From Chromera velia (taxonomy: Eukaryota): a stretch of 46,536 bases of DNA. Under the pieces are notes generated by a model, which saw nothing but the letters and a program-made list of their open reading frames with translations, did not search any database and was not told where the DNA came from. Positions 1 through 46,536 of this stretch are shown here, piece by piece (within the stretch, counting starts at the first letter, position 1; each line of letters starts with the position of its first letter). Location of the stretch: positions 1-46,536 of the forward strand of contig JAHBMJ010000505.1 in assembly GCA_018398765.1 (NCBI GenBank). Reading direction: 5' to 3'. The position numbers and the translations under genes were made by a program.

Positions 1-506
1 ATTCGAGTCACGTGCGCATCTCGCGCGAAAATGTGCAAGGTGATGTGGAACAAGCGATATTACGAGAATTCATTATATATTCATGCATAGAATTATGATC
101 GAGAATTAAGTGAATCCTAACCTCGCAGGATCCCACCGAGGGATTCCTAGTGACGTTTGGTAGTCTTGGACAACCCTCCTGTCCATCGATCGACTCGGTC
201 ACCCTTTACACATGCATCAATGATTATACATCATTGGCTCTTGATCGATCCTCCTGCTTGACTGACCCGATTCTTGCTTTCATTCTACCTTTGTCTTTGT
301 AGACGCGAGACCAATCTTTGTTTCTGTCAAGATCATCAGCACGGGGCATCCAATCAGGAACCAGAAGCAGGGTAGAGAGAGGCAAGATTGAACAGGAAAG
401 TCCCGCCAAAACTCCAGCACACCAAGCAGTAAGCTTTCTGGTTTGGTCTCTCCCCCTCTTGAATCGGGCGTGATCGCAAAGGCCTGCCTGGTGCATTATT
501 AATACA

Positions 507-2975
507 ATGTCGACAGTCTCTTCGTCCATTCGCATGAGGAAGGCGACCGCAGAGGGATCGGAATGTTCGGACCCCAGCGGCAGTTCGTACATGCAGTACC
601 CTCCCGAGCCTGCGGAGGGTTTGGTCTGGGCTTCAGGAGTGAACACTTCAAACGGCAAGAAGGCAGTGGGAATTCTGAAGACTATCGCGGGAGCAGTAGT
701 GCTCGTGTTTGCCTTCCTGGGCGTTCTCTCGACAGTCTCGGTGAGCCGCCGGACACAGAAAGGCACAATCGACCGACGAATGCTGCTACCATTGTAGAGG
801 GTATTCCATCAGATTGCTGACTTCACTATGGCAGATTGCTTGTCTTGACGGGTATGCATGTCACTGCATGGTGCTTCCTGATTGTCCTTCCTTGCATATG
901 TCGCGCACTTTTTGTCGAAATGCATGCGTTCTGAAGTGCAAGACATTTTTTCAAAGCTTCCGTGTGCTGTGGCCGTACTACTCTGGCTACACTTTCTGTT
1001 TTGTGCTTTGTTCATGCCATGAAGGAGTTGTTTCCACGCACGTCCGAGCCTTCACTTTCCGGTGCCTCCACTACCGAAGTGCTCCCAGCGCATGTGTCCA
1101 CCACACACTAGTATTCTCTTCGTCTCCTTGCAGGGCCCCAAAGAGGTTTTTGTACCCGGCCACAGAGAGATAACAGCCAGGTGCGTTCATCAAAAGGAAG
1201 ATCCGAGGTTTCAACATGTAAAGCAAAAAGAAAGGGAGAGGCTCAGTCATTTGCTCGTCGACCTCAAAAAAGACCTCAGCCGCCCCCCTATCACCTGTTT
1301 GCATGCCCGTCCACAAAAACTTCCCCGCATCCACTCCTGCTGTGTGTCAGTCGCTGCTCTCTGTCACATTCTGCCCTCCCCCAACTGACTTCAGCCGAGG
1401 GATCCATTGCGTGTCTTTCTCTCTCTCTGCCCTACTAGTATTCTTTGATCACTACCGGTTTGCTGTTCTGAGTACATGCCTACATAGACTCAAACCTTCA
1501 CCTTCTCTTTGCCTTTGTCTGCATGTCTCTGCCTCCCTGCCTCCCTGCCTGTCTGCAGCGAGGGCACGACGTTCAAGGAGTCACACATTGCGGGGAGAGG
1601 AACTTTCGCCCTTCGACCCTTCAAAAAGGTGGGCGGGGCATTCAACAAAGATAGACACGAGGACAAAAGACGGCCAGACAGATAGACTGATGGATTCATG
1701 GATAGAGAGACACACAGACGCTTAGACGGACAGGAAGATTACATAACTTCGCAGACGGACAGATAGAACGACACAAAGAGAGGAAGACAGAGTCACACTG
1801 AGAAACAGAGGGACAAATAGACATACAGACCGATAGATGCCGAATCGGCGATAGACAACTATCTTCACAGACATACATACAGACAGACAGACAGACAGAC
1901 AGACAGAGACAGAGACAGAGACAGAGACAGAGACACAGACACAGACACAGACACAGACAGAGACACAGACACAGACAGAGACACAGACAGACAGACACAA
2001 ACAGACACAGAAAGACAGACAGACATCTTTTTTTCTTCTTTCTTTCTTCTTCCTTTTGAAACAGGAAGGGAGACAGACGGATGGACACACAGACAGACAC
2101 ATAGACAGGAAGGCAGCCGGGCACACAGGCACGACAAGTAGCCAAGGGGACGGACAGATTGACAGGCAGGCGGGAAGACGGAAAGACAAGTACTCGATAA
2201 CGAGTGAAATGAATTTGAGGCTCCTGAGAACAGAAATGGAAACGGACACATGGTCCCTTCTTCATAGGTCTGTATTCTGTATGTGTCATCTGCCTTTCTA
2301 TACACATGCGTGCGTGTACAGATTTGTGTGCACAACCGTGTGTTTGCGTGAGTGCACAGCCCTCATTGTCATCTGAATAATGGCTGCAGGGAGAGCTCGT
2401 GGAGCGTTGTCCGATTTTGCGAACTGATGCGGTCAGCATTTTCCTGTTGCTTTATTCTGCAGATCTTTGCAATTCTTTCTGTCGTTGTCTCTCTCTGCTC
2501 ACGATGGGGTGACTAGTAGAGAAAAAGGACCTTGCCATCCGTCTATCCGATTTCTCTTCTTTTCCATTCGGTGGCTGCGTAATCTGACTGAGCTGCAAGA
2601 GGCCTCCCATCCAACACGTGTCTGGATCCTGGCAGTAACAGCTGCTAGGCGACTTGCAAAATGACTGACTGACTGACTGACTGACTGACTGACTGATTGA
2701 TTGATTGATTGAATGAATGAATGAATGAATGAATGAATGAATGAATGCATTAGTGATTGAATGAATGAATGAATGAAAGACTGCGTGAATGCAGAGCGCC
2801 CTCCCTCCGCCCTTGGACGACTACTGGTTCACCGGTCCTGAGGGGACAGACGCGTTCATTCCCCTGGGTCTGTGCGGCCTGTACAACCATGGGGGGGCAC
2901 AGGACGCCAACTGTGATCACTTCTCCGACGAGGGTCAGTGAAAGAGTCAATCATGAGAAGTGAGCGAGGCAGTGA

Positions 2976-3009
<34 letters not shown>

Positions 3010-3011
3010 GG

Positions 3012-3049
<38 letters not shown>

Positions 3050-3053
3050 CGGG

Positions 3054-3091
<38 letters not shown>

Positions 3092-3095
3092 CGGG

Positions 3096-3133
<38 letters not shown>

Positions 3134-3160
3134 CGGGGGGAGAGAGAGAGAGAGAGAGAN

Positions 3161-3199
<39 letters not shown>

Positions 3200-3790
3200 A
3201 GAGCAGCTCTTGAGGAGATGAGTGTTTGGGGAGTGAGTGGGAAGGTGGGTGTTCGGGTTACATTCGCTTTCCTGTCTTCCTCTTTGTACTGTCTTGCTGC
3301 TGGTGTTCATACATCGTTGTAGAGAAGCCTCAGTTCTTCACTCAGCAACGTAAGCTGAGTGGTTCTCTTCTGCAAACAGAATTAAGATGGATCCGTTTGA
3401 GCCATCATCTGTTAATATCCAAAGAAACTCGTGCATGCCTTTTTTTTTCTCGTCAACCAAAAGATGCACGGCATTGCTTTTCAAAGTCGCATTAGCACAA
3501 TGGCAAAAGACTTACGTATGAATCAGCACAATCGACCCTCCTCCTTGTAATGCACAATCAGTTGATCAATCCGATTGATCTCTGCAGCGGACCCCGACGT
3601 TCTCCTTCTGTACGCCAACAGAGACATCGAGGAGGGTGAGGAGCTTCTTTTGGACTACGGAGACGAATTTTGGGACTCCAGGCTGGAGGACCACGAGACC
3701 CACCATGAGGAGGACCCCAGTGAATGGGAGGAAGACGAACACCCCGTAAATCATGCAGCAGAGGGAGAGGGACACAAGGGAATCCATTGA
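507..3790 (+). CDS. SET-domain lysine methyltransferase-like protein with N-terminal hydrophobic anchor; exons 507-740, 1134-1180, 1559-1628, 2390-2431, 2795-2933, 3588-3790 (244 aa)
   Basis: GT-AG splicing with consistent phases gives a 735-nt open CDS with ordered SET motifs: ESHIAGRGTFALRPFKKGELVERCP, DYWF, LGLCGLYNHG, YANRDIEEGEELLLDYG. Exon 1 ends in ILKTIAGAVVLVFAFLGVLSTVS. Confidence 0.85.
1860..2110. repeat. (GACA)n/(GAGACA)n microsatellite in SET-gene intron
   Basis: Directly visible simple repeats. Confidence 0.95.
2662..3195. repeat. (TGAC)n/(TGAA)n and (GA)n compound microsatellites flanking exon 5 of the SET gene
   Basis: Directly visible. The GA tract has a ~42-bp higher-order unit containing GGCGGGG. 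Confidence 0.9.
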
Positions 3791-5271
3791 CGAAGTGACA
3801 AAATGAAGGAACAGATTCCGTCTGACTGAAGAGAAAAAGACTTGAGGGGATCAGGGAGAGTTCGGACCTGCAGAGGCAGGCAAAGCAACGCTCCTCTACC
3901 TAGGAAAAAAGGATCGACGGGGACTAAGACAAGGGGGGCGTATGGGGCTGTGTCTGTAAAAGGGTCGAGAGAGGGGGTGTCTTGTTTTAATTCCCTAAAA
4001 AGGAAGAACGTCCCATATGAATTCACTGAGTGAAGCCTGAGGGACCGTCGATAAGGTTCGCCCGTGCATGCACCGCGTCGGGTCGTTGGGTAAGCAGATC
4101 ATCGAATGATCCAAAAAAGCAGGAACAAAAACATCCATAAGCTAGACAAAGAAGCATGCAAGACCTATTGAAGATTGATAAGCCACCACTTGATCCTATT
4201 TCAATGAAAGTAGGAATCAAAATGAGTTAATCAAAATAACTGAAAGTATCTTAAGTTGAACAATGCAAAATAGACTACAACAAGGTTTACGATAAGGTCT
4301 GGTACAAGGTGGTCATCAAAGCTTATTGTAATTCTAAGTGACTCTGAGTCTAAGAGGCCAGTCCAAAGTTTTTAAGCAGTGCTGGTTCATAGTAAACAAC
4401 TTCATTTTATATGATATATTCAATTGAGTTCCCCCCCTCCCCGGCCCTTCCTCACAAAAAATTAAAGTGCTAGTTAAAGTGAAAGTATAAAACACAGTTA
4501 ATTAAGACAAATTAGACCATATGAAATTTAAGCATTTTTATGTATACATGTTCTTTTAAAGTGTACAGTTTTTTTTTCATAAGGATTTTGAAGAAAAAAA
4601 CTAGAATACACATTTATTATTATCATACGTCATCGCCATATTGGCCTATGAATAGGCGTTTAGCATTTGGCGGCAATGTACAAGGCGCAGTTCGGTTCTT
4701 TACAACAACACTAGCAGCAGCAGTTCACTTTGATTTAATATATACTTAATTTAACGAGGATGCTTATTTTCAAACTCTTCTACTTCCGGAGCAGCATGCT
4801 TATACATGTTGCTGCATGAATGATGCTGATTCCTACACTGATTCAGGGGACATATAGTCAGCACATGTCAGCATTGTAAAGCCTTAAACAACAAAAACTC
4901 AAACAAGCTTTCTTTTTTTATCTGTTTTAATTTTTTTTCTAACTTTCTTAAATTTATAAGTGCAAATCGAATCTACATCAAAGGTCCAATCTAAGTAGCG
5001 CTTAAACGATTGGCCAAACCGGTTTTGTATGGACTGTCTAGCATAAATATATCGTTCAAACTTAGGTTCAAACATAAAAAAACATCTTTTTAGAAACATC
5101 TATAGCACTTGACGGAAAAGTTTTGGGAAAACCTAGTGAAAAACATAAAACCGCCAATCGATTACGTTCATCATCCTAACAAAGCTTGGTGTGTATATAT
5201 AAAACTCAAACAAACTTTCTTTTTTTTTTCTTTTTTGATTTTTCTTTTTTTAGAGTATATCCTTAGAGTAA

Positions 5272-5313
5272 CGCATGCGGGCGGCGGCCCCGGCATCAAT
5301 AACCCCCCCCCCC
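5272..5313 (+). repeat. Left terminal inverted repeat
   Basis: Reverse-complement match to 11471-11510. Confidence 0.88.
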
Positions 5314-5482
5314 GCCCATGGTGGCACCGGACCGGAGACTTAATTCTGATATCAACAGTCTCTCAGCACAACCAGTTTGAGTCTCTTCAAGTAGCTTTAG
5401 TGAAGTGTCTTGACCCTCACGGTACTTTTTTTTTCGAAAAAACGAGCAGGGGCGGTTCTGGAAGTCCCTTTTTCCTCTTGTC

Positions 5483-7024
5483 ATGTCTGAAGATGCTTTT
5501 CAGAGGGCAAAGGAGTTTGGGAATGCCACCCAGCTCCTCAATGCTGATTCCCTTCTAGTTGTTAGATTGAAGGGGACATCAGTTCGGTTGGCTCCAAGCA
5601 CTGAGCGCGATCTAGAGGGCGCGGTGCAGAGAGGATTAATCAGCTGTACGGCCAGAGTCCATTCGTTTGTTGTTCGACATGTTGTTCTGTCTCTGTTCCG
5701 AAGGACAAGCATTGGGCCGCGGGAGAAGCCTAGACGGGTTCCCATCCTCTCCGCCCTCAGGACAGTGGCCACGGAAAGTATGTGGTAGCGCCTACAGCCC
5801 AGACGGATGTATGAAAAGAATTGGCGGTGGGCCTTCAAGTGTATGACCCAGGGGCAGAAGGGCGTCCTCATACTGTCTCTTAAGTACTATTTATTGCAAC
5901 TGACTGGAAAGTTTGAGGCGATATTTTTGACCAGAGAGGTCCTTTGGGGATACATCGGGGGGGAGGGGGGGACTGAGAGGTCGAGAGAGTTGCGTCCTCT
6001 TTGGAGAAGTTGGACAGAGACCCACTTTCTCTAGGTAGTGGCGCCTGAGAGGGTCCCGACTGATAACTTCTGAAAGATGGTCAGTCTGTCTGCTGGCCTT
6101 CTGGCGCCTTCTGGGGCTAGTATCCCCTTACCACTGCTTGCATGTAAAGACTCATTTGACTTCTGTTTCTCTTTCTGTGTTTTCTGTGCAGATGGACGCC
6201 CCCCTCATCTTCGTTATCCGTGGGGAGGCCCTGACTTTTTTGTTTGGAAAGGCAAGGCGGGAGCTAGGACTGGGGGTCCACCTTAAGGACATCTTTGGGG
6301 CCTCGTTCCCCGCGGGGCCTGTGTAGAGAACAATCGACGCCATGCTCTACATCGTGATGGAGAGCCTTGCAAGCCAAGGACGGGTTGACGTGGGGCTGTC
6401 GTACACCATCCAGAATGTCCTCCAACCTTCCGTCCCGACTCCTTCTTCTGCTCCCATCCCGGCTCCTTCTGATGACCAAGAGATGCCTCAGGTTGGTCAG
6501 CTAGTTAGGTTTTGGAGCTGGCATCACCTTATCACTGCTTGCATTGATGCAGTCAGCCAGTCGGCTAGTCAGTTAGTCAGTAATTGAGAGATCAATGACA
6601 TGCATGCATGTGTTTCTCAGTTGAGTTGAGTTAGTCAGTTTCTGGGCTAGTCAGGTTGCATATGTTAGCTCATAGTTCATAAATGAATGCAATGTTTACT
6701 CATACATAAATGCAGACAGAGGCGCAGGGACAGACTGACGAGCACAGAGACGAGCACCCTCTGCATGAAGGTACGCGCCATCACCTTTTTGATATCAAGT
6801 ATCGAAAAGGCATAACGTCTGGTCGTGCTTTCTCCATCACATACAGTACACTGATAGTCACACTGACAGTCACACTCACACGTACTCGATCACGTACATA
6901 TGTAGGCGCTGTGCATTCAAATTCATACTCACACTTGCACTTGCATGAACGTGCAGACACGTCAGGAATGGACGTGGACGATGAGGAAATCGATGCCGAG
7001 GAAGGGCTTGGATCTTACCCCTGA
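5483..7024 (+). pseudogene. Transposon partner gene of unknown family, ~340 codons; exons 5483-6079, 6192-6491, 6716-6770, 6957-7024
   Basis: ORFs 5483, 5807, 6138 and 6342 join through phase-compatible GT-AG introns. The only disruptions are point stops (TAG 5786, TAG 6032, TGA 6071, TAG 6324), with no frameshifts. Acidic C-terminus. Confidence 0.65.
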
Positions 7025-7040
7025 GTCAGTCATACATACA

Positions 7041-10000
7041 TCAACCCATGTCAACATCTCCCTCTTCCTCCCCTTCTGATTCACTTGCTTGCACTTCCTC
7101 TCCCTCTTGTCCTCTCTCGCCTCCTTTATCCTCCATATCCCCTTCTTCCCCCGATTCTCCCCCCTCCCCTTCGGAATCGATTTCCACAGCAGGAGGGGCC
7201 TCAGACTCGCTGTTCGAAAGAGCTTCCACAGGAGTCATCTCATCCTCTGCAATCACATCCAACCGAGTCTTCCCCATGCCATCCACCCGTGCGTTGATGC
7301 TTGTGTCATTGATAGCAAGGAAAGCCCTCAGAAGGTTGCGAACAGCAATCTGTGTGCCTGTGTCTCCTTGTGTGTTGGGGAGGGGTTTTGCTCCGTGACT
7401 TGCAGCACCTGTGGGGGCAAAAGCCTCTGCAACCATTCTATTGAATGCCTTATATGCCTGCATGCTGAAGTACTTTACGAAAGATCGGTAGTAGTAAAGG
7501 AAATAGTAGAAGGATTCGAGAAGATAGAGAGTGGCTGGGTACTGCTGTCCTGGGTGCATTTCAAGCCACACCCTCTTGAAGTCACGAACGGCTTTGGGGT
7601 AGCGAGCGATGTTTTTGTCGGAGGGGGCTGTTTGTCTGAGGGTGTGGAGGCAAAAGAAGAATGCAGAGAGACCTGAAAGCACTCTGTCGGTCTGTGGGTA
7701 TCCTGCAAGCGCCATCATGTTTTTATGCTCTTTTGAGAACACGATACAGTCTCTCCCTTGCAGTGAAAAGTCTGGCCACCTCTACTCTCCTTCGTCCAGA
7801 ATGGGCACCATTGTGGTTCGATTTCGAATGATCTTCTGCCTAAATTCATCCTGCAGACAATAAAAGGTTTTTCGTTCATACTTCCCATCTGCTGTGCAGT
7901 TGCATAGGTGGCCACAGAGGGTGGTGGTTTTTGCTTGAATGTCTGTTGCTTCAGTCGCATCATTCCACTCCTCCCCTCCTTCCATTTCTTCTTCTTCGTC
8001 TGCTCCTGCGGCAACGGCCGCTCCCTCCCCCCCTGCCCCCCCTTTACACTGCTCGCACTTGCACTTTTCCTGCTCCCACATATACGAGCGCAGCCCCCTT
8101 GTCACCGCCTCTGTCCCCCTCATTGCGAAGTGCAAACAGTCAGGGCAGACATGCTCGCCAAAACAGGCAGGCCAGAGAGACTCGCGCAGGGAGCCTATTT
8201 TCTTTTTGGCACAGGTCGTCGTGTGAGACCCAGGCCTCTTCTGTCCCTGCTTTGTGTTCTTGCAGTTGCAAGGCTTGGAGACCAATTCTGCATGTTTTTC
8301 TGCTGTGCGTGTGAACGGTGCAAGAAAGTAGACACCAGGCATGGGGTGGTTAGGGCACCCGACGAGCCGGAAACGGAGGACCTCCTCTTTGCGGAGAATG
8401 CAACTGCAGTCTCGTCTGACTCCATGTCTTGAACAAACTCGCTCTTTTCGTGACTTTGCATTTAATGTGTTCACGATGCATAAACATGCCTTCCTAGGAT
8501 AGAAAGGCATATTCTTCTCGCATGTTTCAAGCTTTTCAATCTCTTCTTTACTATCTAGGGTGAAATAGGAGGGGAAACTCCCTATGGCCCCCACAGTTCC
8601 GCACATTTTAGCAAAAGCGGACTGATCAGCTGTCCCCCACCAGGTCACTTTCACCTTTTTTCCCTTATACGGTCCGTCAGGCACCTCCACTCCCCCATTG
8701 ACTGTATTGATCCCCTCTAGCAGCTCTTTTGACTTGAAAAGAGCTTCTAGGGTATCCCTCTCCTCCTGCTAATTAGCTAGGCCAACGCAGAAAGAGAACT
8801 CTTTAGAAAAGAGCGCACGAAGAGAACCTGAGAGCGGACGTACAACGATAGAAATACAGGCCCCCCCGGCTTTCAGCCTAGTGGCCCGATTCCCATCGAC
8901 TGACAGACACAGTTCAATGTTGACAACCTCCTCTTCGATCTCCTCCTCGATCTCAAGACCTTCAGAAGTAGTCGTTGTGACGGTTCTCTTCTCCTTAGTG
9001 ATCACGCCGTTCTCTATGAGGAACTCGTAGCCATACTTGTCACTGAGAAGAATGTCGAGAAGGACCTTGATGTTACCAATGAATGGCTGGAAATAGTCAT
9101 TGTGGGACTTGCCAGTAAACTTCTTTACAACCTTCTGGAGGACTCTGCTCATTGATTTAAAAAAGCCAGCCTCCTTCAGTTTCTTTTGAAGTTCCGTGAG
9201 AGGGGCAAAAATCTGTATGTATATATTATAAAACATGTAATTTGATTTATATATTCTATCTAAAAGATATGTACGAACAGTTAAAAACCAATCGGCAGAT
9301 GATCATAATGGGACAAATGAAAACCAGTCAGCAAATCATGATGGTGGGACAAAAAGAAAAGAAGTTTTTGTTGGGACAAAATTAAATAATTAAAAGAATC
9401 ACATATAAAATTTTTTTTTTTCAGGTACGCCGCCCTACGAACCTCTTTCACAGAAGGAATGGAGGAGTCCTTCAGAAAGTTTTTCGACCGTTGCACTTTA
9501 GAGCGAGACAGACCCTCCTTCAACACAAACGCTGTCCATTCGTCGGGGGTTTTGGGGACTGCTCTAAATTCATGAAACTTTTTCTATAAGCACCGGCCCC
9601 TCAATCTGTTTACACGCCTTTCCCTTCCTGCTTTGTATCTCTGGTAAGAGTAGAGCCCAGACCTGGATTCTCTTTCACAATCTGTCACTCTCACTCTAAC
9701 ACTGCCTGTCCCGACATCATACCCTGCGGTCACCACCTTCTCCGTTTCTATAACGCTGGCCGACGTCACAAACGAGACTGCTGCACTTGTCAATGCGTCG
9801 GCTCTTTCCTCTGCAGGCAGCGTGGCGGTCCCGAGCATCTGATCCCATAAGCTTACCGTAGTCCGATGCAGAGTCTTGCAGAGGTCTTTGCCCTGCCTGG
9901 CATGTCTCACGGCAAAGAGATCTCTTACTGGCTTCTCCCTCTTTCTGGATCCGACCCTAGTCCAGTCATTCATAAATGCAATCGTCTTTGCTTGAGACCT

Positions 10001-11274
10001 CTTCGCCTTCTGCTCATTCTCCCCTCCATCTGAGCTCTCCAATTCTCCTTCCTCCGGAATGGTGTCTAGGAAAGGATAAAACCTGTCCTTCTCAAGCCCC
10101 TTGTACACGAAGTGTTTTCCCCTGGGTGTCCTTTCAAATGTCCCATCCGCTCGCCTCTTCTTGAGGTGGGGCGAATGGACAAGAGGCCGCTGACCTACAT
10201 ACATAGAAATATATATATATACAACGTTCAAGAATTGAAGGACTAAAATTCTTAATTACACAACGCTTCGCAAAGAAAAGGTGCTAAGCTCACAATAGCA
10301 CGCACAAACGTACATTCGCAGACAACCATACAGACGTACAGACAGGCAGACACCTAGACAGACAAGGCAGCTAGACATATACCATACAGACTGCTCGATC
10401 ATGCATATATTGTGACTGACCAGAGAGGTGTGGTGGTAGAGTTGGTGGCTGCCCTGCCAGACCAAAGGAAGGGCCGGCAATCTGCTTGGAAAAGGCGGCA
10501 CCGCGCGACGACGTGCTCACAGAGGCAGAAGGAGAGGCCTCACGATCGCTACCCTCCTCCCCTGAGACAATGTCGACGCCCCCCCCGTCCTCGCTCTCCT
10601 CATCTCCCCCTTGCCCCGCCTGCATCTTCCTCTTCTTCGATCGCGCCCTCTTCGTTGGAGAGGTGCATGCATGCTTCCTTCGGGCCTCGAGGGAGAGCTT
10701 GTACGGACGGCAGACTCTCATCCGGACATCGTGGAGCTCGGCCTTCTTCTTCTAGACCGAGCATCTCTGGCACGGCAAGCCAGTGGTGCCCTCTAGGCGG
10801 CCCATCCTGCTCCAATGAGAGGGGGCGGAGGAAGCCGCACGCGACAGCGAGCTTGCCGATACTGAGGCAGCCACCAAACCTGTAAGAAAGCATTGAAAAA
10901 ATCAGAAACGATGAGACAAGTGTTGCTTGCTGCAGCTTGGCATGCCTCTGAGTCGATCATTTGCAGAAACAGACGGACATCTGACATGATTTCATGTCAT
11001 ATGACTGACCACTGAGCTGCCAAAGGTCCTGGGCGAAGTCGTGGTCGTGGTCTTGGCCACGCAGATGCGAGCAGTCTTGATGTAGACGCTGCCTTCTACT
11101 CCTCCGAACACCTGGAGGGTCATCTTCTACTCTGGAAACCGGACCAGTGGTCCTCGGTGCAGCTGACTGGGGGATACCGACAGCTGCAGGCTGTCTGTCT
11201 GTCCTTGTACGACCCCTGCCTTGCGTTTGGGGGGGATCGGGCTCCTCAAAGCCCTCACCGTCTCTTCCTGACAT
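7041..11274 (-). pseudogene. RAG1/Transib/Chapaev-like DDE transposase, intron-containing, inactivated by point mutations
   Basis: ORFs 8769-9236, 7782-8690 and 7041-7742 are one frame broken by single TAG stops. Motifs follow RAG1-core order: LSVDG (D, 8895-8897), QEERDTL, GTADQSAFAKMCG (D, 8625-8627), PDCLH, LQGRDC, FSMQAY[K]AFN (third acidic residue read as AAG, 7449-7451). Upstream exons lie at about 9440-10195, 10420-10880 and 11010-11274 (boundaries approximate). Confidence 0.78.
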
Positions 11275-11470
11275 GAGAAAAAAAAACAGATCTGACCTTC
11301 AAAACTACTTCAAGACTACAAATCTCGATATTTGCATAACCAGTGGACCTTTTGGATCGCTTTCAACGCGCCGTTGTGATCAGGACAATGGGTTTAGAGA
11401 GTTGAATGCACTACTTTGATGCGTAGCCGACTATTCGGAAACATCAGAAATAAGTCGGCTATCCGGCGTC

Positions 11471-11510
11471 GGGGGGGGGGTATTCGTGCCGGGGCCGCCG
11501 CCCGCATACG
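11471..11510 (-). repeat. Right terminal inverted repeat
   Basis: Reverse-complement match to 5272-5313. Confidence 0.88.
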
Positions 11511-13159
11511 AAAACTCAAGCAAACAAACTTTAGAGTAAATCTCCTTCATGGAAAGAAAACAATGATTAAAAATTTAAAAAACAATGCGTAATTAACGTA
11601 TATCACAAAATTGTAGAGAAAGTTAAAAAAAAAACTAAACGGCTGTACACGGCTAATCCATCTTGGCCCAGTAGATTGTGATTTGCAGCAATGATTTAAA
11701 AAATCTATAAATTAATTTAGAAATAAATCTGAACAAATATCTAAATAAATGTATAATTTTTTATTTCCGATGAACTTTTTATATGAAACCTAGTATTAAA
11801 CTAGGCTTTTCTGCCGCAATGTTATATGCAGTGCTTCAAAAAGAAATATTGAAGGCTCGTTTTCTTTTCAATAAAGAAAAACGTCTTTCTATTTTTATGT
11901 ACGTCTTTTCTTTGCTCTTTCAGTTCTTCTATTATGTCTGTCCTCCTTGTTTTCTTTTTATGCAACGTACGGCCCTTCTCGTTCTCTGTCGGCCTCTCCT
12001 GAGGGTTAGTTTGGCCTGCCTGTCAATCGTAAATATTTTTCTTCGCATCTCCTTCAGGAACGGGAAGAAGAAGGAAAGACAAAACAGAATGCGATCTCAG
12101 CGGAGAGAGGGAAAGAAAGTGACGAGAAAATATGAGACAAAAGGGGAAAGTAAACGTCATACAGAAATGCTATGGATGTGCACTCAGAGTGTCACTTTGT
12201 CTGTCGTTTTGCAGGCAGCCTTCCTGGCATGACTTCTGCTGCATGAGAAGATTGAGCTGAGGCAGGCAGCTTAGTCGTAAACATTCAGACAGTCGTGAAT
12301 GGGTGACCGTCTACCATTGCCGTGATGGTCCACTCCACTCCCAGATCCTGAAGAGAAGAAAAGAGGAGAGGGAAGAAAACGAGAGGACGAGAGTTTTAGA
12401 AGGAAGACTGTCATATTGAAACGTCGATTTCGTGCAAAGCTCTTCTCTTTTCTTCTCCGTCATGAGTCTATATACGACAGCAGATTATCACTCGTTATCA
12501 CTATGCAAGTTGATGAAGGACTGTGCATAAGAGATAGCTGGGTTAAGGCTAGGAAAGTCTACAAATATAAATCATGTGATAAATGCGGATTCACGTCTAT
12601 TTTGGGTCCAACAGGTTTTATCAAGGACTCACTGAGTATCACTCTTCATCTCACTACCATTTCATCTTAGTCACCATTACTCAAATTCTATCAAATTATA
12701 AAAGTAAGGCATTGCTAAAATACGATCTCAAATGACGTATTGCTTCAAACAAAACGTGCGAGCGCTAAAGAAATCAAAAGGCAGACACACCTTAATGTTT
12801 TCCCTGCTTGATGGTTTTTTTGCTCTTGTAGGCATTCACAACGACTCACAAAGTTTGAGAGGAGAAATGAAGGACAGCACTGACTTAGAGAAGCTGAAAG
12901 CAAAGAAAAAGATCTACAGATCCACACGAAATTAATACAAGGATTGATTGAAGCAGCACCGGTAACTTTTCAATGTTTTCATCTGGAACTCTGCGGAAGA
13001 GAGAATGGCTGCGGAGAGACAGTTTCTCGCTCTAGTTATCGACATAGGATCAAAAAACCACTGAAGTGGCTGGAAGGAAGAAAAGCGCCCCTGCCTGATA
13101 CATTGCATTACAAGTGCAAGGAAAGACACGACCTGCGTGCCTTCCAAGAGAGAGGGAGG

Positions 13160-13571
13160 NNNNNNNNNNNNNNNNNNNNNNNNNNNNNNNNNNNNNNNNN
13201 NNNNNNNNNNNNNNNNNNNNNNNNNNNNNNNNNNNNNNNNNNNNNNNNNNNNNNNNNNNNNNNNNNNNNNNNNNNNNNNNNNNNNNNNNNNNNNNNNNNN
13301 NNNNNNNNNNNNNNNNNNNNNNNNNNNNNNNNNNNNNNNNNNNNNNNNNNNNNNNNNNNNNNNNNNNNNNNNNNNNNNNNNNNNNNNNNNNNNNNNNNNN
13401 NNNNNNNNNNNNNNNNNNNNNNNNNNNNNNNNNNNNNNNNNNNNNNNNNNNNNNNNNNNNNNNNNNNNNNNNNNNNNNNNNNNNNNNNNNNNNNNNNNNN
13501 NNNNNNNNNNNNNNNNNNNNNNNNNNNNNNNNNNNNNNNNNNNNNNNNNNNNNNNNNNNNNNNNNNNNNNN
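13160..13571. other. Assembly gap (N run)
   Basis: Run of n. Smaller gaps at 3160 and 20208-20228. Confidence 1.
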
Positions 13572-14378
13572 GGGGATAGGGAGGGAGGGTCCGGACTTCG
13601 GAGGGAGGGAGGGGGGGAAAGAGGGGTCCGGGGAGGGAGTAGCGGAACGACAACAGCCACAGAGGCAAGAGAAATGAACACGAGGTGCAAGCCAGCATAA
13701 AAAGAAAACGTGAGACAACTTTAAAATCTCCTCATCCTTTCCATACCCCCCTCACTGACTTTCTGACAGGCCAGTACTATGGATCCATATGGTACTTCGT
13801 AGTTCTCACACTATATTTGCTCATAAAGTTCTCCACCCCCTGTGTCATCCCCATGTCTCCCACCCTCACACTATCCTCATGAATATCCCCCTTGACCAGC
13901 AAAATAGGCTGGAGAGAGGTCTAGGTGGGCCACCCCCACGGAGTGAGGGAAGTCCACCCCTCTCGACCCCTCTTGCCACACCCAAGAGAACTTTGACTCC
14001 ATCTGACTCCCTTGTGGGGTGTCAGGTCACCTGCATCAGAAAATAAGCAATCGGAAGTCAGAGAGAGAGAGTGAGGTTTGATATCGTCTATATTTAGTTG
14101 AGGCGCATGGAAGCTTTCTCTTTGTTGCCAAGAGTAGATTCGAACAAATCTTACACTCAGCAATATGTAGGCATTCGATCTGCATTTATGCGTAGTCTCT
14201 CTGACTGACTGAGTGCATGCAGTGGGACCATTGAAGGAAGGGCTCGATGATGCACTCATGCAGAGATTCTACACATGTAGAGCTAGGAGATAATTGAGTA
14301 AAAGAAAGGGAACCGAAGCAATGTAAAAAGAAAAAAGCCAAAAGTACCTCCATACTTCATGTTTCTCTTCTCTGTCTT

Positions 14379-14806
14379 ACCGTCTCTGTCTGTCTCTTTC
14401 CTGCACGTTGAGTGACACAGCTCTTTTCCTCTTTCTTCCTCCCGTACATGCAGCCGCAATTCTAGCTTTCAAAAAAACTTCTCCCTCCAATCTAGCGATC
14501 GAATTAATGAACTGACGGTAGAATCTTCTGTTGAGGTGTCTTGAAACGTCGTCCTCCATGTGGCTTTTATCTGACTGCTGGAGGAATTCCTTTGTATCTA
14601 CTCTCCAGTGGCCAACAGTCCTTACAACCGTCTCATCCTGGAGGGCAGCGACGACATTTTTGATTCCTTCTAAAGTCCATGAAGTCACTATCTTCCCGAT
14701 GGTCTGACTCACTCATCGCTGACGCTTCTTGTGTTGAGAGGGATTATAGACAGGCAGAGAGGGATCTTCCAGTCGCGTTGTCTCTTCAAGTCCAACTTTA
14801 CCTCTC
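14379..14806 (-). pseudogene. Probable exon of an unidentified, possibly decayed multi-exon gene
   Basis: Protein-like 111-aa stretch (WTLEGIKNVVAALQ..RRFYRQFINSIARLE) ending at a GTAAG donor. Other exon-like blocks at ~15725-15825 and ~16437-16597; the latter has stops in all three frames. No recognisable domain. Confidence 0.3.
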
Positions 14807-15424
14807 CTAAACAATCACAAACATAGACAAACAGACAGACTATCGATATCTTGATGTGTTGTTCTTTTTACTGACAGACCAACAGATAGACCAACGGGCA
14901 GACAGGCACAGGGAAGAAAGGAAAGAGAAAAGATTGAACTTTCACATTGTCCTGTCTCATCAAAAAAACATGCATGAGAACCCTAGCATTTCCAGTCTTC
15001 TTCTCTACTCCACTCAATGCATGGTCCTTCTCTACATCAGTCACTGCGAAACCACCCAGGACAGCAGACAGTGTCTATGTAGTTGAGAAGTGGGAGGGGG
15101 GAAAACTAACTTAGCGATGAGTGGTGCACTGGTCCAGCAGATGGGGGTGACCCCGAAGTTTTGTTTTTTTTGGGGGGTTTGTATTCCGGGCCCGGGGTTG
15201 CATGGGATCGACCTGCTTTTACAGTCTCCGAGTTCCTCTTGGGCTTCTGCCCGGATTCTTCCCACTGGCAGGGGCCTGCAGGTGATGTGACGTGACATAA
15301 AGAGGAGAAGAAAAAGGAAGAAAAGAGGAGGCATGTGGGGATGTGTCTTCAATGACTCTTCATCATTCACGAGCCTTCTTGAAAAAGAACTAGGAAAAGG
15401 AATTAAGAGAAGGTGAAAAAAATA

Positions 15425-16106
15425 CGTCAACCCGTCTCACCAACAAAAGCATACGGTGGAAAGATCGTTGCACCAAAAGAGAGAATCAAGTGATTAATCA
15501 AAGAGGCATAGAAGAGATGCAGAGAAGATTGAGGGAATAAAGAGGACGTGCTCTTGCTTTCCGCCCTGCTCAATAGAAGGGAGGCAGATCATAATTGAAG
15601 AAAGCAAAACACACAACTTCGGGCCCATTCCAAGTCGCGCATGGTCTGGTGATCCAACGATTTGTACGCATGGATGTGCATCTATCTGTAGAGGAACAGG
15701 ACACGCGCATCTACCCATACACCTCACCGACAGCTGGCATCAAGCCATCAGAGCCACGGTGGGGAGGAATCGCCACAGCGGCTCGTTGCTGAGGTTGTAT
15801 GAGAGAACTATCCTCCTGCTGCTGCACAGAGAAGAGGTAAGAAGAGAATGGATAAACAAAAAAGCACCTTGATGATTCTCTTGAGTTGCGTGCAATTCTT
15901 TTAAAATGTTAGGGGTCAGGTTGTGTTTGAGAGATGAAGAGGGGGCCTTGGAAGTCGAAGAGAAGGGGGAAAAAGCACGTCAACCCTTTTCACCAACAAA
16001 TGCATGATGCGGAAAGATCGTCGCATCGAAAGAGAGAATGGGGTTATTAATCAAAGAGGCACAGAAGAGATGCAGAGAAGATTGAAGGAACAAAGAGGAC
16101 GTGCTC
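15425..16106. repeat. Diverged ~130-bp direct repeat (15425-15553 and 15978-16106)
   Basis: Shared sequence CGTCAACC..CACCAACAAA..ATTAATCAAAGAGGCA.AGAAGAGATGCAGAGAAGATTGA..AAAGAGGACGTGCTC. Confidence 0.8.
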
Positions 16107-17672
16107 GGTTTCTTGAAATGAACCCACATGACAGTGTGTTCCTTCCTTCCCCTCCCCTCTGCTGACATCTTCATTAAATTTTGACGTGTCTTTATAGCAC
16201 TGGGCATCCTGTGCAGATACAGGCTCGGTTTTCTTTCTCTGCAGATGGACAGGCAGGCATGTTTATATGAGCAGGCGTTCTTGTGAACATCCATTTGAAT
16301 CGGTACGCATGCTCGGATAAATGGCTGGGCTTTTCGCGCTCACCATTCCTGACAGTACGCTAGACGATGCACAAGACCACAGGCATATTGACAGATGGAG
16401 CTATATAGGGGCAGACTGATGGCACATGTACTTACGGTCCCTTCCAGAAGCACAGGCTCTTCTTTTGCCGACTTCAAGGTGCTGCGTGCCTCAGTTCAGC
16501 CCAGATTGTCCAGATGATCACCGGCATCTGAGAGATCCCCATGTAGGCCTAGCCCCAGGCACCGTGTCGGAGGCCTTCTTGACATCTTGATCCATTCTGA
16601 GGGGAGAAATAGCAAATATGTACAGCCAGTCAATCATGTATTTGTTGTCTACTTTCGTGAATCGATCGCCAGTCAGATGTCAAGATGAGCAACACCCCTC
16701 AACTTACAAAGCACTGAGAAAGACAAGAAACGCTCAGAAGAAGAACTAATCACAGAGAAAGAAAGGTAGCCAGTAGGCTTGAAAGATTGAGGGTAGATAG
16801 TGGGAGAGGGAGAGGAAAAGATGAGTGAAGGAAGACAGGGTCGAGATGACTGACGTCTCCACTTGACCTAGCTTTCTGCCCAATCGAAAGGGACAGAATA
16901 GAACGGAAGGGAAAGAAAGAAAGAATGGTCTCCCTTAGAGATAATGAGCTACATCGATCACGAGAGAACGAGCACAGACAACGAGATCAACTCATCTGGC
17001 TGAGGGAAGAAAGGAAATGAGAAAGGAAGTAAGAGATATAGAAGAGCTCGGATGAAGAAAAAAGAAAAATTGTGCATGCATGCATGCATGCAGGATACCG
17101 CACGCACTCCATACATCTCCATATATTTCCGGAGCCGATTGATCTGCAAGTGAAGGATGGACGCACAGAGGAAGGCTTGTGTCTCTCTGTCTGCAAGCGA
17201 TAAATGTGTAGCGAGAGTAAGGCTTGAGTCTTTTGTCTGCAAGCGATGAGTTTACAATGAGAAGAAGGCTCGTGCCTCTCTATCTGCTAACGAAGAATGT
17301 GTAGGCGTGTGTTTCTCAGTCTGCAAGCGATAGGTGTGTAACATCCGTAGGTAGCATCCTAGGACGTGTGGGAGGCCAGCAAAATGCAGAAGTAAGATAT
17401 TACTAAGCACAAATAAAGGTAGCTTCACGGGGGGTAGGCAAGCGAAAGGCAACTTCGCAGAGGCGAGGTAAACGGAACTTCAAGGAAAGGCAACCGGTGC
17501 GACGAAGTCAAGCTGCTGTCTGAGCAGAGATTGAGAGAGCCTAGGAGAGAGCTGAATGTACATACTGCTGACTGAACCAAGAGTGAAAGAGACAAAGCCA
17601 TGTTGCTATCAGAGTAGAGTGTGAGGGTGGACTATGCCATGTACTGACCGAAAGAGAAGCTGGAAGGCTGAG

Positions 17673-17945
17673 GAACGGTGCTACCCGAAAGATGATCTAA
17701 AAAGGTAAGGGGGCAGTGCTGCTCCAAAGACGATCCAAAAGGGCAGATGGACGGTGCTCCCTCCAAGAAGATTAGAAAGGGCAAGGGAACGGTGCTGCCC
17801 CAGAGCAGATCTGAAAAGGTAAGGGGATGGTGCTGTCCCAAAGAAGATCCGAAAAGGCGAGGCCCCGAAGAAGATCGGAAAAGGCGATTGGACGGTGCTG
17901 CCCCGAAGAAGATCCGAAGAGGCGAGAGGACTGTCCTGCCGAGAG
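17673..17945. repeat. 38-bp minisatellite, about 7 degenerate copies
   Basis: Consensus near GGACGGTGCTGCCCCGAAGAAGATCCGAAAAGGCGAGG repeated head-to-tail, one copy truncated. Confidence 0.85.
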
Positions 17946-19036
17946 AAATGGACCTGAAGAGGCAAAGAGAACGCAAGACTGTATTAGTGGAGCGAATTCT
18001 GATTCTGAGCTCGTGAAAGAAATTCTGAGAGGCAACGTATCCATTCAAGCTGCATGTTACGATGTGGCATCGCAGTAGCAGATTAAAATGTACTCACCTT
18101 GGTGAATAGTCGCCGTCCGAATGTCTGTGATTCCGAAGAGGAAGGAGAAGCAAAGGCTTACGAAGCCGTAACTGGACAGCAATGGTCGGACTCTGCATGC
18201 ATGAGCCAAAGGATGAGAAGCTGCTTCCCTCTGCCTGATGAGACGGAGACTCTTGGAAAGAATCTGAAGGATCAAGAGCCTGGGAGCTAGGCGTGAGGGA
18301 GTCACCTGAGTGAGGCTTTCCTCTGATAGGGCCATATCTGGCTGCAGAAAAATTCTCAGGCTGTAGAGTGTCATCTGGCTCTGACGGAGAGCAAAGGGGG
18401 GCAGTTGTGCCCAGGTTTGAGGAGAAAGGCAACCGCGAAATCTTAAGAAGTCTGTCAAGGACCTTCGAATGATGCCGACGGAATTCTCTAAGGCCAGATG
18501 TGGCCTTAAACGTGGCGAAGGCCAAAAAATTTTGGAGGCCTGATGAAGCCTTGAAGGTGAGTGAGAGACTTGGGAGTGGATATTCTTTTCCTTCGTTCTA
18601 TTCGAAACTGCTTGGATCGCGGTAGCATTCTATGTTGAGACGACTGAATTTCAGTGTATATAATTTCAGTGAAGGTCCGTGGCAAATTCAGAGCCTGCAT
18701 GGCCCCATGCGCGAGCGCTAAATCATGGCTGACGCACGCGGAGGCTGCCTTCGCCCAGCACGCGTGCAGGTTATATCTGAAAAATTCTGCACGATCGAGC
18801 TAGACTGTCTGAGGTTGTCTCATGCAGAATGTCTGAGATCATTGCCCCCCATGCAATTCCCCTCGCAACATCGCCTCGGCATCGATCGTTTGGACGTTGT
18901 GCTTGCTGGCATGATTTCAAGCAACTCAGAAACCAAAGAACCTGAAAGACTCCAAGGGACTGGGACGAGACGGCTGCATGGCTCCTTTTCTGACCGAAGT
19001 TGAACCTTCCCCTTACTTTTCATTCGCTTTGTCTGC

Positions 19037-20309
19037 ATGATGGCCTCGAAGGCAAAAGTGTCGCCCGTGCCCGTGGCGGAATCTTTTTTTAGGGATGGAG
19101 AGCTGGATGCAGGGAGTGCGGCGACTTCTTCAAGTGCAATGCACAGAATTGTACCTAGGTAGGTCATTCTCCCTGCGTCTCCTCAACTTCCCGTCTCCCG
19201 TTCTGCAACCTGCTCACTGCACGCATGCATGTCTTCTCGCACTTGTGTGCAGGATTTATCTGGGCTCTGCGCTCGCGGCCCGAGACCACCAGTCCCTGAA
19301 GCGCCAAAACATCAAACACGTGGTCATCGTGCATCAGTCCTTCGAACCTGTCTTCCCTCACGACATGCGATACGAGACGTGTAGGTGCGGCGACATTATG
19401 TGGGAGTCCATCCTGCCCCACGTGGCCACGGCACTGGAATTCATACACCAGGCCCTGAGCGCGGATGACTCAGGGGGTGTGCTTGTGCACTGCTCCAAGG
19501 GCATAAGCCGCTCTGCCTCTGTTGTGGTGGCCTATCTGATGTGGACCCGCAAGTGGTCTTTCCGTCGCGCTTTGGATTTCGTTCAGGAGAAGCGGAACGT
19601 GCACCCGAACGTGAGCTTCCAGTCTCAGCTCCGGTTTCTGCAGAGGCTGATGGGCATCGAGACAGGGTTGGAGGGGGGGGGGGGGGGAGGGGGAGGGGAG
19701 ACGAAGAACGGAGACGGCGACACAGATGCAGAGACAGGCGACCTGGAAGTGCTCGAGAGAATCCGGAAAGAGGGGGACAAATTGAAGGGGGACAAGGACA
19801 AGCTAAAAAATATGATGGAGGTGAGAGACAAAGAAAGAAAGAGGGTAAAAAATGCCAGGTACAGGTGTATGTGCAGGTGTAGGTGCGTGTGTGTTCATGA
19901 AATCTCTCGTCTCTGCACCTTCCTCCTGTCCCTTCACGACACTCTTGTTCTGTCTAAGTCTTCCTCCTTCTCTGTTGTGTGTTCATCTCTCTCTTCGTTC
20001 TTTTTTTCAAGGGCTACAAAGATATCTTCTTGACATGAAGAGAAAACTTATCTGGACGGAATGAACCCTTTGTGTCTTCGGAGTCCCTCACTCTGTCCTT
20101 CTCGATCTCTCTGTTTTGTTCTCTGCCCGCCTGCCTGCCTGCCTGCCTGCCTGCTTGCCTGTCTGCACCGCTGTGTGCCCGCGCTTTGCATCTGCCCCCC
20201 CCCCCCCNNNNNNNNNNNNNNNNNNNNNCCCCCCCGGCCTTCCCCGTTGTCTTGCTGTCCAGATCCGACCTATGCAGCTAGCTGTTTTGACGCTCAGCTA
20301 TGTGCGTGC

Positions 20310-20340
<31 letters not shown>

Positions 20341-20885
20341 TGTTTGCCTTGAGCCAGGCTCCGTATGGGTACTCCGGCAGAATCGCTGTTCTTTCTTGTC
20401 TTTGTCCATTCGCATCCTTCCTTCCGATTTGCCTTTCAGCGACTTCCGATTTTTGATTTCTGCTTCGTGATTGCAGGAGGAGATTGTACGTCTGTTCGCT
20501 GACTGTCGTGAGTTCATCAGCTCCCTTCTTGGTGAACCTCTGAAGTTTGGAGAACGGAAGGAGTGGAAGAGACTGGGCGTCGGACTGGAGGCTCTGAACG
20601 CGTATGGGGTCCTGGCGGGAGAGGCCGCACAGAAAGAGGCGGAAACAGTTGTCAAGGCAATCAAGAGCCTCTCGGTCGGTCGGTCTTCTCTTCTCTCTCT
20701 CACCGTGCATGGTGCTCGATCGAATGAGAGAGCTTTGCTTCTGGTCACGCTACTGCGCGTCAGGCTGCGTCAAAGGCAATGCATTACTCATCTCGCTCCC
20801 TCCCCCCCCACTGCTTTCTGGCTCTATCTCTGTCTCTCATTTACCCCTGGTCTCTTTCTTTCTTTCTTTCTTTCTTTCTTGCTTG

Positions 20886-20918
<33 letters not shown>

Positions 20919-21290
20919 CTGCCCTCCACCCCCCTCTGTCGTTCCATCTTTCTCTGTCACCAGGAAAAACAGAACAACGGTTTCTTTCTTGCAGTCACCT
21001 CACCTGCCCACGGATAGGCCCCACATGGAAATAATTAAGGAGTCAACAGGTGAGGGTGTATACATCAACACACGCATGCATCCATCATCTATCTGTCTCC
21101 TTCTTTCCTTGCCTGCAGGCCGTGTACAGCCCCGAGACGGCAGGCATGGCGTTGGCTGACAGGATGAAGGGTCACCTCGAGAAGTGGCTGGTGGCACAGA
21201 AGGATGCTCTCAAAGGTCTGTGTGTTCTGCTTTTCTCTTGTCGCGTGTGTGGCGTGAGGGGGGGCGGTACCACATGGGGCCAATTTCTCC

Positions 21291-21336
<46 letters not shown>

Positions 21337-22495
21337 ATGGTGTATTCCTTTCCCTTCACACGTGCTCCCGGGTGGTCTTTCTTTGCCTGTTCTTCCCTGT
21401 CGTTCGTGCTATCATGCAGAGAGAGAGAAAGAAAGAAAGAAAGAAAATACGGATAGGATGCAGCTGCGCGCTGAGATGTCGCTACGAAAGAGACTATTGA
21501 CATGAGAAGAATAATAGGCTATGAACACGACAGTAAAAACGGTATGTGATCTGAAATTTGATGTATGATACTGTTCTTGTGCAGAGAGGGAGAACGTGGG
21601 GGGAGCCGTGAAAGGTCCGACCGACTTTTTCGACGACATTTCTCCGAGTGCGTCTGGAGGCCTTCAGCAGAGCACTAAGGGGGGGACTGGGGGTGGAGAG
21701 GGTTCTGGGAAGGGGAAGAAGGGAGGGGGGGGGGGTCAGAACTTTACCTCAAGGGTCGAGAGGGAAGAGGGCAGAAAGAGGGGTCGGGAAGATTTGGAGG
21801 AAGCGGAAAATGGGGGAGATCGGAAGAGAGGGAAGAAGGAGAAGAAAAAGGGAAGAGAAGAATCGGACGCTTGTTCGGAGAAGGAGAAGAAGCACAAAGG
21901 AGAGAAAAAGAAAGAACATGATCACAACAAAGCAAAGAAGAAACAGAAGAGACATTCTGGAGGCTCAGACGGTTCCCCTTCTCGTCATTATGATAGTGAT
22001 GTTTCCGAATCCCTTCAAGGAAAAAAGAAAGAGAAGAAAACGAAAGAATCGAAGAAGGGAAAGGACGGGAGACGCGAAGACAGAGAGACGAGTGATCGAC
22101 ACTCAAAAGAAGAGAGAGACAGGAGACGCCACTTCGATGAGGAGGAGGAGACGCACTACAGGGCTGCTGACTCCAGAAGGGGGGAGGACTTCGGAAGCCA
22201 CCCGAAGTACGGAAGGTCGGAGGGTGGAGGTGAATCCCGTGACAGAAAAGGGGCCTACAGGGATGACTCTGTGGAGCGGGACGGTAGGGGTGATCGGGGA
22301 GATCTCTCTAGAGACCGGTACGCAAGAGAGCACCACCGGGGTGATTGGAAGGGCGACAGGGGTGGCTACAGGGATGACCGGATGGCCGATAGGGGGGACT
22401 GGGGTTACTCGAGGGACGGAAGGGGGGACTATCGAGAGCACTACTCTCGAGACGGGGGGGACATTGGGGACAGAGCCCGTCCCCGACATTTCTGA
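19037..22495 (+). CDS. Dual-specificity protein phosphatase with long Lys/Arg/Asp-rich disordered C-terminus; exons ~19037-19158, 19253-19820, 20477-20674, 21119-21215, 21585-22495
   Basis: Intact CX5R motif VLVHCSKGISRSASVVVAYLM, N-terminal RIYLGS and downstream VHPNVSF typical of DSPs. Phase-compatible GT-AG introns. An extra small exon in 19821-20476 cannot be excluded. Confidence 0.88.
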
Positions 22496-24897
22496 CCTTA
22501 TGTGCCACTGCTTCCGGGTTTGCCTCGTTGGTACTTATTGGAGGCTCCGACACTAGCTCCGACAGCTTCTCGCATCCATTTTTGGGTCCCCTGTCTGTTT
22601 CACCTGTGCAAACACTCCTGCATTGGTCTTCGATGATCGGAAAATCAGGCTACACAAGTCCTTACAAGTTCATGAACGCGTGTAAAGCGGCATTCTCTCG
22701 ACATGACACGAGTCGCTCAAGTAGCAATAAAAGTAAATGTGAGACAATGTATGAATCGAACAAGTGAATCCCAATATATGAACGAACCATAATGAATGAT
22801 TCACTATTCTCATACAATTACATGCTTAAATTGTTTTTACTCCAACTTTGATTGTTATATTTCATTTTTAGTGTAATTTTCACTCGGGCTGTAGTTTACA
22901 GTTTTACATACCGCATTTCGTACCGCATATTATCCGTATGTCCATATATTTGTGATAGTTTGGCCATGCACGATGTCAAGTTACGCCTGCCGCCCAACTA
23001 TAATTACATTAAATATATTTATGTTATGATCAAAATATGTATGTTATATTGGCTTAATAAAAAAGAGAGAGGAGTGTGATATATGAGGAATGGCTTTAAC
23101 GCGAATTAAAAGTCGTATTTTGAAAGACCTGCAAAGAAACTTTTTTCCACTGGTGCAGACAGTGGACTGTAGATTTTTATATGTGTTTCAAGCCTTTAGT
23201 GGTAAGATACCATAAGAAGAATACTCTGGAGATTGATAAAAATTTACCAAAAAAAAGGGGGTCAGTAAAATACTATAAGCGGCCTGACGAGGTGGCTTCG
23301 TAACGGGGCTCATAAATAGTAAGTCTCTGTTATGCACAGTCACTGTCAGTCAGTACTACAATCTCTTAGGTTCAACGTAAACAACAGATGACTTGCTATT
23401 AACTGCATGCGAGCATTATTAATTCTGCATGCATGTTGTGTGGTACGCTCGACGTCGCACCCACCGTAGATGCGGTTCTGACACAAATGCTTGTCATAGT
23501 CATAGTCCAACCACCACAATGCTACGTGCCCCCTCCCTCCAGAGTGGCGTCCCTGCCACTTAAATCGCATGGGGCAGTCATGCCATACACACTGCTAAGC
23601 AGAACAGAGTCAAAGACTCGCGTTTGCTATATTGATTGAGCTCACAACGGGGCCTTAAACCGTTGACTCAAGGCGGGGTCTCTTCTGTCACATGAAGGGC
23701 AGAGTTGAGAATTGCTCACAGGATTCGAACCTGTAGTTCAGCAGCGCAGGAGATATGCGGATTATATGATTGGTTTGTCCACAACCAACCTAGTCACCTC
23801 TGCCTAACTTCGTTGGTCACCAACTCCTGGAGAGTTCAGGGCCGACGACCTAAAATCGGAGTGTGTTTTGCGGAGTGTGTCATTCCGAAGAATTCACAAA
23901 GGCCCGAAAGACCTGAAAACGGAGTGTGATCACCATTATCAGTGTGTCACGGCCCGAGAACCTTAATACGGAGTGTGTTAGAGACATACACCGCGAGTTG
24001 TTGACCCACGCCTAACTTTAACTCTCGTCCTATCTCTTCTCCGATCGATCTGAGTGTCAGCCTTCTAGGTCAGCCTTCTTCTCGCAATCACACTGCGCTG
24101 ACAGTAAAGAGTTGTCTGTCCTTCTCTTTTCTTTGTTCCTTTTCAGTTGAAGTATCTTCTTCCATTCGCATTTATGCAAATGACATTGAAGTCAGTCTTT
24201 CTCGAAGGCAAAGATCGTGAATTCGATGATCGTTGCAAATGATTGTTCTGACAGCCAGCCCAGCGTAAAACACACACATGGTTAACACTGTGATAACCAT
24301 CCAAATTCTCTCATCGCTCCTTTGTTGTCTCGCCTTTCTTTGTAGTTTGTTTCTTTTCGTTACTATGACGGCTTCTCGTCTTAATTCCCTTTCATCTTTC
24401 TTTCCATCCACACCTCTCTCTCTCCTCTTACTACATGTTCCTTCTCTCTCAGAGAACCACTCACACTTATATGAACCTACGTGCCCCCTCGGAGTCCCTC
24501 CTCACCGCGTCCCCGCGGTCTAAGCACGCAAAAAACTTAGTACAAAGACGTGTATAACGGGTAAAAAAAAACGATCTAGGCAAACAACGTGAGATCAGGT
24601 GCTAACAGAATCTGACAGACACGCTGACAGATTGATCACCAAACGATCAAGCGGATGAAGGAAATAGAAATGAACTGCAAGCCAAACGCGAATGTGAGGT
24701 CTCCCTTTCCATTAATGCTCTTTCAACAGAAACCGATGGCTCAATCAAAGAAGACAACAGGTAATGTTCCTTACACCGGTAAGAGCAGGCAAAGAAAACG
24801 AACCAGATACGTCACAACGAGGTGAAGTGAAATGTAGATGGACAAACCAAGGTAAACGAGCACATAACAAAGCCAGGGCTCAAACGATTATGAAGCC

Positions 24898-25640
24898 TTA
24901 ATTCTTCATTTCTGCAGGCTTCACTGGCACTGGGAGGTCTTCAATCATTTTTGGAATACCCACTTGTGCCAGTTGACCAACCTCTTTCCAATACTCCCTC
25001 TTCTTCTCTTTGTAGAGCCGTACTGCTTCGCTATCTCCCTCCTGAGGCAGCAGCGTGAACACCTGCCGGGAAGAATGCGTTGGCATCATCTCACGCTTTT
25101 GTCTCTCGGCCTCGAGTTTCTCTGCACGAGCCTTCTCCTTCTCCTGTTTTATTTTTTGTTTCTTTGTTGGCTTGGGCCTAAGTTCCCACCTTTTGCCTCC
25201 ATCACCTTTGACTGCCACCGATTCTTTCACTTTCTATTCTTTCACTTCCTTCCCTCCGTGGCCTCTGCCTACCTCCAGGACCTGTGACTCAACGTCACCA
25301 CCCCTAGTAGACGAATCTGCTGGAGAGACAACAGTTAGTTGAATGACCTCTGACAAAGGGGCATCGAAGGCCTGACTCCCTCTGAACTCCTCTCTTTGAT
25401 GGGCTTCTCTTTTTCTTTCATTCCACTGTCATTCCTGTCCCCTCTCCCTCCAAAATTTTCTTCCTCAACCGACTGGTTATCATCTGGCGGGCCCACTGTG
25501 ACAGGTGGCTTTGATTCTGAGTCAGAAGTGCATGTCCGAAAACCTTCTCCTATCGGACTCAACTCTATCTGGTTGCAGCTGAGAGTTGGAGGTGCAATAA
25601 TGTTAGCGGCCCTAATCGATTCTAAAGCCCAGCCATACAC
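24898..25640 (-). pseudogene. Degenerate internal ORF(s) of the non-autonomous LTR element
   Basis: ORFs 25335-25640 and 24898-25230 lie in the element sense orientation, are charged and Lys-rich, and show no gag zinc knuckle or pol motif. Confidence 0.35.
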
Positions 25641-25989
25641 CTCCCTCTCACCCCAAATTTCTCTCTCACTTCTCGGTTGTACTTCTTTTATCTCTCTTTC
25701 CCTTTACCAACGGATGCTACTCAAATTGAATCTCAACGTTGGGGCCGTTGGAACGCTATACAGGGCAATAGGCTCAGTAGGCTGCCCAGCGTTGTTGCCA
25801 AAGCCTCTCGTCTCTACTCTCTTCTGCTGGAATGCATTGATTTTGGTCCTCTTCACGGTGACTATTTCCTTCTTCTACTCCCTCTTACCTTTTTTTCTAG
25901 GAGAAGACTGTCTACAGACTGTGCAAAAGACTATATCCAACTATTGATCGTCCTCGTCTATGAACTCTGTAACGTCTCTGGTCAGGCCA

Positions 25990-26001
25990 GCTCTGCTACC
26001 A
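25990..26001 (-). promoter_or_regulatory. Primer-binding site, initiator tRNA-Met type
   Basis: TGGTAGCAGAGC abuts the 5' LTR and matches the widely used iMet PBS TGGTA(T/G)CAGAG. Confidence 0.8.
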
Positions 26002-26357
26002 CCTAACGAGGTGGCTTCGTGATGACGCTCATAAGTAGTAAGTCTCTGTCATGTACAGTCACTGTCAGTCAGTACTCCAATCTCTTGGGTTCAACGTAAA
26101 CAACAGATGACTTGCTATTGACTGCATGCAAGCATTATTAATTCTGCATGCATGCTGTATAGTGCGCTCAACGTCGCACCCACCGTAGACGTGGTTCTGA
26201 CATAAATGCTTGTCATCGTCACAGTGCAACCACCACAATACTACGAGCGGGAAGCATGTACAAGGAATTAATTGAACATTTAACTGAACCGAATGTATTT
26301 AATTTGTGATCATCAAAAAAATTAAGGATTTGATAAATTAAATTGAGCTTCACAGCA

Positions 26358-26430
26358 TGATGATTGAGGGTTAATTTTGTCATGCATGCCGCGTCCCCAT
26401 ATATAAGGGGCGGATCTAGCCTAGTTTGTC
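26358..26430 (-). repeat. ~70-bp 3'-terminal fragment of the same LINE family
   Basis: Aligns with 35780-35850 (TGATTGAGG..CATGCCGCGTCCCC..GGGGCGGATCTAGCCTAGT). Confidence 0.75.
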
Positions 26431-26744
26431 GATTTGTTTAGTTCTATTGAGCCGAGACTTCTTTTGCTATGACGCTCTATAGGCCGTGTGCATGCTGTAG
26501 CGCTCTATTGGCCGTGCATGATATCTGAACAGTTCTGCGCGTGGCCCCCGTCCATCTATATTGGTATGCATGTATGCGTTCACATATTTCCGGACATGCC
26601 GTAGCCTTGAAAATGTTCATGCATCGTATCGCACATACGTGAAGCAACAGTGCAACAATGCCGTCTCATCATATTCAATTTCCGTTCTCATTGTATGCAA
26701 TACAGAATCGAATTTATATATTCGATTGAATCGATCGATCGAGT

Positions 26745-29640
26745 GACTGTGAGGAGGCTGTGCGTACGTGTCCAGTCTGTCCTGCAGTCAATGCGGTGAA
26801 GCGACAGATTGGGAGTCGAGACGACTCTGAGCAGAACAAGCATCCCTTCAACTACAAGATCTTTCAGGACTTGACAGAGATATACGACAAAGGAATAGGT
26901 GGATTCGTCTACCTCTCTGTCATCGTTGACAGCAGCAAGCGCTTCAAGTCCCTCATGGCACTCACTACCAAGGATACCGCCCTCGATCACCTCATTGCCT
27001 GGACTGCCAAGTGGGGGGCACCCACCTGTGTCTGCACAGACAACGGTGGGGAGTTTATCAACCACGAGTACAAGAAGTTCTGTCGAGAACGAGGCATCAC
27101 ACATCTGACTGGGCTCGCGTACACTCCGGCAGTTCAGGGCATCGTCAAGAAGGCCAACAGAGAGATTAAGAAGGTGATGAAAAAGTTGCTTGATCAGTAC
27201 AAGTTCCCTCATTCTACCTGGCCCGCACTCCTTCCGGGTATGTGCTATGCTCTAAACACCACTGTACATTCAGTGTTGGGTGAGTCACCGTTCAAAGCTG
27301 TCTATCGCCGTCTTCCCCCCATGCACTCACTTCTCGTTGGCATACCCGTGCTTGCTTTTGATCCAAAGCCTCGAACGAAATCATTGTTTCTAAGGGGTGA
27401 AGTGGGCATTTTTGGGGGCGAGTGGAATGAGTCTTCCTACTCTGTTCTTGTAAAAAGAGAAAACAGATGGACAGCTTTGCGTCTGCATCCTGAGGCTCGC
27501 TACGTTCGTTCTGTTCACTCCTTTACTGCCTCTCATCTGCTTCCACTGCCGTCTGTTCCTGTGTTAACGGAAGTTGTCAGTGGTGATAGTCCACAGGAAG
27601 ACGAGTCGCATGCACACAGAAACAGAGAACAGACATCCATTGAGCTTCAGCCAGGTGTCGGTGTCTTTGCTTCTTTTGAGCATGGAGGTCCCACTTTCCC
27701 TGCTATCCTTGTTTGAGTCATACGTGCATCCGTTGATGTCTTTTTCTTGACAAAGCTTGATGGAATGAAAGGATGGAAGCGAGGAGAAATTGCTTATCTG
27801 CCGAAAGGAAATATTTCTTCTTCTTTCCCTCTTGAGGACGGTGAGCCTCCTCTCCATCTATCTACCTCTGAGCCCTCCGTGGCTTTAGGGGGCGGGCTAG
27901 GGGGCGGGGAAATGAATGTCTCTCTTTTTGAAGCCGCTCCATCTCTAAATAAACACATGGATGAGCCAGAGGCGGTCGATGGGGACTGGATCTTCCCTCC
28001 AGATCAGGAAAGGGAAGTGAAGATTGCTGACCTCTGCAAGCTCGTTGAGATGGCTGCCTCCGCTTAGGCAGTCAAAGTCCCAAAAAGTCATGTACCTGCG
28101 ACGAAAGAGGAGATAGCAAAGGGTGATTTCGATGAGTTAATCCTCATTGAGATGCGCAAGTACAAAAAAAACCTTGCCATCTACGTCATGGAGAAGGGAG
28201 AGATGCCTCCTGACTTCGACAAGGCCATTCCGATGCACTTTGTCCTGATGTGGAAGCTCAAGGGCAACCGCCAAGTTCCTAAAGCATGCCTCGTTATCAT
28301 GGGTCATCGAGATTCCATGGTGATCGAGACCTTCTCTGGCACTCCCGATCCTGGCCTCGTCAGAGCAGCTATCATCTACGCCCTTAGCAACTCCTTCGCG
28401 TGCGCTAAGTCTGACGTGTCCACAGCTTTCTTACAAGCCCCCATAGATGTGGGGAAGAAAGTCTACATCAAGCTCCCCACCGAGATTCCCGCTATCATGA
28501 CTGAAGAGCTTCCGGAGTACATACCGGGGGCGATTGTAAGTGCCAACAACGCCCTCTACGGATTGAAGTGGAGTCCACGCGTCTCTACTAAGTGGTTCAA
28601 GTCCAAGGCGAAGAAGTTTAGTTTCGAGCAGGCAAGCGAGTCTATCCTCGTTTGCAGAGATCCTTCAGGAGAGATCGATACCATTTTGATCATATATGTT
28701 GATGATCTTTGGGCATGGGGAAAGGATCCGATGGACATTCTCTATGCCATCAGGAAAGAGGTAGACATGGACCCTCCCAAGCTGCTCAGTGATGGTGCTC
28801 CACATACCTACGTCGGACAGACTGTCAGAATCATCAATAACATGCTGATCATCGACCAGACTGATTACCTTCAAGCGCTGGAATGTCTGACGGAGCTGGG
28901 GGATAAAGGAAAGAGAACTCTTCGCAGGTCTGATTTTTTCCCTTCCTCTCTCGATAAATCTGTTAATCCCTTGCTTGTCTCTCAGTATCAGTCATAGATA
29001 GGCAAGTTAGGATGGGTGTGTCGTACTCTGCCTGCCTATGCATTCGTATTCTCGTCCCTTTCACGATTCAATACCAAACCGACTGACCGATTGATTAATA
29101 CCCTTCGTCGTGTGATTGTACATGCACAGCTTTATGCAAAGCCTCTTGTCTTTGTCCGTCTGTTGTCCGTCCCTCTCCTTCGCGTCTGGTCAGATCTAGG
29201 GTCAGATGCATCTTTTTCTCTCAGAGAATATTCTGCACAGATAGGATTTGAGATTCAGTTGTTGGAGAAAGATGCTTCTCTGCCAAGCAAGAAAGAATGC
29301 AACACTGTTTTCTGGAAGTCACGTTCTCTGAAAGTGAAAGTCAGCTCAACAACTTCGGCTGAACTGATTGCTCTGCGCGATGTGGTTTAGGATATGGTGA
29401 AAGCTGCCTTTGAGTACTTTTGTTTTGTAGAGACGATGTGGAAAGCCAAGCCAACAGTTCAGTTCATTCTTGACTTTCAACCTCTGCTTGCACAGCTGGT
29501 CTCTGGTCGTGCCCATTCTGATCCCAGTCAGCAAGGCATGCTTGAGTTTATGCTGCAATGCAGAAAGGAAATGAATGCAGAGTTCGTGTATACGCGTGCG
29601 TGTCCCGACAGACGAGATGAGAGCAGATAGAATGACGAAG
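26745..29640 (+). pseudogene. Copia A pol remnant (integrase, reverse transcriptase, RNase H)
   Basis: CPVC, FQDL, IVD, TDNGGEF, GIVKKAN (integrase); SDVSTAFLQ, LYGLK, IYVDDL (RT); VWSD..ASF, SSTTSAEL (RNase H). Scattered in-frame stops. Confidence 0.93.
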
Positions 29641-30707
29641 TGTCTTCTGTCCGAGTGAGACTGTGAATTAAAAGAAGAATTAAAGAAGAAACGGCAAGCT
29701 GATAGTGATTGAGCGTTCTTTGTTTGTATGTTTCTTTTTCTTCATCTTCCTCTTTACATGTCTTCATGATTCTGTTCTTTTCCTTTTCTTTTCTTCGTTT
29801 CACTTTTACTCCCATATGACAAGAAAGTGAATGAAAGCATTTCATGCAATTTCATGCTTGTTGTTCGATTCTTTCTCGCAAGCTTTGTTTTCTTATTTCT
29901 TATTATGATTGATCTGGTCCTTCGCCGAAGATTGAAAGCTTTTGGTTATTTTTTAATCATTAATGCTTCAGTGAAGTAAGCCTGTCTTGCATGTGCATCC
30001 ATTGTGTCTGTTTGTGTTATGAATGTCAGTCAAGCATTACTCGTATCGTTGCAACGACACTCAGGGGGCGATCTGTTGAGCCGAGACTTCTTTTGCTGTG
30101 GTGCTCTATAGGCCGTGTGCATGCTGTAGCGCCCTATTGGCCGTGCATGATATCTGAACAGTTCCGCGCGTGGCCCCCGTCCATCTGTATCGGTGTGCAT
30201 GCATGCGTTCGCGTATTTCTGTGAATGTGATGGTCGGGGCGGGGCTGACGTGCGTGGCCCGATCAGATACCGCAGCGTGAATTCCTGGGGGGCCACGGCA
30301 TACGCGAGCGTGTGGGGGCCACGTGTTTTGCTGAGGAGACGGAGTTGATTCAGACTGATTGATCTGATGGCTGTGTGATTGAGAGTTGTCAGTCTGTTGT
30401 CGTACATCAGACAGTGCAGATCGTAAGATAAACAGACACCGCGCGTTTTAGACACACGTTCTCGTAGGCAGCTTATGTGCGTGTCTCGTCTCCAGCCTGA
30501 ATTAATTGAGGCTTCTAGATTGATCAGCAAAGGAACCTCTCGGAAAGGGAGCAATGCATACGGTGAGTTTGAACAGACCCTTATGTATCGTGTGCGTTGA
30601 GCAGCGGCAGCCTTCTAAACGTCTGAAAAACATTCACACCGTCATAATTTGGTGTTCTCCACGCGGGCTCAAACGTTTCGTTCTCTTTTTGTTGCAGACG
30701 TCTCGAA

Positions 30708-31781
30708 ATGCCAGGAGACAACTCCCAGGTTCCTGCAGCTGCCGGTGCTTCCCCTTCTCCTTCCAAGCCCCATGACTTCAACTGGGTGAACGAACTGAAC
30801 TCCATGGAAGGTTTTGAACTTTGGAGGAGAGAGTTCCTGAAGTTTGCCAAGTTCCAGCTCAAGGCCAAGTTCATTCCGGATGATGATAAGAGGAAAAAGC
30901 TCTGGACCCTGGTGTTATTGCGTGCTTTCAAGAAGTTCGACGACTTCAAAGACAGCATGCTCACCATCAAAGAGCAGGAGCAGAAGTTTGGGGAGGATCT
31001 TCTCGCCGTTGTCGCCGTTACGATTCTTGATCCCAAGGAATCGGAGCGCAGACAGTTCGAAGAGAGGTACATTGCGATGAAGAGAGAGAGGAGAGACGAC
31101 CTTTTCCAGGCCCTGGTGAAGGAGGACAAGCTCCTTGCCAAGGCAAAGGTGAAAGGCTACAAGCCTGATCCTTCCACTCAAAAGCGCACTCTTGAGAAGA
31201 TGTACTTGAATAAGGAGTGGCTGGATGGAGTGAGGAGGGCAGCCAGTGAATTGAAGAAGGAGTCCGATGCTCTAACGTATGCCGAGATCCATCCCCGTCT
31301 CGTCGAGGATGCCAAGATCCTCCATGGGAAGAGGGTTAGCAGGCAGGTGGAGGAGTCGTCCAAGCCTAAGACGACCCCACCTCCCAAGTATCAGGAGTTT
31401 TCTGGGGCGGCAGAGGGACGTGCGAAGAAGGGAAAGAAAGGAAAGGGGAAGAAGGGCAAGAAGGAAGTGACTCCCTCCCATGACGCCAATGCTGCTTCGT
31501 CCAGCAGCTCCCCATCCGGTCCCTCCAGTTCCCGCTGCTCCAGCTGCAGGTTTGTGCATAGGGGAGAGAAATGCCCTGCCAAGAACGCTACCTACGGCAT
31601 GAAAAACACGCCTGGGTGTGGGGAGAAGGGACATTTTGTGAGCTGCTGCCCGAAGAAGAGACAGCAGGGGAGAGAGGCCGCCGGGGCAGCGATTCCACGA
31701 GTCTCCGGCACCACCTTTGATATGAGAAAGGGGGATGAATGGGACGAGATGTCCTCCTCCTCTGCCAGTTCGGGTTTGTGA
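30708..31781 (+). CDS. Gag of Copia B
   Basis: 357-aa ORF directly after the PBS, with a C-terminal zinc-knuckle-like CGEKGHFVSCC preceded by a second Cys/His cluster. Confidence 0.85.
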   Translation: MPGDNSQVPAAAGASPSPSKPHDFNWVNELNSMEGFELWRREFLKFAKFQLKAKFIPDDDKRKKLWTLVLLRAFKKFDDFKDSMLTIKEQEQKFGEDLLAVVAVTILDPKESERRQFEERYIAMKRERRDDLFQALVKEDKLLAKAKVKGYKPDPSTQKRTLEKMYLNKEWLDGVRRAASELKKESDALTYAEIHPRLVEDAKILHGKRVSRQVEESSKPKTTPPPKYQEFSGAAEGRAKKGKKGKGKKGKKEVTPSHDANAASSSSSPSGPSSSRCSSCRFVHRGEKCPAKNATYGMKNTPGCGEKGHFVSCCPKKRQQGREAAGAAIPRVSGTTFDMRKGDEWDEMSSSSASSGL

Positions 31782-34700
31782 GTATCCCTGCCTTTGGGGG
31801 GCAAAGCAGCTCTTCCCCGGAACGCAGGGCAAATTCCAGAAGAGCTGCAGGGCGGGGGGGGTTCATTCGAGCCACCCTCCGTAACGCTGAGAAGTTTGCT
31901 GATGATGAGTTTGATGAAGTGGTGGAGAATAGACCAGTGCATCCTGTTGCGGCTTTTCTTGTCGCTTTCGTAGGAGAAGAGGAAGACAACTGTCAGTCGG
32001 GATTGACTGACAGTGGTTGTTCTTTATCTCTTTTTCCTCCTTGCTGTGAGAAGTTTGTTGTGTTGGAAGAGAGTAGGACAGTGCAGTTCCGTCTCGCTTC
32101 TGACGTTGCAGGCCTCTAGAGTGATAAGGTAAAGACGTGTCACCTCCCCGTTAAAGACAAAACGGGGAGGGTGCGTCTGGTACCTGAAAAAGCCGTCATT
32201 CACTCGTCCGTTGGTCGTGCTCTTTTCGCGTGTGCAAAGAAAGAGCTTTATCTTGGGAGAGAAAGTGGGAGGCCGAGTTGGCTGAGACTTACTGACATCG
32301 ATGGCAATCGTTTTGTTACGCCTGTTGATCAGTCTCGTTCTGTTCCTTTTGTTCTCTTTTTTGAGACTGAGGTGAAAGACTGATGGGGGGTGGCGTCGGC
32401 ATACTTGAGGAGGAGTGCAGACATGGCAGTTCAGCCAGCCAAGTCTCTTCATTCTTGTTTTTTCTCTGCATGTGCGGGGGAAGGGAAAGATGAGACGTCT
32501 CTTTCTGCAGAAAATAGAAAGCATCTCCTGTATGTGCTGCATTCTCATCTTGTGCACGCAACGGGGGAGCGACTCCTTTTGACGTTGAGAGAGAAGGGGG
32601 TCGGTCTCTCATACAGCCTGCAAGAGTGCAAGGATGTGCGGAGGGAGTGTAGGGCGTGTCGGAAAGTCAACTTCCGCCGTCGACGTTTGAAGCGTCGGGG
32701 GTGGAAGGCCAAGAAGCGTGGAAAGAGAAAGAGGGCTGGGGTAGAGGAGGCGCCCTCCGGAGTGGGGGGTGACGATGAGAGCGAGGGGAGTGACGAAGAG
32801 TCGTCTTCGGGGGACAGGCATCCCTCGGAGAAGTTCAACAGGATCATTTACCACAACATCAAGAACATGAAGAAGAAGGGTTACGGGGGGTTCAGATATA
32901 TCTCCGTGATTGTTGATTGGAAGTTCCGTTGCGTCTCTCTGAAGGCCCTTTGGTCGAAGGACCATGCAGAGAGGCACCTTCTTTCGTGGATCCGCCGTTG
33001 GGAGGTTGCTGGTTTCGGAAAGCCTCTGATTGTTCAGTCAGACAACGGTGGGGAGTTTTTAGGAGAGGAAAGGTATCTTTGGGTGTATGAAAATGAGGGG
33101 GTTGATAATGAATTTGGCCCGCCAGGCACTCTTGAGGTTCAGGCATTCGTAGAGAGAGCCAATTTGACCTTCATTTCTCTTTTGAACAAATTTTTATTGC
33201 AAGCACGCATTCTATTTTTCATGTGGCTGGCTGTCTTGCCGGGTGTTGCCAATGCACTGAATGATGTGGTACACAATTCGATCGGCCGTTTTCCGAATGC
33301 GTGTGTGTTTGGTCGGCCGTCTGGCATTCCCTCCATTTTTTGCGGTGATGTCGTGCGCATCACTGACCCTTCTTTCCGTCATTCCTTGCCCTTCGAAAAG
33401 AGTGAGCGTGTTCTTTTCGGGGGGGTAATAGGGCCGAGGGTCGTTTTGGTTCTTTTCTGCCGGGGAGGGAGATGGAAGGCACTGCGGGTCCATCTATTTC
33501 ACATCGTTCTAGAAGAGTGGGTTAGCGTAGGAACAAGAGACTTTGATGCCGACCGAAGGGGAATAGATGGAAGGAAGGAGCAGGAGATTCCCAGCAGAGA
33601 GTCAGACGGAGACTTCTGGGTTAGGTGGGATGCCGATGATGACCGCACAGATGGGGTGGTCGGGTCTGATGATGCGTTGTCAGACCATATGGATGCAGAG
33701 GGTGAGTTGCCTCCTGTAGATCCACCCAGAGGTGTTCGTTCCTCTGTGCTGAAGGGCGTTCTCGCGAGAGAGTCCAACGGCGCCCTCTTCCCTGCTCAGA
33801 TAGATAGAGAGGGGGAACAGCAGTTGAGGGGGGTGAGCATTGCAAGACTGAAGAAGCAGGAGGATGGTTCTTTTCGTCTTACCGAGTTTGATCGAATCGC
33901 ACAGAAAGACATCGTGGAGCGTTTTAATCTGCCTGCCGAGGGCAGACTCCCCGAGTCTATTCTGCAGCGCCTTGCAGAGGAGGCTCCACAGCCAGAGCCC
34001 CCAGTCCCTCAGCCTGTCACTGAGAACTCCGATCCCGTTGATGTTGACTTTCCATCCCCCGTTGATGGGGTGGTAGAGCAAGTTGCCAAAGAAGCGAGAG
34101 CAGCTGAGTTTGTTCGTTGGTCACAGATGACAAAGAAACAAAGGAAAGCAGCAGTGAGGGAGAACAGAGAGAAGCGATGCAAGTTGACAGAGAAGCGGAT
34201 CAGCAAGGCAATGGACATGCACTTTGAAGTCGCGTGTGCCGTCCTGAAAGCAGAGAGAGCGAGAAAGCTTTTGCAGAGAGAGAACAAAGCAAAAGGACAC
34301 ATTTTGGCCACCGAAGAGGAGATAGAGCAAGGTCTCTTCAAAGAGGCAGATCGGAAAGAGCTGGTTCGGTGGTGTGTTTGTTCTGTTTTTGATTTGTCTT
34401 CGCAGACTTTGACTCCCCAGCCGGGGGTGAAGGGTATCACCCTCCGTTGGATCCGGACGTGGAAGCTGAAGGAGGGGAAGAGAGTTGCGAAGTCAAGGCT
34501 CGTTGCCCGGGGGTTTCATGACCCTCGAGATTCAGAGCTTCTCGAAACCTACTCCGGGACTGCAGATGCAGGCCTGACAAGGGTTGCGTTTGTTTGGGCC
34601 CTCAGTCGGGGGTGGTAAGCAGCGAAGGTCGATGTGTCGACTGCCTTCCTGCAGGCTCCGATCGGTGAAGGTGTGTGGCTTCGTTTGCCTAATGACCTGC

Positions 34701-36650
34701 CGATTGAGGTCTATCCTGGCTTGCATTGTGGGGTGTACATCAAGATTGTGAAGGCCGTCTACGGACTGGCCGATGCTCCCAAGTGTTACACCGATTTCTT
34801 CAAGAAGAAGGTTCGTGGGCTGGGGTGAACAGAGGTTTGTGAGTCGATTCTCGTGAAGAGAAACAGAAAGGGGGAGGCGATTGGTTTGATGGTGATGCAC
34901 GTAGACGACCTGTTTGTGTTTTCTCCGTCTGTCGATGACGATATAGCAGCAGTACCTACGATGTTCAACACAGATGAGCCTAAGCGTATGGACAACGGAG
35001 AGATGCACACCTATGTTGGCATGTCGGTGCGCATGAGGGATGGTGAGATGCTCCTTGATCAGAGCGTCTACATCATGAACATGGCAGAGTCTGTCAGTCC
35101 AGAAGCGAAGAAGCCACTCACAGACAAAGACCTCCTTCTCCCGACTGAGAAGGATGTCGATCCTTCATTGTAGAAGGAGCAGCAAAGGAATGTGGGGGCA
35201 TTGGGATGGGCGGTTCGCACCCAGCCTAGCCTCTCATTTTTGTTTTCCCACCTGTCCCGCTCAAACACCCATCCGTCTCCCTAGTCCGTCTCCTGCCTCT
35301 GTGCTGGCTACTGAAAAAGCACTGTGGCATGCAAAGGTGACGGCCAAGCCTTTGAAGCTGAAAAAGGTGAGAGGGGTGCCCGTACTTGTTGTGTGGGTCG
35401 ATGCGTCCTACCAATTAAGTTTGAGAGAGGGGAGATTGGGATGGGAGATGCAGATCCTTGATCAAGAGGAGGTGGGTGATTTGGAGAGAGTGAGTGAGCA
35501 CAACACCGTTGTGTTCGCGAGCAAGAAGTGCACTCGAAAGCTCGGGTCCACCACCACTGCAGAGTTGTTTGCGATGCGTGATGGTGTCAAGCTTTCCTTC
35601 AGTGTGTTTAACTTGATTAAGAAACTTTGGGGGGTGTTTCCCAAGGTTCTCGTTGTGAGTGATTCGCAGACCTTAATGAATCAGTTGGCCAGTAGGCAGT
35701 GCAAGAGTGAGCCTCATCAGCAGGTTGAGCTTGAGTATGTCTTGCAGGAGTTAGCAGATTTGGGGGCAACGGTTAAGTGATGATTGAGGTTTTTGTTATG
35801 CATGCCGCGTCCCCGTGTATGAGGGGCGGATCTAGCCTAGTCTGTCAAAAGGTTCCGGTTCGTCCCGTCTGTTCTGAATCTAGGAACACTGCTTATTGAT
35901 CACTTTTACTGCGGCTTATTTCTCAAGCGGCGGTAGAGTAGAACTTGGAGAACAACGAAAAGAGGGGAGAGGCAGGGCAAAAACTTTCTAAAAGTTTGTC
36001 CCCTTGGCAAAGGCTCCCCTTTGACGGCAGAGAACAACTTCAAAGAGACCCCCCCCATTAATTTGCCCCTCATTTTCTCAACCTTCTTTTCTTCCTTTCC
36101 TTTCATGCGTTTGCCCCCCCCTTTTTTTCCCTTCTTGTTTGTATACAAAGAATCAATTACAAAAGGATCGCTTAGTTTGCGCCCTCCGAGTCAAAAGACC
36201 TGGAGAACGCTGCAACCTCCCTACCGAGAAGGCACTCAGGCTGGAAGGGCCCTCTGGTTCCCCTCCTGCTGTGAATTGAACAGAGAAGATTTGCGGCAAC
36301 GAAACGCTGTAGCGTACAGGAAAGAACTTTATAATACCGGTCCATCAGCCTTGTCTGCACTGCCTCGTCTCCCTCTCATCCTCTCACTCTTCTGGCTCCC
36401 AACTTCGCTATCTCTTTCAAAAAATGAATTGTCCCCTCTCCTGGTCTCCCATATGTCTCAAACACAAGAGGAACAAACCGAAATCCAATTTCATGACAGA
36501 TCTCACCATACCTATCGTTTTTAACCTTTTTCATCGCCTTTGCTGCCAACCCTACTGTTTTTGCGAATCTTCGCAGGCGGTTGGCAACGGTTAAGTGGGT
36601 GCCCACTGGTCAGTAGAAAGCTGATCCTTAGACCAAATTTTTGAAAGTCT
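31772..36650 (+). pseudogene. Pol of Copia B (protease, integrase, RT, RNase H), interrupted by a LINE at 35780-36582
   Basis: LTDSGCS (protease); H..H..CRAC, SDNGGEF, VERAN (integrase); DVSTAFLQ, YGLADAP, HVDDL (RT); VDASY, TTAEL, SDSQ (RNase H). Frame resumes as KWVPTGQ*KADP after the insertion. Confidence 0.93.
35780..36582 (-). mobile_element. 5'-truncated non-LTR retrotransposon with restriction-like endonuclease C-terminus (CRE-like)
   Basis: 15-bp TSD GGCAACGGTTAAGTG at 35765-35779 and 36583-36597. Minus-strand peptide AAKAMKKVKNDRY..FRFVPLVFETYGRPG..LSCTLQR resembles the RLE C-terminus. Short TCA-repeat 3' tail. Confidence 0.85.
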
Positions 36651-37449
36651 GAACGTTCTGGTGTTGGCGTTACGTGCAGTCACATTCTATGCATGCGTGC
36701 ATGAATGGAATTCATGGGGGGTGATTGTGAATGTGATGGTCGGGGTGGGGCTAACGTGTGCAGCCCGATCAGATACCGCAGCATGAATCCCTAGGGGGCC
36801 ATGGCATGCGCGAGCGTGCGGGGGCCACGTGCTTTGCTGAGGAGACGGAGTTGATTCAGACTGATTGATCTGATAGCTGTGTGATTGAGAGTTGTCAGTC
36901 TGTTATCGTGCGTCAGACAGTGCAGATCGTAAGATAAACGGATACCACGCGTTTTAGATACATGTTCTTATAGGTAGCTTGTGTGCGTGTCTCGTCTCCA
37001 GCCTGAATTAATTGAGGCTTCTAGATTGATCAGCAAAGGAACCTCTCAGAAAGGGAGCAATGCATACGGTGAGTTTGAACAGACCCTTATGTATCGTGTG
37101 TGTTGAACAGCGGTAGCCTTTTAGATGTCTAGAGAACATTCACACCGTCATAATTTCTGAACATGCCGTAGCCTTGAGAATGTTCATGCATCATATCGTG
37201 TATGCGTAAAGCAACAGTGCAACAATGCTGTCTCATCATATTCAATTTCCGTTCTCATTGTATGCAATACAGAATCGAATTTGTATATTCAATTGAATCG
37301 ATCGATCGACTGATAGAATTGATTTACAATTTAAGCATGTGGATCTAAATCAATTTAGCTAATTGATTTGATAGACTTGTATGACTTACAAGTGTCTGTA
37401 CGTTTGCATATATACTATCAGACCTTCTGAATATCTTACCAACAATTGT

Positions 37450-37522
37450 ATGATTGAGGTTTTTATTATGCATGCCACGTCCCCGTGTATGAGGGGTGGA
37501 TCTAGCCTAGTCTGTCAAAAGG
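37450..37522 (-). repeat. ~70-bp 3'-terminal fragment of the same LINE family
   Basis: Near-identical to 35780-35852 through GTCAAAAGG. Confidence 0.8.
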
Positions 37523-38077
37523 TGATAGTCACTGCACAACAGTTTTTAGTTAACATATCCGCGGCATCATTTAATTCGTGGCCCGAACATGACTGGCCAC
37601 GGCATGCCCCAAAATGAAAAGCGTAAATACATGCATAATTCATTTTTTTTAATAATTATTTTTCAATATATGCAGAGACTCCTACAAATTCCATGATTTC
37701 ATTTTTCTGTATTGACGTGGCCCCCGTACGTGCATGCACGTGTAATCATGCACGCGTGTACATCTCGCCAGGCTCAGAGGGCAGCTCGCCCTGCATGGGG
37801 GGGCCTGAGAATTCGCACTCGCATAAATGGGCGCGGTTGCGAGCCTGCATGTTAATTCGAACCATCCACCCGAGGCACTCACCCAACTGGTTGGGGTGTC
37901 CCGTACTGTATAGAAATCGATCGAGTTGGGCTCTCGATCCTTGATTGTCTGTCCAAAGCACTAACAAAGCTTGGCTGCAGACTCCAAGGAGCTAGATTGA
38001 ATCGCTTCATTCAGTGCCTTTCTTGCGAGTAAATCTTTCTCTTCTCTTCATCGCGGGTGCCAGCTTGAAGTTCCACC

Positions 38078-40092
38078 ATGCAGAGCGTGTTGGCCCCAGG
38101 AACAAAAGTCCTCATCTCAGGTCTGCAAAGCAACGCAGGCCTTACCTTGAATGGGAAGGTGGGCACGATTGTGAGGCAGCTCCCAGGAGGGCGCTACACA
38201 GTGCGAATGAGAAGCGACAGATCTGAGAAGTCAGTGAAGAGGATCAACCTGCTCGTCATGTCCTCACAAGGACCGGGGCTTGACGACGACGTCGCCACAG
38301 GTAGGTTTCGAGTTGCTTACATGCAAAGGCGAATGGTACCTGCGTGCAGTCCTTTCCAACGGTTCCTCTTGACTTCTTCCGGCCCTTTCTGCTCTATCCA
38401 AACCTATCCACTGGCTGCCTGTTCCCCTCTCGTCGACCCTGCATGTGCTTCCACTAGTCGTCTCCAGCACTGACATTTCTCGAAATCCCCATGCATACAT
38501 AGATTTGCGCATGCATGCCGCTTTGCTGTCTGGAAGCTTTGGGTACCCACCAAATGATGACTGCTGAGCCTCCCATTGTGTGACTGCATGTGTGCCCTCT
38601 TCATGGCATGTTTGCAGTCCTGATTGAGTACATGCGGTGCCACGGGGTCAGCGCTCTGTTCACAGAGGTAATCTCCCTCGTGAAATCCGCTCTTTGTGCC
38701 GCACGAACTGTAGCCAGGAGGTTTCCACGGAACAGGCAACAGTTGATGCTCCTCACGCAAGAAGGAAGAGAGGTGGCAGAGAGATATGGGAATTGGGCTG
38801 CTGACAAGGCGATCACTGTCGCCAAGATCGTCTCGCGGAAGTCGCCAGAATTCCTCAGACAGACAAATACAATGAAGTACATCATAGAGACCCCCACCTG
38901 TGAGATCAAGGCCTTCATCACAGCGTATGTGAAGGAAGGGGTGGTCTTCTATGTTGCCAAGATCGTGGGCCCCATGCGCACCTTCACTGTCCTGTACGTG
39001 GTACCTGTGCAAAACTTCTGCAAGCGACACGCCACCAAAGCTTACCAAGCCCTCCCCCCCAGAGTGAAGAAAACCGTCGAAGCCACCCCTGCTGCTTTCC
39101 GTCAGTCTCTCACCACTGTGCGCCAGCAGATCGGCCGCAACACGCAGCAACTGGTGCTTCGTGCCAGACAGGGGGGACAGGTTGCAGAGAAATGCGCTGA
39201 CTGGGCTGTTGATAAAGTGATCGATGCAGCCAAAATGGTCTCCAAAAAGTCCCCAAAATTTATCAAAGAGACACAAACAGCCGAGTACATTCTAGACACT
39301 CCAAAGAACGAGATCAAGGCATTCATCAAGGCCTGGGTGAAGAGACGGGTTGCCTTCTACACAGCCAAGATCAGGGACCCCATGGGAACCCTGAAGACCC
39401 TCCTGAGTACCCTCCAAACTTTCTCCCAGAAATATGCAACCAGGGCCTACTCTGCGCTCCCCTGCCGTGCAGACATATTGGCTCTCCCCTCCACTGTCAG
39501 GCAAACCGTCGCAGCCACGCCTGCCATTGTCGGTCAGAAATTCACCACCGCCTACGAGCTTGCCGTTACACAGTCAACCCGAGTCGAGGCATTCGTCAGA
39601 GCCTGCATGGTCCGTCTGCCCTTCCTTGCCGAATACTCAGACGTCGAACTCTCAGATATCAGAGAGTATCTCATCCAGCAAGCTGCTTCCGGCTTGACCG
39701 CACTCAAGCACCCCGTCGCTACCACCAAAGCCGTGGTATCCTTCGCAAAGAGAACCGGAGGACTCGCGTACGCAAAGACAACCGAAGCCGCCGCGGCTAC
39801 TGTAGGCAAAGCGGCCGCTGCCGGAAAGGCCGTCGTGAGCAAAGTGAAAGAACCCGCTCGCAAGACGGCAAAAAGAGCGATCCAGCAAGCACAGAAGGTG
39901 TCTGAGAAGGTGAAGCTGTACACCCCCCCCTACATCAAGTCTGCAGCAGAGAGCTGCGCGTCGAAGGTGAAAGGAGTTCTTCAGGCAGTCGGGGGAAGCG
40001 GCACTCCCGAAGCGGTGCTTGACTTCGCTGCGCGCGTCCTGATGGTCTCATGGATCATGGGTGCGCGGTTGGAGCGGGAAGGGAGGGAGTGA
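38078..40092 (+). CDS. Hypothetical protein: N-terminal KOW/SH3-like module plus Ala/Lys/Val-rich helical region with a ~136-aa internal duplication; exons 38078-38300, 38618-40092
   Basis: A phase-1 GT-AG intron joins GTKVLISGLQS..LNGKVGTIV..GRYTV..VKRINL to a ~490-codon open frame. Repeats start QQLMLL (38737) and QQLVLR (39145). Confidence 0.75.
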
Positions 40093-40420
40093 AGAGAGGA
40101 CCCTGGTACGAAAGATTGAAGAGCGTCTGTCATGCAGTCAACTCCTGCATAGATCATGGGTGCGCAGTTGGAGGGGGAAGGGAGGGAGTGAAGAGAGGTA
40201 CGAAAGATTCAGGAGCGTCTGTCATGCAGTCAACTCCTGCATAGATCGTGGGTGCGCAGTTGGAGGGGGAAGGGAGGGAGTGAAGAGAGGTACGAAAGAT
40301 TGAAAAGCGTCTGCCATGCAGTCAACTCCTGCATAGATCATGGGTGCGCAGTTGGAGGGGGAAGGGAGGGAGTTAAGAGAGGTACGAAAGATTCAGGAGC
40401 GTCTGTCATGCAGTCAACTC
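40050..40420. repeat. 92-bp tandem repeat, about 4 copies, first copy overlapping the stop codon of the upstream gene
   Basis: Units start at 40050, 40149, 40241 and 40333 (AT(A/G)GATCATGGGTGCGC..GCAGTCAACTCCTGC). Confidence 0.92.
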
Positions 40421-41953
40421 ATGCATGTGCCAAATGGGCGATGTGATTTTAGAATTAGAGGGCGTGCAAAAATTTTGATAGAAAGGGGACTGTCTGTTCG
40501 ACTATATGCAGGGCAATTTCGATGGTGCATGTATATTATGTACGCTTGTCATGAAGGGGGTTGCGGAGTCTGGCCGGGAGGGTCTGTTTGTTTGAAAGGG
40601 GGGTGGAGGAAAACAGCCCGGGGGGATCCAAGGTGAACCGGCAGCTAGTCCACTGCAGTGATGGGTCTGTATCTGGTCTGCCACTTTATGAGGGAGAGAA
40701 GCAGGGGCTGACAGGATGGCCGTCTTCTCTTCATGGTCAGTCTCTTAGGTAGCAAGGCAATCAAGAAGTTAGACTGAGTCAGTCAAGCAGGCAGGCAGGC
40801 AGGCAGACAGGCAGGCAGGCACTTTGTCAGTGAGCTACTTCGTCAATCAGTTGGTCAGTACGCCAATGAAGGAGTCGTCTGGACAGTGAGAACATAAGTC
40901 AGTAAGATAGGAATTTATCGGTGTTCGGATTCGAAGGTTTCTTGTTTGCATTCGGGACCCCAAATCATTTTATTCTTCTTTGAATCCTCCTTTTTTCTCC
41001 TTTTTTCTCTCTCGTCCCTGTGTGCAGACAGTGACATGTACTGTGACAGCGTCGCCCCAGATGACCTTATCTTGGGCTGGTCATTGAATTTTAGAGACAA
41101 CCAGCAAATCAGAAACCCCAGGGTTTGCGAGAGACGAGCCAGTGATTGAATTTCCACTCTAGCTTGTCTCGAGTTTTCAGCATCATGTGCTCTGGTCTGT
41201 TTGGTGTCCGCGATTCCGAAGAGTTCCTCCAATGAAGCAGATCGAGTTTTGTGACTAGATCGGGGCATTGTTGGCTGGTTGGAGGGAGTGAGGTTGGGTC
41301 AGAAGGTGGAACAGAAATTTGCAAACACAAAGGAGAGAAAGACTTTCTCACTTATTCAACAAACAACCTGCTGAGAACAACAGGCACGCCCGAACCAAGC
41401 CTCCAGGTCAGAACGGCAGACGTGTGTTTCTTTTCTTCCTTATGAAGCCATCGCCTATTCTTGCACGCCTTTGGGCATGCGCAGAATTTTCTGAATCGCT
41501 CTTGTGGCATTCTCCCGTTTTTCTCTCATTGCTTTTTCGTTCTATGTTTTTTTCTCTTCTTTTTCGTTTTTATTCTTTCGCTCTCTTTATGAGGGGATAC
41601 AGGTATGTGTGTTTGCGTGTGAAGAGACCATTGATCATGCTTCTTTCCTTGCTGGAAGCTTCCATTGAGGAGGCATCTCATTGATCGTGATTCTACACTC
41701 TGTGTCGCTTGAGTACAGAAAGAATTTGTGTTGAATTTTGTTCATGCAATGTACAACAAAACGCATACAGATGGTTTCTTTGCATGACTGCAGATATGGT
41801 GGTTTCGGGGCCAACGAAAGCGCCTGTCCGTTTCTATCCAATTCCGTCGGTCTGGTGCGGGACCTTCAGCGAAGATCCGATTAATTAGGGTTGATTTGGG
41901 CTTCCCCGTAAAGAGCGAGCAGAATTAAGACAGTGAGGCACAGAGACAAGAAC

Positions 41954-41985
<32 letters not shown>

Positions 41986-44218
41986 CTGTCAGACCAAGAG
42001 GAAGAGAGAGGAAGACCAAAAGATAGGAAGAAAAAGAAAGAACTTAAGCAGAGAGACGGGAACGGACACCTGGACGAACGAGTGCAGAGAGGGAGCGGTT
42101 TATGGCCCCACGCAGCAATGCATGGGCTCATCCCTCGCCCAACTACGATCAGGTTTGCATGCTTCCTGGACAAGCAAGGGTAAACTCGTCGGCCAGCAAG
42201 AAAGACCAGGGACGGGGTGGGTGTGGTGCCGCAGAGTGAGAAGGGGTAGCCGCCCTCTCTCCGCCCAAACGGGTTCGCATGCTGTCTGGACAAGTAAAGG
42301 CAGGCACCGTTAAAGCATCGTACTGCTGCTGTACGAAAATCAACGGAAACAAAAGAGAACGGAAGGGGGGCGGGGGGGTAGACAGGAAGAGTATCACACA
42401 GGCAGGCAGGCAGAAAGGATCACGGAAGTACGTAGACAGACAGGCAGGCAGCGACGTCTCCTCGCTCTCTCTCCCGCTGGTATACTCCGACACGATTCTC
42501 CTCGCACAGGATCAACTTGAAGCACGCGCTTTTCACCTCGCCAACTCACCCTCAGCAAGAGACCTCGTTGAGTCGCCAAACCCCATATGGAAACCCGAAC
42601 GATCGAGAAGAGCATCGATCCACCCAGTACAATGACGTTGAAGGCTGTGGCCGAAAGGCACCAAGGGGAGCTGCCCTCTCTATGGGAGGCCGTGGAGGCG
42701 GGGTCAAAATTCCCAAAACACTGCATTATCAGTGAGACTTTGAGACCAATGAACTTTATACCATCAGAAGCGGTATAGTTGTCTCATCACTTCAAAGCAC
42801 CAATTTTGAAAATGTTTCAACAGCCGGTGCCGTCCACTGTCAATTGTACAGCAACTTTAGTAAATTGATGTAAATGACCGATGTCTGGAAAATGACTAGG
42901 AAAATGACCGATATATACACTAAATTGCCTAGCTCATAAATTGTATGTAGAAAGTTATAGAAAATAAGAATTCCACTAGGAATTCTAGTTAAATTAACTT
43001 AAATTTAAAATATTGTTTCCGTGAATTAGATTTCAATTAATTTAGTCCATGCACAGTATTTTTTTTTACAGATTTACTTTTTAACAGTATTAATTCTTGC
43101 AGCAAACTTTATTAAACTTGAAGTGTATGCCTAAAAAGTTATTGCATCTCACCAGCTTTCAGCTTTCAGTTTTTTTCAAAAAAAGTTTTCATTCAAAAAG
43201 AATTCTAAATAAAAAAACAAAAATAAAAACATTTTAGACAAAGAATGCTGAGCAGACTGCTAGCATAAATATTTAATAGTTTAAGTTTAAGTGCGAATTA
43301 ACACGCTTTTATGATCTTTAGGCTAGTCTTTGGCGTAATTTAAACATGTTATTCATTGATTTTGATTCTAGTTTTAATTTGAGGTGAGAAACATTTTCTA
43401 GAACATTTTTAGGCTTGACCCCGAGCTACCGCTGGTACTTTCCCGAACCACCATTCGTGCTTCCACACTTCAAACACCTATGCCACTTACAGCATGAAAT
43501 GAGTTGCTCAAGCCTTTGATATTCCCAGGAGAGCTTTTCCTTCAAACAAACTGCAGAACGCTGCGGAGTGCTCGGATGTGCCCGTAGGAAAACAGCGGTG
43601 AGATACCTGAAAGGACCTCGGAAGCTTTCCTGCCCTCTCCAGCTCCCCGCACCTTTTCCCGAGACACAGGGCTCTGTCTGCAAGGGGGACGCCGTCAAAC
43701 CCCGAGGGGGCATTGTGGTTCGAGAGTGCGAGTCGCTGCAGAAAGCAGAATGACCGTAGTCACACACACAAAAAGCAAACAGGTGTTCACGGCTCCTTCT
43801 GAGAGAACACGCACGTCATTATAACGAAGTATATCAAACGACTCACTCTGACATCTGTCCGGAGGCTGCCGAATAAAATTTCGCGCCAGATTGCGATACA
43901 TATTTCACACCACATATCTCTTCGAACCTCCAGTTCTGTGGAAGTCTGAACTTGGACTGCTCCTTTTCATTCCAAATCAATCCCCAAACTTCCTCTTCGT
44001 ATCTCTTCTTCATTCCTGTCTGTCTCCCCTCTTCATTTCCCCCCCTCTGCCATTCCCTCCTTGCCTCCCTATTTGCTTCCTTACTTTCTGTTCGGCTAGT
44101 TGCCTTCAGTGATTCTCTGCCTTCTGAAGGAACGGTCTTCCCTTGACTCTCTCTTCTAACGGCAAAGGATCGTACGCGCTCGACTGACGATTGCGACATT
44201 TCTTCCCTCTGTCTTCAG

Positions 44219-45182
44219 CTTCTCAAGAGATGTTGCTGGGGAGACACACAGAGGCGCGCCCTCCTTGCCACTCCACAAATCCACAAACGCCGCGGGAGGC
44301 CGGTCCTCTCCCCACCCCTCTCCCTGGAAACACGTGAAATCCGACACCCCCGCCAGCGTATTCACGCACAGTTTGCCCCAACAAAAGGAACCCTGCTTCC
44401 CCGTTTCATCCAAACGAGTTGACACCAGACTCTCCACCCACATCAACCCAAAGCGTCCCACCAAGGCTCGTTCTCCAATGTCCCCAACCGGATCCCTCTC
44501 CTCCCTCTCCCCTTCTCTCTCATCGTCCTCCCCCCCCACCTCCACAGCAACCCGAGCAGGCACGTCCTCGACAACCCCGGGGCCCAGGAAGGCCTTGAGG
44601 TCGTTGCACCTCAACCCTAGGCACAGGAAGGGAAGACCGGAATGGCTGTCGAGAAAGTCCGGGGCTGCTGGCAAGTCCTGCAGACAGATAGACAGACAGA
44701 CAGAGAGACAGACAGAGAATTGAAGCAGAGAGATTGATTGAGAGCACAAGGAGACCCCCCTTAGCAAAGATACTGCATGAACGAATGAAACTGAAAGAGG
44801 GACCCGCAACTGCAAACGCCCTCCACAGAACCGACTGTCAGTTGTCAGTACTTCGAAAGTTCTGAGCACAATGGCCGCACACTTCCTTCAGACCTCCCGC
44901 CGATCCGTATACAAGAAAGAGCATACACCTCTCCACGGAGAGGGAAAAAAAAGAGGAGAAGAGAGGAAGGAAAAGGAAGAGAGCAGTCAGCGGAACGGAA
45001 ATGTCATCAACACGCCTTTCTGTTCGTGGGTTTTTGCATCTATCTTTCGATGAAGCAACGCCTGCTCTCTAGTCATTCATTCACTCATTGATTCACTTAC
45101 TCAACCAGTCAACCCCTCCTTCTGACTCAATTCACCTGCTTGAAGTCAGAGATGGACATGGATGGAGACAGAAAAGACACCC

Positions 45183-45225
<43 letters not shown>

Positions 45226-45250
45226 AACAGACAAACAGACAAACAGACAA

Positions 45251-45281
<31 letters not shown>

Positions 45282-46536
45282 CTTTCTTTTATGATCCTTT
45301 CTTTTTTTGTTCTCCTTCTGCCCTTGAGACGCTCTCAATGGAAAGGTACAAGGCGTACTCTTGACGGCAATTCTTGAGCGACTGATTGACTATCTGACTG
45401 ACTGACTGACTGACTGACTGACTGACTGACTGACTGACCGACCGACCGACCGACCGACCGACCGACCGACCGACCGACTGACTGACTGACTGACTGACTG
45501 GCTGGCTGGCTGGCTGACTGACTGACTGACTGGCTGACTGATTGAAAGACAGTCACACAGACAGACAGACGGACGTAAAGACAAACAAACAGACAGACAG
45601 ACAGACAGATAGACAGGTAGACTGACAGACAGATAGACAGACTATATCGTCTTTTCTTCACTTCACTTTTTCCGAATCGCTTCCTTTCTTTCGGACAGAC
45701 AGGCAGGCAGACTGACAGACAGATAGACAGAGAGACAGACAGACAAACAAACAGAGTGGCATGCCTGCAGACTCACCACAGACAGCAGTACATCCAACTG
45801 CACATGCGGTGTCACCCCTTCTCCCCACACGCAGTATTCCATGGGCACTCTCACCGCCTCCCCTGCTTTGTCTGCAAAGGCCAGCGTGCAGCTTCGAGAG
45901 TCACGGCTCCAGTTCCTCATTGGACGTGAGCACCAAAACTCAGCAGAAGGAGACGATGAAGAGGACGAGGAGCTCTCGAAGGATTCCAAAAGAAGTTTAC
46001 ATGCACGACCAAAACAGTAGGCAAAGCCCTCTGAGGAAGTAGACCGAAAGCGGAGAGATGCGACTGAAGGGTTCACCGCTCCCCGGCACAAGGGAAGGAA
46101 AAGACAGCCGACAACGAAGCTTCGGGCCCTCATCAAGTCGGTTCCAGTCCTGATGGTCGACAACAATGCATTGCATGTGCATGTACAGTCACCTCAAGGC
46201 TTCGAGTGCAGCGGTCTATGCATCGATCATTGGTCGTAGCTGGAAGGGGTGCTTGCAGCAACGCCTCACACACTGTCCACCATCAAGTTTGAAACGGTAG
46301 CGATTCTGTTCTGCACGGTGGTGGATACCTTCAACTGCTTCAACTAATGCATGTTCTTGAAGAGCCATGCACAGATCGAAGGTAACATGCAGAAAGGAAT
46401 TAATGCAAAAAACTTGTGAAGGTGTTGTATCGGTAGGCATGTTATATATATGCCCTGGCCCTTGAATTGTGACCAAATAGGCGTATACCACCCTGACGTA
46501 CCTATAGACAAACACCTGCCAACATCCACTGACTTG
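44219..46536 (+). pseudogene. Possible decayed multi-exon gene of unknown function
   Basis: Ser/Pro-rich block at ~44219-44670, and a ~250-codon frame after the CTGCAG acceptor at 45770 with only four isolated stops. The blocks are separated by microsatellite-rich intron-like DNA. Confidence 0.3.
45184..45625. repeat. (CAGA)n, (GACT)n, (GACC)n microsatellite cluster
   Basis: Directly visible. Confidence 0.95.

What the first reader, a model, noticed from the sequence alone, without database searches (positions are those of the whole stretch)
4462..43409. Recurrent 'N8-9 + CTAG + same N8-9' scars: footprints of an unidentified transposon
Seen, exact cases: TTAAAGTG-ctag-TTAAAGTG (4462), GAGAGAGC (17533), CTCCGACA (22545), GTCAGCCTT (24056), GGGGCGGG (27889), GGTCAGAT (29188), TCCGTCTCC (35272), GAAAATGA (42888), AACATTTT (43390). 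One-transition cases occur at 15381 and 42968. The duplicated words are unrelated, but the spacer is always the palindrome CTAG. Two scars are demonstrably insertions. Deleting 12 bp at 29188 restores RNase H VWSDASF, and deleting 13 bp at 35272 removes a pol frameshift. Inference: a cut-and-paste element with an 8-9 bp TSD and CTAG (or CT..AG) termini inserted and excised repeatedly, leaving TSD-CTAG-TSD. This is analogous to P-element ends rejoining at terminal CATG. Roughly one scar per 5 kb implies very high past activity.
Basis: partly seen in the sequence, partly recalled or inferred. Interest (0 to 1): 0.88.

Follow-up and report, generated by a model that had tools for sequence, protein, structure and literature searches.

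The report
Uniform CTAG transposon scars in Chromera
This stretch of DNA from the alga Chromera velia carries, about once every 5,000 letters, the same small insertion (a copy of the neighbouring 8-9 letters plus CTAG), most likely the healed mark of a jumping gene, not yet found, that landed and cut itself out again.

Summary
The window is from Chromera velia. 9 of 93 CTAG sites are flanked by an exact 8- or 9-bp direct repeat, none by repeats of 4-7 or 10-14 bp. Simulated sequence gave 0 such sites in 199 of 200 runs. Six decayed scars were found too.

The scars are real DNA: contigs of two DNA runs from different studies cross 4462, 5054, 11782 and 22545 without a difference. They are insertions: all 4 scars inside Copia coding regions are missing from sister copies. 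Their decay suggests they are old, younger than the host Copia copies.

Best reading (inferred): excision footprints of a cut-and-paste transposon with an 8-9-bp target duplication that leaves terminal CTAG tails on the host DNA. The element itself was not found, and no genome was held for a wider search. No characterised superfamily I checked fits both features. A weaker second class (8 bp + CG + 8 bp) matches a CG-ended MITE in the window.

The parts
4462..4481 (.). exact scar, 8 bp + CTAG + 8 bp
   Evidence: crossed without differences by contigs of X1 and X2 (records 1, 10)
5054..5073 (.). decayed scar, 8 bp + TTAG + 8 bp
   Evidence: crossed by X1 and X2 (records 2, 11)
11782..11801 (.). 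CTAG scar, one mismatch (transversion)
   Evidence: crossed by X1 and X2 (records 8, 16)
15381..15402 (.). 9-bp CTAG scar, one transition
17533..17552 (.). exact scar, 8 bp
22545..22564 (.). exact scar, 8 bp, just past an ORF end
   Evidence: crossed with 0 differences by X1 and X2 and with 0 gaps by X4 (records 1, 9, 26)
24056..24077 (.). exact scar, 9 bp, inside a multicopy repeat
   Evidence: no crossing piece among those listed
27889..27908 (.). exact scar, 8 bp, in Copia copy 1; in-frame 4-residue insertion
   Evidence: sister protein P0004 has a 4-residue gap here
29188..29207 (.). exact scar, 8 bp, in RNase H of Copia copy 1; in-frame 4-residue insertion
   Evidence: P0008 has a 4-residue gap; an X3 contig over 28822-29236 has 12 gap letters (record 18)
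29379..29398 (.). decayed scar (TTAG, one transition) in RNase H of Copia copy 1
   Evidence: 12 letters missing in sister copies in X1 and (as 10+2) in X2; 4-residue gap in P0008
35272..35293 (.). exact scar, 9 bp, in Copia copy 2; shifts the reading frame
   Evidence: 13 letters missing in X3 and X4 contigs; frame change against P0008
42888..42907 (.). exact scar, 8 bp, in an AT-rich cluster
42968..42987 (.). CTAG scar, one transition
43360..43379 (.). CTAG scar, one transition
43390..43409 (.). exact scar, 8 bp
29585..29602 (.). second class: 8 bp + CG + 8 bp (3 transitions between the copies), a 10-bp insertion in Copia copy 1
   Evidence: 10 letters missing in X2 and X3 contigs; reading
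6097..6114 (.). candidate CG scar, exact
   Evidence: not shown to be an insertion
12485..12502 (.). candidate CG scar, exact
   Evidence: crossed by X1 and X2; not shown to be an insertion
13956..13973 (.). candidate CG scar, exact
   Evidence: not shown to be an insertion
23811..24010 (.). 200-bp MITE, exact 8-bp target duplication, ends CG...CG; candidate maker of the CG class, not of the CTAG class
   Evidence: empty site (joint 23811 to 24020) in X1 and X4; loose ends in X3 give a second insertion site with a 7/8 duplication
26443..37313 (+). two nested, decayed Copia retrotransposons (copy 2 at 30220-37156 sits in the 3' LTR of copy 1); serve as before/after reference
   Evidence: Pfam rve and RVT_2; LTR pairs 91.9% identical; sister proteins

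Best explanation
The scars are genuine 12-13-bp insertions, a copy of the neighbouring 8-9 bp plus CTAG, and are most likely excision footprints of a cut-and-paste DNA transposon that has not been found. Shown: stereotyped form, presence in DNA runs of two studies, absence from sister repeat copies, decay with age. Inferred steps: (1) the transposase inserts with an 8-bp, sometimes 9-bp, stagger and little sequence preference, duplicating the target. (2) On excision it cuts the transferred strand at the element's tip and the other strand inside the inverted repeat, so each host flank keeps a short 3' tail of element sequence. (3) The ends would begin with CTAG, so the two 4-nt tails are complementary, anneal and are ligated without trimming; both target copies survive with one CTAG between. 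This works like piggyBac's cohesive donor repair, but the sticky letters come from the element, so a scar stays. (4) Many rounds of hopping without template repair left about one scar per 3-5 kb here. The confidence given is for 'footprint whose CTAG is a remnant of the element's ends'; of it about 0.42 is this cohesive form and about 0.33 the 2+2 form listed as first rival.
For: Constant palindromic spacer between unrelated words of only 8 or 9 bp; a remnant of perfect inverted ends must be palindromic. 4 of 4 CTAG/TTAG scars in Copia coding regions are absent from sister copies. 4 scars crossed without differences in X1 and X2. The side products expected from non-complementary tails are rare: exact non-repetitive cases with spacer CAG 0 of 956; CTG 1 of 947 (shown not to be an insertion); CT 1 and AG 2, all purine- or pyrimidine-only words. 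Non-complementary tails give other outcomes in known systems: SB leaves 3-nt CAG footprints (PMC7351741, passages); Tc1 gave 26 distinct products in 103 animals (PMC4490562, passages). An 8-bp-duplicating MITE is present in the window with an empty site, so such transposases worked in this genome; the genome paper lists 6.3 Mb of non-autonomous class 2 elements (PMC4501334, supplement 11).
Against: No element with CTAG or CT ends and a matching duplication stood out: 4 CTAG..CTAG pairs with near-duplications but no inverted repeat; 3 weak CT-ended pairs among 156 candidates. No filled site seen. All evidence comes from one 46.5-kb window. The known 8-9-bp families I read about fit badly: Muta1 excises precisely about 90% of the time and seems to cut outside its ends (PMC5225508), Merlin ends are GG (PMC8101967), P leaves 17-nt tails and mixed junctions (PMC2895639). 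A palindromic spacer cannot separate the cohesive from the 2+2 form. The CG class would also fit 1+1 trimming of a CT..AG element.
Confidence: 0.75

Rival explanations
1. Same transposon origin, other chemistry: the element ends in CT...AG, leaves a 2-nt tail on each flank, and end joining fills in both tails (CT + AG), as in the 2+2 Tc1 footprint. The CG scars would be the 1+1 trimmed product. This share is part of the 0.75 above.
For: Two-nucleotide 3' tails are known for Tc1 (PMC4490562, figure legend). The CG class (3 exact of 1909 CG sites, 0 of 150 simulations reach 3; one shown 10-bp insertion) is what C + G would give.
Against: Asymmetric products (CT, AG, CTG, CAG) should be common and are not. 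The CG class has another candidate source, the CG-ended MITE, and is weak against the window's own background (3 against 0.64, p = 0.027 uncorrected).
Confidence: 0.33
2. No full element ever sat there: a staggered 8-9-nt cut (an aborted integration or another nuclease) is filled in and joined through a fixed 4-nt linker, for instance a remnant of a transposon end or a hairpin opened off-centre.
For: No donor element or filled site found. An unchecked AI note reports a like form (9-TA-9) in another protist, also without a donor.
Against: I know of no such process (recalled knowledge). Templated repair inserts copy the flanks (PMC2895639, PMC4490562, passages) and would not give one constant word. 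Only a small part of the genome was searched.
Confidence: 0.15
3. Extremely shortened insertions of another mobile element ending in CTAG (Helitron-like 3' end, or target-primed retro-insertion).
For: A very high-copy repeat end with a hairpin followed by CTAG occurs three times in the window (26358, 35780, 37450).
Against: Its sharp, varied-flank end is at 35780, about 60 bp from the CTAG; one copy has a 15-bp duplication and an RNA? contig ends there, which reads as a LINE-like tail. Truncated inserts should vary in length, and no longer CTAG-ended spacer with a convincing duplication was found up to 400 bp. Helitrons make no target duplication (recalled).
Confidence: 0.05
4. Library or assembly artefact, e.g. 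from Nextera mate-pair libraries (Tn5 makes 9-bp duplications and the junction adapter has a central CTAG; both recalled).
For: The genome paper used Nextera mate-pair libraries (PMC4501334, passages).
Against: Four scars are in contigs of two DNA runs from different studies (2021, 2022) and one also in a 2019 run. Most duplications are 8 bp. Scar copies and spacers have decayed mostly by transitions, like the LTRs around them.
Confidence: 0.02

Closest known systems
P element excision junctions (PMC2895639, passages with Tables 1-3)
   Same: 8-bp target duplication; donor flanks keep 3' tails of the element's end; ends start with a 4-letter palindrome (CATG)
   Different: Tails are 17 nt and junctions are mixed; here one product dominates, the word is CTAG and 9-bp duplications occur; no P-like transposase was found
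Tc1/mariner and Sleeping Beauty footprints (PMC7351741, PMC4490562, passages)
   Same: Both target copies kept, with a few terminal bases of the element between them
   Different: Target is TA (2 bp), tails are non-complementary and products vary; here 8-9-bp unrelated targets and one constant product
piggyBac seamless excision (PMC7351741, passages)
   Same: [quoted passage not shown]
   Different: In piggyBac the overhang is the TTAA target and no scar is left; here the 4 letters are extra and the duplication stays
MULE Muta1 (PMC5225508, passages)
   Same: 8- or 9-bp duplication, little target preference, many non-autonomous copies
   Different: About 90% precise excision, apparent cut outside the ends; no retained end bases
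Merlin / IS1016 group (PMC8101967, passages)
   Same: 8- or 9-bp duplication; reported in alveolates
   Different: Ends are 5'-GG; GGCC spacers are 0 of 150 here; Chromera is not named and footprints are not described in that paper's main text

Membership tests
Transposon excision footprint (general) | Net insertion relative to the empty site, made of a target copy plus extra bases | tested here: met
   4 of 4 Copia-borne scars absent from sister copies
Transposon excision footprint (general) | Fixed, family-like duplication length | tested here: met
   only 8 (7 cases) and 9 (2 cases); none at 4-7 or 10-14
Transposon excision footprint (general) | A resident element whose ends and duplication match the scar | tested here: inconclusive
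   none in 46.5 kb; no genome held; 24-letter probe for host DNA found 0 in metagenome and viral collections
Transposon excision footprint (general) | Filled allele at a scar site | tested here: inconclusive
   none among the rows listed; those tables were cut
P superfamily | 8-bp target duplication | tested here: met
   7 of 9 exact scars; 2 are 9 bp
P superfamily | Long (17-nt) tails giving longer remnants at many junctions | tested here: not met
   no convincing longer CTAG- or CT..AG-bounded remnant (2 CT..AG spacers of 32 and 42 nt, near my rough chance estimate of about 1)
P superfamily | P-type transposase | not testable with these tools
   no donor element available
Merlin | 8-9-bp target duplication | tested here: met
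   PMC8101967
Merlin | Terminal 5'-GG | tested here: not met
   inferred ends are CT or CTAG; GGCC spacer 0 of 150
MULE / hAT | 8-10-bp (MULE) or 8-bp (hAT, recalled) duplication | tested here: met
   PMC5225508
MULE / hAT | Cut outside the element, so footprints are precise or made of flank bases | tested here: not met
   the spacer is one constant word unrelated to the flanks in 13 of 13 CTAG scars with at most 1 mismatch
Tc1/mariner | TA target duplication | tested here: not met
   targets are unrelated 8-9-mers
Helitron | CTRR 3' end without target duplication (recalled) | tested here: not met
   every scar has a duplication and no element body

The most novel reading that the evidence does not exclude
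Chromera velia carries tens of thousands of identical-format scars (about 38,000 exact ones if this window is typical; 17,000-72,000 from the count's 95% interval) left by an undescribed kind of transposase that joins a long 8-9-bp target stagger with short self-complementary tails on the donor DNA. The genome is then a dated, base-exact record of every past landing site, with separate families readable by spacer (CTAG, CG), and the 12-bp form is a standing source of in-frame 4-residue insertions in proteins.
Probability: 0.35. Interest if true: 0.82.

Novelty: new variant of a known kind. Interest (0 to 1): 0.62.

Why it matters
Excision footprints are usually too varied to be recognised in a single genome, so past cut-and-paste activity is judged only from surviving copies. 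A uniform scar can be counted, mapped and dated from one assembly: it gives target preference, hopping rate and timing of a transposon that may be gone. It predicts a transposase chemistry that none of the five families I read about shows, and says something about break repair in a free-living relative of apicomplexans. The 8-bp form adds 12 bp, so it can add four residues in frame (seen in two Copia positions; a third now holds a stop).

Tried and rejected
No whole genome was held, so the genome-wide test could not be run. A 24-letter repeat probe found 0 matches in the metagenome and viral collections. No listed holder run is on record as RNA. Searches for a donor in the window found only the CG-ended MITE.

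The repeat at 29152 (8 + CTG + 8, or 9 + TG + 9) is not an insertion: the sister protein aligns without a gap, so single exact hits of rarer spacers can be chance. Three CTAG sites with 2 mismatches (5125, 10346, 43315) were left out of the counts: about 2 are expected by chance. The Helitron reading of the hairpin + CTAG repeat was dropped (see rivals). A scan for short-duplication footprints found no pooled spacer excess for repeats of 2-7 bp comparable with CTAG. The 4-residue protein signature hit 2 places in 12 host proteins, neither a gap against relatives.

The decayed transposase-like frame at 7044-9302 gave no homologue, no solved relative and no Pfam family above cut-off; its family stays open and nothing ties it to CTAG.

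Literature: ten full-text searches listed no description of these scars; 'CTAG' has 0 occurrences in the main text of PMC4501334. Supplements of that paper: 12 of 16 files were searched for six TE terms but not for CTAG, file 11 was read whole, files 13-16 were not seen. One P-element paper was not held. The library lacks most subscription papers and Repbase.
Full report
Setting. A protein of the window matches Chromera velia CCMP2878 Cvel_17919 at 100% identity. The window is 48% G+C with microsatellites, a few host genes and many decayed mobile elements. No whole genome was held, so all counts are for these 46,536 bases.

The observation. They are 9 of 93 CTAG sites; with one mismatch allowed, 13 of 93. 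Two more have TTAG (5054, 29379). Exact repeats around CTAG are only 8 bp (7) or 9 bp (2), none at 4-7 or 10-14. Local Markov simulations gave none in 199 of 200 runs; the pooled expectation for the 8-bp class is 0.06 against 7 seen. The duplicated words share no clear consensus (8 words). Four of 15 scars cluster in 761 AT-rich bases near 43 kb, a region chosen after the fact; none lies in the two host-gene regions checked, where 1.8 were expected, which is not significant.

Real DNA. Contigs of two DNA runs from different studies (X1, X2) cross 22545, 4462, 5054 and 11782 with no difference, and X4 crosses 22545 with no gap. Of the 9 exact scars, 6 lay in the laid stretches and 2 were seen crossed. 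The other 4 are in multicopy repeats, where the listed pieces come from sister copies and the tables were cut. One of these runs could share material with the assembly, but they are separate studies. With the decay of the scars, this rules out a library artefact, although the genome paper used Nextera mate pairs (PMC4501334, passages).

Insertions. Sister Copia copies give the before state. At 35272 contigs of X3 and X4 lack 13 letters; at 29379 X1 and X2 lack 12; over 29188 an X3 contig has 12 gap letters. Sister proteins have 4-residue gaps at 27889, 29188 and 29379 and a frame change at 35272. So 4 of 4 scars in Copia coding regions are net insertions of one word plus four letters.

Age. 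The Copia LTR pairs differ at 8% of positions, 59 of 60 differences being transitions. Scar copies differ at 5 of 123 positions (4%, biased low because older scars are missed); 9 exact to 4 one-mismatch fits about 5%. Scars inside Copia copies are younger than those copies. This points to a long past period of activity (inference); exact scars could be recent.

A second class. Sister copies lack 10 letters at 29585, where the window reads 8 bp + CG + 8 bp with three transitions. Three exact 8 + CG + 8 cases exist. 0 of 150 simulations reach three, but against the window's own background p is only 0.027, and 29152 shows that single hits can be chance. The one clear inverted-repeat element with a target duplication in the window is a 200-bp MITE (23811-24010) with an 8-bp duplication and CG ends; its empty site and a second insertion site appear in the contigs. 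It may be the maker of CG scars. That would show the rule 'terminal palindrome stays behind' at work in this genome, but the link is not shown.

Mechanism. A constant word between two target copies cannot come from the flanks, so hairpin-on-flank chemistry (hAT, recalled) and Muta1-type precise excision (PMC5225508, passages) do not fit. It fits a transposase that cuts the non-transferred strand inside the element, as SB, Tc1 and P do (PMC7351741, PMC4490562, PMC2895639; passages). Those leave non-complementary or long tails and other or mixed products. One dominant product, with CT, AG, CTG and CAG spacers nearly absent, is simplest if both tails are CTAG and anneal, as TTAA tails do at a piggyBac donor site. 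The 2+2 fill-in from CT..AG ends remains close behind. Every step of this paragraph is inferred; no donor was found.

What is known. Footprints as such are textbook. The pairing of an 8-9-bp unspecific duplication with retained end bases matches none of P, Merlin, MULE, Tc1/mariner or piggyBac as described in the passages read. Ten searches listed no report of these scars; the genome paper's main text has no CTAG and its TE table leaves most class 2 DNA unassigned (supplement 11). An unchecked AI note describes 9-TA-9 scars in another protist, a lead that this form may be wider; it is not support.

Verdict. Real, sharply defined, unexplained as to its maker: a new variant of a known kind, interest 0.62. 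Finding the element with a genome-wide search would raise it.

Noticed in passing
window 5272-11510: A multicopy element of about 6.2 kb with ~40-bp inverted repeats starting CG. It holds a decayed minus-strand frame (7044-9302, two stops) whose motifs look by eye like a RAG1/Transib/CMC-type transposase (motifs recalled; no database hit) and a convergent plus-strand spliced transcript (joints in X5 and X8). No short target duplication; a longer imperfect direct repeat flanks both ends.
   Followed up: partly
window 23811-24010: 200-bp MITE with CG ends, 8-bp duplication and internal CGGAGTGTG repeats; empty site and another insertion seen in contigs.
   Followed up: partly
window 26443-37313 and 23283-26248: Repeat copies differ almost only by transitions (59 of 60 in three LTR stretches). 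Taking C as ancestral, CpG (32 of 144) and CpA (33 of 170) change about three times as often as CpC or CpT: a methylation- or RIP-like signature in an alveolate.
   Followed up: partly
window 24289, 25102, 27490, 34910, 5682, 6593, 6780, 10208: Sister repeat copies often differ by exactly 6 bp (4 of 12 listed rows, 4 of 12); some read as 2 bp + 4 bp + 2 bp. Possibly a further footprint class; unresolved.
   Followed up: partly
window 35780-36583, 26358-26430, 37450-37523: Very high-copy repeat end with a hairpin and ATG-repeat tail; the 804-bp copy has a 15-bp duplication inside Copia RNase H. Reads as the 3' end of a LINE-like element on the minus strand.
   Followed up: partly
whole window: Exact 8-bp repeats at period 12 number 21, against 0-7 at other periods from 8 to 24; only 8 of the 21 have CTAG or TTAG. 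The rest may be coding periodicity, decayed microsatellites or other scar types.
   Followed up: no
window 40049-40426 and 17672-17947: A 92-bp tandem repeat that copies the end of the Cvel_17919 gene, and a 38-bp degenerate tandem array.
   Followed up: no
window 19041-20033: Dual-specificity phosphatase domain (Pfam DSPc, E 5e-24); ordinary host gene.
   Followed up: no

What the first reader, a model, noticed from the sequence alone, without database searches (positions are those of the whole stretch)
5272..11510. RAG1/Transib-like transposon with a convergent two-gene layout in a protist-like genome
Seen: TIRs enclose a spliced transposase gene (minus) and a spliced second gene (plus) whose stop codons are 16 bp apart (7024 and 7041). 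Established: the RAG1 core has the ordered motifs SCDG, DESDHETL, GYDEK, DALH, NGN and SEGNESGN, and RAG1/RAG2 and ProtoRAG genes are arranged tail-to-tail. Here the corresponding motifs are SVDG, QEERDTL, TADQS, DCLH, QGR and SMQAY[E>K]AFN. Inference: a divergent RAG1/Transib/Chapaev-clade element with its own accessory protein. The GC-rich TIRs start CG(C/T)A, not the CAC of Transib/RSS, which suggests a distinct family.
Basis: partly seen in the sequence, partly recalled or inferred. Interest (0 to 1): 0.85.

Follow-up and report, generated by a model that had tools for sequence, protein, structure and literature searches.

The report
RAG1-like transposon with non-RAG2 partner gene
This is a dead copy of a multi-copy jumping gene, likely from the alga Chromera velia, whose cutting enzyme is predicted to be a distant relative of the antibody-gene recombinase RAG1, and which carries a second, tail-to-tail gene likely unrelated to RAG2 and two ends whose shared inner motif is offset by 11 bases, as in antibody recombination signals.

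The parts
5272..5311 (+). Left terminal inverted repeat, outer block (40 nt; first two bases CG may be a target duplication, terminus then 5274)
   Evidence: single-copy flank contig ends at 5301 in both DNA runs
5337..5352 (+). Left inner conserved block GACTTAATTCTGATAT, 65 nt from the terminus, inside a small palindrome (6-bp arms, 16-nt spacer)
5483..7024 (+). Partner gene, 4 exons (5483-6079, 6192-6491, 6716-6770, 6957-7024), 339 aa, predicted mostly helical, acidic disordered tail; four premature stops in this copy
   Evidence: homologues P0003, P0004, P0017
7025..9816 (+). Plus-strand GT..AG splices from the donor directly after the partner's stop codon to acceptors at 8266 and 9817 (a third joint to about 8323 lacks a clean GT..AG): read-through antisense to the transposase gene
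   Evidence: table 5 (7024>8266 in two likely-RNA runs, 7024>9817 in one; none in DNA runs)
7041..11274 (-). Transposase gene, 4 exons (11274-11010, 10879-10421, 10194-9443, 9212-7041), 1215 aa; start codon and third intron inferred; four premature TAG
8895..8897 (-). First catalytic Asp candidate (SVDG, D598)
   Evidence: SIDG in P0015; end of a long predicted strand
8625..8627 (-). Second catalytic Asp candidate (TADQS, D688)
   Evidence: structural match to RAG1 ends at model 193-196 / RAG1 707-710
7449..7451 (-). Catalytic Glu position, Lys in this copy (SMQAYKAFN, residue 1080)
   Evidence: E in P0002, P0010, P0015, P0018; K in this copy and P0006
7880..8070 (-). Cys-rich insertion (CKCEQC ... 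acidic linker ... CGHLCNC) conserved in the 28-34% identical second family; likely a new metal site
11441..11456 (-). Right inner conserved block GACTTATTTCTGATGT, 54 nt from the terminus, inside a palindrome (9-bp arms, 20-nt spacer)
11471..11510 (-). Right terminal inverted repeat, outer block; 11508 is likely a private G>A change; last two bases CG may be the target duplication

Best explanation
This is a dead copy of a multi-copy, two-gene DNA transposon, likely of Chromera velia, whose transposase is predicted to be a divergent RAG1/Transib-type (CMCT clade) DDE enzyme and whose second gene likely encodes an element-specific helical regulator unrelated to RAG2. In an intact copy a transposase dimer would bind each end at two places, the GC-rich outer block and the inner GACTTA-TTCTGAT block, whose spacing differs by 11 bp between the ends (shown in this one copy; binding inferred), cut by the nick-hairpin route known for RAG and HzTransib (inferred by homology) and insert with a 2-bp stagger, most likely at CG (inferred). 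The partner most likely limits or tunes transposition: its transcript runs on past its stop and is spliced antisense across the transposase gene (joints seen; effect inferred), and its protein may act on the transposase or on chromatin (untested). This copy was killed by scattered C>T / G>A changes (shown).
Confidence: 0.62

Rival explanations
1. CMCT-clade transposon, but no closer to RAG1/Transib than to Chapaev, Mirage, EnSpm, ESTA or Plavaka; RAG1 and HzTransib surface only because they are the members with solved structures and Pfam models, and the second gene is recently captured cargo without a role in transposition.
For: The best Atlas hits are unnamed animal clusters, above RAG1. A 2-bp TSD is described for ESTA and Plavaka, while Transib and RAG give 5 bp. 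Second Asp to Glu spacing is 392 aa against 206-214 (Transib) and 253 (RAG1). Partner homologues were seen only in near-identical copies.
Against: Bipartite ends with an offset of about one helical turn are reported for RSS, RAGL and subgroup I Transib. The partner has three spliced introns and is transcribed from inside the left end.
Confidence: 0.22
2. The transposase belongs to another long-insertion DDE superfamily (hAT, P, Mutator or Kolobok type); the RAG1 likeness is motif reading on a poor model.
For: No significant sequence or fold hit; zinc-site residues missing in this subfamily; DxxH-type motifs are shared by several superfamilies (recalled). An earlier AI note on a similar first reading ended at an hAT/P-like fold (e1-7360171, untested here).
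Against: No hAT, P or Mutator chain is among the 43 entries shown, while six RAG1/HzTransib entries are, in register in both halves; no 7-9 bp duplication at the flanks; SLQGR, TLHRLEH and QAHEAFN follow the RAG1 order in family B.
Confidence: 0.1
3. A very divergent true RAGL element: the tail-to-tail partner is a RAG2 homologue beyond recognition, inherited from the early eukaryotic RAG1L-RAG2L transposon.
For: Convergent layout as in ProtoRAG, asymmetric ends, acidic stretch in the partner, and a RAGL is known from a unicellular alga (PMC9435367).
Against: Partner predicted helical; 2 Cys, so no PHD; two GG only, both at 159-163; about 260 ordered residues; no CAC heptamer, no 5-bp TSD.
Confidence: 0.05

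Closest known systems
RAGL / ProtoRAG transposons (BbeRAG1L-RAG2L; PflRAGL-A; AanRAGL of Aureococcus)
   Same: TIR-bounded two-gene element, convergent genes (as in ProtoRAG), predicted RAG1-type DDE core with an extra acidic residue between the two Asp, bipartite ends with length asymmetry (AanRAGL 4/13 spacers, PflRAGL-A 10 bp; here 11 bp).
   Different: Partner is not kelch-PHD by sequence; ends begin CATG (or CGCATG), not CAC; no 5-bp TSD; inner block lies 54/65 nt in, much deeper than a nonamer; zinc-site CxxC and HxxxH absent in this subfamily; long Cys-rich insertions; intron-containing genes.
Transib transposons (HzTransib, PDB 6pqn/6pqy)
   Same: Weak collinear structural match in both halves; motif order; about 40-bp terminal repeats.
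   Different: Transib has one gene, CACAATG heptamer plus A-rich nonamer, 5-bp TSD, SxxCxxC and a 206-214 aa D-E spacing (PMC1131882 passages); here two genes, GC-rich ends, no SxxCxxC, 392 aa.
CMCT clade as a whole (EnSpm/CACTA, Mirage, Chapaev, Transib, Plavaka, ESTA, Lanisha; PMC12730594)
   Same: DDE order, DxxH-type His, H(3)H in family B, CA..TG termini with a 2-bp TSD if the outer CG is the duplication.
   Different: C(2)C and H(3-4)H are both missing in this subfamily; a CG target duplication and this partner protein are not in the passages read; no detectable sequence similarity to any non-Chromera protein among 1.84 billion representatives.

Membership tests
RAGL / ProtoRAG | RAG1-like core with DEDE catalytic tetrad | tested here: inconclusive
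RAGL / ProtoRAG | Four zinc ligands (CxxC plus HxxxH) of ZnB | tested here: not met
   GSFPSYFTLD in place of CxxC (codons not one transition from Cys at both places); TLYLLES in P0001, P0006, P0018; HxxxH present only in family B
RAGL / ProtoRAG | Second gene with a PHD finger | tested here: not met
   2 Cys in 339 aa
RAGL / ProtoRAG | Second gene with a six-bladed kelch propeller | tested here: inconclusive
   Points against: residues 1-199 predicted mostly helical (pLDDT 41), two GG only, no Pfam hit; but the model is low-confidence and fold searches were blank
RAGL / ProtoRAG | Convergent (tail-to-tail) genes inside TIRs | tested here: met
RAGL / ProtoRAG | Bipartite TIRs with length asymmetry | tested here: met
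   11-nt offset of a 14/16 inner block; one copy only
Transib and RAGL | CAC-starting heptamer | tested here: not met
   Ends read CGCATGC or, two bases in, CATGCGG
Transib and RAGL | 5-bp target site duplication | tested here: not met
   AGTAA vs AAAAC at the 5272/11510 borders; TAACG vs CGAAA at the 5274/11508 borders (read); one copy
Transib | Second Asp to Glu spacing 206-214 aa (RAG1 253) | tested here: not met
   392 aa (figures from PMC1131882)
CMCT clade | C(2)C and H(3-4)H between second D and E | tested here: inconclusive
   Both absent in this subfamily; H(3)H present in family B, whose C(2)C region is missing from the gene models
CMCT clade | CA..TG termini and 2-5 bp TSD | tested here: inconclusive
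   Met if the outer CG is the duplication and 11508 is a private change; an AA duplication outside CG..CG ends fits too; no second insertion site could be read
CMCT clade | Phylogenetic placement among CMCT cores | not testable with these tools
   No RAG1, Transib or Chapaev sequence was returned by any search, so no tree was built
Chapaev | N-terminal Chapa zinc-finger domain | not tested
   No profile for it was at hand; exons 2-3 had no relevant Pfam hit

The most novel reading that the evidence does not exclude
An alveolate lineage of RAG1-type transposons that independently reached the RAG design: a two-component transposase encoded tail-to-tail, with a helical partner in place of RAG2, a replaced zinc site, a CG-specific target, and ends paired by a one-helical-turn (12/23-like) asymmetry rule.
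Probability: 0.2. Interest if true: 0.82.

Novelty: new variant of a known kind. Interest (0 to 1): 0.55.

Why it matters
RAG origin models turn on when a Transib-like transposase gained a partner gene and asymmetric ends. An alveolate family with convergent genes and an 11-bp end asymmetry but a partner unlike RAG2 would show that this layout can arise without RAG2, so layout alone is weak evidence of RAG ancestry, and would offer a natural test of whether end asymmetry is an old property of the enzyme. It also adds an unannotated DNA transposon family to a close free-living relative of apicomplexans. The value is limited by this copy being dead, by weak structural support, and by similar RAG1-like two-gene elements already noted by this scan in other protists.

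Tried and rejected
Pfam scans found no relevant family for either gene or their paralogues. PDB sequence searches gave only chance rows. Foldseek and wide VIA searches of both low-confidence models were uninformative; absence of RAG2 or other families there excludes nothing. Atlas search with partner homologue P0004 1-150 gave no usable hit. Viral contigs: 2 pattern matches, 0 relatives. Metagenome contigs: 591 pattern matches, 0 relatives, with a poor acidic pattern; the 7 TIR-pattern loci L001-L007 are GC-rich DNA sharing only 21-23 nt and were dropped as chance. The inner-block pattern search is circular and at 3 mismatches not above chance (30 of 100 shuffles reach 2 matches). An alternative genetic code (TAG as sense) was rejected: paralogues carry Q, W or R at the stop positions they cover and one stop is TGA. 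A wider outer element (arms 4926-4948 / 11617-11639) was rejected as AT-rich low complexity. No listed run is on record as RNA; both likely-RNA runs lack cover at 8604-9335, which is no evidence on expression. Alignment A4 was misaligned and not used. No complex prediction was run. Two papers were not held; 4 of 16 supplementary files of PMC4501334 were not searched and may list TE families.

Full report
What is there. The stretch 5272-11510 is bounded by 40-nt inverted arms, 36 of 40 complementary; 40 shuffles gave at best 28 of 40. Inside lie a plus gene (339 codons, four exons) and a minus gene (1215 codons, four exons) whose stop codons are 16 nt apart. Contigs of two runs guessed to be RNA skip exactly the three plus introns (GT..AG) and two minus introns (CT..AC on the plus strand), and the two DNA runs do not. 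The third minus intron, 9213-9442, has no joint; it is inferred from GT..AG ends and from paralogue P0015, which runs PDPKDVFGPL where this model runs PSVKE/IFAPL. The start codon of the minus gene is inferred.

Host and copies. The full-library search returned 6 proteins among 1.84 billion. Of 16 cluster members listed, 11 carry a name and all 11 are Chromera velia; 5 have no species name; two more C. velia proteins came from the profile search. The host is therefore likely C. velia (inference). Relatives fall into near copies (88-99%), a second subfamily (47-85% by segment) and a distant family B (34%). The partner gene returned 2 of 79 candidates, both C. velia, 87-89% identical. At two other loci a partner homologue and a transposase homologue have consecutive gene numbers (Cvel_14643/14644, Cvel_4995/4996); adjacency is inferred from the numbers, orientation is not known. 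Depth over most of the element is several times that of the unique flank contigs, and three DNA joints show internally deleted copies; depth is no copy count, but the element is clearly repeated.

This copy is dead. Each gene has four premature stops. Where paralogues cover them they read Q, W or R, and the catalytic Glu position is E in 4 of 6 proteins that hold the motif. At 15 of 15 positions where this copy differs from two or more unanimous near copies, a single C>T or G>A explains the change; 130 of 137 amino-acid differences to near copies can be single transitions.

The ends. The outer CG at 5272-5273 and 11509-11510 is self-complementary, so it can be part of the inverted repeat or a 2-bp target duplication. 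In the second reading the termini are CATG..CAT(A), and the right flank contig starting at 11478 in both DNA runs fits a private change at 11508 if contigs break on 31-mers (inference). CA..TG termini with 2-5 bp duplications are the rule for the clade. The left flank contig ends at 5301, which implies that another copy also has CG before the repeat; this fits either a CG-specific target or CG as part of the end. An AA duplication outside CG..CG also fits. I put about 55% on CG. No 5-bp duplication exists at either border. Aligning the two ends shows a second shared block, 14 of 16 identical, at 65 nt from the left end and 54 nt from the right, with an 11-nt gap; 1 of at most 300 random internal pairs reached 14 of 16. 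Each block sits in a short palindrome. Bipartite asymmetric ends are described for RSS, AanRAGL (4/13 spacers), PflRAGL-A (10 bp) and subgroup I Transib. This rests on one copy beside a poly-C tract.

The partner. Residues 1-199 are predicted mostly helical, with three short strands near the start (pLDDT 41); fold searches were blank. It has 2 Cys and two GG pairs, so no PHD and no kelch periodicity; the last 80 residues are low-complexity and acidic. Its transcript does not always stop at the stop codon: a GTCAGT donor directly after it is joined to plus-strand acceptors at 8266 (two runs, two studies) and 9817 (one run), inside the transposase gene, and these joints are absent from DNA runs. 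The runs' RNA status is a guess of the tool.

How it most likely works. Shown: ends, two transcribed and spliced genes, repeated copies, deletion derivatives, decay by C>T. Inferred by homology: DDE catalysis, nick-hairpin cleavage as for RAG and HzTransib, cut-and-paste with a 2-bp stagger. Inferred from anatomy: two-site recognition of each end with one helical turn of asymmetry; damping of the transposase by antisense read-through. Untested: any contact between the two proteins. For the partner I put about 45% on a transposase regulator or cofactor, 25% on an anti-silencing role, 30% on passive cargo.

Comparison and novelty. It works like a Transib/RAGL-type transposon but fails membership of both on heptamer, TSD, zinc ligands and partner (see membership tests); membership of the wider CMCT clade is likely but not proven without a tree. 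Searches for Chromera with transposon and Transib gave 0 papers; Chromera velia with DNA transposon gave 3 listings, none on this by title and abstract start; one search listed none on an alveolate RAG1-like element. The genome paper gives about 30 Mb of TEs and 7.6 Mb of class II, with no Transib or CACTA string in the 12 of 16 supplements searched. Repbase was not searchable. Papers seen: PMC9435367 whole text; PMC12730594, PMC10462144, PMC4411706, PMC1131882, PMC4501334 and 10.1101/2021.09.26.461848 as passages only. Earlier AI notes of this scan describe two-gene RAG1-like elements in other protist genomes, with no sequence look-alike to this one; they were not checked here.

Verdict. Observation confirmed, interpretation partly supported, new variant of a known kind, interest 0.55.

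Noticed in passing
window 23283-23529/26002-26248, 30220-30650/36726-37156, 26586-26746/37153-37313, 26443-26590/30072-30219, 15405-15553/15958-16106, 35780-35853/37450-37523: Six repeat pairs differ by 96 transitions and 13 transversions (35:0 in the 431-bp pair), enriched at CpA and CpG; with the 15 of 15 C>T/G>A polarity in the transposon this suggests repeat-directed cytosine decay (5mC deamination or RIP-like) in this alga. A search for Chromera with repeat-induced point mutation gave 0 papers.
   Followed up: partly
window 26000-37500: Two nested or adjacent Ty1/copia-type LTR retrotransposon remnants: rve at 26730-27713, RVT_2 at 28068-28994, weak rve and RVT_2 in 32384-34615, gag-like ORF with zinc knuckle at 30648-31778.
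   Followed up: no
window 38584-40426: A 502-codon stop-free frame with internal repeats and no Pfam family above threshold, followed by a 92-bp tandem repeat.
   Followed up: no
window 4700-4943 and 4894-4938 / 5201-5246: The left flank holds a very high-depth repeat and a 46-nt direct repeat (AAAACTCAAACAA...), whose start recurs just right of the element; the transposon may sit inside another AT-rich repeat.
   Followed up: partly
window 19041-20030: Host dual-specificity phosphatase exon (PF00782, E 5e-24).
   Followed up: no
protein P0015 (family B): A second, 28-34% identical transposase family in the same species that keeps the HxxxH motif; its ends and any partner gene are unknown.
   Followed up: partly
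window 17672-17947: 38-nt tandem repeat, about five diverged copies.
   Followed up: no

What the first reader, a model, noticed from the sequence alone, without database searches (positions are those of the whole stretch)
30220..37152. RIP-like transition-only mutation of repeats in an apparently non-fungal genome
Seen: the two 427-bp LTRs of Copia B differ at about 35 positions by manual alignment. All are C/T or G/A, with no indels, mostly at CpG and CpA/TpG. The other LTR pairs show the same bias. Most premature stops in element ORFs are TAG/TGA. Catalytic acidic residues are lost by G>A: transposase E>K, Copia A integrase GIVKKAN, Copia B integrase YHNIK. The three host genes stay open. 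Established: CpG decay follows 5mC deamination, and CpA>TpA in duplicated DNA is the fungal RIP signature. Inference: a repeat-targeted methylation/deamination defence acting at CpR.
Basis: partly seen in the sequence, partly recalled or inferred. Interest (0 to 1): 0.75.

Follow-up and report, generated by a model that had tools for sequence, protein, structure and literature searches.

The report
Alga's transposons riddled with C-to-T mutations
In the coral-associated alga Chromera velia, a free-living relative of malaria parasites, transposon copies differ from each other almost only by C-to-T changes, mostly before G or A, while one family of duplicated host genes does not, likely because the cell methylates its transposons and so mutates them into inactivity, a defence resembling one known from fungi.

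Summary
Confirmed and extended. The two 427-bp LTRs of Copia B differ at 35 sites, all transitions, no indels. Three LTR-type pairs pooled give 79 transitions to 6 transversions. The host is Chromera velia CCMP2878 (100% match to Cvel_17919). Across five Copia B copies, polarised amino-acid changes are 85 C>T/G>A, 5 reverse and 15 other, on both strands. CpA mutates as often as CpG and about 3-fold more than CpY. The pattern is dinucleotide-based, not plant-like CHG. A second Copia family (35:2) and a TIR-bounded element (16 of 16) show the same transition excess, which argues against reverse-transcriptase error. A recent host paralogue trio does not (23 transitions, 27 transversions). Classical RIP is not met: RIP indices are negative, no strand clustering was detected, CpG is hit equally, and the paralogues are spared. 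Best reading: transposon-targeted CpR methylation with deamination. C. velia has five DNA-methylase genes; its transposon-poor relative Vitrella has none. No methylome or single-copy neutral DNA could be tested. I found no report of this in print.

The parts
30220..30646 (+). Copia B 5' LTR; carries the T/A state at 12 of the 35 differences
36726..37152 (+). Copia B 3' LTR; carries the T/A state at 23 of the 35 differences; 5-bp target duplication at 30215-30219 and 37153-37157
30708..31781 (+). Copia B gag-like ORF; 31 of 32 differences from copy P0017 are transition-reachable
31739..35780 (+). Copia B pol (integrase, RT, RNase H region), 5 premature stops, integrase D>N at 32855, 13-bp insertion near 35272-35293 shifting the frame
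35780..36582 (.). ~800-bp nested insertion flanked by an exact 15-bp direct repeat; pol tail resumes at 36584 with two more TAG stops
26443..26746 (+). Copia A 5' LTR (right end approximate)
30072..30219 (+). Copia A 3' LTR, left half (split by Copia B)
37153..37313 (+). Copia A 3' LTR, right half
26730..29591 (+). Copia A pol remnant (rve, RVT_2), 4 premature stops, third integrase acidic residue read as K at 27147
23283..26248 (.). Element C: 247-bp direct repeats (23283-23529, 26002-26248), 20 ts/5 tv, 12 of 20 at CpA; no Pfam domain in 5 internal ORFs tested; putative non-autonomous LTR element
5272..11510 (-). Element with 40-bp terminal inverted repeats and a long stop-interrupted frame (7041-9302), putative DNA transposon; 16 of 16 differences from a 93% relative are single transitions
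38608..40092 (+). Host gene Cvel_17919 (control and host identification); its family supplied the paralogue trio Cvel_710/28358/15825

Best explanation
Transposon copies in Chromera velia accumulate C>T changes on both strands after insertion, equally at CpG and CpA, likely because a cytosine methyltransferase marks transposon DNA at CpR and the methylated cytosines then deaminate and escape repair. Shown: the spectrum, its direction, its context, its presence in two Copia families and one TIR element, and its absence from one host paralogue trio. Inferred: methylation, the enzyme, targeting by element identity or chromatin rather than by DNA pairing, and the defensive role. The effect is inactivation by stops and loss of catalytic residues at only a few percent divergence.
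For: LTR pairs 79 ts/6 tv in 983 columns; per-C rates CpG 32/144, CpA 33/171, CpC 6/84, CpT 8/106. Polarised over 1002 codons of 5 copies: 85 C>T/G>A, 5 T>C/A>G, 15 not a single transition; rates CpG 19/310, CpA 21/370, CpT 11/453, CpC 9/526, T>C 4/1550. Changes are private to copies (77 singletons vs 5 shared-derived in 513 columns). Second Copia family 35 ts-only vs 2 tv-only. TIR element 16/16. Host trio 23 ts/27 tv, direction 14:9 (p=3e-8 and 1e-4 against Copia B). Two other window duplications 19 ts/11 tv vs 79/6, p=3e-4. C. velia has 5 DNA_methylase-domain genes and Vitrella 0 (PMC5890265 supplement); TEs total ~30 Mb vs 1.5 Mb (PMC4501334).
Against: No methylation data seen. The classes of the five methyltransferases are unknown and may include tRNA-type Dnmt2; C. 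velia has 0 MBD genes. CpA>TpA runs ~22-fold above T>C, more than the ~10-fold cited for passive 5mC deamination (PMC2996936), so passive decay would need near-complete methylation of an asymmetric site. The host control is one family, protein-level, under selection and of unknown age. A 38-nt tandem array at 17672, not known to be a transposon, also shows 16 ts/3 tv, though without CpA bias (1 of 16). CpG o/e is low in host genes too (0.70-0.75 vs 0.47-0.71 in element ORFs). The TIR pair itself is 2 ts/2 tv, and a transcript 98.9% identical to the TIR element's ORF exists, so that family is not wholly silent.
Confidence: 0.55

Rival explanations
1. An enzyme-driven repeat mutator: a methyltransferase (or a deaminase partner) actively converts C to T at CpR in transposons, like fungal RID or the mitotic Dim2 mutator, evolved independently in an alveolate.
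For: CpA rate equals CpG rate and is ~22-fold above T>C; Ts/Tv 13 in LTR pairs against ~2-2.8 in methylated wheat TEs; load differs 12/18/47 per 513 columns among copies of a star-like family; the two halves of the Copia A LTR pair carry opposite loads (11:1 vs 4:8, p=0.009, post hoc). Precedent: Dim2 in Zymoseptoria (PMC8016269).
Against: No strand-coordinated runs in 8 series (p 0.11-1.0; small samples); RIP indices negative; host paralogues at 91-95% protein identity are intact and unbiased; Dim2 spares CG whereas here CG is hit equally; unequal load may be unequal age.
Confidence: 0.27
2. A genome-wide C>T mutation bias at CpR that is visible only in transposons because they alone evolve neutrally.
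For: CpG is mildly depleted everywhere in the window; host trio transitions lean 14:9 towards T/A; 38-nt array 16 ts/3 tv; no single-copy neutral control was available.
Against: Host trio has more transversions than transitions, and selection is expected to favour transitions rather than remove them (general knowledge); a 14:1 per-site C>T to T>C ratio fits poorly with GC3 of 0.59-0.73 in host frames; duplications at 15405 and 40054 lack the bias.
Confidence: 0.13
3. Reverse-transcriptase error or APOBEC-type editing of cDNA during retrotransposition.
For: Some G>A excess on the coding strand in other copies (43/1040 G vs 17/619 C; 11 of 13 in P0010).
Against: Differences lie between the two LTRs of one insertion and on both strands; the window copy has 13 G>A and 12 C>T; a TIR-bounded element with no RT domain detected shows 16/16.
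Confidence: 0.04

Closest known systems
Fungal RIP (Neurospora, RID-dependent)
   Same: C>T on both strands of repeats, CpA hit strongly, elements inactivated by stops
   Different: CpG hit as often as CpA; no TpA enrichment; light load; host paralogues spared; no strand clustering detected; timing and enzyme unknown
Dim2-dependent mitotic CA>TA mutation in Zymoseptoria tritici (PMC8016269)
   Same: Transposon-restricted, almost purely C>T, CpA elevated, linked to a methyltransferase rather than a shown pairing step
   Different: >98% at CA and CG spared there; CG and CA equal here, CpY also ~8-fold above T>C
5mC decay in plant transposons (wheat, PMC2996936)
   Same: Excess transitions in TEs relative to genic DNA, visible between LTRs
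   Different: Ts/Tv ~2-2.8 and CG, CHG above CHH there; Ts/Tv ~13 here with CYG 2/69 but CAH 23/124
TpCpG hypermutation of Pucciniomycotina TEs (PMC3318451)
   Same: RIP-like pattern inferred from TE alignments without a known mechanism
   Different: No 5' T preference here (TCG 5/30 vs ACG 10/44, GCG 11/40); CpA equally hit

Membership tests
RIP (Neurospora type) | C>T transitions on both strands of repeats | tested here: met
RIP (Neurospora type) | CpA is the preferred target | tested here: inconclusive
   CpA > CpY (p~0.001) but CpA = CpG (p=0.58, 0.87)
RIP (Neurospora type) | Composition indices TpA/ApT > 0.89 and (CpA+TpG)/(ApC+GpT) < 1.03 (thresholds recalled) | tested here: not met
   Copia B 0.38-0.71 and 1.19-1.56; only element C repeats are borderline (1.06/1.05, 0.94/1.12). 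A light load need not shift indices.
RIP (Neurospora type) | Homology-triggered: hits any sizeable duplication, including genes | tested here: not met
   One paralogue trio, 91-95% protein identity, 23 ts/27 tv; DNA identity and linkage unknown
RIP (Neurospora type) | Strand-coordinated clusters of mutations (recalled) | tested here: inconclusive
   Runs tests on 8 series of 2-35 events, none significant
RIP (Neurospora type) | Premeiotic timing | not testable with these tools
   needs crosses or mutation accumulation
RIP (Neurospora type) | RID/Masc1-type methyltransferase | not testable with these tools
   No genome held; only a count of 5 PF00145 genes in print
Plant-type CG/CHG/CHH methylation decay | CG and CHG mutate more than CHH | tested here: not met
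   LTRs: CYG 2/69, CAG 10/42, CAH 23/124; ORFs: CYG 6/219, CAH 17/264
5mC-driven TE decay (general) | Excess C>T in TEs over genic DNA | tested here: met
   (protein-level control only)
5mC-driven TE decay (general) | 5mC present on the elements | not testable with these tools
   no methylome or reads available
APOBEC/RT cDNA editing | One-strand bias, confined to retroelements | tested here: not met
   both strands; TIR element affected
Ty1/Copia retrotransposon (elements A and B) | LTRs, target duplication, integrase before RVT_2 | tested here: met

The most novel reading that the evidence does not exclude
Chromera velia runs an active, enzyme-driven C>T mutator aimed at transposons with a CpR target: a RIP-like genome defence evolved outside fungi, in the photosynthetic sister lineage of apicomplexans.
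Probability: 0.27. Interest if true: 0.85.

Novelty: new variant of a known kind. Interest (0 to 1): 0.6.

Why it matters
Repeat-directed CpA hypermutation is treated as a fungal trait (PMC12543289 restricts it to a few ascomycete clades within fungi). Here an alveolate shows it with a context (CpA = CpG > CpY) matching neither the plant nor the fungal patterns I compared. It makes a sharp prediction for an apparently unmeasured methylome, points at five uncharacterised methyltransferase genes, and bears on how the lineage leading to apicomplexans controlled its transposons. Practically, LTR-based insertion dates in C. velia would be badly inflated: Copia B has 8% transitions and no transversions.

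Tried and rejected
No genome held; no sequencing reads could be laid, so no SNP control. LTR 34-mer and Copia protein scans of metagenome contigs found nothing. The phosphatase query found no Chromera hit; the atlas gave no hit for Cvel_17919; 6 of 6 window ORFs were absent by exact look-up. Composition and RIP indices do not separate elements from genes. Microsatellite interruptions (16 ts, 17 tv, 1 N) were mostly array switches and uninformative. Apparent patchiness within Copia B (1/253 vs 24/560) is partly an artefact of my majority rule: the three-copy table shows 6 more window-private changes in the 'clean' stretch; dropped. CHG methylation rejected. Transposase family not identified. 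Methyltransferase classes not found: no Chromera mention in supplements of PMC9998398 (22 of 23 files readable) or PMC11244446; PMC12695648 lists only MT-A70 genes; one paper not held. Three look-ups of earlier findings returned nothing.
Full report
Observation. The two LTRs at 30220-30646 and 36726-37152 align without gaps and differ at 35 of 427 positions, all transitions: 16 CpG, 12 CpA, 5 CpT, 2 CpC. The element is a Copia (integrase then RVT_2) inserted with a 5-bp target duplication into the 3' LTR of a second Copia, A. A's LTRs differ by 24 transitions and 1 transversion; a third repeat pair (23283/26002) by 20 and 5. Pooled: 79 to 6 in 983 columns, p=9e-9 against a 2:1 expectation and 0.008 against 5:1. 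Rates per cytosine, assuming the C/G state is ancestral: CpG 32/144, CpA 33/171, CpC 6/84, CpT 8/106; CpA vs CpY p=0.0009, CpG vs CpA p=0.58. For Copia B alone the CpA excess is marginal (p=0.049).

Host. The ORF at 38608-40092 is 100% identical to Chromera velia CCMP2878 Cvel_17919, and Copia B has 85-93% identical relatives among C. velia gene models.

Direction and generality. Using window codons and the other copies' residues (columns next to gaps or in poorly matching flanks were dropped), about 90% of differences are transition-reachable against 32% under uniform change. Polarised by majority over 1002 codons: 85 C>T/G>A, 5 T>C/A>G, 15 not a single transition. Per-site rates in the four other copies are CpG 19/310, CpA 21/370, CpT 11/453, CpC 9/526 and T>C 4/1550. 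Both strands are hit (window copy 13 G>A, 12 C>T; other copies 43/1040 G, 17/619 C). In 513 three-copy columns 77 changes are private and 5 shared-derived, so they arose after insertion; load is 12, 18 and 47 per copy. A second Copia family gives 35 transition-only vs 2 transversion-only changes in 407 columns. The TIR-bounded element at 5272-11510 differs from a 93% relative at 16 of 230 residues, all single transitions, 13 with T/A in the window; its contexts (6 CpA, 3 CpG, 5 CpT, 2 CpC) are too few to show a CpR bias. This argues against RT error or cDNA editing, with the caveat that the element's family was not identified.

Context. The preference is for the next base being a purine. It is not CHG: in LTRs CYG is 2/69 while CAG is 10/42 and CAH 23/124; in ORFs CYG 6/219 and CAH 17/264. 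There is no 5' T preference.

Controls. Three paralogues from the family of Cvel_17919 (Cvel_710, 28358, 15825), at a protein divergence like that of the Copia copies, give pairwise transition-only to transversion-only counts of 17:21, 14:16 and 15:11, against 35:3, 20:3, 29:1 and 50:4 (and 8:3, 5:2 in short overlaps) for Copia B. As unique events: 23 ts, 27 tv, direction 14:9; p=3e-8 for spectrum and 1e-4 for direction. Two other duplications in the window (15405/15958 and the 40054 tandem) give 19 ts/11 tv with no CpR bias. Against my reading: a 38-nt array at 17672 has 16 ts/3 tv (1 at CpA), the TIRs are 2/2, CpG is mildly depleted in genes too, and the paralogue control is one family under selection.

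12 of 13 premature stops are TAG/TGA; the six with a visible homologous residue are each one C>T or G>A away. Copia B D>N is real at a CpG and shared with one other copy. Copia A E>K is supported by alignment. The transposase K is shared with a 58% relative, so that claim is unsupported.

Mechanism. Shown: spectrum, direction, context, spread over element types, absence from one gene family. Inferred: methylation at CpR by a de novo-type methyltransferase, followed by deamination. C. velia has 5 DNA_methylase-domain genes and no MBD gene, Vitrella none of either (PMC5890265, supplement row; I also read passages and the first part of its results); TEs are ~30 Mb vs 1.5 Mb (PMC4501334, passages). 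This is a two-species correlation only. That Dnmt3-type enzymes prefer CpG then CpA is recalled, not checked. The strength of the CpA effect (~22-fold over T>C; Ts/Tv 13) exceeds wheat TE values (10-fold, Ts/Tv 2.8; PMC2996936, passages) and keeps an enzyme-driven mutator open, as shown for Dim2 in Zymoseptoria, where however >98% of changes are at CA and CG is spared (PMC8016269, passages).

Against RIP proper: indices negative in Copia B (thresholds recalled), no strand runs detected in 8 small series, CpG equal to CpA, paralogues spared. It works somewhat like RIP but should not be filed as RIP. Definitions from passages of PMC12543289 and PMC3318451.

Novelty. Ten literature searches were run. 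Those naming Chromera with RIP, cytosine methylation (25), DNA methyltransferase (28), DNMT (31) or Dnmt5 (78) listed nothing on this by title or abstract; broader ones (23, 42, 64, 69, 87) listed no chromerid paper, and one search listed only fungi. These were seen as listings only. Subscription papers, figures and bioRxiv supplements were not searchable and could hold a C. velia methylome or DNMT classification. Verdict: a real, quantified, transposon-associated CpR hypermutation in an alveolate; new variant of a known kind; interest 0.6.

Noticed in passing
window 35780-36582: ~800-bp insertion in the Copia B pol tail with an exact 15-bp flanking repeat, as expected of a non-LTR insertion; its first ~74 nt recur at 26364 and 37450, each beside an LTR. 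The 37450 copy differs from it by 3 changes, all C>T/G>A at CpR.
   Followed up: partly
window 35272-35293: 13-bp insertion with a 9-bp duplication that frameshifts pol; could be a DNA-transposon excision footprint.
   Followed up: no
window 26443-26450 and 30072-30079: Copia A's 5' LTR begins TA where the 3' LTR begins TG, i.e. the terminal dinucleotide itself appears hit; both Copia B LTRs end in TA rather than CA.
   Followed up: partly
window 26730: Copia A lacks gag and protease: the integrase zinc-finger region follows the LTR directly (internal deletion).
   Followed up: no
window 5272-11510: TIR-bounded element whose cysteine-rich protein has no Pfam or PDB match and only two cluster-level relatives among 1.8 billion representatives; a transcript 98.9% identical exists. 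Possibly an undescribed transposase family.
   Followed up: partly
window 38608-40092: Cvel_17919 has an internal duplication (38768/39176, 70%) and belongs to a small family of unknown function seen only in C. velia; four 92-99-nt tandem units overlap its 3' end.
   Followed up: partly
window 4100-5270, 11520-12900, 22600-23280, 42800-43420: AT-rich islands (29-38% GC) in a 49% GC window, three of them beside elements; could be old decayed repeats or ordinary intergenic DNA.
   Followed up: no
protein P0016: An uninterrupted 1116-aa Copia pol, 33-44% identical to Copia B, from an unnamed metagenome record.
   Followed up: no
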